Source of the DNA: Naegleria gruberi
Taxonomy: Eukaryota
Length of the DNA: 64,000 nucleotides
Assembly (NCBI GenBank): GCA_000004985.1
Contig: GG738886.1
Strand: one strand, 5' to 3'
Both the position numbers and the translations under genes were made by a program. Positions 1 through 64,000 of the stretch are shown here, piece after piece (within the stretch, counting starts at the first letter, position 1; every line of letters begins with the position of its first letter). The notes beneath the pieces were generated by a model. That model was not told where the DNA came from. It searched no databases and worked only from the letters and a program-made list of their open reading frames with translations.

Positions 1-759
1 AAACTCTTCTCTTAGCATCTAAAATAACTGGATAAACTGGACTATCCTTGATAATCTTAGTGTAAGGGGACAAGTGCTTCATTTCACTTCCNCTTTTTTT
101 CAATAAAAGCGAAAAGTTCGTCAGCATCCATTAATTCAGTTCTATCCAAAGGAATGAATTTGATTTCTTTTGGTGGAAGAGCTTCATATGTGAAAGGACC
201 TTCAATAACATCCAAATCGTGAGTACCAATAGCAACGAGGGTTCTCTTTCTACAAATATTTTGATGAAGCTTTTCTTGTAAATCAATGAAACTATTGTAG
301 GCATCTTCGGTGAAGGTGATATTTCTCAAGACAGCACCAACAACAAATTTACGGATTGATCCAGTTTCCTTTTTCACGTTAATCTTTAACAATTGTTTGG
401 TTTTGGAATTATCAATTTTATAGGTTGGAGCATCTTGACGACCGAGGAAAATGTTCAAAGCTCTGCTCAAGCCTTCTTCACAGAGTAAATCGTATCTGTT
501 GGCTGGGATTTCAATCTTGTAGATGACTTCATCGGAGAGTTTGCTTGTATCCTTTGCAGAACCCAATTCCTTTTCCTTCATCAATCTTTCAGAGGTAACA
601 TCATCCAATTCAATACCAAAATCAAAACAAAGTTGCTCAAAATCGGCATCGGCTATAATCCTCTCCTTCAATATTAATGTAACAACAATATAACTTACAA
701 TAGTGTGCAAGTCCAAGACGAGCCAACAACTTTACTTTCTTTACGTTAACAACAGGCAT
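1..759 (-). CDS. FARSB: Phenylalanyl-tRNA synthetase beta subunit (cytoplasmic), 5' part only. The gene runs off the window start. Exon 1 is 699..759 (MPVVNVKKVKLLARLGLAHY). A 47-nt intron lies at 652..698 (gtaagt...ttatag). Exon 2 runs from 651 downward. An ambiguous base n at 92 beside a T7 run causes an apparent frameshift.
   Basis: Translation aligns residue-by-residue with the human FARSB N-terminus ([64 protein letters not shown]) once the 47-nt GT-AG intron is removed. After the n at 92 the conserved continuation (PVYPVI, like human PLYPVIYD) is in another frame. Confidence 0.85.
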
Positions 760-1481
760 GTTGATGATGAAGGAAGATTATTTTTTTTAATTTTCAATTT
801 TAATAAAAATATTCAATTTTTAAAAGGCACTATCCTGTTGTTGTTGGCTTTAAGCACATCAGAGAAGATAATAATAATTATGTATTATATTTCCAGCTAA
901 ATTGTTATCCAGCCAAGGCTGTTTATCTCTGAACCTATCTATTTTCAAATGAATTCTCAATTTCAAAACACTGACTGCTCTTACGGAATTTACTTGTAAA
1001 TATTCATCATCAAACAACTACACCAAAACAACAACTCTCAAATGTTTTTAAATCATAAGGATAATTATCAAAATCCTCATCAAAACAACAGGCCTCAAGA
1101 ATGATCATTTCCGTTAAATGTCTACTCCACCTCCCGTACAGTATCAGGAGTCGCTTAAATTTACCATGTTACCTCTCACCAAATGATCCGAGCTTCTTCA
1201 CAGGCAATCCAAAGAGCCAATAGTGGTTGGATGGAACTTTTACTCTATTCATCACTCAGTGTTACTGCATGATCGAGTGACCTTCTTTCGCGATAATGTT
1301 TAATATCCAAACAAAAACAAAACCAACAACATTAACAGCAACACTGCTTCTCTGTTCTCCTAATAATCGATACTGAACCTCGGAACAAGTTATTAGAAGT
1401 TTAACCTTAAGCCTCATTAGATCTCATATTAGGGTTGACAATCTTTAACTGTCTGGATATTTGAAAACAAATTTAAAAAAA

Positions 1482-1978
1482 ATGTTTAATCCATTCTTTA
1501 CACAACCTTCTGGTGGCGCCAATGTCAATCCATCCAATATGAATGGCTCAAGTCAATTCAATAATAGTGTTGCTGGTACGTATACTAGTTGTAGTAATAG
1601 CAGTGGGAGTACAATGCCAAACTTATTTTCAGACATGATTAATATGAATAGAAGAATGATGATGGGAGGATTTAGCATGCCAAGTGTGAATTTTGGTATG
1701 ACAGTGATGGGTCAATCGAGCACTACTAATATGACAAATAGTGGGATGCTTGGTGGAGGAATGAGTATGCCATCAAGTAAAACACATGAAATGTGTGACT
1801 TGTCTGGAAAGTGGCAAGACAAATCTGGTATGGTTTGGCACATTACTCAAAATGGAAATACGTTCCAAATGATTGAGGAAAGGAGTAATTTCACGGGAAA
1901 GGGTTCAGTTATTTCGAGCAATATTAATGGAACCGAATGGGTTATTCACGTGTCATTAACTGCCAGAACATTACAAGT
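1482..1978 (+). CDS. Hypothetical protein, 3' end lost in the assembly gap. The N-terminus is low-complexity (M/G/S/N-rich, repeated GGFSMP / GMTVMG motifs) and is followed by a beta-rich segment (CDLSGKWQDKSGMVWHITQNGNTFQMIEER...).
   Basis: Open frame from a true ATG at 1482 (the track start at 1461 is TTG) into the N run. Codon usage is typical of the locus. No family recognised. Confidence 0.4.
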
Positions 1979-4900
1979 NNNNNNNNNNNNNNNNNNNNNN
2001 NNNNNNNNNNNNNNNNNNNNNNNNNNNNNNNNNNNNNNNNNNNNNNNNNNNNNNNNNNNNNNNNNNNNNNNNNNNNNNNNNNNNNNNNNNNNNNNNNNNN
2101 NNNNNNNNNNNNNNNNNNNNNNNNNNNNNNNNNNNNNNNNNNNNNNNNNNNNNNNNNNNNNNNNNNNNNNNNNNNNNNNNNNNNNNNNNNNNNNNNNNNN
2201 NNNNNNNNNNNNNNNNNNNNNNNNNNNNNNNNNNNNNNNNNNNNNNNNNNNNNNNNNNNNNNNNNNNNNNNNNNNNNNNNNNNNNNNNNNNNNNNNNNNN
2301 NNNNNNNNNNNNNNNNNNNNNNNNNNNNNNNNNNNNNNNNNNNNNNNNNNNNNNNNNNNNNNNNNNNNNNNNNNNNNNNNNNNNNNNNNNNNNNNNNNNN
2401 NNNNNNNNNNNNNNNNNNNNNNNNNNNNNNNNNNNNNNNNNNNNNNNNNNNNNNNNNNNNNNNNNNNNNNNNNNNNNNNNNNNNNNNNNNNNNNNNNNNN
2501 NNNNNNNNNNNNNNNNNNNNNNNNNNNNNNNNNNNNNNNNNNNNNNNNNNNNNNNNNNNNNNNNNNNNNNNNNNNNNNNNNNNNNNNNNNNNNNNNNNNN
2601 NNNNNNNNNNNNNNNNNNNNNNNNNNNNNNNNNNNNNNNNNNNNNNNNNNNNNNNNNNNNNNNNNNNNNNNNNNNNNNNNNNNNNNNNNNNNNNNNNNNN
2701 NNNNNNNNNNNNNNNNNNNNNNNNNNNNNNNNNNNNNNNNNNNNNNNNNNNNNNNNNNNNNNNNNNNNNNNNNNNNNNNNNNNNNNNNNNNNNNNNNNNN
2801 NNNNNNNNNNNNNNNNNNNNNNNNNNNNNNNNNNNNNNNNNNNNNNNNNNNNNNNNNNNNNNNNNNNNNNNNNNNNNNNNNNNNNNNNNNNNNNNNNNNN
2901 NNNNNNNNNNNNNNNNNNNNNNNNNNNNNNNNNNNNNNNNNNNNNNNNNNNNNNNNNNNNNNNNNNNNNNNNNNNNNNNNNNNNNNNNNNNNNNNNNNNN
3001 NNNNNNNNNNNNNNNNNNNNNNNNNNNNNNNNNNNNNNNNNNNNNNNNNNNNNNNNNNNNNNNNNNNNNNNNNNNNNNNNNNNNNNNNNNNNNNNNNNNN
3101 NNNNNNNNNNNNNNNNNNNNNNNNNNNNNNNNNNNNNNNNNNNNNNNNNNNNNNNNNNNNNNNNNNNNNNNNNNNNNNNNNNNNNNNNNNNNNNNNNNNN
3201 NNNNNNNNNNNNNNNNNNNNNNNNNNNNNNNNNNNNNNNNNNNNNNNNNNNNNNNNNNNNNNNNNNNNNNNNNNNNNNNNNNNNNNNNNNNNNNNNNNNN
3301 NNNNNNNNNNNNNNNNNNNNNNNNNNNNNNNNNNNNNNNNNNNNNNNNNNNNNNNNNNNNNNNNNNNNNNNNNNNNNNNNNNNNNNNNNNNNNNNNNNNN
3401 NNNNNNNNNNNNNNNNNNNNNNNNNNNNNNNNNNNNNNNNNNNNNNNNNNNNNNNNNNNNNNNNNNNNNNNNNNNNNNNNNNNNNNNNNNNNNNNNNNNN
3501 NNNNNNNNNNNNNNNNNNNNNNNNNNNNNNNNNNNNNNNNNNNNNNNNNNNNNNNNNNNNNNNNNNNNNNNNNNNNNNNNNNNNNNNNNNNNNNNNNNNN
3601 NNNNNNNNNNNNNNNNNNNNNNNNNNNNNNNNNNNNNNNNNNNNNNNNNNNNNNNNNNNNNNNNNNNNNNNNNNNNNNNNNNNNNNNNNNNNNNNNNNNN
3701 NNNNNNNNNNNNNNNNNNNNNNNNNNNNNNNNNNNNNNNNNNNNNNNNNNNNNNNNNNNNNNNNNNNNNNNNNNNNNNNNNNNNNNNNNNNNNNNNNNNN
3801 NNNNNNNNNNNNNNNNNNNNNNNNNNNNNNNNNNNNNNNNNNNNNNNNNNNNNNNNNNNNNNNNNNNNNNNNNNNNNNNNNNNNNNNNNNNNNNNNNNNN
3901 NNNNNNNNNNNNNNNNNNNNNNNNNNNNNNNNNNNNNNNNNNNNNNNNNNNNNNNNNNNNNNNNNNNNNNNNNNNNNNNNNNNNNNNNNNNNNNNNNNNN
4001 NNNNNNNNNNNNNNNNNNNNNNNNNNNNNNNNNNNNNNNNNNNNNNNNNNNNNNNNNNNNNNNNNNNNNNNNNNNNNNNNNNNNNNNNNNNNNNNNNNNN
4101 NNNNNNNNNNNNNNNNNNNNNNNNNNNNNNNNNNNNNNNNNNNNNNNNNNNNNNNNNNNNNNNNNNNNNNNNNNNNNNNNNNNNNNNNNNNNNNNNNNNN
4201 NNNNNNNNNNNNNNNNNNNNNNNNNNNNNNNNNNNNNNNNNNNNNNNNNNNNNNNNNNNNNNNNNNNNNNNNNNNNNNNNNNNNNNNNNNNNNNNNNNNN
4301 NNNNNNNNNNNNNNNNNNNNNNNNNNNNNNNNNNNNNNNNNNNNNNNNNNNNNNNNNNNNNNNNNNNNNNNNNNNNNNNNNNNNNNNNNNNNNNNNNNNN
4401 NNNNNNNNNNNNNNNNNNNNNNNNNNNNNNNNNNNNNNNNNNNNNNNNNNNNNNNNNNNNNNNNNNNNNNNNNNNNNNNNNNNNNNNNNNNNNNNNNNNN
4501 NNNNNNNNNNNNNNNNNNNNNNNNNNNNNNNNNNNNNNNNNNNNNNNNNNNNNNNNNNNNNNNNNNNNNNNNNNNNNNNNNNNNNNNNNNNNNNNNNNNN
4601 NNNNNNNNNNNNNNNNNNNNNNNNNNNNNNNNNNNNNNNNNNNNNNNNNNNNNNNNNNNNNNNNNNNNNNNNNNNNNNNNNNNNNNNNNNNNNNNNNNNN
4701 NNNNNNNNNNNNNNNNNNNNNNNNNNNNNNNNNNNNNNNNNNNNNNNNNNNNNNNNNNNNNNNNNNNNNNNNNNNNNNNNNNNNNNNNNNNNNNNNNNNN
4801 NNNNNNNNNNNNNNNNNNNNNNNNNNNNNNNNNNNNNNNNNNNNNNNNNNNNNNNNNNNNNNNNNNNNNNNNNNNNNNNNNNNNNNNNNNNNNNNNNNNN

Positions 4901-7900
4901 NNNNNNNNNNNNNNNNNNNNNNNNNNNNNNNNNNNNNNNNNNNNNNNNNNNNNNNNNNNNNNNNNNNNNNNNNNNNNNNNNNNNNNNNNNNNNNNNNNNN
5001 NNNNNNNNNNNNNNNNNNNNNNNNNNNNNNNNNNNNNNNNNNNNNNNNNNNNNNNNNNNNNNNNNNNNNNNNNNNNNNNNNNNNNNNNNNNNNNNNNNNN
5101 NNNNNNNNNNNNNNNNNNNNNNNNNNNNNNNNNNNNNNNNNNNNNNNNNNNNNNNNNNNNNNNNNNNNNNNNNNNNNNNNNNNNNNNNNNNNNNNNNNNN
5201 NNNNNNNNNNNNNNNNNNNNNNNNNNNNNNNNNNNNNNNNNNNNNNNNNNNNNNNNNNNNNNNNNNNNNNNNNNNNNNNNNNNNNNNNNNNNNNNNNNNN
5301 NNNNNNNNNNNNNNNNNNNNNNNNNNNNNNNNNNNNNNNNNNNNNNNNNNNNNNNNNNNNNNNNNNNNNNNNNNNNNNNNNNNNNNNNNNNNNNNNNNNN
5401 NNNNNNNNNNNNNNNNNNNNNNNNNNNNNNNNNNNNNNNNNNNNNNNNNNNNNNNNNNNNNNNNNNNNNNNNNNNNNNNNNNNNNNNNNNNNNNNNNNNN
5501 NNNNNNNNNNNNNNNNNNNNNNNNNNNNNNNNNNNNNNNNNNNNNNNNNNNNNNNNNNNNNNNNNNNNNNNNNNNNNNNNNNNNNNNNNNNNNNNNNNNN
5601 NNNNNNNNNNNNNNNNNNNNNNNNNNNNNNNNNNNNNNNNNNNNNNNNNNNNNNNNNNNNNNNNNNNNNNNNNNNNNNNNNNNNNNNNNNNNNNNNNNNN
5701 NNNNNNNNNNNNNNNNNNNNNNNNNNNNNNNNNNNNNNNNNNNNNNNNNNNNNNNNNNNNNNNNNNNNNNNNNNNNNNNNNNNNNNNNNNNNNNNNNNNN
5801 NNNNNNNNNNNNNNNNNNNNNNNNNNNNNNNNNNNNNNNNNNNNNNNNNNNNNNNNNNNNNNNNNNNNNNNNNNNNNNNNNNNNNNNNNNNNNNNNNNNN
5901 NNNNNNNNNNNNNNNNNNNNNNNNNNNNNNNNNNNNNNNNNNNNNNNNNNNNNNNNNNNNNNNNNNNNNNNNNNNNNNNNNNNNNNNNNNNNNNNNNNNN
6001 NNNNNNNNNNNNNNNNNNNNNNNNNNNNNNNNNNNNNNNNNNNNNNNNNNNNNNNNNNNNNNNNNNNNNNNNNNNNNNNNNNNNNNNNNNNNNNNNNNNN
6101 NNNNNNNNNNNNNNNNNNNNNNNNNNNNNNNNNNNNNNNNNNNNNNNNNNNNNNNNNNNNNNNNNNNNNNNNNNNNNNNNNNNNNNNNNNNNNNNNNNNN
6201 NNNNNNNNNNNNNNNNNNNNNNNNNNNNNNNNNNNNNNNNNNNNNNNNNNNNNNNNNNNNNNNNNNNNNNNNNNNNNNNNNNNNNNNNNNNNNNNNNNNN
6301 NNNNNNNNNNNNNNNNNNNNNNNNNNNNNNNNNNNNNNNNNNNNNNNNNNNNNNNNNNNNNNNNNNNNNNNNNNNNNNNNNNNNNNNNNNNNNNNNNNNN
6401 NNNNNNNNNNNNNNNNNNNNNNNNNNNNNNNNNNNNNNNNNNNNNNNNNNNNNNNNNNNNNNNNNNNNNNNNNNNNNNNNNNNNNNNNNNNNNNNNNNNN
6501 NNNNNNNNNNNNNNNNNNNNNNNNNNNNNNNNNNNNNNNNNNNNNNNNNNNNNNNNNNNNNNNNNNNNNNNNNNNNNNNNNNNNNNNNNNNNNNNNNNNN
6601 NNNNNNNNNNNNNNNNNNNNNNNNNNNNNNNNNNNNNNNNNNNNNNNNNNNNNNNNNNNNNNNNNNNNNNNNNNNNNNNNNNNNNNNNNNNNNNNNNNNN
6701 NNNNNNNNNNNNNNNNNNNNNNNNNNNNNNNNNNNNNNNNNNNNNNNNNNNNNNNNNNNNNNNNNNNNNNNNNNNNNNNNNNNNNNNNNNNNNNNNNNNN
6801 NNNNNNNNNNNNNNNNNNNNNNNNNNNNNNNNNNNNNNNNNNNNNNNNNNNNNNNNNNNNNNNNNNNNNNNNNNNNNNNNNNNNNNNNNNNNNNNNNNNN
6901 NNNNNNNNNNNNNNNNNNNNNNNNNNNNNNNNNNNNNNNNNNNNNNNNNNNNNNNNNNNNNNNNNNNNNNNNNNNNNNNNNNNNNNNNNNNNNNNNNNNN
7001 NNNNNNNNNNNNNNNNNNNNNNNNNNNNNNNNNNNNNNNNNNNNNNNNNNNNNNNNNNNNNNNNNNNNNNNNNNNNNNNNNNNNNNNNNNNNNNNNNNNN
7101 NNNNNNNNNNNNNNNNNNNNNNNNNNNNNNNNNNNNNNNNNNNNNNNNNNNNNNNNNNNNNNNNNNNNNNNNNNNNNNNNNNNNNNNNNNNNNNNNNNNN
7201 NNNNNNNNNNNNNNNNNNNNNNNNNNNNNNNNNNNNNNNNNNNNNNNNNNNNNNNNNNNNNNNNNNNNNNNNNNNNNNNNNNNNNNNNNNNNNNNNNNNN
7301 NNNNNNNNNNNNNNNNNNNNNNNNNNNNNNNNNNNNNNNNNNNNNNNNNNNNNNNNNNNNNNNNNNNNNNNNNNNNNNNNNNNNNNNNNNNNNNNNNNNN
7401 NNNNNNNNNNNNNNNNNNNNNNNNNNNNNNNNNNNNNNNNNNNNNNNNNNNNNNNNNNNNNNNNNNNNNNNNNNNNNNNNNNNNNNNNNNNNNNNNNNNN
7501 NNNNNNNNNNNNNNNNNNNNNNNNNNNNNNNNNNNNNNNNNNNNNNNNNNNNNNNNNNNNNNNNNNNNNNNNNNNNNNNNNNNNNNNNNNNNNNNNNNNN
7601 NNNNNNNNNNNNNNNNNNNNNNNNNNNNNNNNNNNNNNNNNNNNNNNNNNNNNNNNNNNNNNNNNNNNNNNNNNNNNNNNNNNNNNNNNNNNNNNNNNNN
7701 NNNNNNNNNNNNNNNNNNNNNNNNNNNNNNNNNNNNNNNNNNNNNNNNNNNNNNNNNNNNNNNNNNNNNNNNNNNNNNNNNNNNNNNNNNNNNNNNNNNN
7801 NNNNNNNNNNNNNNNNNNNNNNNNNNNNNNNNNNNNNNNNNNNNNNNNNNNNNNNNNNNNNNNNNNNNNNNNNNNNNNNNNNNNNNNNNNNNNNNNNNNN

Positions 7901-10900
7901 NNNNNNNNNNNNNNNNNNNNNNNNNNNNNNNNNNNNNNNNNNNNNNNNNNNNNNNNNNNNNNNNNNNNNNNNNNNNNNNNNNNNNNNNNNNNNNNNNNNN
8001 NNNNNNNNNNNNNNNNNNNNNNNNNNNNNNNNNNNNNNNNNNNNNNNNNNNNNNNNNNNNNNNNNNNNNNNNNNNNNNNNNNNNNNNNNNNNNNNNNNNN
8101 NNNNNNNNNNNNNNNNNNNNNNNNNNNNNNNNNNNNNNNNNNNNNNNNNNNNNNNNNNNNNNNNNNNNNNNNNNNNNNNNNNNNNNNNNNNNNNNNNNNN
8201 NNNNNNNNNNNNNNNNNNNNNNNNNNNNNNNNNNNNNNNNNNNNNNNNNNNNNNNNNNNNNNNNNNNNNNNNNNNNNNNNNNNNNNNNNNNNNNNNNNNN
8301 NNNNNNNNNNNNNNNNNNNNNNNNNNNNNNNNNNNNNNNNNNNNNNNNNNNNNNNNNNNNNNNNNNNNNNNNNNNNNNNNNNNNNNNNNNNNNNNNNNNN
8401 NNNNNNNNNNNNNNNNNNNNNNNNNNNNNNNNNNNNNNNNNNNNNNNNNNNNNNNNNNNNNNNNNNNNNNNNNNNNNNNNNNNNNNNNNNNNNNNNNNNN
8501 NNNNNNNNNNNNNNNNNNNNNNNNNNNNNNNNNNNNNNNNNNNNNNNNNNNNNNNNNNNNNNNNNNNNNNNNNNNNNNNNNNNNNNNNNNNNNNNNNNNN
8601 NNNNNNNNNNNNNNNNNNNNNNNNNNNNNNNNNNNNNNNNNNNNNNNNNNNNNNNNNNNNNNNNNNNNNNNNNNNNNNNNNNNNNNNNNNNNNNNNNNNN
8701 NNNNNNNNNNNNNNNNNNNNNNNNNNNNNNNNNNNNNNNNNNNNNNNNNNNNNNNNNNNNNNNNNNNNNNNNNNNNNNNNNNNNNNNNNNNNNNNNNNNN
8801 NNNNNNNNNNNNNNNNNNNNNNNNNNNNNNNNNNNNNNNNNNNNNNNNNNNNNNNNNNNNNNNNNNNNNNNNNNNNNNNNNNNNNNNNNNNNNNNNNNNN
8901 NNNNNNNNNNNNNNNNNNNNNNNNNNNNNNNNNNNNNNNNNNNNNNNNNNNNNNNNNNNNNNNNNNNNNNNNNNNNNNNNNNNNNNNNNNNNNNNNNNNN
9001 NNNNNNNNNNNNNNNNNNNNNNNNNNNNNNNNNNNNNNNNNNNNNNNNNNNNNNNNNNNNNNNNNNNNNNNNNNNNNNNNNNNNNNNNNNNNNNNNNNNN
9101 NNNNNNNNNNNNNNNNNNNNNNNNNNNNNNNNNNNNNNNNNNNNNNNNNNNNNNNNNNNNNNNNNNNNNNNNNNNNNNNNNNNNNNNNNNNNNNNNNNNN
9201 NNNNNNNNNNNNNNNNNNNNNNNNNNNNNNNNNNNNNNNNNNNNNNNNNNNNNNNNNNNNNNNNNNNNNNNNNNNNNNNNNNNNNNNNNNNNNNNNNNNN
9301 NNNNNNNNNNNNNNNNNNNNNNNNNNNNNNNNNNNNNNNNNNNNNNNNNNNNNNNNNNNNNNNNNNNNNNNNNNNNNNNNNNNNNNNNNNNNNNNNNNNN
9401 NNNNNNNNNNNNNNNNNNNNNNNNNNNNNNNNNNNNNNNNNNNNNNNNNNNNNNNNNNNNNNNNNNNNNNNNNNNNNNNNNNNNNNNNNNNNNNNNNNNN
9501 NNNNNNNNNNNNNNNNNNNNNNNNNNNNNNNNNNNNNNNNNNNNNNNNNNNNNNNNNNNNNNNNNNNNNNNNNNNNNNNNNNNNNNNNNNNNNNNNNNNN
9601 NNNNNNNNNNNNNNNNNNNNNNNNNNNNNNNNNNNNNNNNNNNNNNNNNNNNNNNNNNNNNNNNNNNNNNNNNNNNNNNNNNNNNNNNNNNNNNNNNNNN
9701 NNNNNNNNNNNNNNNNNNNNNNNNNNNNNNNNNNNNNNNNNNNNNNNNNNNNNNNNNNNNNNNNNNNNNNNNNNNNNNNNNNNNNNNNNNNNNNNNNNNN
9801 NNNNNNNNNNNNNNNNNNNNNNNNNNNNNNNNNNNNNNNNNNNNNNNNNNNNNNNNNNNNNNNNNNNNNNNNNNNNNNNNNNNNNNNNNNNNNNNNNNNN
9901 NNNNNNNNNNNNNNNNNNNNNNNNNNNNNNNNNNNNNNNNNNNNNNNNNNNNNNNNNNNNNNNNNNNNNNNNNNNNNNNNNNNNNNNNNNNNNNNNNNNN
10001 NNNNNNNNNNNNNNNNNNNNNNNNNNNNNNNNNNNNNNNNNNNNNNNNNNNNNNNNNNNNNNNNNNNNNNNNNNNNNNNNNNNNNNNNNNNNNNNNNNNN
10101 NNNNNNNNNNNNNNNNNNNNNNNNNNNNNNNNNNNNNNNNNNNNNNNNNNNNNNNNNNNNNNNNNNNNNNNNNNNNNNNNNNNNNNNNNNNNNNNNNNNN
10201 NNNNNNNNNNNNNNNNNNNNNNNNNNNNNNNNNNNNNNNNNNNNNNNNNNNNNNNNNNNNNNNNNNNNNNNNNNNNNNNNNNNNNNNNNNNNNNNNNNNN
10301 NNNNNNNNNNNNNNNNNNNNNNNNNNNNNNNNNNNNNNNNNNNNNNNNNNNNNNNNNNNNNNNNNNNNNNNNNNNNNNNNNNNNNNNNNNNNNNNNNNNN
10401 NNNNNNNNNNNNNNNNNNNNNNNNNNNNNNNNNNNNNNNNNNNNNNNNNNNNNNNNNNNNNNNNNNNNNNNNNNNNNNNNNNNNNNNNNNNNNNNNNNNN
10501 NNNNNNNNNNNNNNNNNNNNNNNNNNNNNNNNNNNNNNNNNNNNNNNNNNNNNNNNNNNNNNNNNNNNNNNNNNNNNNNNNNNNNNNNNNNNNNNNNNNN
10601 NNNNNNNNNNNNNNNNNNNNNNNNNNNNNNNNNNNNNNNNNNNNNNNNNNNNNNNNNNNNNNNNNNNNNNNNNNNNNNNNNNNNNNNNNNNNNNNNNNNN
10701 NNNNNNNNNNNNNNNNNNNNNNNNNNNNNNNNNNNNNNNNNNNNNNNNNNNNNNNNNNNNNNNNNNNNNNNNNNNNNNNNNNNNNNNNNNNNNNNNNNNN
10801 NNNNNNNNNNNNNNNNNNNNNNNNNNNNNNNNNNNNNNNNNNNNNNNNNNNNNNNNNNNNNNNNNNNNNNNNNNNNNNNNNNNNNNNNNNNNNNNNNNNN

Positions 10901-13900
10901 NNNNNNNNNNNNNNNNNNNNNNNNNNNNNNNNNNNNNNNNNNNNNNNNNNNNNNNNNNNNNNNNNNNNNNNNNNNNNNNNNNNNNNNNNNNNNNNNNNNN
11001 NNNNNNNNNNNNNNNNNNNNNNNNNNNNNNNNNNNNNNNNNNNNNNNNNNNNNNNNNNNNNNNNNNNNNNNNNNNNNNNNNNNNNNNNNNNNNNNNNNNN
11101 NNNNNNNNNNNNNNNNNNNNNNNNNNNNNNNNNNNNNNNNNNNNNNNNNNNNNNNNNNNNNNNNNNNNNNNNNNNNNNNNNNNNNNNNNNNNNNNNNNNN
11201 NNNNNNNNNNNNNNNNNNNNNNNNNNNNNNNNNNNNNNNNNNNNNNNNNNNNNNNNNNNNNNNNNNNNNNNNNNNNNNNNNNNNNNNNNNNNNNNNNNNN
11301 NNNNNNNNNNNNNNNNNNNNNNNNNNNNNNNNNNNNNNNNNNNNNNNNNNNNNNNNNNNNNNNNNNNNNNNNNNNNNNNNNNNNNNNNNNNNNNNNNNNN
11401 NNNNNNNNNNNNNNNNNNNNNNNNNNNNNNNNNNNNNNNNNNNNNNNNNNNNNNNNNNNNNNNNNNNNNNNNNNNNNNNNNNNNNNNNNNNNNNNNNNNN
11501 NNNNNNNNNNNNNNNNNNNNNNNNNNNNNNNNNNNNNNNNNNNNNNNNNNNNNNNNNNNNNNNNNNNNNNNNNNNNNNNNNNNNNNNNNNNNNNNNNNNN
11601 NNNNNNNNNNNNNNNNNNNNNNNNNNNNNNNNNNNNNNNNNNNNNNNNNNNNNNNNNNNNNNNNNNNNNNNNNNNNNNNNNNNNNNNNNNNNNNNNNNNN
11701 NNNNNNNNNNNNNNNNNNNNNNNNNNNNNNNNNNNNNNNNNNNNNNNNNNNNNNNNNNNNNNNNNNNNNNNNNNNNNNNNNNNNNNNNNNNNNNNNNNNN
11801 NNNNNNNNNNNNNNNNNNNNNNNNNNNNNNNNNNNNNNNNNNNNNNNNNNNNNNNNNNNNNNNNNNNNNNNNNNNNNNNNNNNNNNNNNNNNNNNNNNNN
11901 NNNNNNNNNNNNNNNNNNNNNNNNNNNNNNNNNNNNNNNNNNNNNNNNNNNNNNNNNNNNNNNNNNNNNNNNNNNNNNNNNNNNNNNNNNNNNNNNNNNN
12001 NNNNNNNNNNNNNNNNNNNNNNNNNNNNNNNNNNNNNNNNNNNNNNNNNNNNNNNNNNNNNNNNNNNNNNNNNNNNNNNNNNNNNNNNNNNNNNNNNNNN
12101 NNNNNNNNNNNNNNNNNNNNNNNNNNNNNNNNNNNNNNNNNNNNNNNNNNNNNNNNNNNNNNNNNNNNNNNNNNNNNNNNNNNNNNNNNNNNNNNNNNNN
12201 NNNNNNNNNNNNNNNNNNNNNNNNNNNNNNNNNNNNNNNNNNNNNNNNNNNNNNNNNNNNNNNNNNNNNNNNNNNNNNNNNNNNNNNNNNNNNNNNNNNN
12301 NNNNNNNNNNNNNNNNNNNNNNNNNNNNNNNNNNNNNNNNNNNNNNNNNNNNNNNNNNNNNNNNNNNNNNNNNNNNNNNNNNNNNNNNNNNNNNNNNNNN
12401 NNNNNNNNNNNNNNNNNNNNNNNNNNNNNNNNNNNNNNNNNNNNNNNNNNNNNNNNNNNNNNNNNNNNNNNNNNNNNNNNNNNNNNNNNNNNNNNNNNNN
12501 NNNNNNNNNNNNNNNNNNNNNNNNNNNNNNNNNNNNNNNNNNNNNNNNNNNNNNNNNNNNNNNNNNNNNNNNNNNNNNNNNNNNNNNNNNNNNNNNNNNN
12601 NNNNNNNNNNNNNNNNNNNNNNNNNNNNNNNNNNNNNNNNNNNNNNNNNNNNNNNNNNNNNNNNNNNNNNNNNNNNNNNNNNNNNNNNNNNNNNNNNNNN
12701 NNNNNNNNNNNNNNNNNNNNNNNNNNNNNNNNNNNNNNNNNNNNNNNNNNNNNNNNNNNNNNNNNNNNNNNNNNNNNNNNNNNNNNNNNNNNNNNNNNNN
12801 NNNNNNNNNNNNNNNNNNNNNNNNNNNNNNNNNNNNNNNNNNNNNNNNNNNNNNNNNNNNNNNNNNNNNNNNNNNNNNNNNNNNNNNNNNNNNNNNNNNN
12901 NNNNNNNNNNNNNNNNNNNNNNNNNNNNNNNNNNNNNNNNNNNNNNNNNNNNNNNNNNNNNNNNNNNNNNNNNNNNNNNNNNNNNNNNNNNNNNNNNNNN
13001 NNNNNNNNNNNNNNNNNNNNNNNNNNNNNNNNNNNNNNNNNNNNNNNNNNNNNNNNNNNNNNNNNNNNNNNNNNNNNNNNNNNNNNNNNNNNNNNNNNNN
13101 NNNNNNNNNNNNNNNNNNNNNNNNNNNNNNNNNNNNNNNNNNNNNNNNNNNNNNNNNNNNNNNNNNNNNNNNNNNNNNNNNNNNNNNNNNNNNNNNNNNN
13201 NNNNNNNNNNNNNNNNNNNNNNNNNNNNNNNNNNNNNNNNNNNNNNNNNNNNNNNNNNNNNNNNNNNNNNNNNNNNNNNNNNNNNNNNNNNNNNNNNNNN
13301 NNNNNNNNNNNNNNNNNNNNNNNNNNNNNNNNNNNNNNNNNNNNNNNNNNNNNNNNNNNNNNNNNNNNNNNNNNNNNNNNNNNNNNNNNNNNNNNNNNNN
13401 NNNNNNNNNNNNNNNNNNNNNNNNNNNNNNNNNNNNNNNNNNNNNNNNNNNNNNNNNNNNNNNNNNNNNNNNNNNNNNNNNNNNNNNNNNNNNNNNNNNN
13501 NNNNNNNNNNNNNNNNNNNNNNNNNNNNNNNNNNNNNNNNNNNNNNNNNNNNNNNNNNNNNNNNNNNNNNNNNNNNNNNNNNNNNNNNNNNNNNNNNNNN
13601 NNNNNNNNNNNNNNNNNNNNNNNNNNNNNNNNNNNNNNNNNNNNNNNNNNNNNNNNNNNNNNNNNNNNNNNNNNNNNNNNNNNNNNNNNNNNNNNNNNNN
13701 NNNNNNNNNNNNNNNNNNNNNNNNNNNNNNNNNNNNNNNNNNNNNNNNNNNNNNNNNNNNNNNNNNNNNNNNNNNNNNNNNNNNNNNNNNNNNNNNNNNN
13801 NNNNNNNNNNNNNNNNNNNNNNNNNNNNNNNNNNNNNNNNNNNNNNNNNNNNNNNNNNNNNNNNNNNNNNNNNNNNNNNNNNNNNNNNNNNNNNNNNNNN

Positions 13901-15500
13901 NNNNNNNNNNNNNNNNNNNNNNNNNNNNNNNNNNNNNNNNNNNNNNNNNNNNNNNNNNNNNNNNNNNNNNNNNNNNNNNNNNNNNNNNNNNNNNNNNNNN
14001 NNNNNNNNNNNNNNNNNNNNNNNNNNNNNNNNNNNNNNNNNNNNNNNNNNNNNNNNNNNNNNNNNNNNNNNNNNNNNNNNNNNNNNNNNNNNNNNNNNNN
14101 NNNNNNNNNNNNNNNNNNNNNNNNNNNNNNNNNNNNNNNNNNNNNNNNNNNNNNNNNNNNNNNNNNNNNNNNNNNNNNNNNNNNNNNNNNNNNNNNNNNN
14201 NNNNNNNNNNNNNNNNNNNNNNNNNNNNNNNNNNNNNNNNNNNNNNNNNNNNNNNNNNNNNNNNNNNNNNNNNNNNNNNNNNNNNNNNNNNNNNNNNNNN
14301 NNNNNNNNNNNNNNNNNNNNNNNNNNNNNNNNNNNNNNNNNNNNNNNNNNNNNNNNNNNNNNNNNNNNNNNNNNNNNNNNNNNNNNNNNNNNNNNNNNNN
14401 NNNNNNNNNNNNNNNNNNNNNNNNNNNNNNNNNNNNNNNNNNNNNNNNNNNNNNNNNNNNNNNNNNNNNNNNNNNNNNNNNNNNNNNNNNNNNNNNNNNN
14501 NNNNNNNNNNNNNNNNNNNNNNNNNNNNNNNNNNNNNNNNNNNNNNNNNNNNNNNNNNNNNNNNNNNNNNNNNNNNNNNNNNNNNNNNNNNNNNNNNNNN
14601 NNNNNNNNNNNNNNNNNNNNNNNNNNNNNNNNNNNNNNNNNNNNNNNNNNNNNNNNNNNNNNNNNNNNNNNNNNNNNNNNNNNNNNNNNNNNNNNNNNNN
14701 NNNNNNNNNNNNNNNNNNNNNNNNNNNNNNNNNNNNNNNNNNNNNNNNNNNNNNNNNNNNNNNNNNNNNNNNNNNNNNNNNNNNNNNNNNNNNNNNNNNN
14801 NNNNNNNNNNNNNNNNNNNNNNNNNNNNNNNNNNNNNNNNNNNNNNNNNNNNNNNNNNNNNNNNNNNNNNNNNNNNNNNNNNNNNNNNNNNNNNNNNNNN
14901 NNNNNNNNNNNNNNNNNNNNNNNNNNNNNNNNNNNNNNNNNNNNNNNNNNNNNNNNNNNNNNNNNNNNNNNNNNNNNNNNNNNNNNNNNNNNNNNNNNNN
15001 NNNNNNNNNNNNNNNNNNNNNNNNNNNNNNNNNNNNNNNNNNNNNNNNNNNNNNNNNNNNNNNNNNNNNNNNNNNNNNNNNNNNNNNNNNNNNNNNNNNN
15101 NNNNNNNNNNNNNNNNNNNNNNNNNNNNNNNNNNNNNNNNNNNNNNNNNNNNNNNNNNNNNNNNNNNNNNNNNNNNNNNNNNNNNNNNNNNNNNNNNNNN
15201 NNNNNNNNNNNNNNNNNNNNNNNNNNNNNNNNNNNNNNNNNNNNNNNNNNNNNNNNNNNNNNNNNNNNNNNNNNNNNNNNNNNNNNNNNNNNNNNNNNNN
15301 NNNNNNNNNNNNNNNNNNNNNNNNNNNNNNNNNNNNNNNNNNNNNNNNNNNNNNNNNNNNNNNNNNNNNNNNNNNNNNNNNNNNNNNNNNNNNNNNNNNN
15401 NNNNNNNNNNNNNNNNNNNNNNNNNNNNNNNNNNNNNNNNNNNNNNNNNNNNNNNNNNNNNNNNNNNNNNNNNNNNNNNNNNNNNNNNNNNNNNNNNNNN
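1979..15500. other. Assembly gap: 13,522 consecutive N
   Basis: Uninterrupted run of n. The three giant 'ORFs' spanning it in the track are X-translation artifacts. Confidence 0.99.
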
Positions 15501-17211
15501 AAATTTTTTAGATCTATTTAAACTTGATTTTGTAAAAATATAATGATCTATTAATGGCATTATTAAAACACTTGTTAAATTTAAAATTATAATAAAAATT
15601 AAAATTCCATAACAAGTATCACTTTCCATATATATAAAATACTTTCCAATAAAATCAAAATAAATAATATTTAAATCATCTTGTGCAATATCATCATGTT
15701 TTAATTTTGTAATCATGTGAAATAATTGTAAATGTAAATTTTCACCTAAATGTTGAATTGAACCTGAATTTTTACCATTTAAGGAAATTGAATTATTAAT
15801 ATTTGAATTAAAAAAATAATTTGAATGATCATATTGTGAACCTAATACATAGGAATCATAAACAAACATTAAATCCATTCCATTATGAATTTCTTTTGAT
15901 AAAACATTAAAATCTGTTAAAAAATTTGTTTCCTGATTTGATTTTTGACTTTTGATTAAAAACCAAATTAATTCTTCAATTATTACATTGGCATATGGAA
16001 ATGGAACTTTAGAATATTCTTTAAATAATTTCATTGATTTAGTTTTTGATTGAACAAGTGTTGATTTTCCACTTCCACCTAAAGATGAAAGATTTATAAA
16101 TCTTTTAATTCTTCCTAATATCATTGCTATTAATGTATTTGGTTTACTATATTTAGATATAAAATCACTAGCTCCACTTGAATCTAATTCTGCTCCATTA
16201 GTAAATAAAAATGCAAGTTGATGTGTCATTTCATTCATTGAATGATTGGAAAATAAATTTTTAAAATTGGATATTAATTCTAATGAAAGTATTGTTCCAA
16301 TCATGTTATTAGAAAATCCAGGTGAATTTTCAACTGTATCAATCTATTATAAATTAGAATTTTAAAAGAGTAGTTAAAATTGTATGAGAATATTTTGTGA
16401 GAATATTTGTAAAAATTGTTTAAAATTATTTAAAATTATTGTAAACATACATGTGTTGATAATAAAACAGATGTTGTATTTTGATTATCACAAGTATTTT
16501 CATCACATAAAATTACTAAAAGATTATCAATTTTTTGAACAGGTTCTAAAAATGGTGATTTGATTATTTTCATTTTCAATTTTGAATTTGTTTCAACATC
16601 TTTTTTCATATTTAATAATTTCCTAATTAAAATTTGAACAAATTGAACATTTTTCCCACTTCCAAATTCTCTAGATTCCTCATTTCCATTTATAAACTCT
16701 TTCCAATTTTGTAAAGCTCTTGTTTCTGAAAATTTTGATAAATTTTCCAAATTATTATCCAAAGGAAGTGAATCTGATGAAAATGAAATTGGTATTACAA
16801 TTAAAAAGAATATAAATGGTATTAAAATTGCATAACTAATAAATAAACAAATATTCGAAGGAAAGAATGAAAAACAAAATTTTTTGATATTTTCCCTTTT
16901 TGATGATTTTAAAGCCTTTTTTCGATGAGATGATGATTAGAAGAATTTGATAAATTATTTGAATGATCACTTCCAAATCCTTCATTATGATGATATTCAT
17001 TGTCATCCTGTGTTATCGGAGATGTTGGTGTAAATGACATGTTGAAGGCTAAATGATGATTATTTCCTTCCTGTCTATTTCTATTATTATTATTGATCAA
17101 TAAGTGTTGTTGATGATGTCTACTATTCGGAGGTGATGTTAAGAGTAATTCACCATCTTCATCACCAGAGAGATTAATACTCTCTTCTGCTGATTGTTGA
17201 TAGTAAAACAT
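15501..17211 (-). CDS. Hypothetical membrane protein. It has an ATG-initiated His/Asn/Gln-rich N-terminal segment (16909..17211), a hydrophobic anchor (NICLFISYAILIPFIFFLIVIPISF) and a C-terminal domain carrying the P-loop-like motif LGGSGKSTLV. There is a 107-nt intron at 16344..16450 (gtatgt...taatag). The last exon (15501..16343) runs into the gap.
   Basis: Segment 16451..16936 has no ATG and is in a different frame from 16909..17211; the two overlap at a T6/A6 homopolymer (16917-16922). Splice frames are consistent (...LLSTH | IDTVENSPGF...). The Walker-A GxxxxGKST motif is seen directly. Confidence 0.45.
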
Positions 17212-17415
17212 TTTTTTGATGGCTGAAAATGATAAATAATGGACAAAATTGGTTCACAATTAATTGAAAGCAAATGGTTTGTGAAATATCTTCAAGTGGT
17301 GACCTAATTCAATATTGAAAGAATAAAAATTTCCACACTTCTTAAGGATTCTCATTTTCAAACTCAAAACTCCAAAAACTAACTAAACAATTAATTATTT
17401 GAAAGAAGAGTGTTT

Positions 17416-20400
17416 TTATATTAATGATGGTGATGATGATGATGATTTTTTAAAAGATTCTAATCGTGTTAAAGTTTCACTATCAGCAATGGATTGTAAA
17501 AATAATTTAAAATCATTTGGATTTCCAACCATTTGAGCCATTTCATTCATTTTAGCATGAAGATAATCATAAAAGTCCATTTGAATGAGAACATCATTTC
17601 TGGCAGATAATCTCTTTCTATCAAATTCATTATTCATTGTAATTCCATCTTCTTCATCTTCACCTGTTAATCTCTTTGTTAATTCACTTTGTTTATCCAT
17701 ATCATACAAAACTTGAACTGAAATATTTAAAATCTTTCCAAATCTATTTAACAATTCATTATTATTGGTTGGATAAAGTGATAAAAGTGCCAATGTACTA
17801 AATTTTCTATGGAAACTTGAAACAATTGAATCAAATAATGAAATCCACAAATCAATGACATCAAGTGAAACTGATCCTTGTTGAATTGATTTTTCTTTTT
17901 GAATTGTTTCTGAAATTTGGAAGAATAAATTCTTGTTAAAGAATAATAATCTAGAGAATACGCAAAGGAAATTAACTAAAACTTCATTCTTTTCTTCCTT
18001 TGCATAAAACATTTCCATCATGTGTTTAACTGGAACAATAAAATGTGTTGAAGCTTCAAGTGGGAATTCAGTAAAAATCAAATCAATAATATTTGTACAA
18101 ATGTAAATTACTTTTGGTTTGGCATTGTTTAAAATATTGAGGAAAATTTCATTCAATTGACTTCCAAATGTTCCTAAAAATTGTGATTTACCAAGTAAAA
18201 TATAACTTTCAATAATTCTTAATGCTAAAACAAGGTAATCGTAAGATGTATCAATAATTTTAACAAGATTAGGGAAAATTGACATTAAACCTTGAACTGG
18301 TTCAGGAGCATATTGAACAGTTGAATGCCATAATTCTAATGCGTCTTCAATAAAATAGGCATGTTCTTCTTGCTCAACATCAGTACTATAACTAATTAAT
18401 GGTAATAAAAATTCATATAAAATAACTGAATTACTTTCTAGTAATTTAACAATTTTAGATAATGCAGAAATAACTTGAGTTTTAACAAGTGTAGAATCAA
18501 AACATGAATTCCATAAAACTGGTAACATTTTAACCAAAACTTCACAATATGGTAAAATCTTATTGTCCATCTTTTCAACAACAAAACTAATAAGTGTTAA
18601 AAGTGATAATTTTGTATCTTCCTGTTCAACATTACTTAAAATGTGAATTAAAATTTTCATAAATGGTTCAAGATGTTCAACAAAATCATTTGGTTCAAAA
18701 TCAATATCTTCACTAATGATTGTTTTTAAAGTTATCAATGAAGTTAATTGTAAAACAATATCATTACTTGATGTTAATATTGTCATTAATGTTTGCAAAA
18801 TATCTTTTCTAACTGTTGGATCAAATCTTTCAACCCATCTTCCTAAAATCCACATACATTTTCTTCTAATGACATTATATTTTGGATTGAGTGCAAATTC
18901 TTCAGTTGGTAATAATTCCTTCCTCAGCATACTTGCATACCATTGAGGAAATTGAATATCATTATAGAGATGATAGGATGCCCAACCAACTGCTGAATAA
19001 CAAGCATCACGCAAAATTATCTTTTGATTCTCAAGAGAGCCATATGTTTCTTATTGATATGATTTTATCATTGTATTATTGTGTTATTGATATTGGAATT
19101 TTGGAATATTTGAAAACATATATAAATTAGAATGACCAAGACAAACAATAAATAAAACAAACCTTGTAACATTTGTTCAGTAAATTGAACAACAAATTTT
19201 GAAATTCTCGATTCAAAAGTTCCCATAATAGCTAAAAACAAATATTCTCCTGCTGCTTTTAAAGTATCATCTCTATCTAATTCTTGTTCCTTTACAAATT
19301 CTTCTGGATCTTCATTCCATTTATCTAATTCATCTCCAGAAGCAACCATATATTTAGTAACGAGACATGAAACAAAATTTCTCAAAACTTCATCAGTAAA
19401 GAATTGATTATGAACAATTTCAAAAGCTTCAGCACCCTCATTTCCATTATCCTTATCATATTTTGTGCATTCAACAACAAATTTTAAAAATGTTAAAGCT
19501 CTAAAGAAAACTTTAAAATCTGTTGTTGGAGCGTATGGATCATTTTCAAAAACCATTTTAGAAAATATCATACAATATGGTAAAAGTAATTTTCTAAATC
19601 CTATTTGATGTTTAGATTGAACTCTTAATGGTATTTTAATAAATGAAGCTAATAAACAAATAATCTTATCAAAATTTTCAGTTCTATTTTGTCCAGAAGT
19701 AATTAAACTCTGTGAAACTTGATAATATTTAGAAATTATATCCGAAAGTGATCCTAAAAAATCCATAATAGTACTATTTTTATCAATTACAGAAATACCC
19801 ATAGCAATTAATCTCCAAATAATTCTCGAACAAACTAAACAATTATTATATTCCAAATCATTAATATTACCAATTGATTGATAAATTCTATTGGCATAAT
19901 AAAACCATAATTGACAAGTAAATCCAACAATATTTTGTGAAAACTATCAAAGTTAATATAGATCATAAGAAAATACATACTTCTTTAAATATTTTCTTTG
20001 CTTCTACCAAATTTTTAGATGATTGTTCTTTTACAAATTGTTTCAATACAATTAAACATTTACTTCTAACTTGTTCAGAACTTGATGATGTTATGCATTG
20101 AACAATATTTTCAATTAAATCTTTCCAATCAGTTGGATAATCAATTCTTGCAATTTTAGCAATAGATAAAGCGAATTGAATAATGAATTGGTTATTATTT
20201 AACAATTCATCATTATTATCTGAAATTATTAATTTTAATAAACCTTGTTTAACATATTCCTTTTCTTGATTAGAAATAACACTAACATTTTGATTAGCAT
20301 TTTACATAAACTACTACTTACTAATTAGCTGATGGTCTCCAATAAGTATCAACTGAATTTTTCAAACAAATAAGTGCTAAATATCTAGCCTGTTGTTCAA

Positions 20401-20722
20401 CTGTTGTTTTTGTTATAATTTGCTACAAATTGATGATGAATAATGGTGAATTATTTTAGTGATGTGATAATATTGATGATGAATTATATATTATAGCATT
20501 TAAAGGCTTTAAAAAATCACATATGAATATTATAATACTCACCAACAAAAGTGACAGATAGCCATTTCTCTTTTCAACTTGATGTAAAGTGTTCTCGGCA
20601 ATTTTCTGTTCTTCCGTTCCTCCATTAAGTGATTTGGTCAAGACTTCAACAAGTTGAGCCTCATCGTTTGGACTCAGAGATGGAAATTGCTCTCGGGATT
20701 GCACAACTTTATTGTTCAACAT
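17416..20722 (-). CDS. IPO11: Importin-11 / KAP120-like importin-beta family protein. Five exons: 20543..20722, 20322..20422, 19981..20281, 19163..19943, 17416..19049. Introns are 120, 40, 37 and 113 nt.
   Basis: Spliced translation aligns with human IPO11 across all junctions (ARYLALICLKNSVDTYWR vs VRWLAVLYFKHGIDRYWR; QFALSIAKIARIDYPTDW vs QIAVLIAKVARLDCPRQW; GFTCQLW vs NFACSLW; DELDKWNEDPEEF vs EELTMWEEDPEGF; ILRDACYSAVG vs LIKDAVYNAVG). Donors are gtgagt/gtaagt/gtatgt/gtttgt; acceptors tag/aag. Splice phases are consistent. Confidence 0.85.
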
Positions 20723-20867
20723 TTTTTTCTCTCTTCAATTTTGTTAAAACCAAATTCACATTGTTAATATTATAATATCTAACAATCAATTCATTGTTAA
20801 CTCGAGTATTTGATTCTTGTGAAAGAAGTATTGGAACATGAATGAGCTATATTGTGGAAATAATTTA

Positions 20868-22130
20868 TTATTCGTCTACTATTGAGTAGAGGTCAAAAAG
20901 TTTAGGGAATGGATTGTTCTTACTAAGAACAAGTATTTGTTTTTCGTGTGACATGTATCCTCTGACATAGCCTTGTGAAATTAAATTACCAATCATGCAT
21001 TCTGCGTGATCGATAGTGACTGGATCTTCCTCTACAAATTTAAGAGCTCCCAAAAATGATGAAATGTTAATTCTTGAAGACTGTTCATGATATTGATGCA
21101 CTCTTCTCAATAAATTTCTGTAAACAACTATTTGAGCATTCTCCAGCATGAGATATGTTCCGTGCTTTATGAAGAATTCCATATTATCTCTCAAACTCTT
21201 CCTATAACTCTTTAAATCTCCAGTTCTACATGCCTTTGAGAGGCCTTTAAACTCAATCAATCCATGCTTATCACACAGCCATGAAGTTGGATATTTTCCT
21301 AGCATTAAATTTACACAAGCCAAATATTGAATAATCATCTTTTTGTTTTTTACATAATCTTCATGACAATTGTCTAAAGCAAATTCCAAATCCTCTTTAG
21401 CTTTAATAAATTTTCCTTGGAAAATGGCAACTCTTCCAGAGAAAAATTTGAAAGTAACTTGTTGACCTATAGGGAACAAGTCAAGCTCAGGAAGAGTCTT
21501 ACTTGTCTCTACAGTGTCAATCAATTTCTTCATTAAACCAATATTATTCAATTTGAAATATATTCTCATAAGTATATTTACAAGATATAAAGCTCCCCAT
21601 TTCTTAGAAAGACTTAAATCACCTCTATCTTTTACAGAGGTGGCATAAGCTTGTTGTATAGTTGGAACAGATTGTTCAAGTGGGCTTTGTTTTACCATAC
21701 CAGATGAATCTTCATTTCCTTCATCTTGTTCAAAAACTACTTGAGCCTTTAATCCCATCCTATAAAGTGCATTACTCAAATATTGAATAATAGGACATGT
21801 CCAATTATTTTCATGTTCATAAACTTGTAAAGTAAATTCACGAAGTGTATCTTTCATTGAAGAAAATGCTGACATGTAATCCTCTTTATCAAAACAATAA
21901 ATTAATGATTGATAATAATTTGTTATATAGGTTCGATGTTTTTGATGAGAAACATTCTTATTAACTAGCTGTTTTACACTATCCAATGATGGCATACTTT
22001 CCACTGGATCTTCCTCTTCCGATCCTTGTACAAATAATTCATAAAAATAATTTTCATCCAAATAATAACACACTTGACTTCCATCAGCGCTGGAAATGGA
22101 TTCATCCAACTCTTGCAATAGTTTTTTCAT
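20868..22130 (-). CDS. PCID2: PCI domain-containing protein 2 (Thp1/PCID2; TREX-2 / CSN12-like), single exon
   Basis: 420-aa ORF from a true ATG. Strong motif match to human PCID2 (SKKWGALYLVNILMRIYFKLN vs [21 protein letters not shown]; C-terminal PCI/winged-helix ...GYVRGYMSHEKQILVLSKNNPFP). Confidence 0.85.
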   Translation of the reverse strand: MKKLLQELDESISSADGSQVCYYLDENYFYELFVQGSEEEDPVESMPSLDSVKQLVNKNVSHQKHRTYITNYYQSLIYCFDKEDYMSAFSSMKDTLREFTLQVYEHENNWTCPIIQYLSNALYRMGLKAQVVFEQDEGNEDSSGMVKQSPLEQSVPTIQQAYATSVKDRGDLSLSKKWGALYLVNILMRIYFKLNNIGLMKKLIDTVETSKTLPELDLFPIGQQVTFKFFSGRVAIFQGKFIKAKEDLEFALDNCHEDYVKNKKMIIQYLACVNLMLGKYPTSWLCDKHGLIEFKGLSKACRTGDLKSYRKSLRDNMEFFIKHGTYLMLENAQIVVYRNLLRRVHQYHEQSSRINISSFLGALKFVEEDPVTIDHAECMIGNLISQGYVRGYMSHEKQILVLSKNNPFPKLFDLYSIVDE

Positions 22131-22356
22131 ATTTTTTTTAAAGGCTTTTTTATTTTAAATTATTGCAATAACAACACTTGAATATTTGCAAATATTATCA
22201 TCTTGTAACATATAGATGTTTTATATAAACATCCAATCTCGAGAAAGACTAATTGTCAATCTAATAAATTAAATCCTATTGTACAAAAAATTGAACATCC
22301 CGATATTTGCTTGTCCGCTCATATTTTCATCATATTATCAATAATTAGTATTATTA

Positions 22357-22638
22357 CTAATGGAAGAATGTAATATTGGTACAATTTTCATTCTGTAATA
22401 ATTCCAATTTGTTAAATCCGTTTCTTAAAAACCATTCAATTCTTGTTGTTTCATGTTTAGGTATGGTTTTATAGGTTTCAAATTCTTTACGAATAAACTT
22501 TCTCAAAATTTCAGGGTTTTGCTTGTTTTTTGTTGCTCTCCAAAGCTGTCTATACAGTCCAAGTACTTGTTTTTGAAGTCCACTCAATTTAACTCCTGTG
22601 GAGGAAGCACGAGGTCGGAATGCACCCAAATTTACCAT
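22357..22638 (-). CDS. SDHAF1: LYR-motif protein, SDHAF1-like (succinate dehydrogenase assembly factor 1)
   Basis: 93-aa ORF from the ATG at 22638 (the track M at 22662 is not ATG). LQKQVLGLYRQLWR and RIEWFLRNGFNKLELL match SDHAF1 LQRQVLSLYR and RIEYLYRRGRRQLQLL. Confidence 0.7.
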   Translation of the reverse strand: MVNLGAFRPRASSTGVKLSGLQKQVLGLYRQLWRATKNKQNPEILRKFIRKEFETYKTIPKHETTRIEWFLRNGFNKLELLQNENCTNITFFH

Positions 22639-22903
22639 TTTTTTAAATAATTTTAAATTCAATTATCATTAAAGAATCAATTTATAATTGACTTGATTTT
22701 CGGCTATTTATTATCAAGATAGTATATACTCAGACTACCTGCCACTTCAACATAAATTGATTCTTCTATTATCTTTAAATATTTACTTCAATCCCTTCAT
22801 GTTTTTCAAAAATTCAATCCAAAAAAGCCTTTGAAAACTACGCACTCCATTTTCTTCTTCCATCATCACAGATTCATCAAGTCAATAATTAAAATAATAA
22901 AAA

Positions 22904-23374
22904 ATGTCTTCATCGCTAATCAATCCTAACCCTGAAATTTATGCAACACAAAGTATTTCTAGAAATGATTCGGAACAAGAAAATAATGAAGAATATATTG
23001 ATGAATTTGATGCTTTGGAAGTTTATGATCTGATAAGAAATATTAACGATCCCGAACATCCACTTTCTTTGGAACAATTAAAAGTTACACAACATGATTT
23101 AATTACTGTAGATAATAAGAATAATTTAATTGTAATTTATTTTACTCCAACTATTACACATTGTTCAATGGCAACTTTAATTGGTTTGAGTATTAGAGTG
23201 AAATTACTGAGAAGTTTACCAAAAAGATTTAAAGTTGACATTTTCATTACACCTGGCACACATCAATCTGAAGATCAAGTTAACAAACAATTAAATGATA
23301 AGGAAAGAGTAGCTGCTGCTTTGGAAAATGAAAGATTATTATCTGTTGTAAATAGATGCATTGCACAATCTTAA
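22904..23374 (+). CDS. CIA2: MIP18/FAM96 family protein (DUF59), CIA2-like cytosolic Fe-S assembly component
   Basis: 156 aa. Motifs DPEHP...[21 protein letters not shown] and [10 protein letters not shown] are characteristic of CIA2/FAM96B. Confidence 0.8.
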
Positions 23375-23515
23375 TAAATTTCACATCTATTGATTTCTAC
23401 ATCAAATGCTTTAATCACAATTTTTTCAATTTTTTCAATTGTGAATGTGATTTTGGGTAACGGTTTAGGCTCTTTACATGTCTAAATAATATATTTTAAG
23501 ATACTACTTGTTCTT

Positions 23516-23872
23516 ATGGAAGATGGATCTGTTTACGGTTTGGGAATGAATCAGATCAACGTGTTCCTGTAAGAATTAATTTCTTTGACGATAAGAATGT
23601 TCGTGGATTGGGAGCTGGTGGCAGTAGTAGTGCTGCTGTTTGTGCTCACCAATGGGTTCCTGATAAGGATGCTGATGATTGTATGAGTTGCAAGTCAATG
23701 TTTACATTCCTCAGAAGAAGACACCTGCAATTGCAGATATTGTGGTATTTTCTGTGGAAGTTGTACTGGTAAAAGAATTACTCTTCTTCGTTTTGGTTTT
23801 GATGAACCAGTTAGAGTTTGTGACAATTGTTATCAAAATCTTACAAACGCTGCTCAAACCTACAAGAGGTAA
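23516..23872 (+). CDS. Small FYVE zinc-finger protein. The coding frame breaks inside the RRHHCR motif (about 23722). A possible 26-nt intron lies at 23570..23595.
   Basis: WVPDKDADDCMSCKSMFTFLRRRH (frame 1) and CNCRYCGIFCGSCTGKRITLLRFGFDEPVRVCDNCY (frame 2) together form a canonical FYVE finger (WxxD, RRHHCR, CG..FC, RVC..C). No ATG is in frame with the upstream part unless the 26-nt GT-AG segment is spliced. Confidence 0.45.
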
Positions 23873-24450
23873 TTTGTAACATATAAAACTATTTATTTAA
23901 AATTTTTGAAGTCTGGTGTTGTAAATTTACTTCTTGTCACTTATCGAATCTTTAGTACTGTATCCATAGTTCAAATCAAGATTTTACTCAACTTTTACAA
24001 AGATTTTCTCCATTTTTGACTTTTATTCCTAAAAATGTGATTATCAAACCCAATAAAAAAAACCTGTAAGCGGATCATATAAAATATCATTAATAATACG
24101 TTATTGTTTATTGGAATTACCGAACCAACATTCATTTCCTCAATCACCAACTTATATGATGAAGATTATTGAAAAAGATGCCAAAATTTCAATAGAGAAC
24201 TGATTGTTGAGATTCATGACGAAAATATTTTGATGCTTAATAACAGTACTCTCTTTTCGTCATGCTTTTCAACGTTACACTATATTCGTACCATATTCTT
24301 GCCTTAAATTGAATTGTATTTCCGTGAGTAAGCGAAATGGCTTTGGTTCCAAACTAAAGTTCTTTACCTATTCTATACCCTATAAATGCAACTGTTTTCA
24401 TAACCAACTGTTTTTCCAATCAAGAAAAAAACAATTAATAACAAATAACA

Positions 24451-25413
24451 ATGCACTCTATTCAAGCTTTAAAGTTGAACAAACTTAATCTCGATCCTGC
24501 AATTTCTACATCCAACGATGACTCAGATTCGAATAAGAAGAAATATATCAAGTTCTCTGATAGATTTGGAACCACAGAACCTTTCTACAAATTCATGGTC
24601 ACAAAATTCGAGTTGGTACACAACCACCTCTTAAACTTTTGTCCAGTCATTCTCATGGTTTTGGTGCATAACGACCTTCTGTCACCATTCTGGGCAGTAT
24701 TAATTCAACAATACTTGACAATTATATGGACACTTTCTCTGCATTCCCTTCTCCATGCCAAGACATGTGTCGATTCCAATCAAAACTATGATTTGTTTAC
24801 TGACATTCTTATTGGAATTCCATACTTTGGTTTATTCACTCCTTCCATTGCTAAATTTGGTCACGACACACATCACAATTACACAGGAACTGAAAAGGAT
24901 TTGGATCACTTCTTCTTCAAGACTGAAAATCCAATTCTCCTCTTTATTTATTCCTCATTCTTTTCTGAATATTACATTTTCTGCTATTTATGGGAGAAAT
25001 CTTCAGAAAAGATGCAAATTTTAAGAAGTGTTTCAATCATGCTCGTTAAATTGGTGATTTTATTGACAATGTACAAGATTTTGGGTAATTCCTTCTTGAT
25101 TATCTTTTTGAGTTCAAGATTTGCAAAGAGTTACATTTTTGCTTCCTTTACTCAACTTGTCCACAAGATTGATTTGGAATCAATTTTATTCGATTTGGAA
25201 GAAAGATTGAATTTGCCAATTACTATTGATACTATTTTGCATTACACTTTCGGATACAATATTCATGTAGTCAAGTATCATGATGATCATCATGCTTACA
25301 GAATGATTTGTCCATCTGCTTACTATCCAGCTCTTCATAATTATTATAAGAAACATCAAGTGAACGAAAATAATAATAGAATTGAAAGTCCTGGAAGAAA
25401 TAAAGCAATATAA
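24451..25413 (+). CDS. Membrane di-iron oxidase of the fatty-acid hydroxylase superfamily (ERG25/SUR2/sterol-desaturase-like)
   Basis: 320 aa with multiple hydrophobic segments and three His boxes (HSLLH, HDTHH, HDDHH) in the spacing typical of this superfamily. Confidence 0.7.
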   Translation: MHSIQALKLNKLNLDPAISTSNDDSDSNKKKYIKFSDRFGTTEPFYKFMVTKFELVHNHLLNFCPVILMVLVHNDLLSPFWAVLIQQYLTIIWTLSLHSLLHAKTCVDSNQNYDLFTDILIGIPYFGLFTPSIAKFGHDTHHNYTGTEKDLDHFFFKTENPILLFIYSSFFSEYYIFCYLWEKSSEKMQILRSVSIMLVKLVILLTMYKILGNSFLIIFLSSRFAKSYIFASFTQLVHKIDLESILFDLEERLNLPITIDTILHYTFGYNIHVVKYHDDHHAYRMICPSAYYPALHNYYKKHQVNENNNRIESPGRNKAI

Positions 25414-25618
25414 AAAAAATTAATTACTATACCTATTTGAAACATTATTAAGATAAAATCCTAAAATTGGTAATTTACGTATGAACTTGTATCTTTTATA
25501 AAATGACTTTTAGCGAAAGTGTTAATAACAAATGAAACCATTTTTTAACTTGTTTTGATATGAAGTTGCTCCTGAAGTTTCTGCAGATGTTTATGATTCA
25601 CATTTCGAGTAAATGAAT

Positions 25619-25738
25619 GGCTACGGCCATATCACGATGAATGCACCTCATCCCGTCCGATTTGAGAAGTTAAGCATCGTCGAGCCACATCAGTACTGAG
25701 GTTGGAGACAACTTGGGAACCTGTGGTGCTGTAGTCTT
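25619..25738 (+). rRNA. 5S ribosomal RNA, dispersed single copy
   Basis: GGCTACGGCCATATCACGATGAATGCACCTCATCCCGTCCGATTTGAGAAGTTAAGCATCGTCGAGCCACATCAGTACTGAGGTTGGAGACAACTTGGGAACCTGTGGTGCTGTAGTCTTT aligns along its full length with eukaryotic 5S rRNA. The 5' and 3' ends pair. It is followed by a T-rich Pol III terminator. Confidence 0.9.
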
Positions 25739-25753
25739 TTATTTCTTTTTCTC
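25739..25753 (+). terminator. Pol III terminator T-run after the 5S gene
   Basis: ttttatttctttttc immediately 3' of the 5S end. Confidence 0.5.
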
Positions 25754-25889
25754 ATGGCTGTAAACAGTTGAAAGTTTCTAAGTTGGATTTAAAAAATAAA
25801 TAAATGCAATGCAGACAGACTCACAACTTTATTCTAATGTTAAAAGCAAAATTGATTCAAAATTTTGAACTTTAAGGAAATTGTTTCAA

Positions 25890-26300
25890 TTATTTACGCT
25901 TGTAGATGTCAACTTTCTTATTCTTCTTTCCACCTCTTCTATTCTTTCTATTCTTTCTATTCTTCTTTCTATAAGTATCAATTCTTCTCTTCTTATTCAA
26001 TCTTCTCTTCTTTCCATATACATCAATCTTCTTTCTGATAACTCTCTTCTTTCCAAATCTCTTCCATCCTCTTCTCTTTCTTCCATAAGTGTCAATGTAC
26101 TTGTTGAGCTTTCTATTGTTCTTTCTCTTCTTGTGTCTGAATCTCTTGAGATTTCTCTTCTTGTTATTATTCTTTCTAATGTACAAGGAAAGTGTTGAGG
26201 CAGCAGTTGTTGATTCTTCTGCAGAAACTCCTGAAGTGAAGGAAAGTGCAAGAATTGCCAATGACAAGGCAATCAATAAGATTGAAACGAATCTTTTCAT
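25890..26300 (-). CDS. Secreted, extremely basic tandem-repeat protein. A signal peptide (MKRFVSILLIALSLAILALSFTSGVSA) is followed by at least four repeats with the core [IV]D[TVI]Y flanked by K/R runs (KYIDTYGRKRRG, KKIDVYGKKRR, RRIDTYRKKNR, KKVDIYKRK).
   Basis: 136-aa ORF from a true ATG at 26300. On the + strand the region is a 300-nt polypyrimidine (CT-rich) tract with internal repeats. Dibasic KR/RR sites flank every core. Confidence 0.6.
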   Translation of the reverse strand: MKRFVSILLIALSLAILALSFTSGVSAEESTTAASTLSLYIRKNNNKKRNLKRFRHKKRKNNRKLNKYIDTYGRKRRGWKRFGKKRVIRKKIDVYGKKRRLNKKRRIDTYRKKNRKNRKNRRGGKKNKKVDIYKRK

Positions 26301-26773
26301 TTTTTGTTTTTTTGATTGTGTTCAAGAAGTGAAACATATCCCAGTATTTAAAGATATGAAAAGAATAGTATGTTGATTTTTTTGGTATAGAAGATGAATG
26401 ATTTTCCAAAAAGAGAGTGGCCACAGATTTTGGACATTGTTCATTTGGTCTTTGTTAATCCATGCGGATTATTGAACAAGAACAGATGGAAAGAACTTCA
26501 ATGGTTGGATTGTGCATAAAGATGTGGAATATCTTGGAATGCAAAAAATTCCAATGTTTGAAGGACTGTAAAGAAATACGGCTGGTTACAAAAAAGTCCA
26601 TTTAATTTACAAATCTCTATTCAAAGATTGGTATAAGTGATCAAAGAAACAATAAAGAGTATTGAGAAGAATTTCTGGTACCTTGAAAATATTGAAATTC
26701 ATCTGATACAGTATTCTTGATATTAATTGTGCTGGTATTCGCTTGGAACATTAAAAGCAAAAGTAAAAGGAAA

Positions 26774-26856
26774 TGCCAGCGGTGGGGTTCGAACCCACGA
26801 ACCCATTCGGGATAAGATCTTAAGTCTTACGCATTTGACCACTCTGCTACGCGGGC
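26774..26856 (-). tRNA. tRNA-Leu (anticodon UAA), type II long variable arm; copy 1 of 3
   Basis: Cloverleaf seen directly. Acceptor GCCCGCG/CGCTGGC has one C:U mismatch. D-arm GCA-GAGTGGTCAAA-TGC. Anticodon stem TAAGA/TCTTA with loop CTTAAGA. Variable hairpin CCC-GAAT-GGG. T-arm GTGGG-TTCGAAC-CCCAC. A-box TAGCAGAGTGG and B-box GGTTCGAACCC are present. A 3' T-run follows. Confidence 0.9.
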
Positions 26857-26917
26857 TGGTATTCATTAAGCTTTTGTATATCTTAAATATGCATTTACTT
26901 GTAACACTTTGATTCAT

Positions 26918-28072
26918 TTAATAGACTTTTATTTCCGCCATTACCTTCTTGTCAATAGATGCATCCTCAATCATTACTTCCTCACTCATCAATAATCCAA
27001 ATAATAGAGGGAATTGAATGTAACATCTGGCATCAGTTTTGCAACTTAGCTCAAAATATTGAACTTTCAAATCTTTCAATGAAATACCACCATCAATAAT
27101 GGGTACAAACTGTTGGAGGAGATTTTCAATTCGACTCATTTTCACCTTTCTTACTAAATCTCTCTTCAATCCAATAATTATCATACTTGACCTTTCACAT
27201 TGTAAATAATCATTCCAAGGAGTATTTTGAGGTTTTTCACTATTATTGTCAATAAGTTCCTTCATTCGATCAAAAGACTCTTCATCACTCAAATCAAAGC
27301 AATAAATGATTGTCTTGGAACCTCTTTTATAGGCTGATGCAATTGATTGAAACCTTGCATGTCCACCAGTATCCCATAATTGAATTTTGCAATGTAAATT
27401 ATTATTATACTCATAACCTTTTGAATAAAACTCAACTCCAATGGTTTGAGAATATTTTGAATCAAATAATCTTGTTGAATCTGAAAATAATTTAGCAAGT
27501 TCAGATTTACCACATTGATCGTTTCCCATTAAAACTTGTTTACAAATCATAGAGTTGGGTACATCTGATTTTTCTTTGTATGAACTTAAAATAGTTTGTA
27601 TAAAGTGATGATAATATACAATACTATTGATTGGTGATTGCATAATTGGTTTAAAATACATGAAAATCTCATTGTAATCATCCAACAATCTTCCTCTCCA
27701 TAAAAAACTATTTTGAGTCCAATAATATTTGAAATTTTTGGAAACTCGTTGTAATTTGAAAAGTTCATGATTCATTAAAAATCCCAAAATACAAATAAAT
27801 AATTCATCAGGTAATTCCTTTTCAAAAATTGAACAATTTTCATAATTATAGACTGCATATTTCTCAACACTCTTCAGATCACTTTTTGATTCGATTAAAT
27901 CATGAAAAATCTTGTTTGGAAACATTTTAGGATTTGCTAATTTGTTGATGAGAGATGATTTTTTAAGTTGTTCAACACGATCCGAATTAATGAAAGCCAT
28001 TGAAGATGATGATGTAGATGAGGAGCAAACAGGTGGCGGTGGTGCAATTTTCTGAGGTTGTGATTGACCCAT
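26918..28072 (-). CDS. F-box + Rab-like small GTPase domain protein, copy A (384 aa). The catalytic Gln is replaced by His.
   Basis: F-box LPDELFICILGFLMNHELFKLQRVSKNF. GTPase motifs: G1 GNDQCGKSEL; switch-I TIGVEF; G3 WDTGGHARF (Rab WDTAGQERF); G4 GLKRDL (degenerate NKxD); G5 SCK. True ATG at 28072. Confidence 0.8.
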   Translation of the reverse strand: MGQSQPQKIAPPPPVCSSSTSSSSMAFINSDRVEQLKKSSLINKLANPKMFPNKIFHDLIESKSDLKSVEKYAVYNYENCSIFEKELPDELFICILGFLMNHELFKLQRVSKNFKYYWTQNSFLWRGRLLDDYNEIFMYFKPIMQSPINSIVYYHHFIQTILSSYKEKSDVPNSMICKQVLMGNDQCGKSELAKLFSDSTRLFDSKYSQTIGVEFYSKGYEYNNNLHCKIQLWDTGGHARFQSIASAYKRGSKTIIYCFDLSDEESFDRMKELIDNNSEKPQNTPWNDYLQCERSSMIIIGLKRDLVRKVKMSRIENLLQQFVPIIDGGISLKDLKVQYFELSCKTDARCYIQFPLLFGLLMSEEVMIEDASIDKKVMAEIKVY

Positions 28073-28134
28073 TTTTTTATCTTTGGAAATTAATTTGTCA
28101 ATTGTTAGATGGAACTTAATATATTAATTCTGGT
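28073..28134 (-). promoter_or_regulatory. Conserved about 60-nt upstream block shared by both F-box/Rab copies
   Basis: Near-identical to 50383..50446 (accagaattaatat[a/t]tt.aagttccat.ctaacaat..acaaattaatttccaaagataaaaaaatg). Confidence 0.4.
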
Positions 28135-28366
28135 TACCGTTGGTTGTCATAATGTTAATAGGAAATTTAATGACGTCAATAATATTCGTTGGAAGATCAT
28201 CATGTTCCATTAAATTCCATTTCAGATTTGCAATTCAACATTTTTTCTTTGAATTCATTTAATGTAATACTTTTGTTACAAAGAACAATAGTCATTGTAA
28301 AACATTCATACAATTAAATTCTATTCTTTAATTCTTTAATTAAGGATTAAAAATAATTAAAAAAAA

Positions 28367-28947
28367 TGCCTTTCAGACAATTATTCTCTCAAAGCGAGCT
28401 TACTTTTTCTCTCGGAGGTAATATTATTCGAATATTTTAATTAATATTAATAACAATTAATCATAATTATTGATGATTTGATTCACAAATTGATTGGAAC
28501 TGTAAACTCACTTTCTACGGTTTTTAATAATAATATTTGATTAATCGTCCAATCGGATTGAATGATTACAATATTGGATAAACCTTTTGGATGATGAAAA
28601 TTACATTCCAAATTGCATATTGTGTCAACATCAAATTGGTTCATGCTCACTCCGGTTTTGTATAAAAAACGAATTTGTACATAATAGAAGCTAATGCTCT
28701 TGGCTTTACTGTTGTTTACATTTTCGAAGAGACTTCACCAAATCATCAAACTCTTAGAACAGCTTTTGAAATGTTGAGCAGAGAAGCTCAACATTCTCAA
28801 TTCTTTACAATGTCTTGGGAAGATTGTGAAGATCAAGTATTGAGCGAATATGATATCAATACTTATCCTTCATTCTTAGTTTTCAAATCTATGAGATTGG
28901 TGAGTAATTTCTCATCAGAAACAGGTACGTACTTAACATGTGAGTAA
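28367..28947 (+). CDS. Thioredoxin-fold-like protein lacking a CxxC motif (tentative). Exon 1 is 28367..28418. A 269-nt intron lies at 28419..28687. Exon 2 runs from 28688; its 3' end is unresolved (possible donor around 28907).
   Basis: MPFRQLFSQSELTFSLG | EANALGFTVVYIFEETSPNHQ...YDINTYPSFLVFKSMRL resembles the thioredoxin beta-alpha-beta core (YPT..L.FK) but has no redox cysteines. The splice keeps frame (G + aa = GAA). Confidence 0.4.
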
Positions 28948-29047
28948 CACCTCAATCATGTTTTGGTCTGTTTACTTTTGGACATTAACGTGCATTATCC
29001 GTATACAATGATGGGCGAAACTTTCGTGTCATCGTGTGGTTCATTAT

Positions 29048-29226
29048 CCAATCAGAACAAAACCTAAGAGCGCATCTAAGGAAGTTAGCCGTTGTGAATT
29101 GAGTTGCTAAAATGGCTGTCATTTTTGAGAGTGACATTTGGCAAGCGGGTTACACACTGAACTAGCTGGAACAATTGTGAAAAATCAGCGGTTTTTGTAA
29201 ACTTGTGTTGAACAGCTGCCAATCAA
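29048..29226 (+). promoter_or_regulatory. Promoter region of the secreted propeller gene with two CCAATCA boxes (29048..29055 and 29220..29226)
   Basis: GC-richer ORF-free block upstream of a strongly codon-biased (highly expressed) gene. CCAATCA is the fungal HAP-complex consensus. Confidence 0.3.
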
Positions 29227-29320
29227 AAGATCTATCAAGTTAACACACACATTGCGCCGTTTCAATAAATGTCAAACAGTTGTGCAACCATTCAACAAAA
29301 TCGAACCTAAAAAAAACAAA

Positions 29321-31769
29321 ATGATTAAAACAACTTTAGTGTTTGTTTTGTTAGCAATCTTTGTTGCTACCATTCAAGCGGCTAATCCTTTTGACACAAA
29401 TAATAGACCATTCGTTATCGGTGGTAACTTTAAGAGAGTCGAAAAGAAGACTCCTTCTGCTTCCTTTGCCTGTTATAACACAACACTTGGTGATTGGACT
29501 GATTATAGATGGGTTGATGCTCAATACTCTGCTACCCAACCTGCCTATGTACCAATTGAATAATGGTCACACTATCTCATTGGTTAGAATTGGTACTACC
29601 ACAAAGTATGGTCTCGTCTATTGGAATTTAGAATCCACTACTGTCCTTACCACAGTTAATACAGTTATGGATTGTGCAACAACTCCAGTCATGTATATGA
29701 GTTATGATCAAAAGAAGATTTATGTTGGTGCTATCTTTACCAGAGTTGGTACAAATAGCTATGCTACTGAAGTTCCACAAAAGTACAGAATCTTCTCCTT
29801 CGATATTTCATCTCTCCCAACTTTGGCTGCACCAACTGATGTTACCTCAAGCTATGGTTTGAGTACTACCTATTCATTGTCTACTCCAATTGCTGTTTAT
29901 GCTGTTTCTAATGGTAATCAATTGCTTTTTGCTTACCCTGGTACTACTAATCCAGCTTTTGTTGTCTTTGATCCTGCAAGTACTTCATGGAAGGAAATTA
30001 TTGTCACTGTCATTAGAAGTAATGCCAATGGTTATCTTGCTTTGCACTCTGGTACTGGTGAATTGTATGCCAAGTCATTCGATACTACTTCACCATATGC
30101 TTCATCATTCTGGAAGTATGATTCTACTAATTCTAATTACTTTGTCAATGTTAAGACTTTGGCTTCATCTACCTACGTTACAACTATCAATCAAGCTGCT
30201 AATTATATTGCTCAATGGACTGTTGGTACTGGTGGTTTATATTATACTGTTAACATTCCAAATCCATCTTTCACTAACTTTGAAAATGGTATGCAAAATG
30301 TTCAAAAGATTACCTTGACTCCATCTCCTTCTGATCCTGTTTCATTGTCAAAGAATCGTCTTACTATTGTTACTGATAGAACCTCTGTTGATACTCTTCC
30401 AGTTTCTGCTTCAATTAGTTACATTTATTATGATGAAAATATTAAGCAATTGGTTGTCGTTTTGGGTGATAATGGTTATCAAGTTATTGGTACTAGAGAT
30501 TCTGATTCTACCAAGCAAAAGTATGAACTCACTTATAGATTCCAATCTGTTGGTAAGATTGTTGCCTACGATGCTACCACTGATGCTTATGTTGTTCCAT
30601 ACGGAGGTGCTTTTGAAACTGTTCCAACCAGATTCAATATCTATCCATCAACTGCTTCTGTTTCTTGTTTCTCTACTGCTACTTATTATAGAACTTGGGC
30701 TCCAAACTTTGCTGTTTATGATCAAGGAAAGGATATGTTCGTTGCTGAAAACTTGTTGAGTGGTCAAATTGATTATGATTGGCAAAATAATAAGGATGCT
30801 TCAGTTACTGCTGTTGAAAATTCTGATGATTCAAGTGTTGTCTATGTTGGTGGTTATTTCAGAACTATTAGTGGTGTTGTTTATAACTCAATTGTTGCTC
30901 GTACTAAGACTGGTTTGGTTGCTTTGGGTACTGGTCTCAGAGTTCATAACTTTGATTTCAATACATTCGATAATACTCCAGGTACTGTTAAGAAATTGGT
31001 TAGATCTAAGGATAACAAATACTTGTTTGTTTCTGGTACTTTCAATAGAGCTGGTGATTTGTGGGTTAATGGTTTGGCTTATTGGAATATTGAAAAGAAG
31101 ACTTGGAACAAGCTTGAAACCAACTCAATGGATAGCATTAATGATATCGATTATGATGGTAGATATTTATATGTTGTTGGTTCTTTGACTAGAGCTGGTA
31201 AATATGTTGTTAAGAATGCTGCTAGATTTGATATGGAATCTCAAACATGGTTGCCAATGAATGATGGTTTGTCTTCTGCTGCCTCAGTTGGTGTTGTTGT
31301 TGATGGTAAATTCGTTGCTTGGGGTTCAAATGGTGGTTCTGGTGTTTCATTCTGGCAAAATTTGGCTGTTTGGTCATCAAACTCATGGAAGGCAATTGAA
31401 ATGGATGCTGCTAACAATAATGGATGTTACTCTGATAGAGAAGTCTGTATTTCTAGTGTTCCATTGACTGCTGTCACTTATTTCAAGGGTAAGATTTACT
31501 TCTTGAGTGCTGGTACTGTCTATGTCTCTGATACTTCAATGAGTAAGGGTACTTTATATGCTAGAGGTTCTCTTGGTACTATTAATGCCAAGACTCAATT
31601 CTTCAATTATCCAAAGTCAAATACTATTGGTGTTGCTTCAATTGGTGGAGTTGAATTCGTTGAATATAACATTGATACTAAGAATATTCAACATACTAAT
31701 ACTAGAGATAGTTATGTTCTTGCTGATGCTCCAATTGCTCCAAAGAATGTCTTTGCTGTTGTGCTTTGA
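29321..31769 (+). CDS. Secreted Ser/Thr/Gly/Tyr-rich beta-propeller protein (Kelch / galactose-oxidase-like blades: FVIGGNF, YVGAIF, YVGGYF, LFVSGTF, LYVVGSL, VAWGSNGG). It has a short hydrophobic C-terminus and looks highly expressed. The frame switches near 29535-29560.
   Basis: Signal peptide MIKTTLVFVLLAIFVATIQA. 800-aa body with very strong preferred-codon bias (GGT/GCT/ACT/GTT/TCT). The signal-peptide frame ends at 29563 and the body frame opens at 29361; no clean GT-AG joins them. Confidence 0.65.
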
Positions 31770-31816
31770 TTGCTTCATTGATGGTTACATTGTTCTTTTA
31801 AATAAATTAAATTTTC

Positions 31817-31828
31817 CACTAGAAATTT
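31817..31828. repeat. Left terminal inverted repeat CACTAGAAATTT
   Basis: Exact reverse complement of 36707..36718. Confidence 0.75.
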
Positions 31829-31831
31829 GCA

Positions 31832-31848
31832 GTAGAAAATGATGATTT
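31832..31848. repeat. Subterminal inverted repeat GTAGAAAATGATGATTT (left copy; partner at 36652..36668)
   Basis: 17/17 identity with the reverse complement of 36652..36668. Confidence 0.7.
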
Positions 31849-31983
31849 AGCTTTGCGACCAATCAAAAATTGGATTGGGTTGAAAAAAAATCGGGACGAA
31901 CTGTTGCGGGTTTTGTATTGGTCAGAGTAACCGATTGAATTAGGTGCATCACACGTGTTTAATAAATTAATATATTATTAAAT

Positions 31984-33012
31984 TTATTGGTTTTGTTGTT
32001 TATGTTTATTCAATGATTCCTTTTGATAGTCATCATAGAAGTCCATTACTTTACAAGCCTTGTGAGCAAAATAAACAAGTCCAAGTCTGGTTCCTGAAGT
32101 AATAGGAGCAACTTGATGTTTATATTTGTTGCCTTTGAACAATAGCAAATCACCAGGTTTAACAAATACCTTACAATTTTGCTCTGGAAACTCCAAATAC
32201 CCTTCTTTCTCATCATAATCTCCCAAGTAAAATAAAACACTAGGTGTAGCATCACGGGTGTCCTTGTGAGCATTCTTGATTCTATGTTTCTCTATCTGTG
32301 GTTCTAAATAGTTAAAAGCAGTGGATGGATAAATACAATTATTCAAAATATGATATGGGTGTGGTAACGATGTCAAATAATTAATTGTTCTTGGAGAGAG
32401 TATTTCCAATGCAGCAGTAATTGTTTCATCTAGCATTGGATTTACAATTCCAATTAAATATTCTCCCAACTGTGTCTTTAGATCTGATGTAATATAATTC
32501 ATAGGCATGTTATTCTCCAAAACTCCACTGTATCCATGATTTTTCTTTCTTGCCTCTTGGATTTTTAATAAATTTTCATTAAATTCCTGAATAATATCCT
32601 TTTTCAACACTCCCGGTAAGAAAGCAAGATCTATTTGACCATCTTTCGAAATAATAAAATGTGGACTTGTTATTTTAGTAAACCACTTTTCCGTGTTAAA
32701 TATTAAATTACTATTACTATAATCAACATTAAATTTCCGTTTTAATTTCTTTAATAATCCTTTAAGTCTGGTTTTTTTATAAAGACCACCCTTTTCACCT
32801 TTTTTCACAGTCAATGATTCCTGCAAATTCACCGACACGGGTCCTAAGGAATGCGTATCAGTTAAAAGGCTAGTAGATGGCTTTTGTCTTTTGTTATCAT
32901 TTTTGTTGTTGTTATTGTTGTTCCTTCTTTTCGTTATTGTTGTTATTGATGTTGTTGTTCTTGATGTTTGTTGATGACATTTTTTATTGTTATTTCTTGT
33001 TGACCGTTCTTG
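31984..33012 (-). CDS. 2-oxoglutarate/Fe(II)-dependent dioxygenase (double-stranded beta-helix) with an H-K-D iron motif (TET/JBP-like or AlkB-like). The open frame has no initiator ATG and overlaps the transposase 3' end in the +1 frame.
   Basis: Motifs AHKDTRD ... VKPGDLLLFKGNKYKHQV ... GTRLGLVYF give the HxD...H...R facial triad with a 50-aa spacer. The frame is open from 33012 to the stop at 31984. The first in-frame ATG is at 32508; the track 'M' at 32838 is GTG. A good acceptor tgaatttgcag|GAA lies at about 32819. Confidence 0.7.
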   Translation of the reverse strand, partial: QERSTRNNNKKCHQQTSRTTTSITTITKRRNNNNNNKNDNKRQKPSTSLLTDTHSLGPVSVNLQESLTVKKGEKGGLYKKTRLKGLLKKLKRKFNVDYSNSNLIFNTEKWFTKITSPHFIISKDGQIDLAFLPGVLKKDIIQEFNENLLKIQEARKKNHGYSGVLENNMPMNYITSDLKTQLGEYLIGIVNPMLDETITAALEILSPRTINYLTSLPHPYHILNNCIYPSTAFNYLEPQIEKHRIKNAHKDTRDATPSVLFYLGDYDEKEGYLEFPEQNCKVFVKPGDLLLFKGNKYKHQVAPITSGTRLGLVYFAHKACKVMDFYDDYQKESLNKHKQQNQ

Positions 33013-35812
33013 TCAACGCAGCAAACGCTGCTGTTGTTCTTCTGACTTCAGACACAGCTTTCAATTTTCCTCTTGTTCTTTGCTGTTCTTCATCTACATG
33101 TTCAGCAGCAGTCTTGTTAGTTGGGATGGTGTTTACCTTGTTTGTGGAAATGTGGTATTCTTCTAAATCTGCTGGTACAACAACAGTTCCTTGACAACAT
33201 TGGTGTGGTTGGAAAAGTCTTGTATCTGCTTCTCTCTCGCATAGCTGTTGAAGAATAACTTCATCATTATTCAATTTTACAGTATAATCTTCCTTCAATT
33301 CTTCCAATCTCTTTTTCGTTAACGACCGTGGATGTGGTAAAAGGAAGGTGTTTGGTAGTATTGTTGTTAACAAGAGTATTCTAAGTTTTCGTAGTATCAC
33401 TTGAGCAAGTAATTTCCCCTCCAATCCTAATGAAATGATGGTTCTCTCTTCAACAGGCTGAATACTAAAAACCTTCTTCAATAAATCTTTGTTTTCATCA
33501 ATACCAAAATCCATTCCACTTGGAAGAACAACACCATTGGAACTAAACATTTGTGAATAATCTTTGGTGTTCGAAAATAAGGAATCATGGTAGGTGTGAA
33601 GATGACCACCACCTTTGCTAGAGCCGAAGTTAATCGTGTCCAATTCTTCAATATGACTACTCTCGAAAGCCTGTGTTTCGAAGAGTTTAACATGACCAAC
33701 TCGTTCTTTCAATGGGATGATATGTTTCACCAAAATGTGTGCATACCATGACTTTCCAGGAAATCCTTGTACAGTAGTGATATATAATTTCCAGAATTTT
33801 GAAAGAGAATCGGAAAGAACATCCATTGGCTTATCATAATCAATGTTGTGAAATACCTGTTTCAAACTATGCCATAAATCCTTTGTTTTCTCAGATTCAA
33901 AGAATGGAGCCATTACATTAATGTTTTCTAAAAGAGTATTACAAGTATTGCCATGCAAAAATATTCTCACTTCGTTCCAATCCTCATCCTCCACCTTATT
34001 AATATATTCTAAACCCTTAATTTTTGTAACGGCAGTCCAAAATTTCTCCTTTTCTTTCATTCCACTCAAAGTAATTCTTAGTATATTTTCGCATAATCTT
34101 TCCTTTGCATGAAGTACACAAATAATAATATTACTCGCTGGTAATCCCAATATACATCCAAGCTCTGTTAGTGTTCGTGGTCTGTGATGTTTGGTGCAAA
34201 TTGGGAATGTGATATTACAAAATGGACACCAACTATCCTGTTTAACTCCAGGACAAACTTCACCGAGAGCTTTCAAGTCCATCGTAAGGAAAACATCTAC
34301 ACTGCAATGATACGATCCAATAGTAATACCATTCTTTCTTATAATCTCAATCTCCTTTTTAAAATGCTCAGCTACATGTTTGATTTCTCCTTCATCTCCC
34401 TTCCAAATGGCCAGTGGTGCACATACAGCTCTGGACTGACCGGTTCCAAAACATTTACTGTTAATAACAGTAATATATATCGTTGTCAATTTAGAATTTG
34501 CTGCATAATCCAAATTCAATGCAACAATTAAATCTTTTGTTTCCTTTTTGTCTTGTTCACATAAAGGCCGTCCCTTATCTTTCATCCAACCAATCCACTT
34601 CTTATGTTGCAGAGCGTAACAACATAGTGTTGGGAAAATTGAATGGTATATTAATTTACCCTCTCCTTCTAATGTCAACACTTTCAAATTGAAAAAGTCT
34701 GAACAAAGCAAATCAGTTGATGACTGAGCATGTTGAAGAATACTTGATGAAGAGAGATCATTAACATTTCCTTCATTTCTAAACATGTCAACTGTTTTGT
34801 TGGAAACCTGTTGTCTATTCTTCACCACCACTTGCTTAAGGATTGTTGTATTAATTGTTGAGCTATATGTAGGTTTTCTTTTCTTCTTTTTGGGTGTTTC
34901 TTTTCCAGATTGTTGTACCTTTTCTATTTTTCTTTTTTGAGATTCTTCCCATTGTTTTCCCTTGATTTTTGAAATTTCTACTCTCTCATTCTCAAACACC
35001 TTGTCAGTGGAAGTGGTTTTTTTGGTTTGATGGGATGTTTCTTGTTTCGAAATAAATCCCTCTTCATGTAATCTCTTTTTATCCAATAGATCATTCCTTA
35101 GAAGGATTCCAAGAAATGAATAAATGTTAGTAAACCCCTCCATCTTTGCTAATAAATCATGACCACCTAATCTCATCAATAATCTTTCACCTTTTTTGTT
35201 TTTGGAAGTTATTTTCGAATAATCACTTTTCTTGTACTTGAATGAATTTGTTAAAATGTTGTCCTTCATCATGGTCAACCCAAAATGGTCCTTAATATCC
35301 ATATAATACCTCAAACCATCTGGTTCCATGTATGTCTTATCGCTGGTAGATCCTTTTCCAATGATGTTTTCAATTGGTTTGGAATTTTTAGAATAATATT
35401 GATTTATTATTCTTGTGTTCCATTGGTCAACCATATTTGGAGAGACAATATTTTCTTGGCCTGAATTTGAGGTAGATGATATTGGAATGGTTTGAGATGG
35501 AGGAGGGTAAGAAAACATTGTTTGTGCAACAGTATGTGAAGTAGTTGATGGTTGTGAGTGGAATGAATTTTGATGAAACATGGGCGGAAATTGTGTTGAG
35601 TATGGAAAGATTGTTTGGGGAGGAAATGTTGGCGTATTGTAGTTAAAATAGGGATTGTGAAAGGGATTTATAAATGATTGGTCTTGTGATGGTTGTGGCT
35701 GTGATTCGATAATTGGTGTTTGTGACGAATATGTTGTGCTAATGTTATCCAGGTCCAATACAGAAGTCCAACCACTCTCCGATTGACAATCATCATGATG
35801 GCAATATGTCAT
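32990..35812 (-). CDS. Transposase, TNP2 / Transposase_21-like (CACTA-Plavaka superfamily), 940 aa, with a Q/P/S-rich N-terminus
   Basis: True ATG at 35812. Core segment ...LIVALNLDYAANSK...SYHCSVDVFLTMDLKALGEVCPGVKQDSWCPFCNITFPICTKHH matches the conserved DFPA..G..SGWS....ACP.C block of TNP2-family transposases. Codon usage (CGG, GGG, CAG, ACG, GAG) departs from neighbouring host genes. It sits between the TIRs. Confidence 0.6.
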   Translation of the reverse strand: MTYCHHDDCQSESGWTSVLDLDNISTTYSSQTPIIESQPQPSQDQSFINPFHNPYFNYNTPTFPPQTIFPYSTQFPPMFHQNSFHSQPSTTSHTVAQTMFSYPPPSQTIPISSTSNSGQENIVSPNMVDQWNTRIINQYYSKNSKPIENIIGKGSTSDKTYMEPDGLRYYMDIKDHFGLTMMKDNILTNSFKYKKSDYSKITSKNKKGERLLMRLGGHDLLAKMEGFTNIYSFLGILLRNDLLDKKRLHEEGFISKQETSHQTKKTTSTDKVFENERVEISKIKGKQWEESQKRKIEKVQQSGKETPKKKKRKPTYSSTINTTILKQVVVKNRQQVSNKTVDMFRNEGNVNDLSSSSILQHAQSSTDLLCSDFFNLKVLTLEGEGKLIYHSIFPTLCCYALQHKKWIGWMKDKGRPLCEQDKKETKDLIVALNLDYAANSKLTTIYITVINSKCFGTGQSRAVCAPLAIWKGDEGEIKHVAEHFKKEIEIIRKNGITIGSYHCSVDVFLTMDLKALGEVCPGVKQDSWCPFCNITFPICTKHHRPRTLTELGCILGLPASNIIICVLHAKERLCENILRITLSGMKEKEKFWTAVTKIKGLEYINKVEDEDWNEVRIFLHGNTCNTLLENINVMAPFFESEKTKDLWHSLKQVFHNIDYDKPMDVLSDSLSKFWKLYITTVQGFPGKSWYAHILVKHIIPLKERVGHVKLFETQAFESSHIEELDTINFGSSKGGGHLHTYHDSLFSNTKDYSQMFSSNGVVLPSGMDFGIDENKDLLKKVFSIQPVEERTIISLGLEGKLLAQVILRKLRILLLTTILPNTFLLPHPRSLTKKRLEELKEDYTVKLNNDEVILQQLCEREADTRLFQPHQCCQGTVVVPADLEEYHISTNKVNTIPTNKTAAEHVDEEQQRTRGKLKAVSEVRRTTAAFAALTRTVNKK

Positions 35813-35880
35813 TATGATATTTCTTTTTGAAATATTTGAAAAAACCGTTACAGAAATAATTTAATTAAATGTAAATTTTA

Positions 35881-36567
35881 TTAGAAGAAATGGAATTCAT
35901 CTTCATCATCGTACTTTATCTTCGTATCATAAGCAAAATGCATCGTGACTTCACCAGATTCAGTATCAAAAATAAAGGAAATGTTCTTCACTTGTAAAAG
36001 ATATTGGGTAACAATGTAGTTGTCCTCTATCTGGGTGGCACTAGTAATGACTTGTTGACCCCAGTTATCAAATATATCCAATACAGGAAGATGAGATGTA
36101 AATCTATATCCAATACAAGGAACCTTATACTTAATGCCATGTCTTGTAACTGTTCTATCAGAGTGGAAAAAGGTAGCACCTAACATGCTTTGAAACATGA
36201 CTTGAAATACACCAAGTTCAACAGAGCCACATCCAACGTAACTTCTTTTATCAATACCTCCCAACTTCAGCAATCTATTGATTTTCACTCGAGCACAATT
36301 AGCCAATACTTGGAATGATCTGGCAGCAAAATCTTTCTCACTTTCGCATAAATCGTCATATGTGGTGGAAAGAGGTTGGATTCTTGGTAACCCGTGTTCC
36401 ATGATGATGTCTTTGAAGTCATATGAAGAAGTTTCCTCCTTTCGTTGTTGTTGGATTTGGAGGTCTACATGGTTGTTTGTTGGTGAAGTAATTGGCACAT
36501 CAAACATATCGATATCACCTTCATCCAAGATGGTCTCAGTGATATATACTTGTTGTTGTGTATTCAT
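35881..36567 (-). CDS. Transposon-internal 228-aa hypothetical protein (possible accessory/DNA-binding ORF)
   Basis: True ATG at 36567, 140 nt inside the right TIR. It ends 68 nt before the transposase ATG. No family recognised (ARVKINRLLKLGGIDKRSYVGCGSVELGVFQ...). Confidence 0.45.
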   Translation of the reverse strand: MNTQQQVYITETILDEGDIDMFDVPITSPTNNHVDLQIQQQRKEETSSYDFKDIIMEHGLPRIQPLSTTYDDLCESEKDFAARSFQVLANCARVKINRLLKLGGIDKRSYVGCGSVELGVFQVMFQSMLGATFFHSDRTVTRHGIKYKVPCIGYRFTSHLPVLDIFDNWGQQVITSATQIEDNYIVTQYLLQVKNISFIFDTESGEVTMHFAYDTKIKYDDEDEFHFF

Positions 36568-36706
36568 TGTGTTTGTTGGTTTTTTTGTTGTTGTTGTTGG
36601 TAGGAGAGAGTGATAGGGTCGTTCATTTTATAGTCTTTTTTTTTGTAAGAAAAATCATCATTTTCTACCAGGCTTAGCTTGGCCAGGGCATTTTTAGCTT
36701 TGATGT

Positions 36707-36718
36707 AAATTTCTAGTG
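36707..36718. repeat. Right terminal inverted repeat AAATTTCTAGTG
   Basis: Exact reverse complement of 31817..31828. Confidence 0.75.
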
Positions 36719-37083
36719 ATTCATAATTTTGAACATTGAAAAGAGTTTATTATGTTGATAATTGCTCTGAATCCACTTACCTCTGAGGTGACATCTTACA
36801 TTGGAGCAAATTCTGCTGCGCTAGTTGAAAGAAGATGGAAGAAGCAGTTGCTACTGAAATAATGGAAAGAAATATTATTAAGGAATTGTTAATAATAGAT
36901 GAGGTTAACATCAACCATTCGAATACATAACATGAATTGCAAATAGAAGACAAATGGCTTCTAGGAGCACATAGAGAGAGCACTCCATAACATTTTAGGT
37001 TTTGAAAATTAAAGTTCAACATTGTTCGATTCTAATTAAAAAGTTGCAAACAATTTTACCTTTCAAATTATTCATAAAAAAAA

Positions 37084-37994
37084 ATGGGCAATAAACAATC
37101 TAACCATCATCATCACCAACAACAACAACAGTCTTCTTCCACGAGCACCTTCACACCAACAACTATTCCGGTTTCTAATGAAGAGGCCTACAGAAGAGAA
37201 ATGGAAATTTGTAGACAATACGAAATTGAAAGTAAGATGAGAGAAATGCATGAAGCCAAGTTTCATCAATATTCGGAAAATAAGGAGCCAGCATTGCAAA
37301 ATCTTCAATTGGTATTAATAATTGATCACTCTGGATCAATGGGTTCTTTTGGTAGGTTTTTTTTGTGAAATAATTTTTATTCTAATTGGAAACTGAACAA
37401 GATGAGGATGCAACAGGTCAAAATCGTTCCAAGGGCTTGGTTGATTCTAATCATTGGACACGTTATGATAATGTTATTCAAGCAGCTAAATATCTTTCTG
37501 AAAGTATATTTCAATATGATAAGGATGGAAAGGTACCACTTATTTTCTTTGATTCAAATGTTAGAGAAGTGATTGTTGACAGTATTCCAAGATTAGTTGC
37601 TGCATTTGAAAAAAATCAACCAAATTCAAGTACCAATTTATTAGGAGCTCTTGAATTAGCATTTAAAAATCATGTTAATGATCATGAAAATGTATTATTT
37701 ATTGTTTTCACAGATGGTAGTCCTAACGGAGGTCAAGAACCAAAAATCAAACAATTAATTCAAGACAAGTTGACCAAACCAGATCCTAATGGAAACAGAT
37801 TGAATATTTTATTTATTCGTCATGGTGATGATATCTCTGCAATTAATTTTTTGAAACATTTGGATGATTGTGAGGCAATTGGAAATAATGTTGACACCAA
37901 GTCAGATAATGCTATTTATGCTCTTGGACCAAAGAATTTAATTCTCAATTCTATATTTGAACATATGGATGCTGAATTTTTACAATATGTTTAA
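37084..37994 (+). CDS. von Willebrand factor A (vWA) domain protein with an N-terminal MGNKQS (N-myristoylation-type) start and a His/Gln-rich linker. Exons are 37084..37351 and 37402..37994, with a 50-nt intron.
   Basis: MIDAS motif LVLIIDHSGSMGS. Conserved IVFTDGSPNGG. Intron gtaggt...tctaattgg...caag with a CTAAT branch. The phase-1 junction gives ...MGSF-D-EDATGQ... Confidence 0.8.
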
Positions 37995-38375
37995 AATAAA
38001 TTGATTACTTTCATGTTTTAACTAAGAATCTGAAAATTGAATAGCAACAATAAAAAATGATATAAACAGTTTCGAATAGATTTCCAATATTAGTGATCGA
38101 CCTTTACAATGATAAAAATACACAGGTCGTACCTTAACCTAGTCGTACCACTTGTCTCTTTGTAAACTCTCATCCAATATTCTGCTTCTTACTGATTTAC
38201 TAAACAAGACACAATACCACATTAATCCCATAATTGAAAATGGAACTCTATTTTCTCTGCTCCTCAAATTCATTTCCATTTCTTCAATTATTATTTATAA
38301 TTCAAGAAAAAAAAGTTTTTATATTCACTACTAACCCACAGAGAAAGGTTTTAAATTTCCAATTGTTTTTTATTG

Positions 38376-38810
38376 AGTGTGTTGATGTCGAGATATGCTT
38401 TAAAGCCACCTGAAGGTGATTTTTCCTATAATAATAATATTAATCATCATCAACAAGTTCCTACACAAGGTGTTGCTGTAGCCTATGATCAACAACAATT
38501 TCCTTCCAATACAACCATGATGATGATGGCACACCAATATAATAATAATAATAATTACATGATGAATGCTTCTAATAATAATAGCATGGTAATTCAACCT
38601 CCTCCTCCATCTCAAGCCTATGTTCCTCAACAAGAACCCTACATTCCATCACATTATATTGTTGATGGTGTTTATGGTACTGGTGCTGGAGGCTCGGGTG
38701 GTGCTAATACTGCTACAATTATTCAATACTCCTATGATAATGGTAATAATAATGCTAAAGCTCATGATTGGAATACTAATCCTAATGGTGGTTGTTGTAC
38801 CATTTTGTAA
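38376..38810 (+). CDS. Small Asn/Gln/Pro-rich low-complexity protein ending in a CaaX prenylation box (GGCCTIL)
   Basis: ATG at 38376 (the track start at 38373 is TTG). C-terminal CTIL with an adjacent Cys. Poly-N/Q/M tracts. Confidence 0.5.
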   Translation, partial: SVLMSRYALKPPEGDFSYNNNINHHQQVPTQGVAVAYDQQQFPSNTTMMMMAHQYNNNNNYMMNASNNNSMVIQPPPPSQAYVPQQEPYIPSHYIVDGVYGTGAGGSGGANTATIIQYSYDNGNNNAKAHDWNTNPNGGCCTIL

Positions 38811-38855
38811 TTAAGAATTTAAATAATTAGTATTTAATTATTTAATAGAAAAAAA

Positions 38856-39941
38856 ATGAATCATCATGATGATCATCGGAATGGCAATTATTCAACATTT
38901 TCAGGAGAATATGAAGTGAAAAAGGTTGTTAGGGAGAATCATAAACAAGATATTACTTTTATGAAAAGACATCCTGTATTGGAGTGTTTATTCTTTACTG
39001 CTAGTTCTCAAGGAAGACAAATTAATTTATATAATAATGATCACGATGGACATTTGGATTTGGTTTCTTATTATTTACATGATGATGATATTGGAGGTGT
39101 TTGTTGGTTAAATCATAATTTGGTTGGATTTTATGATATGAAAGGGAAGATTTATCATGCCTCTATAACTTATTCGAGAGTGGAAAGAATTTATGAGCCA
39201 TTAATTGATAGTAACATTACAGAAAATTCAGATTATATTAACTATATGTGCTCATCATTTCAATATTATCCCAATAGTCCAAATTATTACTTATTCACAA
39301 TATTAAATGAAAGTAAGAATGTACAGGTTTGGGATATCAATACTGATAGTTGTATTTGTAATATGAAAACAGATGATAATGCTCTATTTCACTTTGGTAT
39401 GCCTATTGCCTATAACAAGTTCATTATTATACAATCCAACGGAAGAGTTTTACTATTAAGTATTGAACAAGCTAATGTTACTATTGAACCAATTCTACTT
39501 TCCAATGATAATGAATTATATGATGCTATATTAGATAATGATGTGAAAGAAATTCATTTAATCCAACAAACTAACAAGGAAACAAATTTACTTATTCAAA
39601 CATCTTCATCCTTCATTCTATGCAATATTACATCTGAATATTCCAAGCTCACTCTCAAAACGATATCACATTTAGACTATTCATGTGAATGGGAGATTGA
39701 TATTGCTAAATTGGAAAATAACAAATTTACAATATTAATACCAAGTATCAAAGATATCAAACTAATTGAATTTAATACGAGACGCTTTGAGGAAAAACAC
39801 AAACTCAAACATAACAAGAAAGGTACAACTAATATCACTCATTCTCTTAATTTCAAGAATGGTTCCATAATAATTGCCATTAATAATTCCGATTCCAGCA
39901 TATTGAGGTTTGAAAGAATTGAAAATAATTCGGAACCATAA
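38856..39941 (+). CDS. Hypothetical 361-aa protein, possibly WD40/beta-propeller-like (VQVWDINTDSCICNMK)
   Basis: Clean ATG-initiated ORF with typical host codon usage. Weak WD-like repeats only. Confidence 0.5.
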   Translation: MNHHDDHRNGNYSTFSGEYEVKKVVRENHKQDITFMKRHPVLECLFFTASSQGRQINLYNNDHDGHLDLVSYYLHDDDIGGVCWLNHNLVGFYDMKGKIYHASITYSRVERIYEPLIDSNITENSDYINYMCSSFQYYPNSPNYYLFTILNESKNVQVWDINTDSCICNMKTDDNALFHFGMPIAYNKFIIIQSNGRVLLLSIEQANVTIEPILLSNDNELYDAILDNDVKEIHLIQQTNKETNLLIQTSSSFILCNITSEYSKLTLKTISHLDYSCEWEIDIAKLENNKFTILIPSIKDIKLIEFNTRRFEEKHKLKHNKKGTTNITHSLNFKNGSIIIAINNSDSSILRFERIENNSEP

Positions 39942-40187
39942 ATGAAGAAATAAATCTATCTTTACAAAGAGCTTTTTACATATTTTGACGAGAAGTAATG
40001 TACTGAAATACTGAGAATGATTGGCTTAGGATAACAGCATTCATTTATGAACAAGTCAGTTAGATATTATTTATCTTTGATTTCTTCCTTTTCAATTATT
40101 ATTTTAAGGTTTTTAATCTTCTGATTTCTTCTTCAAGTTCCATGATTCTCCTATTTTCTGCTTCAAGTTTCTTCGTTAATTCCTTAT

Positions 40188-41338
40188 TTAATTTTCGAGG
40201 TCATTATTTTCTTCAATTATTTGTGGAATATCTTTGAGGGGAGTAATTTCATTGTAACTTTCCATTTCCTTTTCAATTGATTCTATTGTTATTTTATCAG
40301 AGCCTTTAAGATAGAGAACAACTTTTGATATAATGGTCATGTGAGTGAAACAGTTCAATCTCTTTGAGGAATCTTTTTGAATCATGGTTATCAAACATTT
40401 AGTAAGAATATTATTCACTCCAAAAGATGGATCCACATATCGAACAATGGTTTTCTGAATTGCATGGTGTAATTTCTTCTCTCTTAATAAATCTGATAAA
40501 ACTGAATAGAAATAAAGTCCATAATAGTTAAAGTAGGAATAATTTCCATCATATTTACAAATAATATAAATATGATGGAAATTATTCCTACCGGTACAGG
40601 TATCTATTTATTACATTCCTGAATATTTGAATCTTCCAAAAAGTTTCTATCAAGTTTCAATGAACAATTTGTCAATAATTTCAATAAAATACAGCCCAAT
40701 GAGAATATATCACACTATGTTGAAATATTTCCAATATTATGTGCGAGCTTGTCACCATCCTTTAGTGATGCTTCTTCATAACTTTCGAATGAGACCTCAG
40801 GAGACATGTAATGATATTTTCCAACTGTCAAAGTTATGGAATTTCCACTTTTGACAACTTTTGCAATATCAAAATCAATAATTTTGTAATGATCTTTCAC
40901 CTTAACTATATTCTTTGGATCTAAATCTCTATGCAACACATTTTTATCTTCAAGTGATTTCACAGAAAACAATATTTTTGTATATAAATTCATTTTGATA
41001 AACATTCATATTTCTATCAATAATCTTGTACTGTCTCTTCTCCCATTTCCATAATTGAGTACATAACCATCTATGAGATTACAGTCATAACATTTGATTT
41101 TACCTTCAATATCATCTCTTTTAAGAAATTTAATTCTCTCCTGCGCAGAAATTTCATCTATTTTGTCAAATTTAACTTTAAATGCAACAAATTCATTCAA
41201 TATCTTACTGAAAGCTTTGAATGCAACCCCTTCTCCTCCGTGTCCCAGAAATAATTTCATATTGATTGTTAAAATACTTGTTGGAATAGTTTTGAAATTC
41301 TTTGAATATTTGAATGACTTTGGCAAGATCACCTCCAA
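40188..41338 (-). pseudogene. Protein kinase (TKL-like) pseudogene. The kinase domain is interrupted by in-frame TGA (41006..41008) and TAG (40715..40717) and later frame breaks. There is no initiator Met upstream of the Gly loop.
   Basis: G-loop FLGHGGEGVAF, VAFKV, HRDLDPKNIV, DFDIAK, YMSPEV, CDIFSLGCILLKLLT and C-terminal ILTKCLITMIQKDSSKRL are all present in order. They sit in one frame separated by stop codons (...LLIEI*MFIK..., ...NIST*CDIF...). Confidence 0.6.
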
Positions 41339-41556
41339 TTTTGTTTCTACAAGAACTTGCTTACGGTTTTTCTACATTTTGATTTTTTAATCCAACAAGA
41401 AATAAACAATAACACTAACCCAATCCATTTGTATTGATGCCATTTTTTTGATGTTTTTAATCTAGTCTAAGAAAGGCGATTGGTTGACCATTCCTGTAAT
41501 TAACTTAATCAGATGTTTTACAATAAACTATTGACTTTGAACAAAGAGATTATTAT

Positions 41557-43635
41557 TTATTCATCATCCTCAATATCTTCGATTTCTTCTTCTGTTTCTG
41601 TTGTCTTTTCAAGAGTTATCTTTTTCTTCTTTGGTTCAATATCACAACCAATAGATTTCAGTACAATTGAAACTTGATCGTATTTGATATGTCTAGAAAT
41701 TGTAATATTTCCCTTAAAACCAATGACAACAATGTTGTCATGAGAATCTTCATCTTCGTCTTTAATCTTAACTAAAACACCACCTGGTTCCATTTGTGAA
41801 ATTTTTTCAGCTTCTTCCTTTTGACCATTTTCTTCGAAAATCTTTGGTGAAACTTGAGGTTCAACTAAGAATTTGATAAAGTTTTCACGATTCAATTCAA
41901 TTTTTCTGTGTGAGTTAGTATTATCCCAGAGTAATGTTGCAGCTTCTTGTGTCATTCTATAACGACATCTCAAAAATTGAGCCTTATTTCTAGCAAAAAC
42001 TCTAATACCACAGTTGATAATGTTAAATTGTTGGCCATCATTCATGTTATGTTCAACAAATTTACGAACGGATGGAGAAATATACATAACTTTTCTGACA
42101 CTGTCAAGTTCTGTGGCACTGTCAGTAGTTCTAAGACAAAATTGTTCATTCTTGAAGTTATCTCTATTAACACCATAAAAATCAAGAATTTTTTCAAGTT
42201 TTTCTGGTTCCATAGATTGAATAGTATCCTTTTGAATACCTCTTCCCTTGAATTGTTTGATTGTTTCTTCAGTATTTTCATTATATTCAGAAATTGGTTC
42301 ATCCAAATCGGCAACCTTCTTAAAGTGAGCAATATAGAAACCACCAGTATTATTTTGATTTGGTAAAATTCTCATAGTGTAATGCATATTCATATCCTTA
42401 ACATCATCTTTAGCAAATTCACTTTCAGTAATTCTGTTATCAGAGTTATATTTACGGGCATATTCGAAAGATGGTAATAATTCTCCTTTCTTTGAAGTAA
42501 CAACCCAATTTGTCATACCTGGCTTGTACTTTAATGATGGGTATCTAGAAGATAAATCTTGTAAAACAAGCTTTCCCTTTGTTCTTCTAATAATTTCAGC
42601 AACTACAGCTTCATCTTCAATAGGATTTAATGTACATGTACTATATACAATTTCACCTCCAACATTTAACATATCAAAAGCTCTCAAAACACAATCAACT
42701 TGTAATTTGTGAAGACCATGACCCATATTTGCCTTCCATTGTCTCCAAACTTGTGGTGATTTTCTGATGGTACCATCTCCACTACACATGATATCACAGA
42801 GAACCTTATCAAATTTGAGTTTTGGTTCAGTAGTAAATTGTGGATACTTTGTAGCATCATGATTTGTAATCATCAAATGTGGGAATAAAAAGTTCAATCT
42901 TTGAAGTTGGTGAACTAATAAATAAGCTCTTTTAACATCATTATCATTGGCAATAACAAATCCCGAAATGTTCTTTGAATCTCCTCCACTACTTTGATAG
43001 AGTAATTCCACAAGTTGTGATGTTTTAGAACCTGGAGCAGCACACATATCAAGAACCTTATCAGATGGTTTCCAATTTGTAAACATCAATGGTGGTAACA
43101 TACTGACAACTTCTTGTCTACAGAAATTACCCTTTTCAGTTTCTCTCATTAAAAAATTTCTAAATTCAGAAAATTCTGGCTGTTTTCTTAATAAATTCTT
43201 TGTAACATGGTCATGCATTTGCCACACAAGATCATCAGGAATAAATGGAACAGGTTTTAAAGAGGCATATTCTGGTTCTGTTTCAACCTTTGATGGTTCA
43301 TGAAGATATTGAGAAACTGCACTGTCATCAATTCTGATTTTAGAAATAGCTTCAGCAAAATTCCTAATCTTTTGTTTTAATTTTTCTTGACTAGATTTTG
43401 GAATTGATTGATTAATTCTGAAAGAAATTGGTAAAGTTTTTCTAAAAGCATCCACCATATCCTTTAATTCCTCTTGTGAGTCAACAACTCTTTGTTGATC
43501 GAAATAATATTGTTCAAAAATTTTGTTTGTTTTTAAATCACCCTTTCTGGTCTTTTCCGGAACCCAAACATTCTTTGATTCTGTTGTTGTTGAAGATGAT
43601 GATGTTTCAGTAGTGGTAGTCGGTTGTTGGCTCAT
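41557..43635 (-). CDS. NSUN2: tRNA (cytosine-5)-methyltransferase NSUN2 / Trm4 (Ncl1), single exon, 692 aa
   Basis: SAM-MTase motifs DMCAAPGSKT, CDIMCSGDGT and the catalytic TC motif STCTLNPIEDEAVV. True ATG at 43635. Confidence 0.9.
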   Translation of the reverse strand: MSQQPTTTTETSSSSTTTESKNVWVPEKTRKGDLKTNKIFEQYYFDQQRVVDSQEELKDMVDAFRKTLPISFRINQSIPKSSQEKLKQKIRNFAEAISKIRIDDSAVSQYLHEPSKVETEPEYASLKPVPFIPDDLVWQMHDHVTKNLLRKQPEFSEFRNFLMRETEKGNFCRQEVVSMLPPLMFTNWKPSDKVLDMCAAPGSKTSQLVELLYQSSGGDSKNISGFVIANDNDVKRAYLLVHQLQRLNFLFPHLMITNHDATKYPQFTTEPKLKFDKVLCDIMCSGDGTIRKSPQVWRQWKANMGHGLHKLQVDCVLRAFDMLNVGGEIVYSTCTLNPIEDEAVVAEIIRRTKGKLVLQDLSSRYPSLKYKPGMTNWVVTSKKGELLPSFEYARKYNSDNRITESEFAKDDVKDMNMHYTMRILPNQNNTGGFYIAHFKKVADLDEPISEYNENTEETIKQFKGRGIQKDTIQSMEPEKLEKILDFYGVNRDNFKNEQFCLRTTDSATELDSVRKVMYISPSVRKFVEHNMNDGQQFNIINCGIRVFARNKAQFLRCRYRMTQEAATLLWDNTNSHRKIELNRENFIKFLVEPQVSPKIFEENGQKEEAEKISQMEPGGVLVKIKDEDEDSHDNIVVIGFKGNITISRHIKYDQVSIVLKSIGCDIEPKKKKITLEKTTETEEEIEDIEDDE

Positions 43636-44188
43636 TTTTTTTCTTCAAGTATCATTTTGAAATTGCACCATCTTCATCACACCTCTTCGGAACGAATAAT
43701 AACAATAATAAATAAATAAAATTCATCATCAAATAATAATCATGATGAAGAATTTAAAAAGAGAATGCCATGCAACCCTCGCCAGTAGTCTGAATTGTGT
43801 TACAGCCCAGTGAGCTGTGTTGTACATCTAACTAAACTTTTGCGGTGTCATCCCAGCCGTTTCAATTGAGAGTTTCCTCCCAAGCCCATTTCTGGTTCTG
43901 GGATATTAGCATTATTGATTTACCAACCTCACTTCTCGTGAGTAAACAACACCTCAGACCTTCCCAGGAGTTATGGTTAATGTGAGTGTTCTTACTTGTT
44001 TAAAGTAATCTCGTATGTATTCTCCTCAATACGTCCAAGCTCAAGATGCAAGCAGACCCCGAAGATTAAATGTAATTTGCATCCTTGTGAAAGATTGGAT
44101 ATTTTTTAGGAGGTAAGATTTATGGTTTCAAAAAAGAGTTTTCTATATTTTACATAATTCAATTTCACTCAACTATTATTCAAGTTAA

Positions 44189-45101
44189 TTACCAGACATT
44201 CTCACCAGATAGATCGAGTGTGATTGGCTTGTCAAAAACTTCGAGGAAATCTGATAATTGGAAACAATGTTCACATTCGTTTGATATTTCTTTAAGGAGA
44301 GATTCTCTTGGAATAATCTGAGGAAAATCTTGATTAAGACTGTCAAGGAAAAGTGACATTTGTCTGATACCAAGACCCATTACCTTCTTACCAAGAGTCA
44401 CTAATTGTGTGACCATTTCCTGTATTTTAAAAATCCAAATTAATCCTGCTTTTTCTTCTTCCTTTGAGAGTGGATTTCCATTTGTAAAATCATCGTCATC
44501 GGTTTCAGCTGGATGGCCTGTTGGTATATCTCTACAGGTCCATCTAGGGAAACTCAGTGAACCTGAATCATCAGTGTACAGTAATATTTTGACAGATAAT
44601 ATTTTGTAATCAAATTCCTTCAAAAATTCATCATCCTTCTTTGCTCTGTGTAGAACCCTCAGAAAATCCAAGGTGCAATCCTTTGTTCCTTCCAAGAAAT
44701 GTACATAATATTCCTGTCCTTCAAATAATATTCCGTAAAAATCGTCTTCCTTACGTCCAGTTTTATGAAATAAAGCCATATGATATTCTATCATTAATTA
44801 ATCATCCCTATTATCCAGGTTCCCAAAACTTACGTTCGGTAAGACTTCCATTTGTTGTATCTTCTTGATGTTTCTTTGCTACATACAACAATCTGGAATG
44901 TGTCTTTTGGTCCTGTAAATTATTGTGTCTTGCCATAATAACATCCAACAATGAGGATCTTGCTGTTTGAGCAACCTCACTCATCGTTTCCTTTTGGTTG
45001 GCACTTGTTGAAATATTATTTGCGTTGTTTTTTGTTGGCACTGGAGTGGCCTTTCCTATCGATGGGCTTATATTGATGAGACTACTGTTATTGCTGTTCA
45101 T
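44189..45101 (-). CDS. Two-exon gene (44834..45101 and 44189..44787, 46-nt intron gtaagt...gatag) encoding a protein with a candidate BLUF-like sensor domain (Gln to His variant) and about 150 aa of unknown C-terminal sequence
   Basis: Spliced product ...HSRLLYVAKKHQEDTTNGSLTEQYHMALFHKTGRKEDDFYGILFEGQEYYVHFLEGTKDCTLDFLRVLHRAKKDDEF...SFPRWTCRD. It matches BLUF spacing: RLIYSS; GITGLL; FLQVLEG (Q replaced by H); RIVQDERH; FEVWSMQ (Trp conserved). Confidence 0.55.
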
Positions 45102-45645
45102 TTCCAGAAAGTGTGGGTGATAAAGTGGTCTCTTTTTTTTTAAAGTTTTATTTGAATTTGTTTTCTGTAGTAAAATTGGGCGGGAATTGTCTAAACTTCA
45201 ATATTAAATACAATAGTCAATAGGAAAGAAAAATTCTTATTGGAAAGTATTAACCAAATAACAGTCCATAGATTAGAGGATGTCATCTCATTATTTGGAC
45301 TTTTCATTTGTTAAGGCAAGAAAACCGTTAAATTGGCAAGTAAAATTCCCAATATTTAACAGTCAACTCAATATTATTATGAATTTACCTTGTTGTGTGC
45401 ATTAGAAATAAAGAATATTCCTTTTTTGTATTTTTGATGGGATGTCGGATTTTTAATAGTGTTGAATTGCCGTTTTTCTGATGATGAATTCAGCCTTTGA
45501 GTATTTTGTAAACGAGCTGTCAATGGTCAATCAGATTTTATTAATAATTTATTGGGAAGCAACCAATAGAATTGATGAAAGTTGGACGTTACAATGGTTT
45601 CATCTTGTCAGACAGCGCGTCAACAATTTTTTTGTTGACTGACAG

Positions 45646-45653
45646 TATAAATA
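45646..45653 (+). promoter_or_regulatory. TATA box (tataaata) 50 nt upstream of the 45704 gene
   Basis: Canonical TATAAATA in an otherwise mixed-composition promoter, with CCAAT-like boxes upstream (about 45560-45590). Confidence 0.4.
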
Positions 45654-45703
45654 GTTGAGAAGAAAAACTCAACACAAACATTCTCAAAAAAAACAATCCA
45701 ACA

Positions 45704-46669
45704 ATGAAGATTCTCTTCTCTCTTTTGCTTGTCCTTGTACTTGCCTCACTTGTCAGCTGCCAAACTTACCTCCCATATAATAATGCCACAACATTCTCCT
45801 CCTTCACCAAATATTTTGTTAAAGTTAATGGTGGTTTCAAGGCAGGAATTACATACACTCAAAAATCAAGTAGTATTTGCTTCATGTATGTCTACCACAG
45901 TAGTACTTCATTGAGTACTTCTAATGAATGTTATACAGCAACAATCAATTCTAATACTACAAGATATTTTGAATTGATACCTTTTACTGATGTTTCCAGT
46001 GATACTTTTACTATTTCATATAGTGGATTGGGTATTTGTGAAGGAACTATCAAGATTACTCAATTAAGTCAAGCAGCAGGTGATGTTTCATCAAAGAAAG
46101 CTGTCATTCCATTCGGTTATGCTTTTGAACAAAATTATGATATCATCTTGTATCGTTCAAGTGCATTCGCAATTCCTGCTGGTTACAAAGCTGTTGGTAC
46201 AATTTATGGAATGAGTGGATCATGTGATCTCAAATTCAGTCATTCTGATACAAACTTTTTAACTTTGGGAATGACCAAGGGACAAACTCAATCATTTGAA
46301 CTTATTCCACCAGAAAAGGCAACTTCAACTTCCACTATTTCAATTTCAGCCTCAAGTATTTCCGTTATTTGCCAAGTTCAATATAGTGTTGAACTGAAAA
46401 GTAGAACAGCAACTGATAAGGCCAATGTTGGCGAAGATTCCTCAACATCAGGTTCAGCAAATACAGGTGCTATTGTAGGTGCTGTCTTGGGTACATTGTT
46501 TGGATTGTGTTGTATCGTAACCATTGTTATTATTGCCATAGTTGCATGTATATTTGGTACAGCATGTTGTGCTGCTGGTGTTGCTGGAGGTGCAGCTGCT
46601 GCAGGAGGAGCTGCAGTGGTTGCTACAACAGCCAATCAAAATAATAAGGCTGAAGCTCAATATGTTTAG
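45704..46669 (+). CDS. Type I single-pass membrane protein. It has a signal peptide, a 230-aa Ser/Thr-rich ectodomain, a Cys-rich transmembrane segment and a short Ala/Gly-rich tail.
   Basis: MKILFSLLLVLVLASLVSC signal peptide. TM segment AIVGAVLGTLFGLCCIVTIVIIAIVACIFG. No family recognised. Confidence 0.6.
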   Translation: MKILFSLLLVLVLASLVSCQTYLPYNNATTFSSFTKYFVKVNGGFKAGITYTQKSSSICFMYVYHSSTSLSTSNECYTATINSNTTRYFELIPFTDVSSDTFTISYSGLGICEGTIKITQLSQAAGDVSSKKAVIPFGYAFEQNYDIILYRSSAFAIPAGYKAVGTIYGMSGSCDLKFSHSDTNFLTLGMTKGQTQSFELIPPEKATSTSTISISASSISVICQVQYSVELKSRTATDKANVGEDSSTSGSANTGAIVGAVLGTLFGLCCIVTIVIIAIVACIFGTACCAAGVAGGAAAAGGAAVVATTANQNNKAEAQYV

Positions 46670-46696
46670 TTTGTTCCAATAAAAAAATTATGAATT

Positions 46697-48864
46697 TTAG
46701 TTCACGTTATTTTTGAATGCCAAATAGGATTTGATGATTAATTTTCCTGGAGAGGTTGATAATCTTTCCAGTAATGTTAGTGTGGTAGCTGTTCCATTGT
46801 GTGGTCTTGGCATGTTGGTGTTTGCTTGTTTGAATTGAGAGTTTAGTAAATTGGTCAGGAATGGTGAAATGGCTGAAATACTATCAGTTTCGAATCTGAT
46901 ATGCCATGAAAATTTGGAAAGTCTTTCATTGAAATCTTTCAAATCAATCAAATTACCATTATCATGTGCCATTTCAGCAAAAGTATCCATAAAAAACTTG
47001 CACAATATTTCGTATTTTTCTAAAATAGTCAAAAGGCCAGTTGAGTGGACTGAGTTTTCAAATGTTTGTTTGATTCTTTCCATGCATTCATGATCGTTGT
47101 GGCATGTCTTGACTAATTCAAAAATATTACTTTCTTGATCGTTGGATTGTTTCTCATTCTCCTTCAGATATAAAATGGAGGAATATTGAGGAGAAGGAAC
47201 TCGAACAAAACCATTTCCATCGTAAACTAAACACTCTTTCACTTTGAAAGGATTACATGTATTAACGTAGGCTTTCACTTCACTAATATTTGAGAATATC
47301 AATGGACTATACTTGGAAAATACAGGACTGTATCTGGTTCTCTCAATAAATATATCTAAATGAGAAAGTTTAGACTTTTCCACATTAAACGATGTTAAAA
47401 GTAAAAACTCCATATTCTCATCCTTTGATATTTCAAATGTTAAGCTTCCAGATTTGTCAAGATTAATATTCTTCTCTGTAATAAATCCAATAACAAGCTC
47501 TTCGATTGATCTATTGAAGATAATTTCAGATCCATTAGATGTAGTTTGAGAGCATACTTTCATTTCTCTATTTACAATATCATAATATACACTAGCAATA
47601 ATGCTATTATCATAAATTTCACAACATTTTGCTTTTTTCCAATTCATATTCTTGTAGGATTGGGCATGACTGTAGGGTAAAATTCTGAGAGGTGGCTTGC
47701 AAAGTATTTCATATGGGGAATCTAAATTTTTTCTGTACAAAACTAAACCATAAAATACTTCTTGAACAAGTGAAGAGTAAGTTGGTGATTCATCAACAGC
47801 TCTCAAATAAATATATTCATTTTCTTCTGTAGTATTCCAAAGGGTATTTTCAATAGAGAAAAATAATCTTAAATTTTCCAATAAAGTCTTGGAATTTGAA
47901 ATATTATTGGCATAGGCCAGAATACTGGATTTGTATAATTTAGTTTCCTCTTCAGTTACTAGATTATCTTTCTTTGTAATTTCATTGAAAACATCTTTCA
48001 ATTCTTGATATTTTGGATAATATTCCTTTTCAAAAAATTTCCAAGATGATTCCTTATGAAAAGATTGCATTATTAAATAGTAAGTGTTGTTAGCAGCTCC
48101 ATAATCTACAATTTTCAAATTAGATGCTATCTGAATACCAAAAATTAAATCTCTAAAGGTATGGGCAATATATTTCCGTTCCTGATAATTTGGAATCTCA
48201 TTTTCATTTTCTAATCGACCCCACTTTCTTCTCGCCATTTGAAAATGTTTACCAGCTTCGCCGACAACAGATAAAATCAATTTTCTGAAATAAATCTTGG
48301 TGTCAGTATGAAGATTTGGAAAATCGCATCTCCACACAAATTGTTCAGGTAAAAAGATGCACATTAAAGATTGCAACCAATTATCATTCAACTTGTTTTG
48401 GAAAACTGAATACTTGTACAAATTAATGTTCAATTCTATATCAGTTCCTTCTACTGAAATATATAAACATTGATATCCTTCAATAAATCCATCAAAAAGT
48501 GATTCAACTTTTGTTTCAATTAATTCCTTCCTTCCAGATTGATACCATTGAGTAGACAAACAATCATCTCTTTCAACTCTATAATATTCATCCATTTCTT
48601 CGTAGAGTTCATTAGAGACGATAATGAAAAAATCATAATCAGCATTTGGCTTTGCAGTTCCATACACTCTTGAGCCTAATAATTAATTCAATCATCATCA
48701 AACTAAAATTTCAGAATTTAATTACCTGTCTGATAAACATTCATCTGAGTTTTACTTTTAAATTTATCCAATTTCATACACTCAAGAATTGTATTAATAT
48801 TACATGAGACTAATGATTCCGAAGATTGACTCGCTGATGATGAGTTCGCTTGATGTTGAGACAT
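46697..48864 (-). CDS. Pol-beta superfamily nucleotidyltransferase of the Cid1 / non-canonical poly(A) polymerase / TUTase type, about 705 aa, with an about 500-aa C-terminal extension of unknown function. Exons are 48726..48864 and 46697..48675, with a 50-nt intron at 48676..48725.
   Basis: hG[GS]x10DhD signature QTGSRVYGTAKPNADYDFFII (compare Cid1 FGSLATGLSLPSSDMDLVV). Third acidic motif GTDIELNINLY (Cid1 QCDIGFNN). Exon 1 MSQHQANSSS...MNVYQT| is joined in phase 1 (the track ORF starts at GTG 48667). An alternative upstream ATG is at 48879. Confidence 0.65.
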
Positions 48865-48964
48865 TTTTTTAGAGTGCATTTTAAAATTACATAAAGTTCA
48901 CAGTTTCAAGTTTACTTGGTTCAATAATTATTATTGAATTATTGAAATTTGCATTGTTGGGTTA

Positions 48965-50132
48965 TTAACATATAATACATGAATCCTTTTCCTTTGTTGG
49001 TGGAACTGTTTGTTCTTTTGGATAATTTGGAGAGTCAAGATTGTGTTTAGCAACCAAATATTTCTCCCACTGAATGGTGAGGAGATTCTTGTAAATGTCA
49101 GTGGATGGTTCCTCTGTAACAATTCTAAACTCTTGAGGTCCATTCATGATAATTTCTCTGTTTGCACCACTCCAACTGAATAGACACTATTTTGATTAGA
49201 GAAAGAATAAAAGATTCATTACTTACAGGGCCAGCTCCATTGTGAAATGGATTAATTTCAATAATTGTTACACCCTTAGTTGGTGAAACAAAGAAATCAA
49301 CGACGAATGAAGGATGGGGAATTCTCTCAATGCAAAACCCATTGAAGAACTCATTAATTTTCTTTAAAATTTCTTCTTTTTGAGCAATTAAATCATCAAA
49401 CTTGAAATCACAAAAGTATTGAGAAATGGCGTTCAATTTCTTTTCGTGTACGAAACATCTAAATTCAAATTGAGGCAATTCAATCATTTCTTCGTTCCAC
49501 TCTCTTAAAATTATCTTACTTTCGTACAATTTCTCACCAAATCCAGTGTTCTTTTGCAAATCCTCATAAATTCTCTGTGATCTTCCCAATAATTCCATTG
49601 CAGATTTTCCACTATTAATTTTCATCGACTTGTTCATTGCTTTAAGGAAAGCAACACAAATATTATTTGGTGTCCTGTCAGAAACTCTTTCCACTTCCTT
49701 ATTTAATTGATTTTGATAACTTTCATCATTATGACACTTCCATGGTACATCTTTTGGACTTCTTGTATTCAATTTAACAAAAGCTCCATCATTAAACTCT
49801 GTATGAGCTGCCAAACATTCATCAATTCTTTTTTCAACATTTTCCAATAAAACAACTTCTTCACTAGTTAAACTTGTTGTTTTTTCATAGGTTTTTGCAT
49901 TCACTTTAAACAAGGATATTAAAGCCAAGGCTTCTTGATAGGATAAATCAACACTTCTAGTTTTGAAGGTAAAAGGTTCCAGCTCTGCAGTACACCATGA
50001 TTCAATTCCGAAACAATTTTGATAATGCTTTCTTCTGTATTGTTCAATTTGATGATCGGCAACTCCTAATTCTCTGATTTGATCATCAGATAGTAAAAAA
50101 GGGCTGGAATAGAAAGAAGGTTGTTGTGACAT
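48965..50132 (-). CDS. CDC123: CDC123 (D123 family ATP-grasp-like protein). Exons are 49227..50132 and 48965..49186, with a 40-nt intron at 49187..49226 (gtaagtaatg...aaatag).
   Basis: AFVKLNTRSPKD; EFRCFVHEKKLNAISQ...AQKEEILKKINEFF...VTIIEINPF match human CDC123 (EFRCFVKENKLIGISQ...SKQKEEIRRCIQDFF). Only the 40-nt splice restores the conserved C-terminus (LFSW...EFRIVTEE, compare LFTW...AFRCTNSE). Confidence 0.85.
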
Positions 50133-50232
50133 TTTTTTGTTGGATAAAGTTCGTTTGAACTTGGTACTTTTACAAATTACAAGATAAGGTTATTGTATTA
50201 TATAATCATAGAAAAATCCAAAATGAACACCA

Positions 50233-50315
50233 GCCCGCGTAGCAGAGTGGTCAAATGCGTAAGACTTAAGATCTTATCCCGAATGGGTTCGTGGGTTCGA
50301 ACCCCACCGCTGGCA
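50233..50315 (+). tRNA. tRNA-Leu (UAA), copy 2
   Basis: Identical 83-nt sequence to copy 1, followed by TTTCCTTTT. Confidence 0.9.
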
Positions 50316-50446
50316 TTTCCTTTTACCTTTGACAGAAAGAAATGGAACTTGAGACTTAATGTATCTTATATGATGTCTATTGACCAGAATTAATATTTTA
50401 AAGTTCCATTCTAACAATTTACAAATTAATTTCCAAAGATAAAAAA

Positions 50447-51595
50447 ATGGGTCAATCACAACCTCAGAAAATTGCACCACCACCACCTGTTTGCTCCTCA
50501 TCTACATCATCATCTTCAATGCCTTTCATTAATTCGGATCGTGTTGAACAACTTAAAAAATCATCTCTCATCAACAAGTTGGCAAATCCTAAAATGTTTC
50601 CAAACAAGATTTTTCATGATTTAATCGAATCAAAAAGTGATCTGAAGAGTGTTGAGAAATATGCAGTTTATAATTATGAAAATTGTTCAATTTTTGAAAA
50701 GGAATTGCCAGATGAATTATTTATTTGTATTTTGGGATTTTTAATGAATCATGAACTTTTCAAATTACAACGAGTTTCCAAAAATTTCAAATATTATTGG
50801 ACTCAAAATAGTTTTTTATGGAGAGGAAGATTGTTGGATGATTACAATAAGATTTTCATGTATTTTAAACCAATTATGCAATCACCAAACAATAGTATTG
50901 TATATTATCATCACTTTATACAAACAATTTTAAGTTCGTACAAAGAAAAATCAGATGTACCCAACTCTATGATTTGTAAACAAGTTTTAATGGGAATGGA
51001 TCAATGTGGTAAATCTGAACTAGCTAAATTATTTTCAGATTCAACAAGATTATTTGATTCAAAATATTCTCGAACCATTGGAGTTGAGTTTTATTCAAAA
51101 GGTTATGAGTATAATAATAATTTACATTGCAAAATTCAATTATGGGATACTGGTGGACATGCAAGGTTTCAATCAATTGCATCAGCCTATAAAAGAGGTT
51201 CCAAGACTATCATTTATTGCTTTGATTTGAGTGATGAAGAGTCTTTTGATCGAATGAAGGAACTTATTGACAATAATAGTGAAAAACCTCAAAATACTCC
51301 TTGGAATGATTATTTACAATGTGAAAGGTTAAGTATGATAATTATTGGATTGAAGAGAGATTTAGTAAGAAAGGTGAAAATGAGTCGAATTGAAAATCTC
51401 CTCCAACAGTTTGTACCCATTATTGATGGTATTTCATTGAAAGATTTGAAAGTTCAATATTTTGAGCTAAGTTGTAAAACTGATGCCAGATGTTACATTC
51501 AATTCCCTCTATTATTTGGATTATTGATGAGTGAGGAAGTAATGATTGAGGATGCATCTATTGACAAGAAGGTAATGGCGGAAATAAAAACTTGA
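50447..51595 (+). CDS. F-box + Rab-like small GTPase domain protein, copy B (382 aa, TGA stop)
   Basis: Same domain order and motifs as copy A, with 7 aa substitutions and a 1-codon indel (IIDGISLKD vs IIDGGISLKD). True ATG. Confidence 0.8.
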   Translation: MGQSQPQKIAPPPPVCSSSTSSSSMPFINSDRVEQLKKSSLINKLANPKMFPNKIFHDLIESKSDLKSVEKYAVYNYENCSIFEKELPDELFICILGFLMNHELFKLQRVSKNFKYYWTQNSFLWRGRLLDDYNKIFMYFKPIMQSPNNSIVYYHHFIQTILSSYKEKSDVPNSMICKQVLMGMDQCGKSELAKLFSDSTRLFDSKYSRTIGVEFYSKGYEYNNNLHCKIQLWDTGGHARFQSIASAYKRGSKTIIYCFDLSDEESFDRMKELIDNNSEKPQNTPWNDYLQCERLSMIIIGLKRDLVRKVKMSRIENLLQQFVPIIDGISLKDLKVQYFELSCKTDARCYIQFPLLFGLLMSEEVMIEDASIDKKVMAEIKT

Positions 51596-51604
51596 TGAGC
51601 ACCA

Positions 51605-51687
51605 GCCCGCGTAGCAGAGTGGTCAAATGCGTAAGACTTAAGATCTTATCCCGAATGGGTTCGTGGGTTCGAACCCCACCGCTGGCA
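51605..51687 (+). tRNA. tRNA-Leu (UAA), copy 3
   Basis: Identical to copies 1 and 2. It starts 9 nt after the stop of F-box/Rab copy B. It shares about 37 nt of 3' flank with copy 2 (tttcctttt.c.tttg.cagaaagaaatggaacttga). Confidence 0.9.
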
Positions 51688-51796
51688 TTTCCTTTTTCTT
51701 TGCCAGAAAGAAATGGAACTTGATCGAATATATTGCTAAATAATTGCTTTTATATTCAATTTTTGAAATGCAAGTGTGAAAATCCATTCCAAAAAA

Positions 51797-52531
51797 ATGT
51801 TTCTAACTTCCTTCGCTAGTATGATCAGTTTTACCTTGTTCTTTCTGGTCATCGTCAAATCGTTGGGATGGATTTTGAAAAAGCAATTCCCAAATCTTCG
51901 GAAATATGAAACATCCATTAGAAAAATCATTTCTTTTAACAACACTCTATATGGCATACTTTCTGGAGTCTATTGCATATCATTTGTGTTATTCCATCAA
52001 AAACCACAGTCAAGTGATCTATTAATTTATATCTATTACTTGTCCAAAATTTATGAGTTTCTTGATATTGTGTTGGTGATTATTCTGAATCATGCCAAGA
52101 AGAGTGATGAAGGATTGAGTGGTCACTTTGCCATTCATCACATCACTACTCTCAGCTTGGTATGGGCTTGTTTCTATGCTCCTTCTTCAATGATTATGCA
52201 AGAAGACAGACTGTTGAACAAGAAGACTCTGTTGGGAGAAATTCATGTGGCTCCAATTGTAACTAATACTTTCCATCACTTTCTAATGTATATCCATTTG
52301 GGAGGTTATATTAAAATGTTTGGGAGATTGTTGCCTTGGAGTGGTGGACTTCAATTGGTTGTTGGTGTATTGGCAGTAGGATCTCAAGTATTTGAAAAGA
52401 TTTTCCTTTATGGGAAGTGGAATATTCAAGCTGAAGTTTATGTTTGTGTAATGTATGTCATTTACTTTTGTTGTCACATTCGAGATGTGAGAGCCAGTAG
52501 TGCCCCACCTAAAGAAAATGATTCCAAATAA
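51797..52531 (+). CDS. Polytopic membrane protein resembling the ELO/GNS1/SUR4 fatty-acid elongase family (tentative)
   Basis: Motifs LSKIYEFLDIVLVIL (KxxEFxDT-like), GHFAIHHITT (His box) and NTFHHFLMYIHLGGY (NxxxHxxMYxYY-like). ATG at 51797 (the track start at 51776 is GTG). Confidence 0.5.
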   Translation: MFLTSFASMISFTLFFLVIVKSLGWILKKQFPNLRKYETSIRKIISFNNTLYGILSGVYCISFVLFHQKPQSSDLLIYIYYLSKIYEFLDIVLVIILNHAKKSDEGLSGHFAIHHITTLSLVWACFYAPSSMIMQEDRLLNKKTLLGEIHVAPIVTNTFHHFLMYIHLGGYIKMFGRLLPWSGGLQLVVGVLAVGSQVFEKIFLYGKWNIQAEVYVCVMYVIYFCCHIRDVRASSAPPKENDSK

Positions 52532-52619
52532 ATATAAATAAATTAGGCAAGATCACATTATTCAACTAATTGTTGGTTAGTCCACTGGCCAATTTTAAAT
52601 TGAGATTAAAGTGAAATTA

Positions 52620-53819
52620 TCAAAATTCGAACATAATATCATTGTATGATTTTGTGGCAAGCTTAGAGAATTTCAATGGAGGTAATACAAATGTTGGAAG
52701 TTTCATTTCAAAAAATGAAATGTCATTGAACCCAATGTCCTTTTTTGCATTGTAAAGTAAATATCTCCTAATTCCTCCAAATAGCAAAATCCTATTTCCT
52801 GATCTGATTTGATAATGAGATTGAGGATTAATTCGTAAGAGGTTTTCTTTTTCTTCCTCTGAGCAATCAAGAGTAAAATGTCCAATCCTACAATTATAAA
52901 GACAATCAAATATACCAATCCTTTCTGAGTAAATCAATTTACCTCTATAGTATCCACAAAAACTGATTAAATACCGACCAGCTATGAGAACACTTGAATT
53001 AAAGGAAGCTTTTACATCTAACGAGGATTCAAAACCTCTTGTTACACTCTTACATTGATCACTGAAATCAAATCTAATAATTTTTGATGAAGTAAAGCTT
53101 GAACCAAACAATGACCCACCATATGATATCACACTTCCACTTCCTTCCTCAACATTATAACTCAATAACTGACAACCATGAGTAGAGGGTGAAACTACAC
53201 CACCCATTCCTTCTTGTACAATTCCTGGGTTTGCTTGAAAGCAAGAAATTGATGATCTACTTTCCAACATTTCACTTGTTAAATTCAGTTTAAACATTGA
53301 TTGGTGGAATATCAAAAAATCACTCTCTTTCAAAATAGAACTCTCTACTTTTTCTAAATCTTTCACAAATGTAATCTTTCCATCCTCATGAACTTTCATT
53401 AATTTGAAGCCCTTAAAATCATACAATGAATAACAAAGAAAATATGGACTATTTTCAATAACAATCAAATCATCAACCATTTCATGATCCTGAAAAACAA
53501 ATTCAGATTCAATAATATATTCTTTCCTCCACAAGTCGAATAGAGCAACTCCATAATATGAAATCTGCCTCCATACACGAAACGACACCAGCAAAAATCT
53601 TTCATCACTTGCATTATTCGGCAATTTGATAAATTTTGATGATATTATTTCACACAACGTATTACAGGTATCTGAGGTTGGCCGTTCTTTCAAAAGTTGG
53701 ATGACTATTTTTTCTTCTATTGGAAGGGAATTCTTGGGAAATTGGATAGAACAGAGAATATTACCGAGAAATTTATCTTCATCATGATCCCTGGGAGACA
53801 GGAAGTGTCTTGTTTCCAT
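52620..53819 (-). CDS. Hypothetical 399-aa protein
   Basis: Open frame from the ATG at 53819 (METRHFLSPRDHDEDK...); the track start at 53843 is TTG. No family recognised; possibly beta-propeller-like (LLFGGIRRYLLYN). Confidence 0.45.
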   Translation of the reverse strand: METRHFLSPRDHDEDKFLGNILCSIQFPKNSLPIEEKIVIQLLKERPTSDTCNTLCEIISSKFIKLPNNASDERFLLVSFRVWRQISYYGVALFDLWRKEYIIESEFVFQDHEMVDDLIVIENSPYFLCYSLYDFKGFKLMKVHEDGKITFVKDLEKVESSILKESDFLIFHQSMFKLNLTSEMLESRSSISCFQANPGIVQEGMGGVVSPSTHGCQLLSYNVEEGSGSVISYGGSLFGSSFTSSKIIRFDFSDQCKSVTRGFESSLDVKASFNSSVLIAGRYLISFCGYYRGKLIYSERIGIFDCLYNCRIGHFTLDCSEEEKENLLRINPQSHYQIRSGNRILLFGGIRRYLLYNAKKDIGFNDISFFEMKLPTFVLPPLKFSKLATKSYNDIMFEF

Positions 53820-54624
53820 TTTTTTAGTTATTGCGTCCCTCAAAAAAATACCTCAACGTCTAGTACGTTTGTGCGGTTTTCTAGATTGACCAAGATGCAA
53901 GTAGCACAGCGCTAAACTATCGCCGTAACTTTCGGCATCGAGGTTTAGATGGATTCAAACTATGTATTGTTTATTCTTGTCTGTAGAATAACATATAGCT
54001 ATCTTCTGTCAAAGATTTAAAGCAGGTTTCTTTAGTTTAGCACGGGCAAAACAATGTAAAGATACCGAGGCGTGGAGAGTAATGATTTAATTATGAACAG
54101 AAAGGAAATTTTATAAGAATATAATCAAAGAGAATAGATATTGTAGAACGTTACGTAAGAATTTTATTGCAGCGTAAGAGATGGTATTGGATCACCTTCT
54201 CGATATCCTTGACAGATATTTCAGATGCTTCCCCATTTAATTTTCTATTATTTCGCGATGTTTACTTTCCCTATGGTTTCCATTAGTCACGGTCTAACTC
54301 TTGATTAGTTTCCAACTATGCAACTTAAAGGCTAGGCGATAACTCCACTCCTAAAAGTCCCCGTCCAATGACGAAGCTGTGAATGAACTTTGTTCCTACG
54401 ATACACACTCCAAAAGTACACCATCACAAGAGTGCTTGGTCGAGAATCTGAATAGATTCGAAAAATTGTAGTGTATAATAATCGGTATTATAAATTTTTT
54501 TAGTTATTGCTCCGAAAGAGATTTGTTTCAATATAAAATTTCATCAGCACTGAGTACGAGCTTAAACTTAATCTCAAACATTTTGTTTTATTTACAATTT
54601 ACTGAATTATTTACAAGTTGTAAT

Positions 54625-54901
54625 TTACATCTTTTTCGATTTGGTAATCTTCTTAGCTGTGGTGGTTGATTGTATTGAATTTTTCAAAGATCTTTTCACC
54701 GAAATTTGTTTACCATTTAAATTAGCATGATGATAATCAATATTATTACGATGTCTAGTTCCACTCATAATATTTGAAGTATCAATATCAAATAATGATA
54801 ATTTTAGATAAATCAATTGGTTTAGATCTTGTCCTTTCTGTTTTTATTGGAATTCTATCTTTGGATGATGAAGAATTTGATGAAGTATTTCTAGCTGACA
54901 T
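54625..54901 (-). CDS. Possible small basic Ser/Lys-rich protein, with a frame discontinuity around 54800
   Basis: MSARNTSSNSSSSKDRIPIKTERTRSKPIDLSK (from the ATG at 54901) and ...NIMSGTRHRNNIDYHHANLNGKQISVKRSLKNSIQSTTTAKKITKSKKM* lie in adjacent frames. Weak. Confidence 0.25.
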
Positions 54902-55226
54902 TTTGCTCTTAGTTTTTGTTATTTAGTTATTTTGTTTTGTTGTGTAAATTTCATCATCGATACCAGTTATCTATTTCCATGATGATTCCACTAATTTTAT
55001 GATTCGGATTTTTGGATTTTCCACTCATCACAAGAATTTGAATTAATAAAGAAATTTTCATCTGGATATTGTTGTTTCTCCTCTTTGCGCACTCAGAGGT
55101 AATTAGATTTTGGTCAATAGAGGTGCATTCATCGTGATATGGCATTCTTAAAATATACAATTAAGGTTTCAATTGGATACAACCAACAGTGTGCACAGGT
55201 CATTAGAATTGTAACAATTAAAAAAA

Positions 55227-55544
55227 ATGGGAAACTTCTTTTCGTCGAATAATCTTTCGCGAGTGAAAGAACTTCCAGATGAAATTTTATTTACAGAAAT
55301 TTTATCCTATTTGCCTTTGAGAGATTTACCGAATCTTTTGGTTATTTCTAAAGATTTCAATCGGAAAGTGTTGTCATCACACAGTTTATTATATCAGTTT
55401 AGTTTGTATACAAATCCATTCATTTCACTTTCGAATAAAACTGATTTAAAAGATAGAAAAATGACCTATTCCGAAATGAAGAAGGAAATAATTGAATATG
55501 ATTCAATGATTCATAGAATTAAATATTCAAAAACCGTAGAATAA
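55227..55544 (+). CDS. Small F-box-only protein (105 aa, MGNFFSS start)
   Basis: F-box LPDEILFTEILSYLPLRDLPNLLVISKDFNRKV. Confidence 0.6.
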   Translation: MGNFFSSNNLSRVKELPDEILFTEILSYLPLRDLPNLLVISKDFNRKVLSSHSLLYQFSLYTNPFISLSNKTDLKDRKMTYSEMKKEIIEYDSMIHRIKYSKTVE

Positions 55545-56019
55545 TTTTTTGAATATTTAAATTGTAAATAATTAAGAATATTAACTTAAATGTGTTACTG
55601 ATAAGAGTTTATGTACCACATTTAATACTAATTAGTTCTTTATTCAAATTACTTTATTCGAAACAAGGCTATTCCAGTAAATTCCATGTACGATTCGCCT
55701 AAACGTATGTTAAAAATCTACCAATTCTTTTGAAAGATGTGATGGTTTCATTTGACTTTTGTTGACATTTCGAATAAAAAGCAATTATCTCTAAAATTAT
55801 TCATCATTAATTCAATTTTCATGTGCACAAACCTGAACATTTAATCTAATCTCACCATTTAATAAAATTTTGATGGCCACGAAAAGTCTTTCGCTCAAAA
55901 AAGGAAACCTTCAAAAAAGGAAACTGGTTAAATAATTTCCAAAAAAGAATCTGAGCTCGTTTCATTTGTGATGTTCGTAGACTTTAAGGGTCTCTTTCAA
56001 GAAGAATCACAACAAGAAA

Positions 56020-57813
56020 ATGGGTCAAAACATTCATGCTCCACGTGTTTTCATTTCCTCTAACGAAAAGCAAGGAGACGAATATGTAATTAGTGGAAAC
56101 CTTTCGAATAACAGTTCAACACCAACTAATCTCCACAGTCATAATGTATTTGATGATGCACATTCTAATGGATTATCTCCACCTCATCCTTCTGGTCAAG
56201 CTCCTTTAATTATTGTTGGAGGTTCTTCAAGTGGCAGTAGTAGTGGAGGTGATGAAATAGTTTCGTCTCCTTTCCATTCACCTCGTTCTCCAAAATTTGT
56301 TAGAAATCATGACGATGTAATATTTGACAATCTTTCTGATTCTTCCTATTCTACTTCTCCACAAAATTCACCGAAACTAACCTCAAGAACCAAGAGAATG
56401 AGCTCTGGTCCAAACTACTCACCAAAACTTGAAAATTTTAGAAAGACTCAACAGCAACAAACTAAACAACCAACTGTTTGGTTTTCTTCTGTTTCTAATG
56501 AATCTGATTGGATGGACCATTCGAATAGATTTGCTCATACCAAAAAGCAAAAAATGGTTCTCATGTTAAGTTATGGAGTAAATACTCATTCTGAAGATTT
56601 ATTTCAATATTGGTTTCAGAGATTTTTACCAAAAAGTGAAGAAACACAAACCAAAAGCAAGATTATGCAATTGTGTGCTTTATATTTGAGAAGATTGTGT
56701 TTTGCATATGTAAATAGAAGTTGTTCATCTCAATTAATTCAAGAATGTTCTACATCAACTTGTTCTAATGAAGGTGTTGATCAGATGGTGGACTATTCGA
56801 AAACATTGAAAAGGTTTGATTCATGGTCATTATCACCACTCACTAGAGAAGAAACATTTTCACATGATGATTTCATCAATGAACTCATTGACATGTTAGT
56901 TAACAATGATGAATCATTTATTTTACAATCACTTGGTCATTGGAATGCAAATATTCTCACAAATATGGAATTGTTATGGAAGAGTGAGGCTATTCAACGT
57001 GCAGCCTCTAAATTAGTTGAACAGCAGGTTTACATGGATGAGAAAGTTTATGCAGAGTACTTTTTAAATTCCATTCCTCACTTATTAGATTCTAGTTACA
57101 ATTTAACAGTTTCAGATTTATCGAATGCACAGAGACGTAAATTCAAAATTAATGAAATTAAGATTGTCGATCAGGGAAATTATGATTGTCTCTATTCAGT
57201 ATTGGATATTTCAAGTATGGGAGGAGAAAAGACGAAGTGGTTGAGATCATTCAATAACGTTGATGGATTTTTAATGATTTTTTCACTAGATGAGATAGCT
57301 CAAGACAAATCAGTCCTTCAGAAATCTTTGCATTCCTTCAGAGAAATGACTAGTTACTTCTTTGGAAATAATCAGCAACAAAATGGATGTAAAACTCAAA
57401 TCTATGTATGCTTTTCCAATGTTGCTGAATTCTGCAAATTGGTCAAATCAGAAGAATTACCACTTCAACATTCACTCAAAGGAGATGTCAAGAATCCTTC
57501 CATAGTTTTCAAATATATAGTTTCCCAATTCATGGCCAGTAATGGCAGTTGTTCCAATAATTTAACAGAGAGAAATCCAACAAGTTCTCAAAACATTTCC
57601 TTCTATGCCATTGATAGTTTCTCAGACTATTATTCAATGTACGAATTTACGAGTTATTTACTTGAGGGAAGAAATTATTTCAGTGAACTGATAACAGGTG
57701 CTAAGGAGAAGAGAGAAGTATCGAGGAGAGGTGAATTGTTTTCCATGTGCAAATTGAGTCATGATGATAAATTGAAAAGGAAATTGATAGATATTTCATT
57801 TAACTTTGAGTAA
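56020..57813 (+). CDS. Heterotrimeric G-protein alpha-subunit-like protein with degenerate nucleotide-binding motifs (a likely pseudo-GTPase). It has an MGQ N-terminus and a Ser/Pro-rich linker.
   Basis: Switch region RKFKINEIKIVDQGNYDCLYSVLDISSMGGEKTKWLRSF aligns with G-alpha RVKTTGI...FDVGGQRSERKKWIHCF (DVGGQ replaced by DISSMGGE). IYVCFSNVAEF aligns with IILFLNKKDLF (NKxD lost). FYAIDS aligns with TCATDT. There is no GxxxxGKS P-loop. Confidence 0.65.
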   Translation: MGQNIHAPRVFISSNEKQGDEYVISGNLSNNSSTPTNLHSHNVFDDAHSNGLSPPHPSGQAPLIIVGGSSSGSSSGGDEIVSSPFHSPRSPKFVRNHDDVIFDNLSDSSYSTSPQNSPKLTSRTKRMSSGPNYSPKLENFRKTQQQQTKQPTVWFSSVSNESDWMDHSNRFAHTKKQKMVLMLSYGVNTHSEDLFQYWFQRFLPKSEETQTKSKIMQLCALYLRRLCFAYVNRSCSSQLIQECSTSTCSNEGVDQMVDYSKTLKRFDSWSLSPLTREETFSHDDFINELIDMLVNNDESFILQSLGHWNANILTNMELLWKSEAIQRAASKLVEQQVYMDEKVYAEYFLNSIPHLLDSSYNLTVSDLSNAQRRKFKINEIKIVDQGNYDCLYSVLDISSMGGEKTKWLRSFNNVDGFLMIFSLDEIAQDKSVLQKSLHSFREMTSYFFGNNQQQNGCKTQIYVCFSNVAEFCKLVKSEELPLQHSLKGDVKNPSIVFKYIVSQFMASNGSCSNNLTERNPTSSQNISFYAIDSFSDYYSMYEFTSYLLEGRNYFSELITGAKEKREVSRRGELFSMCKLSHDDKLKRKLIDISFNFE

Positions 57814-58228
57814 AATATTTCAAAAATTGGATTTGATTTTAAAATTTTGAAATATTTCATTCAATTATAGAAATTATATTATTGAATTGATTTAAATAAT
57901 AGAATAATAATATTAAATTGCTTTTTACAAAGGCCTTAATTTTACTTCTCTCCAATAAATTAATCAGCCTTCTAAAAAGCCTTCTTTGAGTTCCAAAAAA
58001 GTACTCTATGAAATTTCCATAACATCTAACTCTCCATCACGATCATATCGATTATCATCTTTTATTCATCACAATTCTTTCATTCATAACCAAATTGCAA
58101 TATTACTAGATAATATTATCTTTTGTACAAACAACACATTTATGCTTGTAGTATTTAATGCCATAACGAGTGATCAATAAAGGGGTCCAAAAAAGAAACT
58201 TTTTTAATAAGAGACCACTCACAAAAAA

Positions 58229-59846
58229 ATGAAGACCTTCCTCTCACGTGTTGCCTCTCAATCAAAGAAAGGTACGTAATTTATTCGGCTCTTTATGTTG
58301 TTAATTATTGTTCTTCTTCTTCTGTTGTTGACTAATTTAAATTGTGCAATGTTGGCGCGGATATTGATATTTTGTATTGAAATTTTACTTTGATACAAAT
58401 AATAATAACAATTACATTATCACTTGTACCAATAATAATAACAATAACACTAATAACAAATAATGCTGCTGCCTAACTTCATCATGATGTTTCTTTCTAC
58501 ATCTAATACAATCACGAAAATATTTAAAAATGTTCTTTAATATTCAACTAAAATGATCTGTGAAATTGATTGGATTTTCTTCATCTTGGTAAATAGTTAA
58601 TTCTATTAACATCAAGAATACCACACAACAAAGATGCCTCAACATTCACGAATATCAAGCTAAGGAACTCTTCAAACAATTCGATGTTCCTCACCAAAGA
58701 GGTATTACCATTGATAACTTGGAAGCCATTCCAGCTACTCTTGCTCAATTGAAGACTGAAACTGGTACCAAGAACTTTATTGTCAAGTCTCAAATTTTGG
58801 CTGGTGGTAGAGGTAAAGGATCATTCATTGAAAATGGATTCCAAGGAGGTGTTAAATTCACAAAGAACGAACAAGTTGCTGCTGATGTTGCTAGCAAAAT
58901 GCTCGGTAATACTCTCGTAACTAAACAAACTGGTGAAAAGGGTATCAAGGTCGACAAGCTCTTCTTTGCTGAATGCTTGGACTTTAACAGAGAATTCTAC
59001 TTTGCCATCCTCTTGGACAGAGCTGCTCAATGCCCAGTTTTCGTCGGAAGTTATGAAGGTGGTATGGATATTGAACAAGTTGCTGAAGAAAAGCCAGAAG
59101 CTATCAAGACTTTGCTCATCAGAGATCTCGAAAATGGTCCAACTCTTGCTGATGCCACTGAATATGCTAAGGAACTCCAATTCAAGAAGCCAGAACAAGC
59201 TGCTCAAATCATGAAGAAGTTGTACACCATGTTCCGTAAGACTGATGCTGCTCAATTGGAAATCAATCCACTCGTTGAACTTGATAACACTGCTGATCTC
59301 TCATGTGTTGACTGTAAATTGAACATTGATGATAATGCTGCTTTCAGACAAGCTAACATCTTTGCTATGCGTGATTGGGCTGCTGAAGATCCAAGAGAAG
59401 TTGAAGCTGCCAAATGTGAATTGAACTATATCGGATTGGATGGTAACATTGGTTGTTTGGTCAATGGTGCTGGTTTGGCTATGGCCACTATGGACATTAT
59501 TCAATTGCACGGTGGTGCTCCAGCTAACTTTTTGGATGTTGGTGGTGGTGCCACTACTAACCAAGTTAAGCAAGCTTTCACTATCATTTTGAAGGATGAA
59601 AGTGTCAAGTGTGTTTTGGTCAACATTTTCGGTGGTATCATGAGATGTGATGTTATTGCTGAAGGTATTGTTCAAGCTGCTCGTGAATTGGGTGTCCGTA
59701 TTCCAATCGTTGTTCGTTTGGCTGGTACTAATGTTGATAAGGGTCTCCAAATCTTGGAAGAAGCTGCCAAGACTGGTACTCTTAAGGTTATTGCTGCTAA
59801 GGATCTCGATGATGCTGCCATCAAGTCAGTTGCTCAATTGAAATAA
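58229..59846 (+). CDS. LSC2: Succinyl-CoA ligase beta subunit (mitochondrial). Exons are 58229..58271 and 58597..59846, with a 325-nt intron (gtacgt...aaatag).
   Basis: ATP-grasp SCS-beta N-terminus ...RCLNIHEYQAKELFKQFDVP..., plus GGRGKG and the ligase-CoA domain. Very strong preferred-codon bias. Exon 1 (MKTFLSRVASQSKK) supplies a presequence-like N-terminus in phase 1. The track ORF starts at TTG 58719. Confidence 0.9.
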
Positions 59847-59939
59847 ATAATTTCTACTAATTTGCTAATTTAAATCACCTTAGATTAATTAGAAAATGCA
59901 AACAGTTCACATTTGTTCAACATCAAACAATATTAAAAA

Positions 59940-60758
59940 ATGTCACAACAAGCAAACAAAGGAAAAGTTGCTCTCGTTATTGTTGGGTAGGTTTAAATTG
60001 ACATTATTCATCATAACCTCCATCAACATTAAATTATCAAACGTGATCATCTGTTATTATTATTATTATCAGATCTGTGGGTTGCATCTCGGCCGTTTCC
60101 TTTTTATTCTCCTTATCAATGGCTATCTGGGGTTGTATGTAGAATTGTATAAAGATAATAATAATAATAATATATTCAATATATATTTAATCTTGATCAT
60201 GATCAATATTAATTTCTTCAGTTACCGTTCATAATGATATCAAATTAGATAAGAATAGTACAGGTTGCACATCTGAAACTATATCCGATTTAATGTTAGC
60301 CTATTGTATATTACTTGTTATTACAGCTTGTGGAAGTATTTGTAATTTATTAACTTCAATTTTAGATCAATGTTGTTGTGGTAATGGTGATAACACCAAT
60401 GGAGATGAACAAAGTAAGAAACCGAAACCATTTAATTCTCTATCACAATGTTGTTTTGCAATACTTGGACTTGCTGTTTGGGGTGTTTTAATTGCCTTGA
60501 CTGTTTACTTGTAAGTTTTCAGAACAAGTTGATGAAGAATTTAAATTGTTTAACATTAATTTATTGAAATATTCAAGATATAAGGATTCTTGTAGAGAAA
60601 TGAGAAAGGAAATGTATTCCTTAATGAATCCATTCATTATTACTCAATATGTTGCATTCCCATTGTTCTGTGTATGTGCAACTTGTTTGGCAATTTGTGT
60701 TCAATGTTGTGCAGTATTTGCTGTTGCTGCATTTGATGAAAGATATAGCAGAGTTTAA
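59940..60758 (+). CDS. Small Cys-rich multi-pass membrane protein (about 162 aa), three exons: 59940..59986, 60259..60510, 60578..60758. Introns are 272 and 67 nt.
   Basis: MSQQANKGKVALVIVG | TGCTSETISDLMLAYCILLVITACGSICNLL...DQCCCGNGD...SQCCFAILGLAVWGVLIALTVY | LYKDSCREM...CVCATCLAICVQCCAVFAVAAF. Phases are consistent (2, then 2). Three hydrophobic segments. CCC/QCC/CVQCC clusters. Confidence 0.5.
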
Positions 60759-60811
60759 ACATTTCAATGTAGCTTGAAAAAACTCCTGATTATTTATTTA
60801 TCTATGGAATC

Positions 60812-62845
60812 TTATAAAGATTTCTTTTCCAAATCAACTCCACAGTAATATTTACAATAATCGTAGAGGATCTTGGCAAGATAATTGGAGGAGAATGATG
60901 GCATTGGATTTCCCTTCTCTTTGGCTTCTTTTACAGCTTTGAGAATGCCATTATAATTGTCCATACAGAGCTTTTTGGATGAAATTGGATTGGTAAAGAC
61001 GAATTTCTTATTGAGGAAACCACCAAGGTTACAAGTTCTAGCTTCAACATAACGAGTTCTGTACTTGTCAACCATGTTGTAAATTCTGGAACCAACAAAT
61101 GGACACTTGATCAAATCCTTGATTTCTTCATTCTTGACGAAATCACTTGATTTGAATAGGAAGGCGTTTTCAATAAGTTTCTCACCATGGAAATGAGATT
61201 TGCTTGAAAATACAAATTGAACTCCTCTCAATGAGAATAGCGGACCAAAATCAAACTTGGAAGTCATAATTACAGCTGGATACTTTTGAATGGAGCTTGC
61301 AGCATTAATTGGAGTATAGTAATGCCATTGGACATTGTGGAAACAATATTCAAGATGACTATCAAAGTGTGTAGATTTCACAACGTCATTAATTGGATGA
61401 TCAAAATAACCAACAATCTTGGAATTTCTCAATTCTAAATTATCTCTGGAGTGATCTTCATCTGAATTCCATTGCATTACATTTGGCAATTTGGAATAGG
61501 TTAAATACCAATCACCACCATGTTCCCTACACATCCAATTTGAAAAGTTCCAATCACTGTCAATAACATGCTTGATATTCAAATCTTCATTATTGAACTT
61601 GAATTCTCTGTTGGCCTTCTCATTCTTCTCCTTCTTCTTTCTATAGATTTCAACAACATATTTTGGAAGATTTCCATCAACCAAACCATTCTCAAACCAC
61701 TTCCTGACCTTCTTGTTTTGTTTAAATTCAAAGATTGCAAACCAATCACCCAATTCTAATAGGAACATGTTACAAATGAGTTTAATTTCATCAAGCAGAC
61801 CAACAGTGAATCTATTCTCCTCAGAGATGGTTCCTCCAGTGCTATGAACCAACTCTTCCTTAGAGAGAAGTGCATGTTTTGGATCTTTACAATTCACACT
61901 TTGAGCTTGTAAGAATTCTCTCAAGTACACGTGTCTGAATAGTGGAGTATGATCCAATTGACTTGGTAGATACTTTAAATAGAACCATACCTTATCTGGT
62001 GATTCACTTTTAAGCTTTTCAATTTCAACAGATTCGTATGGCATCTTTAAAGCAATCAAAACTTTACAAAACAAATCCAATCGACTGAAAACAGCTTCAC
62101 TCGATTTGAAAACCTTTGATGGAACTTTCTCATTAATTGGATCAAAGAAATGTTCCAAAAACATCAACTTGATCTCAAATTCATTTGCCATCTTTGCTTG
62201 ATCTTCACAATAATCAAGGAATTTGTGTTTCAAATTTTCAATAATTTCATCACTGTTAGTTTTTGGAACTGGTTGATCTTGATAGTAAAAGTTTTGATGA
62301 TAATATGGTACAGAACTGTTGTGAGTGGTATTTAGTGGATTGGCTTGACAGTTATTTGGTGAGATACTCAAGTTATTTGGATTAGGTTGAGCATTGTTTG
62401 GATCTTGTAAACTGGAGAATGAATCAGACGAATCTGAATGGCCAGATTCAGAAGAATCGTATAGATTCGAACCAACAATACTTGTTGGTGTGGTACATTC
62501 AGCTGAATTTAAACTACCAGAACTGTTTCCATACATATTTATGAAATACTCCTTATCAGTGGAGCCAATTGATGAAGTACTATTGTTGACAGGACTTCCA
62601 GGTGAATTTCCAGTACCATGATTAGTGACATTTAGAAATAAATTGCTAGAGGAAGTATCTTTTGATTTGGAACTACCTGATGAGCTAGTAGAAACTGCAC
62701 ATGAACTTAAATTAGTTGAGTTATTCAAAAGATTTGCATATACCACACGTGGGTTGAGTAGAATGGTGACTGGAAGGATGAGTGGTTGTTTGTTTGGAGT
62801 TAGTTGAGTAGTTTCGTTTTTGGTGGATTTTCTGTTGTTGGCCAT
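60812..62845 (-). CDS. Hypothetical 677-aa protein with a Ser/Asn/Thr-rich low-complexity N-terminal third and a conserved-looking C-terminal region
   Basis: True ATG at 62845, single exon. No family confidently recognised. Confidence 0.55.
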   Translation of the reverse strand: MANNRKSTKNETTQLTPNKQPLILPVTILLNPRVVYANLLNNSTNLSSCAVSTSSSGSSKSKDTSSSNLFLNVTNHGTGNSPGSPVNNSTSSIGSTDKEYFINMYGNSSGSLNSAECTTPTSIVGSNLYDSSESGHSDSSDSFSSLQDPNNAQPNPNNLSISPNNCQANPLNTTHNSSVPYYHQNFYYQDQPVPKTNSDEIIENLKHKFLDYCEDQAKMANEFEIKLMFLEHFFDPINEKVPSKVFKSSEAVFSRLDLFCKVLIALKMPYESVEIEKLKSESPDKVWFYLKYLPSQLDHTPLFRHVYLREFLQAQSVNCKDPKHALLSKEELVHSTGGTISEENRFTVGLLDEIKLICNMFLLELGDWFAIFEFKQNKKVRKWFENGLVDGNLPKYVVEIYRKKKEKNEKANREFKFNNEDLNIKHVIDSDWNFSNWMCREHGGDWYLTYSKLPNVMQWNSDEDHSRDNLELRNSKIVGYFDHPINDVVKSTHFDSHLEYCFHNVQWHYYTPINAASSIQKYPAVIMTSKFDFGPLFSLRGVQFVFSSKSHFHGEKLIENAFLFKSSDFVKNEEIKDLIKCPFVGSRIYNMVDKYRTRYVEARTCNLGGFLNKKFVFTNPISSKKLCMDNYNGILKAVKEAKEKGNPMPSFSSNYLAKILYDYCKYYCGVDLEKKSL

Positions 62846-63378
62846 TGTTTGTTGTTTTTTTTGTGATATTTTGTTTTGTAGTGAGGTGGTTTAGTTTCGA
62901 ATAATGAATAAGTTGGATAATCTGCCATAGTATCATTTGAGCTTTATTCGAAACAATTAAATATTGTTTATTAAAGAGTTTATTTTCTAAATTGTAAAGT
63001 AATAATACTAAAATAGTAAAAGTTACGGTAACGGATTTGAAAAAATATTTCTTTATTCGAAACCAAAAAACAATCAAATTCCAAAAATTCTACTTTTAGG
63101 AAGGCAGTTAATGAAATTGGAAGAAACAGCCGTTGTTTCTAAAAAGTGTAATATGGTTGTATTATTCTTGGCTTCATACAAAATGAAAGTAATCTTCATT
63201 TCGAATATTATCTCGTGAAATATGAAATGGGTTAATGATCGAGCACTTGTGCTATCCTAACACCTTTTCGAATACAATGAAACTAAATTGGGATTTGTGA
63301 GGATTATATAGACCCCCTCAATTTCTAGTTCATCACCATGTTAAATTATATCACATTGTTGTATTAAGGAAACAATCT

Positions 63379-64000
63379 TCAGCAACACTTATAAAATGGT
63401 TTTCTGCAAAAATCATAAATTACAACTGATTCCAATAAATTACCCAACATTTCAGACTTAATTCTTTCCTTCTTGTTATATCTTAGTACTCCACGTAAAA
63501 TTTGTTGTAGTGGCTTTATATCACAAGTATTTTCGTATACTTTGACGCCCTCAATTCTTTTTTCAATATCACCTTCGACACATCCATCTAAAATATGTAA
63601 ACAAAACATTCCAAATGAGTATAAATCCGATTCTTGAGAGTAATCAATACCTTCTATCATCTCTGGAGGGATATATGAATCCATTGTACCAGCAACTGTC
63701 TGAATTTCGCTGCCATCACCCAAGTTACTCAATGACATGAAGGCTAATTTCCAAATACCGTTGTCATTGATAATATTTGAAAAATCCAAACACGTGTAAA
63801 CCAAGTTGTGACGATGTAGGAAACAAAATGTCTGTCCTACTCTTTTAATTAATGATATTCTATCATTTGGGATCATTTTGGACAAGTAGTAATTGCTTAA
63901 TGAGTCTCCATTTGGTGTCTCAATAATAAAATCGCCAGATTCACGAATTATTTTACATTGAATTGGTACGTATAAATCATTTCCTAAGTTTGTTCTTCAT
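63379..64000 (-). CDS. Protein-kinase-like protein, C-lobe present, 5' end beyond the window. Possible pseudokinase (YTCLD in place of HRD, no clear DFG).
   Basis: ...FIIETPNGDSL.NYL...HRHNLVYTCLDFSNII...TMDSYIPPEMIEG...ESDLYSFGMFCLHIL... follows kinase subdomain order V-XI. Confidence 0.6.

Follow-up and report, generated by a model that had tools for sequence, protein, structure and literature searches.

A putatively secreted, hyper-basic protein with recurring phi-D-x-Y motifs belongs to an orphan gene family of Naegleria gruberi

In the diatom silaffin precursor Sil1p, a signal peptide and an acidic piece are followed by Lys/Arg-rich units that are split by RR-type proteolytic sites, giving secreted polycationic peptides; silaffins, which serve silica deposition, are rich in Ser and Lys, strongly phosphorylated, and modified with polyamines. 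Cationic host-defence precursors, such as the Hydra arminins and those of the cathelicidin type, carry a short anionic stretch between the signal peptide and a cationic C-terminal part. Precursors of amidated peptides follow the format of a dibasic site, a short core, Gly, and a second dibasic site, as in the KR-QHPG-KR units of pro-TRH. The amidated-peptide precursors of Chlamydomonas provide a further comparison system (PMC6919629, PMC6313938). Among the fungal Kex2-processed repeat proteins (KEPs), 22% have a DUF3328 gene, at an average distance of ~3 genes (PMC7329392).

We describe a gene in a window of 64,000 nucleotides (the whole stretch of N. gruberi DNA analysed) whose product can be set beside these systems. 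Like Sil1p, the Naegleria protein has a predicted signal peptide, an acidic piece, and a basic part with RR-type sites; unlike the Ser/Lys-rich silaffins, it carries no Ser in the basic part, and Naegleria is not known to make silica. The three-part layout is also that of the cationic host-defence precursors, with which the ecology of a bacterivore fits, and the very high positive charge is common to protamine-like polycations. However, there is no homology to the host-defence precursors or protamines, and the charge density is far higher (Lys/Arg make up 47% of the predicted mature chain). In addition, compared with host-defence precursors, the protein has conserved phi-D-x-Y motifs and no detectable amphipathic design. 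We favour the reading, with a probability of about 0.5 on the sequence evidence, that the product is a secreted, disordered polycation, probably partly clipped at dibasic sites and probably acting on polyanionic targets. The gene and its parts are arranged as follows:

25890..26300, minus strand: complete single-exon CDS, 136 codons plus TAA, an unannotated paralogue of the NAEGRDRAFT_71365/68008/71069/68479/50395 family
26220..26300, minus strand: predicted signal peptide, aa 1-27, MKRFVSILLIALSLAILALSFTSGVSA, with predicted cleavage between VSA and EE
26178..26219, minus strand: acidic/neutral, Ser/Thr-rich spacer, aa 28-41, EESTTAASTLSLYI, whose STLS.YI part is conserved in divergent homologues
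25893..26177, minus strand: hyper-basic region, aa 42-136, holding the four cores, and on the plus strand the 77%-pyrimidine stretch
26085..26096, minus strand: core 1, IDTY, aa 69-72, in the context NKY-IDTY-G-RKRR
26016..26027, minus strand: core 2, IDVY, aa 92-95, in the context RKK-IDVY-G-KKRR
25971..25982, minus strand: core 3, IDTY, aa 107-110, in the context KRR-IDTY-RKK
25902..25913, minus strand: core 4, VDIY, aa 130-133, in the context NKK-VDIY-KRK-stop

The reading frame runs on the minus strand from an ATG at 26298-26300 to a TAA at 25890-25892, at the position given in the original prediction, and it is a genuine protein-coding gene, not a chance ORF. We compared the window at the DNA level with three Naegleria-like environmental ENA contigs (L001-L003). 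The CDS frame is the only one of the six that is free of stops in all four loci, the other five containing 3-16 stops, and none of 20,000 shuffles of the CDS composition was stop-free. The dN/dS is 0.25 between the window copy and L002 and 0.42-0.56 against the divergent L001 and L003 (0.45 for L001). All indels among the homologous loci preserve the frame, and the stop follows the same VD.YK.K motif. A chance ORF in a CT-rich spacer, the scenario that had been named as the refutation of the original prediction, is thus excluded by the single open frame, the shuffles, and the dN/dS values. Purifying selection is shown to maintain, across these homologues, the reading frame, the predicted signal peptide, the [IVLF]D.Y motifs, and the point at which the C-terminus ends. 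In the hyper-basic gene, 27 of the 30 Lys codons are AAG, compared with 45% in the neighbouring genes.

In a broader non-gene reading, the low-complexity sequence that separates the 5S rRNA gene from tRNA-Leu would either be a spacer containing such a chance ORF or work as a DNA- or RNA-level element tied to 5S. This reading draws on the strand skew of the region, on the scarcity of stop codons on purine-rich strands (the minus strand has another frame that stays open over 91 codons), and on the fact that the genome annotators called no gene here. The skew itself had been described as a 300-nt polypyrimidine tract; the 291-nt stretch is the most strand-skewed of the window, but only 77% of its plus strand is pyrimidine and the longest pure run is 18 nt. 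Apart from the frame, shuffle, dN/dS, and indel results, a conserved, predicted signal peptide is encoded ahead of the skewed stretch and five paralogues are annotated as genes; we regard the non-gene reading as very improbable. The surroundings of the gene argue in the same direction, since the duplicated unit that is common to L002, ~700 bp long (window 25820-26522), ends at 25820 and leaves the 5S gene outside:

26301..26522, minus strand: 5' flank, ~69% identical to L002, presumed promoter and 5' UTR
26426-26452, minus strand: conserved upstream block in the 5' flank, common to L002
26346-26354, minus strand: TATA-like TCTTTAAAT, 46-54 nt upstream of the ATG, common to L002
25820..25889, minus strand: 3' flank, common to L002, presumed 3' UTR
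25828-25833, minus strand: AATAAA, 57-62 nt after the stop, presumed poly(A) signal; the homology ends shortly beyond
25619-25737, plus strand: 5S rRNA gene, which ends 152 nt from the stop codon
26774-26856: tRNA-Leu, outside the duplicated unit

The distance of 152 nt agrees with the ~150 nt first reported, and a link to the 5S gene was considered and rejected. The unit excludes both the 5S and the tRNA-Leu genes, and L002 has no Rfam match at all, with no 5S or tRNA within 2.3 kb. The 5S adjacency is therefore incidental, and this comparison of loci shows the gene to be independent of the neighbouring 5S rRNA and tRNA-Leu genes. A 40-codon ORF upstream (26322-26444, minus strand) was likewise discarded; it is not conserved and meets a stop after 4 codons in L002. 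The flanking Rab and F-box proteins are 100% identical to EFC41360.1 and EFC41291.1 of N. gruberi NEG-M, which identifies the window as DNA of this strain.

By homology, the window gene joins five annotated paralogues as the sixth in an orphan family, whose loci number at least six and are spread over six scaffolds. The annotated paralogues, all uncharacterised, are NAEGRDRAFT_71365 (D2VQW0), 68008 (D2VGK2), 71069 (D2VQ94), 68479 (D2VHX6), and 50395 (D2VKU9), the last being homologous in its N-terminal ~133 aa. BLASTP identities range from 71% to 86%, with E-values from 4e-58 to 1e-10 at 100% coverage, and the best match of the 136-aa product has an E-value of 4e-58 and 83% identity. The homology is full-length and includes the signal peptide, the STLS.YI spacer, the phi-D-x-Y cores, and the C-terminal VD.YK.K-stop, which reads VD.YKRK in the window copy and the paralogues. 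The window copy differs from the paralogues in being a distinct locus on another scaffold, and it is unannotated; the exact 136-aa product is absent from the recorded genes, the gene having been overlooked when N. gruberi NEG-M was annotated.

So far, the family is found only in N. gruberi and in the three environmental contigs. No further relatives were returned by an exhaustive profile search of 1.84 billion representatives, by a second word-indexed search with broadened alignment, by a locus scan of JGI metagenomes with peptide patterns, or by the exact DNA pattern of the signal-peptide codons, and no homologue was detected among the predicted proteins of N. fowleri. The NAEGRDRAFT identifiers of the family were not found in searchable full text or in the searchable parts of supplements; trypsin shreds proteins of this kind. 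Two numeric matches to the identifiers in supplements are coincidences.

The predicted signal peptide is of the classical type that had been proposed. On inspection, it has an n-region (MKR), an 18-residue hydrophobic core (FVSILLIALSLAILALSF), and a c-region TSGVSA with small residues at -3/-1. It holds 13 of the 33 family-invariant columns, in members that are only ~46-57% identical overall. It would bring the chain into the ER and be cleaved after Ala27. The short acidic/neutral spacer, found as described at aa 28-41, opens with EE directly behind the cleavage site, and this acidic pair would supply the charge difference for starting the translocation of an extremely cationic chain. The product would then be a ~13.6-kDa polycation with a net charge of about +45 and no predicted fold. 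The predicted mature chain is 109 aa long, with a pI of 11.9 and no N-glycosylation sequon, and all of its 51 Lys/Arg residues lie among the 95 residues of the hyper-basic region (about 56% Lys/Arg, together with 12 Asn).

The AlphaFold2 model, built with the family alignment, shows no fold but generic helices (pLDDT 61, pTM 0.23), and it is too poor to be used in a fold search. Neither a profile search of the PDB nor Pfam gave a match for the protein. The original prediction had offered a cationic antimicrobial or DNA-binding secreted protein as its fallback, which comes close to our favoured reading. The maximal hydrophobic moment of an 18-residue helix is 0.56, a value that 43% of composition shuffles reach. 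The protein thus has the positive charge expected of helical antimicrobial peptides, without the amphipathic segregation typical of their design.

Between the window copy and L002, the hyper-basic region is 95% nt-identical, compared with 75% for the signal peptide and spacer, and the N. gruberi paralogues differ least from one another in their basic part (dN 0.027). This strong conservation could reflect gene conversion instead of constraint. Across divergent members, conservation within the basic region is highest at the cores and the residues next to them, and the linkers vary in length and sequence. Nevertheless, the Lys/Arg/Asn/Gly composition of the linkers is kept in L001 and L003 even where two cores are lost.

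All four Tyr-containing cores of the form [IV]D[TVI]Y are present as claimed, and they exceed what composition alone would give, since none of 200,000 shuffles of the basic region reached four [ILVFM]D.Y motifs. Core 3 is the best-conserved, appearing as RRIDTYGKK in divergent homologues, and in every complete member core 4 keeps its place three residues before the C-terminus. The RKRR after core 1 is the sole furin-type R-x-[KR]-R site of the protein. Family members carry between 2 and 5 cores. Several details of the repeat description need correction. Gly follows only two cores in the window copy (cores 1 and 2), not three. Dibasic sites, said to flank every core, do follow all four, as G-[KR][KR] or [KR][KR], but directly precede only three, core 1 being preceded by N-K-Y; ~1% of shuffles do as well in this upstream count. 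The label of tandem-repeat protein does not fit, for the cores are spaced irregularly (23, 15, and 23 aa) and TRF finds only a 9-nt micro-repeat in three copies, (RKN)3, at 25937-25964.

As a multi-copy precursor of bioactive peptides, the protein would be cut by a kexin-like convertase and a carboxypeptidase to release short phi-D-x-Y(Gly) secreted signals for density, differentiation, or chemotaxis, in the manner of fungal Kex2-processed repeat proteins or the animal pro-TRH and FMRFamide precursors. Cleavage at KR/RR only predicts the peptides KNNRKLNKYIDTYG, VIRKKIDVYG, IDTYRKKNRKNRKN, and GGKKNKKVDIY, and cleavage at every dibasic pair predicts bare tetra- or pentapeptides. The conservation of cores and flanks across divergent members, a core number as variable as in multi-copy precursors, the dibasic sites around the cores, and the Gly that follows Tyr in about 60% of distinct cores in the family speak for such a precursor. 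Yet its linkers are not ordinary spacers; their hyper-basic composition outlasts the loss of cores in L001 and L003, and no other part is as well conserved among the N. gruberi paralogues. We therefore consider a multi-copy precursor possible but rather unlikely.

The proposed likeness to Kex2-processed repeat precursors also fails on the published definition. According to PMC7329392, a KEP requires three or more tandem repeats, none shorter than 8 aa, that are bounded by KR/KK/RK/RR sites. The core-holding segments between dibasic sites in the Naegleria protein are 9, 5, 4, and 4 aa long, so that a length of 8 aa is reached only by the one of 9 aa and by the 14-aa spacer, which is not a repeat, and the linkers are almost pure Lys/Arg/Asn. 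Like fungal KEPs, including UstA, the protein has a predicted signal peptide followed by recurring short cores beside KR/KK/RK/RR sites. Unlike them, it has no homology to the group, a non-fungal host, irregular spacing, polybasic linkers, and no tandem repeat in its DNA.

The same comparison bears on the most specific proposal, a dikaritin-type (ustiloxin/phomopsin-like) RiPP precursor, for which Kex2 would cut out the Tyr cores and a DUF3328/UstYa oxidase would close them into macrocycles. The resemblance is one of superficial format, namely a signal peptide and short Tyr cores beside KR/RR sites. The host is a heterolobosean amoeba, not a fungus (Dikarya), and the cores lie irregularly spaced within polybasic linkers. 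The nearby oxidase or tyrosinase that the original prediction had asked for was not found: among the ORFs of at least 150 aa in the 64-kb window, Pfam gave no match to DUF3328/UstYa, tyrosinase, subtilase, or copper monooxygenase, and no methyltransferase-type tailoring gene is present among these ORFs. With no Pfam family homology of the protein itself, a dikaritin origin is extremely improbable.

Candidate machinery for cutting at dibasic sites exists in the genus. In N. fowleri, a homologue of kexin/furin (S08B) and homologues resembling carboxypeptidase E/M (M14B) are recorded (PMC8296547 Table S11), and the N. gruberi complement is described as broadly similar (PMC8296547 text). Judging by homology alone, and from N. 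fowleri, kexin-type cleavage of the hyper-basic protein is possible, and the presence of a kexin homologue in the genus Naegleria makes cutting at some of the dibasic sites probable. These enzymes would serve the multi-copy precursor and the favoured polycation alike. For the polycation, a kexin/furin-like convertase and carboxypeptidase E/M-like enzymes in the secretory pathway would probably clip some of the ~10 KR/RR sites, giving cationic peptides of 9-14 residues, most of which would contain phi-D-x-Y or end in it.

A more specific form of the precursor reading takes the Gly residues as a mark of C-terminal modification. The order of dibasic site, core, Gly, and dibasic site found in animal and Chlamydomonas amidated-peptide precursors recurs at IDTY-G-RKRR and IDVY-G-KKRR, as well as at IDTY-G-KK in divergent members; core-Gly-dibasic occurs at two of the four cores here, three of four in P0003, and three of five in P0007. 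In contrast to those precursors, two of the four cores lack Gly, and the spacers are polybasic instead of neutral or acidic. A review places excavates among several ciliated groups without PAM, with Trypanosoma as its example and Naegleria not named (PMC6529398), and we found no paper in the literature connecting PAM with Naegleria. The reading of Tyr-Gly-dibasic as an amidation signal would thus be without its enzyme. It is doubtful that this is a pro-TRH/FMRFamide-style precursor family from which kexin-like cleavage releases phi-D-x-Y signals for density sensing, encystment, or amoeba-to-flagellate differentiation, the Tyr-Gly being possibly modified at the C-terminus.

Another alternative starts from the Tyr residues, which never vary, either in the cores or in the spacer (SLYI, KYI). 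In a structural or adhesive extracellular protein, for example of the cyst wall, the polycation would bind acidic polysaccharides of wall or matrix, or surfaces, and its Tyr residues would be cross-linked as dityrosine or DOPA; the Tyr-rich precursors of the coccidian oocyst wall and the Lys/DOPA mussel adhesive proteins are comparable in principle. A secretory, disordered, low-complexity, multi-copy protein is what is common in walls and matrices. On the other hand, Tyr makes up only 6 of the 109 mature residues, far below known cross-linked wall or adhesive proteins, and there is no peroxidase or tyrosinase nearby. We hold a structural role to be improbable.

Returning to the secreted polycation, the chain, whole or clipped, would bind electrostatically to polyanionic targets, either outside the cell or in the phagosome. 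In a bacterivorous amoeba, the most plausible target would be the envelope of prey or competitor bacteria, and the protein would then act as a cationic peptide of host defence or prey handling. A role as polycation alone leaves unexplained why, in divergent homologues, no element is conserved as well as the phi-D-x-Y cores; the conserved phi-D-x-Y(G) motifs may form a specific contact or a modification site.

As a secreted polycationic effector, the product would add a new sequence class to the host-defence or prey-handling peptides of protists, in a genus, Naegleria, to which the brain-eating N. fowleri belongs. As a peptide precursor, it would instead extend convertase-based peptide signalling to Discoba, on an unusual polybasic scaffold. 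In the N. gruberi reference annotation, small secreted proteins of low complexity are overlooked or wrongly modelled, as this family shows: one of its six loci carries no gene model, another is joined with a NOT2/3/5 gene, and a third has been given an incorrect N-terminus, the models 68479 and 50395 being mis-built. Inventories of the Naegleria secretome are thus likely to be incomplete. Elsewhere in the window, the apparent ORFs of 4,500-4,800 aa at 1461-16304 are artefacts of an N-run.

The original prediction outlined the following gene essentially correctly, apart from the glycine count, the first core and the terms "polypyrimidine" and "tandem".

26300 to 25890, minus strand: hyper-basic open reading frame, 136 codons

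The encoded protein runs MKRFVSILLIALSLAILALSFTSGVSA then EESTTAASTLSLYI then RKNNNKKRNLKRFRHKKRKNNRKLNKY-IDTY-GRKRRGWKRFGKKRVIRKK-IDVY, continuing with GKKRRLNKKRR-IDTY-RKKNRKNRKNRRGGKKNKK-VDIY-KRK and the stop. Residues 1-27 look like a cleaved signal peptide, as had been claimed, with n, h and c regions and VSA at positions -3/-1. A mature chain of 109 aa is predicted, which contains 51 Lys/Arg, 6 Asp/Glu and no N-glycosylation sequon and has a computed net charge of +45 and a pI of 11.9. Glycine follows two of the four phi-D-x-Y cores instead of three, and dibasic pairs flank the cores on both sides except at the first, which has N-K-Y upstream. The cores are spaced at 23/15/23 residues, and apart from a 9-nt ×3 micro-repeat the DNA is not regularly repetitive, so that "tandem" was an overstatement. 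The plus strand opposite the basic part, the most strand-skewed stretch of the window, is indeed 77% pyrimidine across 291 nt, but "polypyrimidine tract" is too strong for a stretch whose longest pure run is 18 nt. AAG supplies 27/30 Lys codons, versus 45% in 17 neighbouring ORFs.

Chance hardly accounts for this layout. When the basic region was shuffled 200,000 times at constant composition, four [ILVFM]D.Y motifs never appeared and three appeared once, and both-sided dibasic pairs at three or more cores occurred in ~1% of shuffles that kept the cores as blocks. Every one of 20,000 CDS shuffles had at least one in-frame stop. Across the four homologous DNA loci, only the hyper-basic frame stays open throughout; the five remaining frames contain 3-16 stops.

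Only "predicted proteins" of Naegleria gruberi and anonymous ENA contigs match the protein, with E-values of 4e-58 to 2e-28 for the protein models P0001-P0004 and 46% identity for P0005. When 1.84 billion representatives were searched exhaustively with an HMM, the sole addition was P0007 (NAEGRDRAFT_50395); its N-terminal ~133 residues form a family member with five cores, which the model joins to a NOT2/3/5 C-terminal-domain protein. A renewed search from a wider alignment and two metagenome scans gave no further relatives, and none was found in Pfam or the PDB. As far as these searches reach, the family is without homology to any described family; it is known so far only as uncharacterised "predicted proteins", with the window copy absent from the annotation. 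The exact 136-aa product is missing from protein records and the N. gruberi paralogues sit on other scaffolds, so the window gene is an unannotated sixth locus of this orphan family. The public gene models P0007, P0004 and P0005/P0009 are faulty. P0004 (NAEGRDRAFT_68479) carries an unrelated N-terminus where the signal peptide belongs, and the ENA calls P0005/P0009 (loci L001 and L003) run past the true TAG stop after VD[FL]YKKK; in L001, TAG immediately follows VDFYKKK and the ENA gene caller read through.

Homologous DNA was obtained for three environmental loci. L002 lies on a 2.3-kb contig and is orthologous to P0001; L001 and L003 represent one divergent species. The dN/dS of the window gene is 0.25 against L002 and 0.42-0.56 against L001/L003, and every indel among the compared loci preserves the frame. 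The signal peptide, STLS.YI, KYI, RRIDTYGKK and KKVD.YK.K-stop are conserved against the divergent homologues, in which the linkers retain their K/R/N/G composition despite changes of length and sequence. Among the N. gruberi paralogues, nucleotide identity reaches 95% over the basic part (dS 0.16, dN 0.027; window 25893-26177 against L002 1292-1579), compared with 75% for the signal peptide and spacer (dS 0.61, dN 0.22) and 61-69% for the flanks. Such a low dS suggests gene conversion restricted to the low-complexity part, or synonymous, codon-level constraint. The near-identical L001 and L003 differ by ~14 nonsynonymous and 1 synonymous changes, mainly in the C-terminal linker, a count too small to call positive selection, yet notable.

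The window-L002 homology extends from 26522 down to 25820, including ~220 nt upstream with conserved blocks, and the surrounding features are as follows.

46-54 nt upstream of the ATG, minus strand: TATA-like TCTTTAAAT, in the window-L002 homology
57-62 nt past the stop, minus strand: AATAAA, within ~70 nt of homologous downstream DNA, where the homology then ends
25619-25737, plus strand: 5S rRNA gene, full-length, solitary, 105 bits
26774-26856, minus strand: tRNA-Leu(UAA), outside the homologous unit

These comparisons show a conserved, selected gene with its own presumed promoter, encoding a hyper-basic protein with a predicted signal peptide, of a Naegleria-restricted family. The 5S and hyper-basic genes are convergent, with 152 nt from the stop codon to the 5S end (about 150 nt had been stated) and ~90 nt from AATAAA. 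Since the 5S and tRNA-Leu(UAA) genes both lie outside the unit and the L002 contig has no RNA genes, so that the adjacency is not conserved there, the 5S adjacency is incidental.

The gene had been likened to Kex2-processed repeat proteins (KEPs) and dikaritin (ustiloxin/phomopsin-type RiPP) precursors. By the operational definition in PMC7329392, a KEP has three or more repeats, each 8 aa or longer and lying between KR/KK/RK/RR sites; here LNKYIDTYG (9 aa) is the only core-bearing segment of that length, the rest having 5, 4 and 4 aa. ORFs of at least 150 aa in the 64-kb window gave no match to the suggested DUF3328/UstYa or tyrosinase, nor to a subtilase or copper monooxygenase. With the host non-fungal as well, the dikaritin reading is unsupported. 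Dibasic processing itself is possible: for N. fowleri, Table S11 of PMC8296547 lists a kexin/furin homologue of family S08B (g4438) and two M14B homologues resembling carboxypeptidase E/M (g3584, g3206), and the paper describes the N. gruberi and N. fowleri protease complements as broadly similar. KR/RR-only cleavage with carboxypeptidase trimming would yield KNNRKLNKYIDTYG, VIRKKIDVYG, IDTYRKKNRKNRKN and GGKKNKKVDIY, the products to consider under the main rival, a multi-copy signalling-peptide precursor, which we regard as unlikely. The Y-G-dibasic format resembles amidation signals; excavates lack PAM according to a review of its distribution (PMC6529398), and no paper that we found places PAM in Naegleria.

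AlphaFold2, run on the family alignment, gave generic helices (mean pLDDT 61, pTM 0.23), meaning that the modelled protein has no stable fold. Its maximal helical hydrophobic moment was reached by 43% of shuffles; the protein therefore gives no sign of being amphipathic in the way of classical helical antimicrobial peptides. We propose that the protein would enter the ER and be cleaved after Ala27. The conserved EE past this site would supply the charge difference (N-positive/C-negative) by which the signal is oriented, ahead of the polycationic chain. Partial Golgi clipping at KR/RR sites may ensue, and the polycation would act on polyanionic targets, most plausibly the envelopes of prey or competitor bacteria, given that the host is a bacterivore, with phi-D-x-Y(G) as its conserved specific element. 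It is very probable that the gene is real and encodes a secretory-pathway protein of an orphan family, and the polycation/defence mechanism is tentative; we put the two combined, our best explanation, at a probability of about 0.5. Neither the polycation nor the precursor reading alone explains the joint conservation of cores and polybasic composition. In kind, the protein is a variant of secreted cationic peptides or dibasic-processed repeat precursors, and the gene is genuine and usefully corrects the annotation, with nothing contrary to expectation.

The rest of the window contains the following features.

26758-28134 versus 50383-51701: inverted duplication, 98% identical
50233-50315: third tRNA-Leu(UAA), same score as the other two
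43778-44039, minus strand: nuclear RNase P RNA gene (Rfam RF00009, 66.8 bits)
1979-15500: assembly gap, 13,522 N
24451-25413, plus strand: 320-aa ORF upstream of the 5S gene, no Pfam match

Three overlapping "ORFs" of 4,500-4,800 aa (1461-16304, both strands) were dismissed as artefacts of the 13,522-N run. The 320-aa ORF is hydrophobic, with histidine-box-like HDTHHN and HDDHH reminiscent of membrane desaturases/hydroxylases. The duplicated segment comprises a gene for a Rab-family GTPase bearing an N-terminal F-box, along with a downstream tRNA-Leu(UAA), and the hyper-basic gene lies outside it. The two GTPase copies, one beside that gene and the other inverted 23 kb away, encode products 100% identical to the NEG-M proteins EFC41360.1 and EFC41291.1. 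Housekeeping neighbours include importin-11-like, PCI-domain, Fe-S assembly, Rax2-like, NSUN2-like, D123, G-alpha and succinyl-CoA ligase beta proteins, among others.

Follow-up and report, generated by a model that had tools for sequence, protein, structure and literature searches.

Features of the locus

The window, that is, the whole stretch of DNA that was analysed (64,000 nt), comes from the nuclear genome of Naegleria gruberi NEG-M and is part of a scaffold of 358,576 bp. It contains two similar arms in inverted orientation, which face each other across a 22.2-kb block. Each arm carries a gene for a protein with an F-box and a Rab-like GTPase domain, together with a tRNA-Leu(UAA) gene (Table 1).

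Table 1. Coordinates of the arms, genes and associated elements in the window
Feature	Coordinates	Strand	Remarks
Left arm	26758..28135	-	1378 nt: upstream block, gene, 61-nt spacer, tRNA, 16 nt of 3' flank
Right arm	50384..51703	+	1320 nt
Block between arms	28136..50383		22,248 nt, single-copy, no N
Shared upstream block, left copy	28073..28135	-	63 nt, presumed promoter and 5' UTR
F-box + Rab-like GTPase gene, left	26918..28072	-	384 aa, single exon, EFC41360.1 / XP_002674104.1
F-box + Rab-like GTPase gene, right	50447..51595	+	382 aa, EFC41291.1 / XP_002674035.1
Gene-to-tRNA spacer, left	26857..26917	-	61 nt, stop codon to tRNA; mostly deleted in right copy
tRNA-Leu(UAA), copy C	26774..26856	-	83 nt; ARAGORN; Rfam RF00005, 57.8 bits
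tRNA-Leu(UAA), copy A	50233..50315	+	131 nt upstream of right gene, outside gene-arm homology
tRNA-Leu(UAA), copy B	51605..51687	+	9 nt past stop codon of right gene
3' flank of tRNA A	50316..50352	+	Common to tRNA B; shared with tRNA C for 16 nt only
3' flank of tRNA B	51688..51723	+	Direct repeat of tRNA A flank; kept in second strain

A global alignment of the reverse complement of the left arm (28135..26758) with the right arm (50384..51703) gave 1287 matches, 31 mismatches and four gap blocks (2, 2, 3 and 55 nt), which corresponds to 97.6% identity without gaps and 93.3% when the gap columns are counted. In a repeat search the arms appeared as a long inverted pair (27089-28109 / 50410-51430, 1021 nt, 98%) and a second one (26927-27097 / 51419-51589, 171 nt, 98%), in addition to inverted pairs centred on the tRNA genes. 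The sequences flanking the arms bore no relation to each other on any of the four sides. The original prediction had placed the two segments at 26774-28134 and 50383-51687, with about 97% identity between diverged flanks, and these values proved to be nearly exact, the homology reaching about 16 nt past the tRNA on the outer side. The shared upstream block of about 60 nt that it described measures 63 nt, the one-codon indel is a GGT, and the spacers between gene and tRNA, given as 9 and about 60 nt, are of 9 and 61 nt.

The duplicated gene

Neither copy of the gene has introns and both reading frames are intact; their accessions were assigned through exact NCBI protein matches. Both products contained the F-box and Ras/Rab domains expected from the prediction, with Pfam scores of 26.5 bits (F-box) and 90.6 bits (Ras) for the left copy and of 26.2 bits (F-box, PF00646; cut-off, 20.5 bits) and 87.7 bits (Ras, PF00071) for the right one. 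The F-box occupies residues 86-125 in both, and an LPxE...L..VSKNF..W motif is conserved throughout the F-box/Rab-like family. In the GTPase domain, the P-loop (G1, GxxxCGKS) and the DxxG element (G3, WDTGG) are visible in the translation, whereas the Gln of G3, the NKxD of G4 and the C-terminal Cys of canonical Rabs were found in neither translation. The G3 element reads WDTGGH, with His replacing Gln, G4 reads GLKRD, with Leu replacing Asn, and the C-termini (..EIKVY* and ..EIKT*) are free of Cys. Therefore, these proteins are to be regarded as Rab-like and not as bona fide Rabs.

The difference between the 9-nt and 61-nt spacers corresponds to one 55-nt deletion in the right copy, flanked by AAAAG microhomologies. 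This deletion took out the ancestral stop codon, so that the C-terminus was altered and a new stop lies 9 nt before the tRNA. The two proteins differ at seven amino acids, at sites too variable among the family paralogues to polarise the changes.

On other scaffolds of N. gruberi, an exhaustive representative search found six or more F-box/Rab-like paralogues of greater divergence, and N. lovaniensis carries two copies that lie 5 kb apart. EFC41360.1 and EFC41291.1 have been catalogued as Rab plus F-box proteins (Herman et al. 2021, BMC Biol 19:142, PMC8296547, Additional files 4 and 10), and the Naegleria F-box Rab-like family evolves through recent birth and death (Herman et al. 2021, PMC8296547). 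Both proteins of the window are thus members of that family, which has local duplicates in N. lovaniensis too; the inverted arrangement, the co-duplicated tRNA-Leu and its chimeric flanks were not found in the text or supplements of PMC8296547. A related architecture is that of TbFRP, a protein of Euglenozoa combining a FYVE domain with an F-box and a Ras-like GTPase, of which no N. gruberi orthologue was found (PMC3593210). As in TbFRP, from another lineage of Discoba, the F-box of the Naegleria proteins is N-terminal to the small GTPase domain, but they have no FYVE domain, and they carry a conserved N-terminal Met-Gly and no C-terminal cysteine.

Three identical tRNA-Leu(UAA) genes

The prediction of a tRNA-Leu(UAA) in each segment was correct as regards the arms, each of which has one, but it omitted a third copy at 50233-50315. 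The three genes, here A, B and C, are identical in sequence by ARAGORN and Rfam, and were identified as nuclear tRNA-Leu(UAA) by ARAGORN (83 nt, anticodon taa) and by an Rfam tRNA score of 57.8 bits against 29. For the A box, the B box and the T run, TAGCAGAGTGG, GGTTCGAACCC and a TTTCCTTTT tail were read in the sequence, and a C4:U69 mismatch in the acceptor stem is present in all three copies.

Copies A and B are direct repeats of each other over the tRNA and 37 nt of 3' flank, and the right gene sits between them. The 3' flank that they have in common carries CAGAAAGAAATGGAACTTGA. The flanks of copy B are chimeric, the 5' one being as in C and the 3' one as in A.

The block between the arms

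The block contains some 13-14 genes at the level of ORFs, close to the 14 or so originally counted, plus a gene for RNase P RNA. Among them are Rax2-like, Tet/JBP-like, VWA-like, NSUN2-like and TEX47-like genes, D123, kinase fragments, and a module of two ORFs of 940 and 228 aa. The 940-aa ORF (32990-35812), a putative transposon, gave no Pfam match even at E <= 1 and has only three homologues. This ORF and its 228-aa neighbour are also found as a module in N. lovaniensis, at a site that is not syntenic, a distribution compatible with mobility.

Second strain and outgroups

Data for a second strain came from the short contigs of ERR1078381. One of them (L007) begins at nucleotide 1 of tRNA B and continues through the B-type flank into an ELO-like gene with 99.1% identity, and another (L002) extends from D123 and stops 29 nt short of tRNA A, with 98.6% identity. 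The gene arms were not among these contigs, and the ending of the contigs at the repeat edges is consistent with the duplicated structure.

In N. lovaniensis, Willaertia magna and N. fowleri, D123 lies in a different setting, which has neither neighbours nor tRNA-Leu genes in common with the window; N. gruberi has been left out of a synteny analysis as too distant (PMC9928731). The exact proteins of both copies had no record in a contig collection that apparently does not include the NEG-M assembly, and metagenome scans with an exact 40-nt tRNA pattern and with the protein gave no match and no close relative. No match was found either when the right arm was compared by blastn with a phage collection.

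Selection and age of the copies

The pairwise dN/dS comparison suggested in the original prediction gave Sd = 12 and Nd = 9, with dN = 0.0098, dS = 0.057, a value that rests on the small count of 12 synonymous changes, and dN/dS = 0.17 (Fisher test, p = 1e-4). Therefore, both copies have been under purifying selection since they split. Intact reading frames, a low dS and a dN/dS well below 1 are those of a recent duplicate with both copies functional, and the recent duplication that had been proposed agrees with this dS, with the identity of the arms and with their unrelated flanks.

The dS of D123 between NEG-M and the second strain was 0.010, about five times lower than that of the paralogues, which places the duplication before the split of the strains. 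Judged by these synonymous divergences, the two copies are estimated to have separated about five times as long ago as the two strains diverged.

Origin of the duplication

Very probably, the arms go back to the recent duplication, in inverted orientation, of a segment of about 1.35 kb of N. gruberi nuclear DNA. The copied unit comprised 63 bp of upstream sequence, the coding sequence, the 3' spacer and the adjoining tRNA-Leu(UAA) gene, of which the GTPase part is a complete transcription unit without introns. Both resulting proteins have remained intact under selection, and 55 bp were subsequently lost from the right copy.

The third tRNA copy and the chimeric flanks are the most informative features with respect to the origin of this structure. 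The right gene lies between direct tRNA repeats with matching 3' flanks, the outer of which is chimeric, and hence the new copy was probably placed beside a resident tRNA-Leu; the chimeric nature of tRNA B further suggests that the duplication was resolved within the tRNA gene, a reading of the junction that depends, as does any reading of the direction of duplication, on flanks of about 40 nt in AT-rich DNA. In the mechanism proposed, a new gene copy would have been set down beside the resident tRNA-Leu gene, with copying from left to right or from right to left, and one junction would have been settled by homologous recombination or template switching within the 83-nt tRNA sequence. As a result, the resident tRNA and 37 nt of its flank would have been doubled.

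Ongoing gene conversion, also put forward in the original prediction, could hold an older pair near-identical by concerted evolution, and the high identity of the arms does end abruptly at their edges. However, the 31 substitutions were distributed as chance predicts, with a longest identical run of 144 nt (P = 0.65) and no tract of identity beyond expectation, although the first half of the arms is somewhat richer in substitutions than the second (20 versus 11). The synonymous divergence resembles that of the flanks of tRNAs A and B, and the non-coding divergence of the arms is similar to, or at least as high as, that of the synonymous sites. Moreover, four indels still separate the arms, and the dS of the paralogues is the fivefold multiple of the between-strain value given above. 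Conversion is thus an improbable explanation, and this part of the prediction was not borne out. It is even less probable that the arms make the 22-kb block invertible, as a population of isomers or a regulated switch. The geometry of 1.3-kb inverted repeats around a 22.2-kb block would fit such a flip-flop, and inverted repeats are well known to recombine ectopically. Nevertheless, no recombinase- or invertase-type domain was found in the ORFs tested at 20.8-62.8 kb, which cover the block and its surroundings. The arms are 2.4% diverged with no perfect match longer than 144 nt, and sequence divergence lowers the rates of homeologous exchange; crossing over between the arms would be expected to make them more alike, and no such effect is seen. 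In principle the arms could allow ectopic recombination to invert the block on rare occasions, but there is no sign of a flip that is programmed or frequent.

An assembly artefact, in which the inverted duplicate would come from the false joining of two haplotypes or of a collapsed locus, has very little probability. This is a draft assembly of the Sanger era, the only long run of N in the window (1979-15500, 13.5 kb) lies upstream of the left arm, and a second scaffold carries a near-duplicate, with 97.8% identity, of the neighbouring ORF at 24451-25413. Against this, the sequence between the arms is unbroken, the flanks are unrelated on every side, and the arms have diverged about five times as much as the strains. 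In addition, a signature of selection such as dN/dS = 0.17 is not a product of sequencing error or mis-assembly, and the junction between tRNA B and the ELO-like gene is retained in the second strain. No greater is the probability that gene and tRNA transposed as passengers of a mobile element, in a tRNA-targeted or tRNA-flanked cassette. The direct tRNA repeats on both sides of the right gene and the possibly mobile two-gene module within the block would be in favour of it, but neither terminal inverted repeats nor short target-site duplications are seen at the edges of the arms, whose coding content is limited to the GTPase and the tRNA, with no transposase, integrase or reverse transcriptase. 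Furthermore, among about 15 billion proteins there are only the two copies.

Within the preferred explanation, a young segmental duplication, it is doubtful that the tRNA-Leu genes are more than passengers, acting either as anchors of duplication or as a 3'-end processing signal for the GTPase mRNA. As anchors, dispersed identical tRNAs may serve as sites of template switching or recombination that expand the F-box GTPase family. As processing signals, the tRNAs located 9 nt (right) or 61 nt (left) past the stop codon may, by analogy with the mascRNA of MALAT1, direct cleavage by RNase P, and if that were the case, selection would hold gene and tRNA together.

Comparison with known systems

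Inverted low-copy repeats flank inversion polymorphisms that arise by non-allelic homologous recombination. Like the inverted duplications prone to this process, the locus has kilobase-scale inverted repeats of high identity around a multi-gene block, but its arms are short and 2.4% diverged. In the FLP/FRT system of the yeast 2-micron plasmid and in plastid inverted repeats, constant exchange keeps the arms identical and/or a recombinase is present. The Naegleria locus shares with these flip-flops the inverted repeats around a unique segment, whereas its arms were free to diverge and no recombinase came to light in the ORFs tested.

Clustered pairs or triplets of identical tRNAs occur in protist genomes, for example in Dictyostelium discoideum. 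As in those clusters, the identical copies described here lie from a few kb to tens of kb apart, a spacing that points to recent local duplication. In contrast to such clusters, the duplication took in a protein-coding gene besides the tRNA, and the flanks of one tRNA are recombinant.

The inverted pair of gene and tRNA is a real but ordinary young duplication in a family known to expand in this way. It is one more birth event in the birth and death of Naegleria F-box GTPases, with an extra tRNA-Leu(UAA) as a by-product, and has little significance outside Naegleria genomics. For the growth of this family it provides a clean, dated case (dS about 0.06, predating one strain split), and it gives a hint that identical tRNA genes can act as junctions of segmental duplications, with the gain of a tRNA-Leu(UAA) as a side effect. 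The arms are also a possible site of assembly errors or of inversion polymorphism, which is relevant to long-read assemblies of N. gruberi. As a minor observation, the translated ORFs gave the impression that TTA is a frequent codon in this AT-rich genome.

Extent and identity of the inverted arms

The inverted duplication is real. A repeat search returned tRNA-centred inverted arms and two further pairs, 27089-28109 / 50410-51430 (1021 nt) and 26927-27097 / 51419-51589 (171 nt), both 98% identical and parted by a 3-nt indel. When the reverse complement of 28135..26758 (the left arm, 1378 nt) was globally aligned with 50384..51703 (the right arm, 1320 nt), 1287 matches and 31 mismatches were obtained with gap blocks of 2, 2, 3 and 55 columns, an identity of 97.6% without gaps, and beyond these limits the alignment decayed to AT-rich noise. 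Both analyses showed the arm coordinates of the original prediction to be essentially right, and the alignment also bore out its shared upstream block (63 nt), its one-codon indel between the gene copies and its unequal gene-to-tRNA spacers (9 nt vs 61 nt). Between them, the arms enclose a block of 22,248 nt that is free of N. The window is neither prokaryotic nor viral; its ORF products exactly match proteins of N. gruberi strain NEG-M, all from a single 358,576-bp scaffold. Its G+C is about 0.30-0.35, and its N run at 1979-15500 (13,522 nt) is an assembly gap or masked sequence, across which the ORFs called are artefacts.

Features of the duplicated loci and their surroundings
Feature	Position	Strand	Identification
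EFC41286.1 gene (320 aa)	24451-25413	+	predicted protein
5S rRNA gene	25619-25737	+	Rfam, 105 bits
tRNA-Leu(UAA) C	26774-26856	-	ARAGORN, Rfam
Left gene copy	26918-28072	-	EFC41360.1 / XP_002674104.1, annotated 'rab family small GTPase' (exact product match)
284-aa ORF	31984-32838	-	weak Tet_JBP match (E = 0.11)
940-aa ORF and adjoining 228-aa ORF	32990-36567	-	
Inverted repeat (25 nt, perfect; 9-nt loop)	40533-40591		
Protein-kinase gene	40715-41338	-	Pkinase, 2e-13 (second ORF)
NSUN2-like tRNA m5C methyltransferase gene	41557-43635	-	
Nuclear RNase P RNA gene	43778-44039	-	Rfam RF00009, 66.8 bits
tRNA-Leu(UAA) A	50233-50315	+	ARAGORN, Rfam
Right gene copy	50447-51595	+	EFC41291.1 / XP_002674035.1, annotated 'rab family member' (exact product match)
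tRNA-Leu(UAA) B	51605-51687	+	ARAGORN, Rfam

A chimeric tRNA at the right locus

A tRNA-Leu gene lies in each arm, as had been predicted, but the count of two did not hold, as three identical genes of 83 nt (A, B and C) were found. The right gene copy has tRNA A 131 nt upstream of it, where the gene-arm homology no longer extends, and tRNA B downstream, so that it is bracketed by direct tRNA repeats. The 37 nt 3' of the tRNA are common to A and B (TTTCCTTTT..CAGAAAGAAATGGAACTTGA), and the 3' flank of C matches them for the first ~16 nt only. On the other side, the 5' flank of B (AAAAACTTGATGAGCACCA), joined directly to the gene arm, is closest to that of C (AAAAGCTTAATGAATACCA). Because its 5' flank resembles that of C and its 3' flank that of A, tRNA B is chimeric, with a C-like 5' side and an A-like 3' side. 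In order, the right locus contains sequence X, tRNA A, the 37-nt flank, 31 nt, a unit made of the 63 nt, the gene and the C-like 5' flank, tRNA B, the 37-nt flank again and sequence Y. All three tRNA copies carry a C4:U69 acceptor-stem mismatch, read from the sequence, despite which the Rfam score is well over threshold.

The spacer difference corresponds to one 55-nt gap. The piece missing from the right copy has AAAAG at either end in the left copy (..GAAATAAAAG / TCTATTAA ... ATACAAAAG / CTTAATG..), a pattern consistent with its loss from the right copy by microhomology deletion; this deletion took away the old stop codon (..EIKVY* to ..EIKT*).

The F-box/Rab-like family

Both gene copies encode an F-box at residues 86-125 (PF00646, 26 bits) and, at residues 178-350, a Ras/Rab GTPase domain (PF00071, 88-91 bits). 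In translation, both proteins have the P-loop (GxDQCGKS) and DxxG, their G3 is WDTGGH, with His instead of the catalytic Gln of Rabs, their G4 is GLKRD instead of NKxD, and a C-terminal cysteine is absent; by these motifs they are Rab-like proteins and not canonical Rabs. The N-terminus is MGQSQ, and the Met-Gly kept across the family makes N-myristoylation plausible.

In an exhaustive profile-free search, about a dozen 50%-identity clusters aligned over the F-box and GTPase parts, among them one N. lovaniensis 'F-box domain-containing protein'; at least six more family proteins are encoded on other scaffolds of N. gruberi NEG-M (EFC37702, EFC46472, EFC44428, EFC40006, EFC39949 and EFC40800). 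N. lovaniensis has two family genes that are directly oriented and separated by 5 kb (contig L009, 6001-7074 and 11845-12969), 18-31 kb from the contig end and with no tRNA nearby; therefore, local duplication of the family is also found in another Naegleria species. XP_002674104.1 and XP_002674035.1 have been given as Rab + F-box (Herman et al. 2021, Additional file 10; PMC8296547). Elsewhere in Discoba, the nearest architecture on record is that of TbFRP (FYVE + F-box + GTPase), and the paper on this protein found no orthologue in N. gruberi (PMC3593210).

Selection and age of the duplication

Over 382 aligned codons, the two gene copies differ by 9 non-synonymous and 12 synonymous changes (dS = 0.057; dN = 0.0098, slightly raised by the last codon, which is non-homologous owing to the deletion). 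The dN/dS of 0.17 (Fisher p = 1e-4) indicates that purifying selection has kept both copies. Together with the arm identity, this dS supports the recent duplication that had been proposed.

A second strain was represented by the ENA/Logan assembly of run ERR1078381 (PRJEB11402, labelled 'metagenome'), whose N. gruberi-like contigs diverge by 1-3% from the window. Contigs L002 and L003 match 50204..47929 (98.6%), carry D123, a gene of the block, and stop 29 nt short of tRNA A. L007 matches 51605..53834 (99.1%); it begins exactly where tRNA B does and keeps the B-type 3' flank followed by the ELO-like gene. L008 matches 24275..25733 (96.7%) and ends within the 5S rRNA gene. As these contigs stop at repeats, as in short-read assemblies, they do not cover the gene arms or the block orientation; the arms were not found in other assemblies or metagenomes by exact-product contig look-ups or by protein and metagenome searches. 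The retained junction suggests that the chimeric tRNA B was already present in the common ancestor of the strains. As D123 has a between-strain dS of 0.010 (2 synonymous changes), the duplication is older than the strain split, the paralogue split being roughly five times older. The second strain also lacks ~680 bp present in NEG-M (53834-54514 vs L007 2229-2241), an insertion/deletion polymorphism.

Origin and fate of the arms

The layout of the right locus matches that expected from copying with template switches, which is the most likely origin. A resident tRNA-Leu and its flank would have been copied by replication or repair synthesis, which would then have switched to the left locus at ~28135, copied the gene unit up to tRNA C and returned to the resident locus through pairing inside the 83-nt tRNA sequence. 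One such event would account for the inverted gene copy and the direct repeat of tRNA and 37 nt, and also for why B has chimeric flanks and why the A/B pair has diverged to a similar degree as the left/right pair. The reverse history is possible, with tRNA-gene-tRNA as the ancestral arrangement and the left arm a copy of gene, tRNA and 16 nt; around D123, the genomes of N. lovaniensis, N. fowleri and Willaertia show neither synteny to the window nor a tRNA-Leu, so that none of them serves as an outgroup. N. gruberi was left out of a published synteny analysis as too distant (PMC9928731). Neither terminal repeats, short target-site duplications nor transposition genes were found at the arm edges.

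Ongoing homogenisation by gene conversion, also proposed originally, was not supported, since substitutions between the arms are unclustered, the longest identical run (144 nt) is equalled or exceeded in 65% of random placements, and divergence in the A/B flanks and the non-coding portions of the arms is similar to, or higher than, that at synonymous sites. Ectopic recombination could take place between the arms, and a rare polymorphic inversion of the block is at most possible; a functional flip-flop is unlikely, as the arms have diverged freely and domain searches of the ORFs found no recombinase-type domain in the region. The duplication is another instance of a known process in a family already catalogued with these two genes among its members, and the tRNA-anchored junction is its sole mildly new element.

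Neighbouring genes

Neighbouring ORFs carry eukaryotic domains (PCI, G-alpha, D123/CDC123, NSUN2-type methyltransferase, TEX47 and succinyl-CoA ligase beta). Five RNA genes lie within 26 kb. The 5S rRNA gene is ~1 kb beyond the left arm, and the others are the three tRNA-Leu genes and, inside the block, the RNase P RNA gene, which directly adjoins the NSUN2-like gene. All are of kinds usually transcribed by polymerase III. Willaertia magna has a similar 5S gene near D123 (L005 15694-15819, 83% identical). The gene abutting the 5S gene encodes EFC41286.1, with His-box-like motifs, which is 97.8% identical to EFC43630.1 from a different 413-kb scaffold; the second-strain version (P0008 / L008) is at a similar distance from both, and the two are another young duplicate pair.

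The 940-aa and 228-aa ORFs recur in N. lovaniensis (L001 9290-12706; 56-67% amino-acid identity) at a non-syntenic site near a contig end. T/G-rich direct repeats lie on both sides of this module (32882-32959 and 36567-36598), which had no transposase signature, and no Pfam match for the 940-aa ORF; it may be the 'transposon' of the original prediction. The adjoining 284-aa ORF contains HxD...H...R, as is typical of 2-oxoglutarate/Fe(II) dioxygenases, and possibly belongs to the Tet-like genes of N. gruberi. The perfect inverted repeat lies just beyond the protein-kinase gene, which is seemingly split in two ORFs, either by an intron or because it is a pseudogene.

Follow-up and report, generated by a model that had tools for sequence, protein, structure and literature searches.

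A CACTA-ended transposon family of Naegleria with a RAG1-like transposase fold and a Tet dioxygenase cargo

DNA transposons that carry TET/JBP genes were reportedly described in fungi by Iyer et al. in 2014. More recently, fungal TET+ families of the EnSpm, Plavaka and ESTA types were placed in the clade of CACTA/Mirage/Chapaev/Transib (CMCT) elements, whose DDE transposases generate target-site duplications of 2-5 bp (Kojima, 2025; PMC12730594). The TET-carrying transposons published to date are fungal without exception (PMC12730594); we found none reported outside fungi and, in the searchable literature, no paper linking the Tet genes of Naegleria with transposons.

This study examines a stretch of 64,000 nucleotides from Naegleria gruberi NEG-M (hereafter the window), whose positions serve as coordinates throughout. 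With high probability, one interval of the window belongs to a family of cut-and-paste DNA transposons that is present at low copy number in Naegleria and its amoeboflagellate relatives, and encodes a CMCT-clade transposase of RAG1 fold, an accessory protein (orfA) and an NgTet1-type cargo (Table 1). As in the fungal TET+ transposons, a Tet/JBP gene is enclosed by the inverted repeats of a DNA transposon, here one that also encodes a transposase, the termini read 5′-CA..TG-3′, a third, accessory ORF is present and only some relatives carry the cargo. On the other hand, the host is a heterolobosean amoeboflagellate, the Tet is of the NgTet1 type and not of the fungal types PU, AG or PE, and the element has a compact size (4.9 kb), a low copy number, a transposase lacking any Pfam match and no 2-5-bp duplication.

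Table 1. Features of the Naegleria gruberi element, in window coordinates.
Feature	Position	Strand	Description
Whole element	31817..36718	-	4,902 bp, bounded by perfect 12-bp inverted repeats; homologues share the architecture and CACTA ends
5′ terminal inverted repeat	36707..36718	-	CACTAGAAATTT, exact; the same 12-mer ends L020 and L021
5′ subterminal block	36615..36673	-	59 nt, 100% identical in L020/L021; includes the subterminal repeat arm
Subterminal inverted-repeat arm (5′)	36652..36668	-	GTAGAAAATGATGATTT, 17 bp, exact; candidate binding site of transposase or accessory protein
orfA	35881..36567	-	228 aa, NAEGRDRAFT_80703 / XP_002674107.1; conserved accessory protein
orfB	32990..35812	-	940 aa, predicted DDE transposase of RAG1/Transib-like fold; unannotated in N. 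gruberi
Tet-like dioxygenase gene	31984..32980	-	Catalytic-domain ORF 32838..31984, 284 aa; NgTet1 homology extends upstream
Conserved 3′ subterminal motif (CCAAT / ATTGG)	31855..31878	+	GCGACCAATCAAAAATTGGATTGG
Subterminal inverted-repeat arm (3′)	31832..31848	+	GTAGAAAATGATGATTT, 17 bp, exact
3′ terminal inverted repeat	31817..31828	+	CACTAGAAATTT, exact; L001, L003 and L005 likewise have CACTA[GC]A termini

The 5′ end of the element lies at 36718 and its 3′ end at 31817. An earlier note on this DNA had proposed a perfect 12-bp CACTA terminal inverted repeat backed by a 17-bp subterminal one, and both are borne out; the 17-bp sequence matches the element twice, a result obtained in 0 of 100 shuffles. 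Shuffling the two intergenic segments 1000 times produced perfect inverted repeats of 12 bp or more in 22 trials and of 17 bp or more in 1 trial, so that the repeats are improbable by chance but not decisive alone; their conservation in related elements settles the matter. Thus, AAATGATGATTT, the core of the 5′ subterminal arm, is kept at the 5′ ends of the related elements L001 and L003, GAAAATGATG, from the 3′ arm, is kept at the 3′ end of L001, and L001, L003 and L005 share GACCAAT(C/A/G)AAAA in their 3′ ends; in L003, whose Tet gene reads inward, this motif is situated upstream of Tet. A further shared motif, TTTAGCTTTG, does occur near both ends (31846 and 36693), but on the same strand, as a direct and not an inverted repeat. 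The 5′ non-coding region is conserved above the synonymous sites of orfA (pS about 0.24), and its 59-nt subterminal block, which bears a TATAAAA motif at 36624-36632, is likely the promoter of orfA.

The three same-strand ORFs announced from the sequence fill the interval; they lie on the minus strand and encode 228, 940 and 284 aa. The intergenic gaps measure only 66 nt and 9 nt (10 nt when counted between the final stop-codon base and the ATG), a spacing that offers no evident route to expression of orfB and Tet and is counted against the preferred interpretation. The unusual codon usage of the element is real, yet the shift is modest: as shares of synonymous codons in the element versus 11 host ORFs, CGG stands at 6% vs 1%, GGG at 7% vs 1%, CAG at 21% vs 10% and ACG at 8% vs 1%. 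No contrast in G+C content with the surroundings was found. Regarding the genes said to flank the element, the upstream ORF does match a propeller family in Pfam (Rax2 beta-propeller domain, E 2e-11), whereas the vWA assignment of the downstream ORF finds a sub-threshold match at best. Apparent giant ORFs at 1.5-16 kb stem from a run of N and are artefactual.

The product of orfA is a small alpha+beta protein whose gene lies directly upstream of orfB in every case, is under purifying selection and retains an intact reading frame in the window copy. It matched no Pfam family and has no PDB match; a direct phmmer search against the PDB returned noise. We take this obligate partner of orfB to be an accessory protein that binds the element ends or has a regulatory role.

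The 940-aa product of orfB had been read as a TNP2-type transposase, to be verified with PF02992. Neither the full protein nor its core retrieved anything from Pfam at E<=1, including PF02992 (Transposase_21) and PF12940 (RAG1), and no KDZ transposase or CxC zinc-cluster family matched orfA or orfB, a comparison covering KDZ-associated families only, Plavaka being without a dedicated model to test. Direct phmmer against the PDB gave noise, a profile built from Naegleria sequences only (A2) failed to reach RAG1, and a strict profile of 26 sequences (A5) reached RAG1 only at E about 0.1; the link to RAG1 at the sequence level therefore needs a wider alignment (A4) or structure, and the homology rests on iteration and predicted structure. 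The predicted structure has the three-dimensional fold of the RAG1 core, and the sole significant structural and profile matches of orfB are RAG1, BbRAG1L and HzTransib. By the conserved-residue definition of Kojima (PMC12730594), orfB carries D435, D512, C529-P-F-C532, H692-ILVK-H697 and E717, which align with RAG1 D708, C727/C730, H937/H942 and E962 and are kept in every homologue spanning each position (P0003 ends just past the C(2)C motif). Among 66 remote relatives of orfB, five match Pfam RAG1 (PF12940) and one, P0039, gives the sole and weak Transposase_21 match (PF02992, E 0.0079, below the cut-off); most match no Pfam family. Taken with the iterated profile search, the motifs and the predicted fold identify orfB as a putative zinc-binding RNase-H-fold DDE transposase, which we assign on these models to the broad CMCT clade and not demonstrably to CACTA/En-Spm proper. 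[quoted passage not shown]

A reading that deserves serious weight, although we lean against it, holds that the element is real but belongs to a Transib/RAG1-like or separate CMCT lineage and not to CACTA/En-Spm/Plavaka, CACTA being merely the common 5′-CA(C) terminus of the clade. The restriction of significant matches to RAG1, BbRAG1L and HzTransib fits this reading, but the PDB matches included no CACTA, Mirage or Chapaev structure, so RAG1/Transib may be the top match for any member of the clade. Similarly, the five relatives that match Pfam RAG1, as against one weak Transposase_21 match and none for orfB itself, favour it, whereas the D-x-x-A-x-G...C-P-x-C block of orfB resembles the TNP2 motif, DFPAYG...ACPxC. 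The absence of a 3-bp duplication would suit a Transib-like element; however, a 5-bp duplication is absent too. The CACTA[GC]A termini, which in L001 take the form CACTACAAC, are En/Spm-like (the En/Spm terminus is CACTACAAG) and unlike the Transib/RSS heptamer, and the two proteins and subterminal repeats also recall En/Spm.

Set beside plant En/Spm (CACTA) elements as a whole, the Naegleria element shares 5′-CACTA termini of 12-13 bp (in L001, CACTACAACTTAC), inverted subterminal motifs, two element proteins and a D-x-x-A-x-G ... C-P-x-C block past the second catalytic aspartate; it differs in having no PF02992 match, no 3-bp duplication and an orfA unlike TnpA/TNP1, and its genes are separate contiguous ORFs instead of alternatively spliced products. 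Compared with RAG1, ProtoRAG RAG1L and Transib, orfB has 11-14% sequence identity, there is no RAG2-like propeller partner but the small alpha+beta protein orfA instead, the termini are CACTAG/CACTAC and not a CACAGTG-like heptamer plus nonamer, and no 5-bp duplication is seen.

The third ORF had been taken for a TET/JBP-family dioxygenase inside the element, and comparison with the enzyme of the same species upholds this: phmmer aligns its residues 15-281 of 284 with NgTet1 (4LT5_A) at E 9e-94, with 52% identity to the UniProt entry TET1_NAEGR over 93% of the ORF. The Pfam model proposed as a check, PF12851 (Tet_JBP), scored 12.2 bits (E 0.11), short of its gathering cut-off of 34.9. The model seems to have little sensitivity for the Naegleria branch: NgTet1 itself lacks a precomputed Pfam domain. 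The motifs H-K-D (191-193), the YKH histidine (241) and TRLGLVYFAHK (250-260) are identical in NgTet1 (PDB 4LT5, 5CG8), and the NxMPxNY loop is kept. Judging by the 4LT5 structure, H-x-D...H presumably binds Fe(II) and the arginine of TRLGLVYFAHK 2-oxoglutarate, so the iron ligands and this arginine are shared. No identical protein exists in the protein collection searched, and the ORF is an unannotated paralogue, distinct from the crystallised NgTet1, that is cut off from its start codon and whose location within a transposon is demonstrable; NgTet1 itself (XP_002667965.1) is located on an orphan contig of 1,110 bp. Hashimoto et al. (2014) reportedly described eight Tet-like genes in N. gruberi, NgTet1-8.

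The element had been called intact-looking, which holds for the frames of orfA and orfB but not for Tet, whose ORF opens on GTG and lacks an ATG in frame. The nearest ATG, at 32980, is the only plausible start and lies one frame off the domain, which implies a 1-nt frame disruption within the first ~25 codons or an assembly indel; no plausible GT..AG intron would rescue the frame between this ATG and the domain. The window Tet could accordingly be regarded as a functionless passenger in decay, taken over from the host, close to being lost and without a role in an otherwise real transposon. We consider this unlikely, even though it accommodates the missing start, the lack of an identical protein, a relative in N. 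lovaniensis without Tet and the differing Tet orientation in the two Tet-bearing elements (in L003, Tet occupies 5709-6695 within an element at 437-6762 and runs opposite to that of the window element). The frame is open over 334 codons without a stop, all catalytic and substrate-contact motifs checked match NgTet1, and the break falls within A-rich, low-complexity sequence, which makes an indel in the assembly plausible. In addition, both of these elements carry Tet while their transposases are just 44% identical, which argues for retention. The family can do without Tet, since the N. lovaniensis element has none.

Homologous elements from N. lovaniensis and from environmental assemblies have CACTA at both ends, unrelated insertion sites and common subterminal motifs. 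Their terminal sequences are CACTACAACTTAC (L001), CACTAGAGAGTAC (L003), CACTAGAGAATACC / CACTACAGAATACC (L005) and CACTAGAAATTT (L020 and L021), the last two being 84-87% identical to the window element, with the identical terminal 12-mer and a different flank. The repeat-based test by which the earlier note proposed to refute the transposon, the presence of its repeats at the ends of other copies, thus fails to refute it. The homologues have unrelated neighbours, namely RecQ, PALP and an ABC transporter (L001), an amidase (L022) and an LRR protein (L002), and a derivative of 1,049 bp is present, identical, at two sites, its contigs breaking at the terminus. Evidence for mobility thus consists of a family at differing flanks across genomes and a derivative at two sites, with none from Tet-bearing copies within one genome; the window element is a member of a mobile transposon family, and it may be active still. 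A second copy sought in the window was not found, and the annotation of N. gruberi includes only one further orfA paralogue, which gives no indication that the element has amplified recently in this genome. Scans of metagenomes with an orfB pattern gave 414 matches, none confirmed, and with the terminus pattern CACTASAGAATACCMMCMC 12 loci, every one a chance match.

As the earlier note had observed for the window copy, no target-site duplication accompanies the element: none of 2-8 bp was found in the four complete copies (window, L001, L003, L005), at exact boundaries or shifted by 1-3 nt, although L003 and L005 are short-read metagenome contigs that may be chimeric across the repeat, which the window and L001 should not be. 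The 3-bp flanks are TTC/ATT (window), TGA/TCA (L001), TAC/AAA (L003) and CCT/TCT (L005), and 4-bp flank matches over the four copies (3/4, 1/4, 2/4, 3/4) are not significant. Since a duplication of 2-5 bp is expected for a DDE transposase of the CMCT clade, its absence is counted against the preferred interpretation. The absence of a duplication, the single copy in the window with few among annotated N. gruberi proteins, and the purifying selection on orfA might also suggest an immobile host cluster (a domesticated RAG1-like gene, its partner and a Tet paralogue) flanked by short inverted repeats by chance, but this is very improbable given CACTA and subterminal motifs kept at the exact ends of homologues beside unrelated genes, identical 1,049-bp derivatives at two sites with contig breaks at the terminus, a nonsense mutation in one family copy and variable cargo. 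The RAG1-fold, CACTA-ended transposon family with Tet cargo is real.

In the cut-and-paste model that we favour, orfB presumably binds the 5′-CACTA termini and the subterminal AAATGATGATTT and CCAAT motifs and, after end recognition, would excise the element and reinsert it elsewhere. The Tet cargo is predicted to be an Fe(II)/2-oxoglutarate dioxygenase that oxidises 5-methylcytosine, and could remove or alter cytosine methylation on the element or on target DNA, thereby countering silencing. By analogy with the fungal TET-carrying transposons, a function as an anti-silencing factor is the most likely one for Tet.

We tentatively propose, as something short of an even chance, that Tet-carrying transposons are not peculiar to fungi: in Naegleria, an excavate only distantly related to them, a CACTA-ended family whose transposase has the RAG1 fold would have gained a 5mC dioxygenase of the NgTet1 type, by an independent event as far as present evidence goes, and would use it against methylation silencing, the multi-copy NgTet family (which could include NgTet1) may owe its expansion to such elements, and integration would proceed without target-site duplication, which is unusual for the clade. 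New here is that a discoban amoeboflagellate shows the partnership, and that it involves another Tet subfamily and a lineage of transposases missed by every Pfam model. The proposal is directly testable, Naegleria being culturable and NgTet1 biochemistry established. The RAG1/Transib/CACTA transposase clade, from which V(D)J recombination arose, would gain a protist branch that has a partner protein (orfA) and shows no target-site duplication, and the family of NgTet1, a structural and biotechnological model enzyme, would be given a genomic origin story. If the proposal is true, DNA transposons across eukaryotes would have repeatedly recruited 5mC oxidases as a means to counter silencing.

The window comes from N. 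gruberi strain NEG-M: of ten long ORFs tested, seven are identical to annotated N. gruberi proteins (EFC41290..EFC41364, on a 358,576-bp scaffold) and an eighth is a member of the EFC41368 cluster. The interval 31817..36718 is filled by three ORFs, namely a gene for a putative accessory protein (orfA), a DDE transposase gene (orfB) and a gene coding for a Tet-like dioxygenase, and is closed at both ends by inverted repeats (see table). When the two intergenic segments holding these repeats were shuffled, perfect inverted repeats of at least 12 bp arose in 22/1000 shuffles and of at least 17 bp in 1/1000, and the repeats are therefore unlikely, yet possible, by chance. The subterminal motif TTTAGCTTTG, which an earlier note on this DNA described as shared by both ends, does occur near each of them, but as a direct repeat. 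The G+C content of the element does not differ from that of its surroundings, and the shift in codon usage previously described is confirmed as a modest bias to G-ending codons. The upstream neighbour codes for a Rax2 beta-propeller domain; the downstream neighbour has sub-threshold vWA matches only.

Features of the Naegleria gruberi element and of its relatives
Feature	Location	Strand	Length	Sequence
Terminal inverted repeat	window 31817..36718			CACTAGAAATTT at the start, exact reverse complement at the close
Subterminal inverted repeat	3 nt inside left terminus, 38 inside right		17 bp	GTAGAAAATGATGATTT (exact)
orfA	window 36567..35881	minus	228 aa	
orfB	window 35812..32990	minus	940 aa	
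Third ORF (Tet-like)	window 32838..31984	minus	284 aa	
Shared subterminal motifs	5' end			TTACAA-A(9)-TATAAAATG block
Shared subterminal motifs	3' end			GACCAATCAAAA / ATTGG
N. lovaniensis element	L001 6965..10998		4,034 bp	ends CACTACAACTTAC
Environmental-assembly element	L003 437..6762		6,326 bp	ends CACTAGAGAGTAC
orfA-only element	L005 320-1368; L006 310-1358; L007 85-1133		1,049 bp	ends CACTAGAGAATACC and CACTACAGAATACC

Elsewhere in the window there are two copies of a Rab-family GTPase gene, inverted relative to each other (26758-28134 and 50222-51723, ~98% identical over ~1.2 kb); they lie 22 kb apart, with the element between them. Inverted repeats of ~130 bp (50223-50352 and 51595-51723, 97%) flank the second copy, one arm of these repeats also adjoins the first copy (26758-26870), and the duplication may be a repeat-bounded, gene-carrying unit. 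A scaffold gap, a 13.5-kb run of N, extends over 1979-15500, and the ORFs of ~4,500-4,800 aa listed mechanically on both strands are spurious products of this run.

The orfB protein search retrieved three relatives, of which one is a hypothetical N. lovaniensis protein (56% identity) and the other two come from environmental assemblies, with no N. gruberi protein among the matches. A ~230-aa orfA homologue lies directly upstream of the orfB homologue in 3/3 loci, making it a conserved partner protein, and CACTA-type inverted repeats flank every one of these loci but L002, the most divergent. Conserved subterminal cis-motifs (AAATGATGATTT and those listed in the table by end) are common to the elements despite a transposase identity of only 44-56%. 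Spacers between the genes are very short, 66 nt (35813-35880) and 9 nt (32981-32989) in the window, 36 nt in the N. lovaniensis locus (7965-8000) and 15 nt in L002 (890-904), which suggests a shared transcript or orfA-orfB splicing.

Nine homologues were found with orfA, including a second N. gruberi paralogue on another scaffold (NAEGRDRAFT_63160, 64% identity). The 1,049-bp derivative, in which orfA is intact between CACTA-type ends, is 100% identical across three independent data sets with two different left flanks, and its right terminus coincides with the exact breakpoint of two contigs; a non-autonomous element that retains an accessory gene and lacks the transposase is unusual. On two further contigs (L020 and L021) there is an element with 84-87% identity to that of the window, the same 12-bp terminus and another flank. 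Comparison of the window with these contigs gives a dN/dS of ~0.25 for orfA, and the 151-nt non-coding 5' end, which holds a 59-nt identical block, is more conserved than synonymous sites. The genes next to the element are different at every locus. Taken together, these results establish the boundaries and show that the window element belongs to a family of mobile elements whose ends are functional; the earlier note would have been undermined by repeats missing from the ends of paralogous copies, and they are found there. The fixed position of orfA upstream of orfB, the purifying selection acting on it and the fact that the 1,049-bp derivative retains it suggest that it may code for an accessory protein, perhaps end-binding by analogy with En/Spm TnpA. 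A further locus (L022 1-2372), from the environmental sample that also yielded L003 and L005, has an orfA homologue whose C-terminus is degenerate. It lies immediately 3' of a host amidase gene, with no orfB nearby, and is probably a decayed insertion.

The transposase was proposed to belong to Transposase_21 (PF02992), a test that fails because orfB has no Pfam match at E<=1. Its homologues nevertheless conserve LNL-D435, TM-D512-LKALG and C529-P-x-C532, as well as CVLH, H692-x4-H697 and FETQAF-E717. C(2)C and H(3-4)H motifs placed after the second aspartate and before the glutamate are the published signature of the CMCT clade, found in EnSpm/CACTA, Mirage, Chapaev, Transib, Plavaka, ESTA, Lanisha and RAG1 (Kojima, PMC12730594). 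A profile of Naegleria-type cores recovered 92 relatives from 1.8 billion representative proteins, of which five remote ones match Pfam RAG1 (best E 1.9e-7) and one weakly matches Transposase_21. In two remote relatives (P0037 and P0042) a cysteine-protease domain of Ulp1/SENP type is fused to the C-terminus (Pfam Peptidase_C48, E 7e-16 and 2e-7), as also occurs in other DNA transposon superfamilies. Against the PDB, a 66-sequence profile matched RAG1 (E 7.6e-8), the Helicoverpa Transib transposase (8e-6) and amphioxus RAG1L (5e-5). In the alignment, D512 and E717 stand opposite D708 and E962 of RAG1; C(2)C falls on C727/C730 and H(4)H on H937/H942. This sequence link to RAG1 depends on iteration, since a Naegleria-only profile found no match in the PDB and a strict 26-sequence profile reached RAG1 at E about 0.1 only.

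Comparison of the predicted orfB fold gave scores of 19.9 for RAG1 (406 residues aligned), 19.5 for BbRAG1L, 11.3 for the P element transposase, 11.2 for HzTransib and 7.1 for Hermes, and all 30 Foldseek matches at E<=1e-3 are RAG1 or Transib. Within the core, one catalytic residue maps to the first long strand (E104-113), another to the point where strand E181-187 passes into the next helix, and the third to helix H390-405; we interpret these positions as beta-1, the beta-4 end and the catalytic helix, respectively, of an RNase H fold. The element carries an intact DDE/zinc transposase with a predicted RAG1 fold. The PDB matches contain no CACTA-type transposase structure, and the assignment of orfB therefore goes as far as the CMCT clade and not to one of its branches. 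The TNP2 motif is DFPAYG...ACPxC, which the D-x-x-A-x-G...C-P-x-C block of orfB resembles, and this block and the CACTA termini lean toward the CACTA side; the missing PF02992 match and the missing 3-bp duplication argue against simple CACTA membership. The flanks of the four complete copies (TTC/ATT, TGA/TCA, TAC/AAA and CCT/TCT) hold no direct repeat of 2-8 bp, even with boundaries shifted. Two of these four copies are short-read metagenome contigs, possibly chimeric across a repeat; the other two, from N. gruberi and N. lovaniensis, should be reliable. The lack of a target-site duplication is the chief misfit with a standard DDE element of the CMCT clade.

The Tet-like protein aligns with the crystallised N. 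gruberi dioxygenase NgTet1 (PDB 4LT5) at E 9e-94 (residues 15-281, 52% identity) and has intact catalytic motifs, including the iron ligands in H-K-D and Y-K-H, the NxMPxNY loop and the TRLGLVYFAHK strand, which contains the arginine for 2-oxoglutarate. Its score with Pfam Tet_JBP is only 12 bits, and NgTet1, whose gene is on a 1,110-bp contig, likewise has no precomputed Pfam domain. This paralogue appears unannotated, as it has no identical match in the protein collection searched. Homology to NgTet1 extends 5' of the GTG start (TSLLTDTHSLGPVSVN in the element vs TANLTQTHPNGPVCVN), with no ATG in the Tet-homology frame. The lone candidate ATG (32980) starts 10 nt past the end of the orfB stop codon, leaving a gap of 9 nt. 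It is shifted by one frame and meets a stop after 22 codons, and no plausible intron links it to the Tet frame. The break is either a frameshift of this copy, within a low-complexity stretch rich in A, or an assembly indel at that place. The L003 element also carries a Tet (46-48% identical), inside the inverted repeats, on the opposite strand and reading inward from the 3' end, and the N. lovaniensis element has none, so Tet is a recurrent yet dispensable cargo. The L003 transposase gene is split into two ORFs by one in-frame TAA (3151-3153) at a lysine of all relatives, and this Tet-bearing element looks like a recently inactivated copy.

By the mechanism proposed, orfB, possibly with orfA, would bind the CACTA ends and subterminal repeats and move the element by cut-and-paste, and Tet would oxidise 5mC of the element itself or of DNA close to it, thereby evading methylation-dependent silencing. 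A DNA methyltransferase homologue is reportedly encoded by N. gruberi, as Hashimoto et al. are said to have described in 2014. Such an escape is the role proposed for fungal TET-carrying DNA transposons, which are documented from three lineages of fungi and belong to eleven lineages of transposons; EnSpm, Plavaka and ESTA are those named from the CMCT clade (PMC12730594). No Naegleria Tet gene is tied to a transposon in the literature searched. The Naegleria element shares with the fungal ones the Tet-transposon partnership, itself known, and differs from them, and relative to that literature is new, in eukaryotic supergroup, Tet subfamily and transposase lineage, the last being missed by Pfam, with a novel partner protein and no visible target-site duplication. 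It is relevant to work on transposons, DNA modification and the ancestry of RAG1-like enzymes.

Follow-up and report, generated by a model that had tools for sequence, protein, structure and literature searches.

We identified a TET-carrying (TET+) DNA transposon in a 64,000-nucleotide stretch of the Naegleria gruberi genome (GenBank assembly GCA_000004985.1, contig GG738886.1; hereafter the window), in which a captured NgTet1-type 5-methylpyrimidine dioxygenase gene lies as cargo between the terminal inverted repeats (TIRs) of an element that also encodes a transposase. The dioxygenase (Tet) reading frame has no ATG at its N-terminal end and overlaps the stop codon of the transposase gene (ORF2). 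The most probable explanation is the loss of a start codon in a separate Tet gene of a Naegleria-type transposon, with no fusion protein.

The element and its transposase

The element is bounded by CACTAGAAATTT(G/A)CA inverted repeats and occurs as a single copy within the window (Table 1). It carries ORF1, ORF2 and Tet, all co-oriented, with 68 nt between the first two and 43 nt between the last two. This tight packing would barely accommodate a separate promoter for Tet and is the sole feature in keeping with coupled expression. Homology at the termini and in the subterminal regions, in the same polarity, links the element to two TIR-bounded relatives, L001 from Naegleria lovaniensis and the metagenomic L004, and the N. 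lovaniensis element also has the GAAAATGATG core of the subterminal repeat close to each of its ends. The ends read CACTAG...CTAGTG in the window and in L004 and CACTAC...GTAGTG in L001, which gives the form 5'-CA(C)...(G)TG-3'. A search for a 2-5 bp TSD in the flanks (TTC/ATTC in the window, TAC/AAAC in L004 and TGA/TCA in L001) returned no clean direct repeat. The TATAAAATG motif may be the TATA box of the ORF1 promoter.

Table 1. Coordinates of the TET+ element and its features in the window.
Feature	Position	Strand	Remarks
Whole transposon with ORF1, ORF2 and Tet	31817..36718	-	4,902 bp; TIRs; all ORFs on minus strand
TIR, Tet-side (distal) end, CACTAGAAATTTGCA	31817..31831	+	14/15 positions match the other end
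TIR, ORF1-side end, CACTAGAAATTTACA	36704..36718	-	
Subterminal repeat GTAGAAAATGATGATTT	31832..31848	+	Inverted partner 36652-36668
TATAAAATG motif	36624..36632	-	About 60 nt upstream of ORF1 ATG; conserved in window, L001 and L004
ORF1	35881..36567	-	228 aa; conserved partner protein of transposase
ORF2	32990..35812	-	940 aa; RAG1/Transib-fold DDE transposase
ORF2 catalytic residues	D435 34510-34508; D512 34279-34277; E717 33664-33662	-	
ORF2 zinc-binding residues	C529/C532 34228-34217; H692/H697 33739-33722	-	
Tet dioxygenase reading frame	31984..32946	-	320 codons and stop; colinear with NgTet1
Tet key residues	HxD 32268-32260; distal His 32118-32116; 2OG-binding Arg 32088-32086	-	
Upstream continuation of open Tet frame	32947..33012	-	22 codons; includes 23-nt ORF2-stop overlap
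ATA codon (ITT...)	32944..32946	-	ATG (MTT...) in NgTet1 and P0001; presumed mutated start
Out-of-frame upstream ORF, MSSTNIKNNNINNNNNEKKEQQ and stop	32912..32980	-	Same frame as ORF2
Second out-of-frame upstream ORF, MITKDKSHLLAF and stop	32862..32900	-	

The original prediction of a transposase in the 940-aa ORF is borne out by profile searches and structural modelling, which identify a DDE enzyme. ORF2 itself has no Pfam match at E≤0.1, PF02992 (Tnp2-type)/Transposase_21 being absent. Its family profile matched RAG1L (6B40, E 6.6e-10), RAG1 (4.9e-9) and Transib (6PQN, 3.2e-4). The motifs D..D..CxxC..HxxxxH..E are all present, and from the second D onwards they align to RAG1, RAG1L and Transib in the profile matches; we take their RAG1 counterparts to be D708, C727/C730, H937/H942 and E962. 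The AF2 model (pLDDT 80.9, pTM 0.80) agrees: RAG1 or HzTransib accounts for every one of its 28 best Foldseek matches in the PDB (E to 4.8e-9, TM ~0.5). When 54 remote homologues of the ORF2 core were compared with Pfam, RAG1 was matched five times and TNP1/En/Spm and Tnp2 once each, the single contact with PF02992 being below cut-off. Profile and model together place ORF2 as a predicted CMC/Transib ("CMCT") DDE transposase of the RAG1/Transib fold.

ORF2 shares with Transib, RAG1 and the ProtoRAG RAG1L protein the same fold (Foldseek probability 1.00, TM ~0.5 over >530 columns), and the element shares termini of the form CAC...GTG. It differs from them in sequence identity of just 11-13% and in that no 5-bp TSD was seen in its flanks. 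Unlike RAG systems, it has no RAG2-like partner and instead carries the 228-aa ORF1 upstream; ORF1 has no Pfam match and is 48-68% identical to the ORF preceding ORF2 in L001, L002 and L004.

The element had been described as En/Spm-like. At the superfamily level this is roughly right, since both genes lie inside an element with CACTA(G) termini; for En/Spm in the strict sense it fails, ORF2 having no Tnp2-type domain. CACTA-type termini, subterminal repeats, several co-oriented ORFs and a transposase of the broader CMC/Transib clade are features shared with maize En/Spm, whereas the want of Pfam Transposase_21 in ORF2 and of consensus splice donors in the relevant region sets the two apart.

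The Tet reading frame and its start

The oxygenase ORF encodes a real Fe(II)/2-oxoglutarate dioxygenase as proposed, and is NgTet1-like: it matches PDB 4LT5 with E 9e-94 (chain residues 59-325) and is 51% identical to NgTet1 over 299 aa (BLASTP, E 9e-111). The iron triad and the 2OG-binding Arg are kept, with AHKD, YKH and GTRLG aligned to NgTet1 H229/D231, H279 and R289. LENNMP, TRD and VYFAHK in the same alignment keep N147, D234, F295 and H297, which we take to be the base-recognition residues of NgTet1; their roles in base contact were reportedly set out by Hashimoto and colleagues in 2014. By sequence, the protein is a member of the NgTet1-type TET/JBP dioxygenases, for which 5mC/T oxidation is predicted only. 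Counted over the sites that the other three Tets conserve, it has nine unique substitutions, against 14 in NgTet1, a biochemically active enzyme; the ORF appears otherwise intact and without relaxed constraint.

The layout of the frame was confirmed. On the minus strand, the frame is open from 33012, just after a TGA at 33015-33013, and runs for 342 sense codons to a TAA at 31986-31984. The only in-frame ATGs are at 32508, 32502, 32436 and 32046, with none upstream of 32508, and the start that the ORF caller had set at 32838 is a GTG. Three-frame translation places the ORF2 stop inside the open Tet frame, which is offset by +1 and covers the final 23 nt of ORF2. In comparison with NgTet1, the N. 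gruberi 5mC dioxygenase (PDB 4LT5, 5CG8/5CG9), the N-terminal layout xTT...TH..GP is alike. The copy in the window differs in having no AUG at the colinear start and in lying in a TIR-bounded transposon directly behind a transposase, NgTet1 being compared as a protein and not by locus.

The codons at the position where homologues start (MTT...) are ATA-ACA-ACA at 32946, and the ATA is colinear with the homologues' ATG. The product read from it has 320 aa, against 321 in NgTet1; the BLASTP register pairs query residue 22 with NgTet1 residue 21 and query residue 21 with residue 20 of the homologue P0001; and MAFFT pairs ITT with MTT. Frameshift-aware alignment of protein to DNA gives scores (NgTet1/P0001) of 56/53 for a start at 32946 with zero shifts, 48/43 for ATG 32980 with one shift and 36/31 for ATG 32900. 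The difference between the first two is only about the frameshift penalty itself, and an I-T-T would occur at the right place by chance with a probability of a few per cent (rough estimate), which is not negligible. Because the leader is of low complexity (A/AAC-rich), its alignments are not unique: DNA alignment to another relative, L005, can put the ATG of L005 at a different place in the leader. The context of ATG 32980, TAAAAAATG, is identical to that of the Tet start in L005.

We propose that Tet would normally be translated as a separate gene from its own AUG (MTT...), and that the start was probably lost through a substitution that turned ATG into ATA at 32946-32944 (plus-strand C>T). 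As a second candidate, a 1-nt insertion near 32923 may have cut ATG 32980 off from the gene body; if one G at ~32923 is such an insertion, ATG 32980 would be an alternative ancestral start, which is the second-best reading. The lesion would be recent, since the Tet ORF is otherwise intact and its constraint not relaxed. Little or no full-length enzyme would be made unless a near-cognate codon (AUA 32946, ACG 32934 or GUG 32838) were used inefficiently.

A start-codon lesion would also account for the two features that had drawn attention. When the NgTet1 sequence is read directly, with residues 2-84 compared with the 4LT5 chain and the rest taken from the alignment, no Met follows residue 1 until the NSMPFNY motif at ~149. 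The long ATG-free N-terminal stretch is a family trait, so that one lost start codon leaves the frame with no in-frame ATG until codon ~170. The overlap would follow from chance openness in A-rich sequence, the frame running 23 nt into the end of ORF2 because 22 further codons happen to contain no stop. With local composition (53% A) this has P ~0.26, so the overlap is unremarkable in itself, and we interpret the 22-codon stretch as a non-coding leader, open by chance.

Three other readings also keep Tet separate from ORF2. The gene could be functional, with translation from a near-cognate start, namely AUA 32946, ACG 32934 (with A at -3) or GUG 32838/32832. The intact ORF with no surplus of unusual substitutions would suit this reading, and each of these starts would yield the full catalytic domain; products beginning at or upstream of 32838 include the whole region of the NgTet1 crystal constructs, 5CG8 beginning at query residue 20 of the GTG-ORF. 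However, in the eukaryotes studied so far AUA ranks with the weakest near-cognate starts, the out-of-frame AUGs at 32980 and 32900 would take scanning ribosomes first, and all homologues start with AUG. We therefore regard this reading as unlikely, and to the same degree a sequencing or assembly error, with a true ATG at 32946, or one base fewer near 32923, in an ordinary gene. A single base change or indel in a low-complexity stretch would bring back a normal start, and the draft scaffold contains an N gap of 13.5 kb; yet no long homopolymer covers either candidate site, and the unbroken long ORFs nearby (940 aa and 802 aa) suggest that base quality is good.

The third reading, internal initiation at Met-32508 to give a 174-aa protein, is the least probable of those considered. 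The earlier proposal was correct in that this is the first in-frame AUG and that the iron and 2OG ligands (HxD...H...R) all lie downstream of it, but the product is unlikely to be functional. It would lose 146 N-terminal residues that all homologues retain, including the equivalent of the Asn147 base contact (Met-32508 being the M of LENNMPMNY) as well as the N-terminal helices, which form one layer of the three-layer NgTet1 fold (PMC4678852).

Readings that couple Tet to the transposase

Models in which ORF2 and Tet are fused are unlikely. In the first, alternative splicing of one transcript would join a donor in ORF2 to an acceptor in the Tet frame to produce a transposase-Tet fusion; maize En/Spm, in which TnpA and TnpD arise by alternative splicing, is a precedent. 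The GT and AG sites named in the original prediction exist, phase-compatible pairs are present, and the three ORFs lie close together in one orientation. By chance, however, 151 GT..AG pairs join both frames in phase, so the named pairs are uninformative. No GTRNGT donor, the filter with which candidate introns of 37-107 nt were picked elsewhere in the window, occurs on the minus strand between 31984 and 34420. The best-looking pair (AAG/GTAAAC at 33137/33136 to TTTGCAG/GAA at 32821/32820) would drop the conserved THSLGPVSVN (TH..GP) segment at its acceptor, and the C-terminal tail of ORF2 is conserved right to its stop (FAALTRTV, compared with FDALTYAV). Among relatives, Tet lies on the opposite strand in L003/L004 and behind in-frame stops in L005, and is translated independently. 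We consider the splice fusion highly improbable.

A fusion by programmed +1 ribosomal frameshifting at the end of ORF2 (AAG AAA UAA C, where skipping the U leads into the Tet frame) is more doubtful still. AAA-UAA is present and is a motif for +1 shifting in Euplotes, and the mechanism would need a Tet frame already open ahead of the ORF2 stop, as it is here for 23 nt. Against this, the RNA after the ORF2 stop has no stimulatory structure (MFE -0.34 kcal/mol, z 0.85), AAA often precedes a stop codon where the genome is A-rich, an open overlap of this kind arises by chance at the P value given above, and the arrangement of ORF2 and Tet is not kept in L003/L004 or L005. We know of no +1 frameshift mechanism of this sort in Heterolobosea. 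Taken more broadly, the idea of an AUG-less Tet that was re-oriented behind a RAG1-like transposase and is expressed through ORF2, by a +1 shift at AAA-UAA or a non-canonical splice, is very unlikely. If true, it would mean a transposase tethered to a 5mC dioxygenase, demethylating DNA wherever the transposase binds.

Related elements and implications

In related elements, Tet is an optional cargo and is translated independently. L001 and L002 contain ORF1 and ORF2 without Tet. In the metagenomic L003 and L004, the opposite strand carries Tet, which has an ATG of its own, and in L005 two in-frame stops directly precede the Tet ATG. The L004 element spans 437-6762, with Tet between the TIRs and a transposase encoded. 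L003 and L004 are 99.8% identical, and their similarity ends exactly at CACTAG; they are two independent insertions, since their flanks differ from the TIR outward. This indicates mobility by independent insertion for the related L003/L004 element only.

Fungal TET+ DNA transposons are reportedly known from work by Iyer and colleagues in 2014. They include EnSpm, ESTA and Plavaka elements of the CMC/Transib clade (Kojima, 2025; PMC12730594). As in those elements, a DDE transposon has a TET/JBP gene as a passive passenger between its TIRs, the orientation of TET relative to the transposase varies, and Tet-less sister elements exist; TET ORFs without an N-terminal Met are also mentioned for them (PMC12730594). 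The element described here differs in its host, a heterolobosean amoeboflagellate, in its Tet, which is of NgTet1 type and not of the PU, AG or PE types of fungi, and in a transposase without a direct Pfam match, a conserved ORF1 and the lack of a clear TSD.

In conclusion, the missing ATG and the overlap with the transposase stop most likely reflect a mundane start-codon lesion and are not evidence for a fusion protein. In heteroloboseans, a mobile element whose transposase has the RAG1/Transib fold can carry an enzyme of the NgTet1 family, a group widely used as structural and biotechnological TET models. In the literature that we found, TET-carrying transposons are characterised only in fungi, where the TET cargo is thought to aid escape of the elements from methylation-based silencing (PMC12730594). 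A Naegleria counterpart would carry this arms-race idea to a distant eukaryotic lineage and would suggest why N. gruberi has multiple Tet paralogues. It would also fit the sparse 5mC reported for this species, which is concentrated on repeats, with 5hmC not detectable (PMC12344493), and would give the RAG1/Transib family a protist branch with a conserved partner, ORF1.

Architecture and transposase of the element

The three ORFs of the element are closely packed, with a spacer of 68 nt between ORF1 and ORF2 (the transposase), and with the dioxygenase frame (Tet) essentially contiguous with ORF2 (see table). None of the three has a match in Pfam. We found close homologues of ORF2 in Naegleria lovaniensis (P0003, 56% identity) and among metagenomic proteins, and a profile of its conserved core matched 90 proteins among 1.84 billion representatives. 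A Pfam scan of 54 remote homologues returned RAG1 for five (best E 1.9e-7), Ulp1 protease domains for two, and Tnp2 and TNP1/En/Spm for one each. In some of these distant relatives (P0020, P0024), the Ulp1 domain (Peptidase_C48) is C-terminal, as is also seen in certain CACTA and MULE elements of plants.

Searching PDB with a three-sequence profile of the ORF2 core gave nothing relevant. A 55-sequence profile matched amphioxus RAG1L (6B40; E 6.6e-10), vertebrate RAG1 (4.9e-9) and the Helicoverpa Transib transposase (6PQN; 3.2e-4), in RAG1/Transib alignments that span the second catalytic Asp, CxxC, HxxxxH and the catalytic Glu. The motif positions in ORF2 are D435 (first Asp), D512, C529/C532, H692/H697 and E717. 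The AlphaFold2 model built from three sequences was unusable (pLDDT 44), which was solved by the 55-sequence alignment (pLDDT 80.9, pTM 0.80). The best 28 Foldseek matches of this model in PDB were all RAG1 or HzTransib, with E-values down to 4.8e-9 and a TM of ~0.5 across >530 columns. Together, the profile matches and the modelled fold place ORF2 in the CMC/Transib clade (in the sense of PMC12730594), as a DDE transposase with the RAG1/Transib fold. For ORF1, no family match was found; its invariant Cys/His residues (C91, C113, H135, H143, C151 and H210) suggest metal binding.

Inverted copies of the subterminal sequence GTAGAAAATGATGATTT lie inside both ends of the window element, and terminal-region motifs are common to all TIR-bounded elements at equal offsets and polarity. 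No clean target-site duplication of 3 or 5 bp was found at the window element, at the metagenomic element L004 or at the N. lovaniensis element L001. At the distal end, the conserved motifs GAAAATGATG, CCAATCA.AAA and GAAAAAAAT read inward and may serve as binding sites for the transposase or as a promoter that faces inward; the last of them adjoins the Tet ATG in L004. We considered that the distal-end sequence might be an inversion remnant of an L004-like Tet leader, and rejected this since the motifs also occur in L001, which has no Tet, and are thus element sequence. A conserved TATAAAATG motif ~60-100 nt inside the ORF1-side terminus of all three TIR-bounded elements is probably the ORF1 promoter. 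Outside the ORF1-side terminus of the window element, 57 nt from the TIR, a consensus GTAAGT donor (36775-36780, minus strand) closes a doubtful 81-aa ORF; the element might have landed in or beside a host intron. The assembly is a draft, with a scaffold gap (a 13.5-kb run of N) at 1979-15500 of the window.

Coordinates of the window element, its relatives and the candidate Tet starts
Feature	Position	Strand	Details
Window element	31817-36718		4,902 bp; TIRs CACTAGAAATTT(G/A)CA at 31817 and 36718; ORF1, ORF2 and Tet all minus
ORF1	35881-36567	minus	228 aa; conservation 48-68% across four elements
ORF2	35812-32990	minus	940 aa; stop 23 nt inside the open Tet frame, which is offset +1
Tet start candidate ATA	32946	minus	no shift; score 56 / 53 (NgTet1/P0001)
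Tet start candidate ATG	32980	minus	one shift, near 32923-32935; score 48 / 43 (NgTet1/P0001)
Tet start candidate ATG	32900	minus	one shift; score 36 / 31 (NgTet1/P0001)
Upstream-ORF sites	window 32980 and 32900; L004 6711; L005 9-16		
Distal subterminal motifs	window 31850-31900; distal ends of L001 and L004		
TATAAAATG motif	window 36624-36632; L001 ~5049-5057; L004 ~530-540		
L004 element	437-6762		perfect 13-nt TIRs CACTAGAGAGTAC
L003 element	71-6383		99.8% identical to L004; different metagenome
L001 element (N. lovaniensis PYSW02000007.1)	4965-8998		perfect 13-nt TIRs CACTACAACTTAC; ORF1 and ORF2 only

The Tet frame and its missing start

The Tet ORF aligns with NgTet1, the Tet-like 5mC dioxygenase of N. 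gruberi (PDB 4LT5), with an E-value of 9e-94 and 51% identity over 299 residues. The two proteins are identical in the alignment at all iron ligands (HxD and the distal H), at the Arg that binds 2OG and at the residues in contact with the base. The only other Tet relatives in a collection of 5.8 billion proteins are P0001 and P0002, both metagenomic. A repeat protein search with a four-sequence Tet profile found no relatives beyond these two, scans of IMG/VR for Tet and of JGI metagenomes with the Tet alignment gave no matches, and a metagenome search with the DNA pattern ACGCATTCCTTNGGACCC returned 25 chance loci, none of which encodes Tet. NgTet1 itself came back from neither of the two protein searches, although proteins of N. 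lovaniensis did; this is a hint, but no proof, that the window comes from N. gruberi or a very close relative whose proteins the collection leaves out.

The original prediction described this frame as having no start codon and overlapping the ORF2 stop in the +1 frame, which is accurate. On the minus strand, the frame opens after a TGA (33015-33013) and runs for 342 sense codons to a TAA (31986-31984); its only in-frame ATGs are at 32508, 32502, 32436 and 32046, and the start assigned by the ORF caller at 32838 is a GTG.

In both NgTet1 (MTTFKQQ..., residues 2-78 checked against the 4LT5 chain) and P0001 (MTTHNTE...), the initial Met and the conserved TH..GP are 29 residues apart. The window frame has ITT (ATA ACA ACA, 32946-32938) 30 residues ahead of THSLGP, and MAFFT paired this ITT with the MTT of the homologues. 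Read from this ATA, Tet has 320 aa versus 321 aa in NgTet1, the BLASTP registers being one residue apart. We scored the start candidates by frameshift-aware protein-to-DNA alignment against NgTet1 and P0001, and the ATA attained the highest scores. An ATG>ATA change at the ancestral Tet start is the simplest reading, and the low-complexity leader makes this position probable rather than certain. The runner-up explanation is that a 1-nt insertion after ATG 32980 disconnected the Tet start; the context TAAAAAATG is common to this ATG and the Tet start of L005 (the locus that carries P0001), and the alignment from it scores lower and needs a shift. We rejected an intron between the Tet frame and either upstream ATG (32980 or 32900), because no GT occurs between 32977 and ~32845. 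The 22 further codons that are open upstream of the ATA have a chance probability of ~0.26 (local A 53%, T 15%). Direct reading of NgTet1 shows no Met from after residue 1 to the NSMPFNY motif, so that loss of such a single start leaves the first in-frame ATG at 32508. An ordinary lesion of the start codon most likely accounts for the flagged missing start.

Across 227 core columns, substitutions at positions where the other three sequences agree number 9 in the window Tet, 7 in P0001, 14 in NgTet1 (an active enzyme) and 23 in P0002. By this count the window Tet has no sign of decay, which would make the lesion recent, or a sequence error, or leave a near-cognate codon still used for translation. 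At each of the three Tet loci, short out-of-frame upstream ORFs also overlap the region of the Tet start; they may represent translational control, or chance in AT-rich sequence.

The arrangements that had been proposed for expressing a start-less frame fared poorly. For splicing of ORF2 to Tet, 151 GT..AG pairs preserve phase across the junction, and a compatible phase thus carries no information. With a GTRNGT donor as our search filter, a small set of candidate introns of 37-107 nt was picked out elsewhere in the window; this donor is absent from the minus strand between 31984 and 34420, and the acceptor that had been named (~32819) would remove a conserved Tet segment. One of the few examples for judging splice-site style is a vWA-like gene (LVLIIDHSGSMG..., 37084-37994, plus strand), apparently split by a short intron that begins with GTAGGT at 37352. 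For +1 frameshifting, AAA-UAA-C is present at the ORF2 end, but the RNA downstream is unstructured (MFE -0.34 kcal/mol) and the required ORF2-Tet arrangement is not conserved in relatives. The C-terminal tail of ORF2 is conserved to its stop (FAALTRTV, similar to FDALTYAV in the homologue P0004), which assigns the 23 nt of overlap to ORF2. Internal initiation at Met-32508 would lose 146 residues, the equivalent of Asn147 among them.

Tet as optional cargo of a transposon family

Comparison with related loci indicates that Tet is an optional, independently translated cargo. L001 and L002 carry ORF1 and ORF2 without Tet. In L003 and L004, Tet (P0002) is on the strand opposite ORF2, with its own ATG ~100 nt from the distal TIR. 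The similarity of these two elements ends exactly at CACTAG and their flanks differ, which identifies two independent insertions. Their Tet orientation is reversed relative to the window element while the polarity of the distal subterminal motifs is unchanged, which points to inversion or separate cargo capture. In L005, two in-frame stops precede the Tet ATG (KKK*MMFIVIH*K|MTT...), and the similarity of its first 12 nt (AAAAAGAAATGA) to the window ORF2 end (AACAAGAAATAA) weakly suggests the same order of ORF2 then Tet. The L001 repeats extend to 16 nt when flanking TGA/TCA are included; its ORF1 and ORF2 are annotated merely as hypothetical proteins, and the ORF1 gene spans 909 nt for 230 aa, so that an intron was assigned by the annotators.

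TET genes inside DNA transposons have been documented in fungi, including in members of the CMC/Transib clade; their orientation varies and some TET ORFs are Met-less (PMC12730594). The literature searched, whose scope did not extend to Iyer et al. (2014) and Hashimoto et al. (2014), contained no report of TET+ transposons in Naegleria. We file the window element as a TET+ DNA transposon of the kind documented in fungi, here in a heterolobosean. The element combines a RAG1/Transib-fold transposase with an NgTet1-type cargo.

Follow-up and report, generated by a model that had tools for sequence, protein, structure and literature searches.

A recently duplicated pair of F-box and Rab-like genes in Naegleria gruberi, and the loss of the catalytic glutamine across their family

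Two closely related genes in a 64,000-nucleotide stretch of Naegleria gruberi nuclear DNA, hereafter the window, each encode a single polypeptide in which an F-box is followed by a complete Ras-superfamily G domain of Rab-like type. Database searches and alignment indicate that both belong to an expansion of such proteins specific to heteroloboseans, and show that this family has dispensed with the catalytic glutamine of small GTPases while retaining the residues expected to bind guanine nucleotide. An earlier note made from the DNA alone had described the fusion as unusual, which is correct relative to most eukaryotes; it is not new, however, as both genes are already present in the survey of Herman et al. 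2021.

Gene structure and duplication

The gene at 50447..51595 on the plus strand is a complete single exon and one uninterrupted open reading frame (ORF), encoding a protein of 382 aa. Its paralogue, at 26918..28072 on the minus strand, encodes 384 aa and matches it in architecture and in the WDTGGH and LKRD motifs. The proteins share the N-terminus MGQSQPQ and are 100% matches to two annotated proteins of N. gruberi NEG-M, XP_002674035.1 (labelled 'rab family member' by NCBI) and XP_002674104.1 ('rab family small GTPase') respectively. The NCBI gene models of both copies are single exons identical to the ORFs, and both genes lie on one contig of 358,576 bp. The possibility that the F-box and GTPase portions are separate genes, joined by an overlooked stop or intron, is ruled out: no stop or obvious intron separates the domains in either copy, the continuous ORF is the same as the NCBI model, and 19 of 21 relatives share the architecture. 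An insert of ~10 residues between alpha3 and beta5, NNSEKPQNTPWNDYLQCE, is likewise not an in-frame intron, as every family member has a variable loop here.

The two loci arose by segmental duplication, and recently. In a self-BLAST comparison the block 50383-51589 matches 28134-26927 with 97.9% nucleotide identity over 1210 bp, and the encoded proteins are ~98% identical. The duplicated match (self-BLAST, ARAGORN) runs on into the downstream tRNA-Leu(UAA) gene, which ARAGORN places at 51605..51687 (+), 10 bp downstream of the 50447..51595 gene, and at 26774..26856 (-), downstream of the paralogue. A third tRNA-Leu(UAA), at 50233..50315 (+), lies upstream of the 50447..51595 gene (ARAGORN, self-BLAST); all three copies are identical, and self-BLAST shows the segment 50223-50352, containing this third tRNA gene and its flanks, to be a direct repeat of 51595-51723. 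The window is AT-rich (~32% GC) and is interrupted by an assembly gap at 1979-15500.

Coding differences between the copies amount to 12 synonymous and 9 nonsynonymous substitutions, a one-codon indel, and the last residue or two. By the Nei-Gojobori method dS is 0.057 and dN 0.0098, giving a dN/dS of 0.17, and nonsynonymous changes are significantly under-represented (p = 1e-4), which shows that both copies are under purifying selection. Pseudogene status is ruled out by the intact ORFs in both copies together with this ratio.

An F-box and a Rab-like G domain in one polypeptide

The F-box of the 50447..51595 gene is encoded at 50702..50821 (+; aa 86-125, beginning LPDELFICILGFLMNHELFKLQRVSKNFKYYW), and the G domain at 50978..51493 (+; aa 178-349), with a linker of ~50 residues between them. 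Pfam detects both domains above their cut-offs in the same polypeptide of each paralogue: PF00646 (F-box) scores 26.2 bits in the 50447 gene and 26.5 bits in the paralogue against a cut-off of 20.5, and PF00071 (Ras) scores 87.7 and 90.6 bits against a cut-off of 21.6. The domain searches proposed in the earlier note thus bear out its central reading, in which one ORF in each copy encodes an F-box together with a complete G domain of the Ras superfamily.

Several lines of evidence agree on the F-box. A profile of the N-terminal regions of 16 relatives (alignment A2), run against all PDB sequences, matched almost only the F-box segments of solved SCF receptors, namely KDM2A/B, FBXW8, FBXL5, Cdc4, FBXW7, FBXO4, FBXL2/3, FBXO3, Skp2 and cyclin F. 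The same profile, which covers F-box and linker, gave 867 candidates in a 5.8-billion-protein database, none at E<=0.001, a search that was uninformative on architecture. In an AlphaFold model of the N-terminal region the F-box helices have a pLDDT >90. Foldseek returned 46 weak matches to this model, none at E<=0.001, as is expected for a motif of only 40 residues; 42 of the 46 by count were chains of F-box proteins, mostly in Skp1 complexes, and the matched F-box cores superpose typically at ~1-3 Å rmsd. Judged from its sequence and predicted fold, this is a canonical and genuine F-box. The folded Rab-like domain is C-terminal to it, and we infer for that domain a role in substrate binding.

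The claim that the G domain is nearest to Rab agrees with both sequence and structure comparison. Its best 60 PDB sequence matches are all Rabs (Ypt1, Rab1A/B, Sec4, Rab8A, Rab35, Rab11, Rab3, Rab9 and others), with Ypt1/Rab1/Sec4/Rab8 at the top with E ~1e-15. A structure prediction, also proposed in the earlier note, gave a Rab fold: the full-length AF2 model built on the family alignment has a mean pLDDT of 80 and a pTM of 0.77, and its best 50 Foldseek matches in the PDB are again all Rabs, including Rab8a, Rab1, Rab27, Rab3, Sec4, Rab35, Rab30, Rab43, Rab10 and Rab11, with target-normalised TM scores of 0.63-0.83. Ranking the domain and the family profile against a small human reference set gave Rab1A > Rab7/Rab5 > Ran > Ras/Rho > Arf, an order to be taken as a lead only. 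Where the RabF motifs of Pereira-Leal and Seabra read IGVDF, KLQIW, RFRSIT, YYRGA and LVYDIT, the protein has IGVEF, KIQLW, RFQSIA, AYKRGS and IYCFDLS, so that RabF1-3 are recognisable and F4/F5 degraded. No C-terminal prenylation cysteine (CC, CXC, CCXX or CaaX) is present in the two window proteins, which end in ...VMAEIKT and ...VMAEIKVY and have no cysteine there. On the combined sequence and model evidence Rab-like is the appropriate label for a domain that is closest to Rab, yet is without the catalytic glutamine, the asparagine of NKxD and the prenylated cysteine.

Nucleotide-binding motifs and the catalytic glutamine position

The P-loop (G1) reads GMDQCGKS (50993..51016, +; aa 183-190) and places the bulky residues Asp185 and Gln186 at the positions equivalent to G12 and G13 of Ras. 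Switch I contains TIGVEF (aa 210-215), and SCK (aa 342-344) represents G5. The G3/switch II motif is WDTGGHARF (51143..51169, +; aa 233-241), in which His238, with the codon CAT at 51158-51160, faces the catalytic glutamine of DTAGQ when aligned by HMMER to Ypt1/Rab1. The G4 motif is GLKRD (51347..51361, +; aa 301-305), where the asparagine of NKxD has become leucine and the lysine and aspartate are kept. The motifs named in the earlier note had therefore been read correctly, TIGVEF and SCK likewise, and the exchange of glutamine for histidine on which its headline was built is real. As a defining feature of these proteins, however, that exchange does not stand.

This is apparent from the family alignment of 21 sequences, in which 20 representatives were available for the P-loop and glutamine-position counts. 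The position of the catalytic glutamine is hypervariable, being occupied by H, K, S, D, E, N, G or I, and by Q in one representative only; the Willaertia relative P0087 also has histidine here. Since the position varies so widely, His238 is on the alignment best regarded as one state of an unconstrained position and not as a specific innovation, and the family as a whole has dispensed with a glutamine that acts in cis. Largely conserved in the same alignment are the P-loop GxxxxGK[ST], the switch-I threonine, the aspartate and glycine of DxxG, the G4 lysine with aspartate or glutamate, and SxK. Of 20 representatives spanning the P-loop, 19 have this pattern, the exception being P0134 with GPKSSGKK, and the family consensus for G4 is [LMTF]K.[DE], with a first position that is never N.

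Judged by these motifs, no class of residue required for the binding of guanine nucleotide and Mg2+ is missing from the G domain, and ordinary guanine-nucleotide binding is predicted because the G4 lysine and aspartate, GK[ST], the switch-I threonine, DxxG and SxK are all retained. The suggestion of a nucleotide-atypical switch does not survive this comparison: an altered nucleotide specificity arising from LKRD was considered and is unsupported, as the lysine and the specificity-determining aspartate that contact the guanine base are both retained, along with the other nucleotide-binding motifs. The predicted GTPase deficiency is plausible from the same motifs. The G3 motifs of P0031, P0124 and P0134 are degenerate, and in some family members the G domain may therefore be a nucleotide-independent scaffold.

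Family distribution and earlier description

When 1.84 billion cluster representatives were searched exhaustively with HMMER, 11 proteins fell below E = 1e-30, followed by a tail of relatives that align over both F-box and G domain. These come from N. gruberi, N. lovaniensis, Willaertia magna and metagenome contigs. The survey of the architecture in relatives, another check suggested in the earlier note, detected an F-box joined to the G domain in 19 of the 21 family representatives, in at least 3 species, so that the pattern is not a matter of chance. Per-segment conservation is highest in the G motifs and the F-box and among the lowest in switch II, the interswitch and the linker; in ordinary Rabs, the RabF3/F4 motifs in switch II are highly conserved. 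A single-protein scan of bacterial genome contigs confirmed no relative of the window protein, and no bacterial source was found among the 20 family representatives whose origin was looked up. Sequence searches thus assign both genes to what appears to be a heterolobosean-specific expansion, in Naegleria and Willaertia, of F-box and Rab-like proteins.

The proteins also share their extreme N-terminus. Both window copies start with MGQ, as the earlier note had remarked, and so does the G-alpha-like ORF at 56020. Within the family a start of MG[QN] is found in 17 of 21 representatives, which are all 17 with an intact N-terminus, and 10 of them fit the N-myristoylation pattern PROSITE PS00008. 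The family-wide MG[QN] N-terminus is real, but N-myristoylation of the two window copies is not claimed, as a proline at position 6 breaks the PS00008 pattern.

The architecture and both genes have already been described or catalogued. In a new annotation of the Ras superfamily of N. gruberi and N. fowleri, Herman et al. 2021 (BMC Biology, PMC8296547) reported that divergent Rab-like genes bearing N-terminal F-boxes have expanded specifically in Naegleria, forming clades without discernible close relatives outside Naegleria that evolve by birth and death and include disrupted members. They also describe a conserved N-terminal extension, identifiable as an F-box in many members, and use names such as RabX13 and RabX14 for the F-box Rab-like clades of N. 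fowleri. These are the same family as the window genes, with the same extension and divergent Rab-like G domain. Both XP_002674035.1 and XP_002674104.1 are flagged 'Rab ... F-box' in Table S8 (Additional file 10) of that paper, a table that also contains further members of our family alignment (XP_002672750.1, XP_002672693.1, XP_002672819.1, XP_002677172.1 and XP_002681903.1; alignment labels P0023, P0025, P0041, P0022 and P0124). The G-alpha-like neighbour XP_002674037.1 is listed in the same table as Gpa with an N. fowleri orthologue.

Our observations differ from that account in some respects. The Willaertia magna members contrast with the Naegleria-only description in PMC8296547, and slightly widen the published distribution of the family. 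A CaaX motif is reported there for one of three clades, in contrast to the subgroup of the window proteins, which is without one. The text of Additional file 4 makes no mention of the missing catalytic glutamine, the NKxD change or the Gly2 N-terminus. With respect to function, Herman et al. suggest 'GTPase-dependent ubiquitination' and a role at the 'organism-environment interface', and state that the sequence does not allow any specific function to be predicted.

Discussion

Taken as a whole, our data are best explained if these proteins are substrate receptors or adaptors of an SCF ubiquitin ligase, with a Rab-like domain that binds guanine nucleotide but has little or no hydrolytic activity; we give this explanation an even chance of being correct. 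The F-box would dock the protein on Skp1-Cul1-Rbx1 (SCF), and substrates would be recognised by the Rab-like domain, by way of the diversified face formed by its switch II and interswitch. With intrinsic hydrolysis expected to be slow or absent, this domain would be held mostly in one nucleotide state, probably that with GTP; the GTPase activity of Ras is impaired by Q61H and also by G12D. A Rab-type recognition surface would in this way be coupled to ubiquitination, and control would be exerted by abundance and turnover more than by a fast GTPase cycle. Against this explanation, an F-box can work outside SCF or chiefly drive the turnover of its own protein, and a histidine at the glutamine position is not necessarily inactive, as GAPs of the TBC type supply a glutamine in trans.

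The best functional analogue is Rab40 (PMC8129794, PMC10509765), which combines a Rab with a box that docks on a cullin-RING ligase and forms the substrate-recognition part of the E3, and whose substrates, such as EPLIN, ANKRD28 and Rap2, are selected by the Rab domain via SOCS-Cul5 (PMC8129794 and related papers). The docking box of Rab40 is a C-terminal SOCS box that recruits ElonginB/C-Cul5, in contrast to the N-terminal F-box, of the Skp1-Cul1 type, in the window protein, and Pfam found no SOCS box in the window proteins. Rab40 is metazoan and keeps both the catalytic glutamine and C-terminal prenylation. Its architecture is not homologous to the window fusion.

In RhoBTB (PMC4931677), too, an atypical G domain of the Ras superfamily is joined to a module that serves as a cullin adaptor. 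There the GTPase is of the Rho type, stands at the N-terminus and is combined with BTB/Cul3; in the window protein the adaptor is an F-box and the G domain is C-terminal and closest to Rab. Pfam found no BTB domain in the window proteins. No GEFs or GAPs are known for RhoBTB, and autoinhibition and auto-ubiquitination have been proposed as its means of control (PMC4931677).

A protist precedent is TbFRP of the Euglenozoa, also a discoban, a FYVE-F-box-GTPase protein in which an F-box lies upstream of a Rab-like GTPase (PMC3593210). Its N-terminal FYVE domain binds PI3P, a domain that the window proteins are without (none by Pfam at E<=1). The authors of PMC3593210 found no N. gruberi orthologue of TbFRP, and no FRP-like protein was present among our top 150 HMMER matches; ten long multi-domain matches were considered as FRP relatives and rejected, all being tandem Rabs with no FYVE or F-box. 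A like combination in one polypeptide is known from Legionella, some of whose Rab-domain effectors carry an F-box or U-box (Gomez-Valero et al., bioRxiv 10.1101/350777). Those effectors are bacterial and secreted, in contrast to the amoebal window proteins, and Legionella parasitise Naegleria and other amoebae (bioRxiv 10.1101/350777). The Legionella and Naegleria fusions are probably independent, because neither the scan of bacterial genome contigs nor the source look-up of 20 family representatives gave a bacterial relative.

Among other explanations, it is conceivable, although we think it unlikely, that the F-box serves mainly to destabilise its own protein by SCF auto-ubiquitination, such that synthesis and degradation replace GAPs and the G domain signals like that of an ordinary Rab. 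The loss of the catalytic glutamine would fit a switch inactivated through degradation, the same idea has been put forward for the F-box of the rapidly proteolysed TbFRP (PMC3593210), and auto-ubiquitination is also the control proposed for RhoBTB (PMC4931677). However, the lack of a prenylation motif and the variable switch II speak against a canonical membrane-Rab effector cycle, and F-box proteins are commonly auto-ubiquitinated and receptors at once, so that self-directed turnover is compatible with the SCF receptor explanation.

Somewhat less probable still is that these proteins remain active GTPases, either with His238 itself catalytic or with a TBC GAP providing both arginine and glutamine fingers, and that an on/off cycle gates recruitment to SCF. 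All nucleotide-binding motifs are retained, the presence of histidine in the Willaertia relative P0087 would be in keeping with such a role, and the histidine of DxPGH is catalytic in translational GTPases of the EF-Tu type. The residues K, S, D, E, N, G or I that close relatives have at this position argue against any conserved catalytic chemistry, however; Q61H impairs hydrolysis in Ras, and in Ras bulky residues at the G12 and G13 sites, occupied here by Asp185 and Gln186, hinder GAP action. The supply of a glutamine finger in trans by TBC-type Rab GAPs, which favours retained activity, is described in PMC11101121, citing Pan et al. 2006.

We regard as improbable a function of Skp1 and F-box in membrane traffic that is independent of SCF. 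The similarity of the G domain to Rab1/8 is consistent with a traffic role, as is the family-wide Gly2 N-terminus, which suggests acylation and membrane association, but the window copies themselves fall outside the myristoylation consensus. The model for such a function is the yeast F-box protein Rcy1, which works with Skp1 and the Rab11-type Ypt31/32 in recycling, without Cul1.

More doubtful again is a role in amoebal defence, in which the rapidly expanding family would supply 'on'-locked mimics of Rab1/Rab8, lacking the glutamine and diversified in switch II, as decoys that capture bacterial Rab-targeting effectors and pass them to SCF to be ubiquitinated. The targets of such decoys might be effectors of Legionella or chlamydiae, or other Rab-binding proteins, by an integrated-decoy logic analogous to that of plant NLR-IDs. 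The Rab1/8 similarity and an effector face that is variable beside conserved nucleotide-binding motifs are compatible with this idea, as are birth-and-death evolution, the 'organism-environment interface' of PMC8296547 and the bacterial mimicry of Rab and F-box. Finally, it is hard to credit that the two proteins are decaying, functionless products of birth-and-death evolution, as the disrupted members described for these clades in PMC8296547 and the degenerate G motifs of some relatives might suggest, since both copies have intact ORFs, all G1-G5 cores and a dN/dS of 0.17 (p = 1e-4) since their duplication.

The loss of the glutamine, with nucleotide-binding residues kept family-wide, leads to the testable prediction that these proteins are GTP-locked or very slow switches. 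If the SCF receptor explanation is correct, recognition of the small-GTPase type would in Naegleria and its relatives be tied to ubiquitination in an unusually direct manner, of a kind found in the isolated animal examples Rab40 and RhoBTB. With the genes already catalogued the value of this is modest, but the family would provide a well-defined protist example in which to test GTPase domains as cullin-RING receptors.

Results and discussion

The F-box-Rab-like gene (50447-51595, plus strand) is flanked on both sides by direct repeats, at 50223-50352 and 51595-51723, each of which holds a tRNA-Leu(UAA) gene on the plus strand (50233-50315 upstream and 51605-51687 downstream). The third tRNA-Leu(UAA) gene in the window lies on the minus strand at 26774-26856, directly downstream of the paralogue (26918-28072, minus strand), and all three are identical in sequence. 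As tRNA-Leu(UAA) copies adjoin both the F-box-Rab-like gene and its paralogue, the unit of duplication is the gene together with the tRNA. The conserved flank shared by the two bracketing tRNA genes is approximately 130 bp, and duplication may have been mediated by these tRNA-flank repeats. The upstream neighbour, in divergent orientation, encodes a D123/CDC123-family ATP-grasp protein (49125-50132, minus strand; Pfam PF07065, 82.5 bits), and a tRNA-Leu gene occupies the intergenic region between the two genes.

Downstream, a stand-alone ORF of 105 aa (55227-55544, plus strand) matches the Pfam F-box at 23.9 bits and no other Pfam domain, and its MGNFFSS start agrees with an N-myristoylation pattern. 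It may be unannotated, since an exact-sequence look-up found it solely in an ENA assembly and under no NCBI accession, and it may be either a gene that codes for an F-box alone or what is left of an F-box-GTPase gene. Giant ORFs exceeding 4,500 aa also came up in mechanical ORF calling; they are artefacts of the N run at 1979-15500, an assembly gap of 13.5 kb.

The G-alpha-like protein encoded at 56020-57813 (plus strand; XP_002674037.1, 597 aa) was classed as Gpa by Herman et al. (PMC8296547). Its Pfam G-alpha match is partial, confined to profile positions 103-303, its N-terminus is long and of low complexity, and none of the motifs GxxxxGK[ST], DxxG and [NT]KxD was found in its 597 residues. 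The absence of these motifs makes it look like a degenerate, pseudo-GTPase G-alpha.

Among the HMMER hits, many long public-data proteins (P0019, P0020, P0024, P0026 and P0048-P0083) consist of two to four complete Rab domains in tandem, with an additional TerD domain in P0055. The tandem arrangement may be genuine, or it may result from the fusion of gene models.

In the 2021 description (PMC8296547), close relatives of the F-box-Rab-like family outside Naegleria were not found. In contrast to this Naegleria-only distribution, we find members in Willaertia magna (P0058, KAL9645612.1; P0087, KAL9643114.1), one of which also has His at the position of the catalytic Gln (WDLGGHAKY). The presence of Willaertia members indicates that the F-box-Rab-like family is older than the genus Naegleria.
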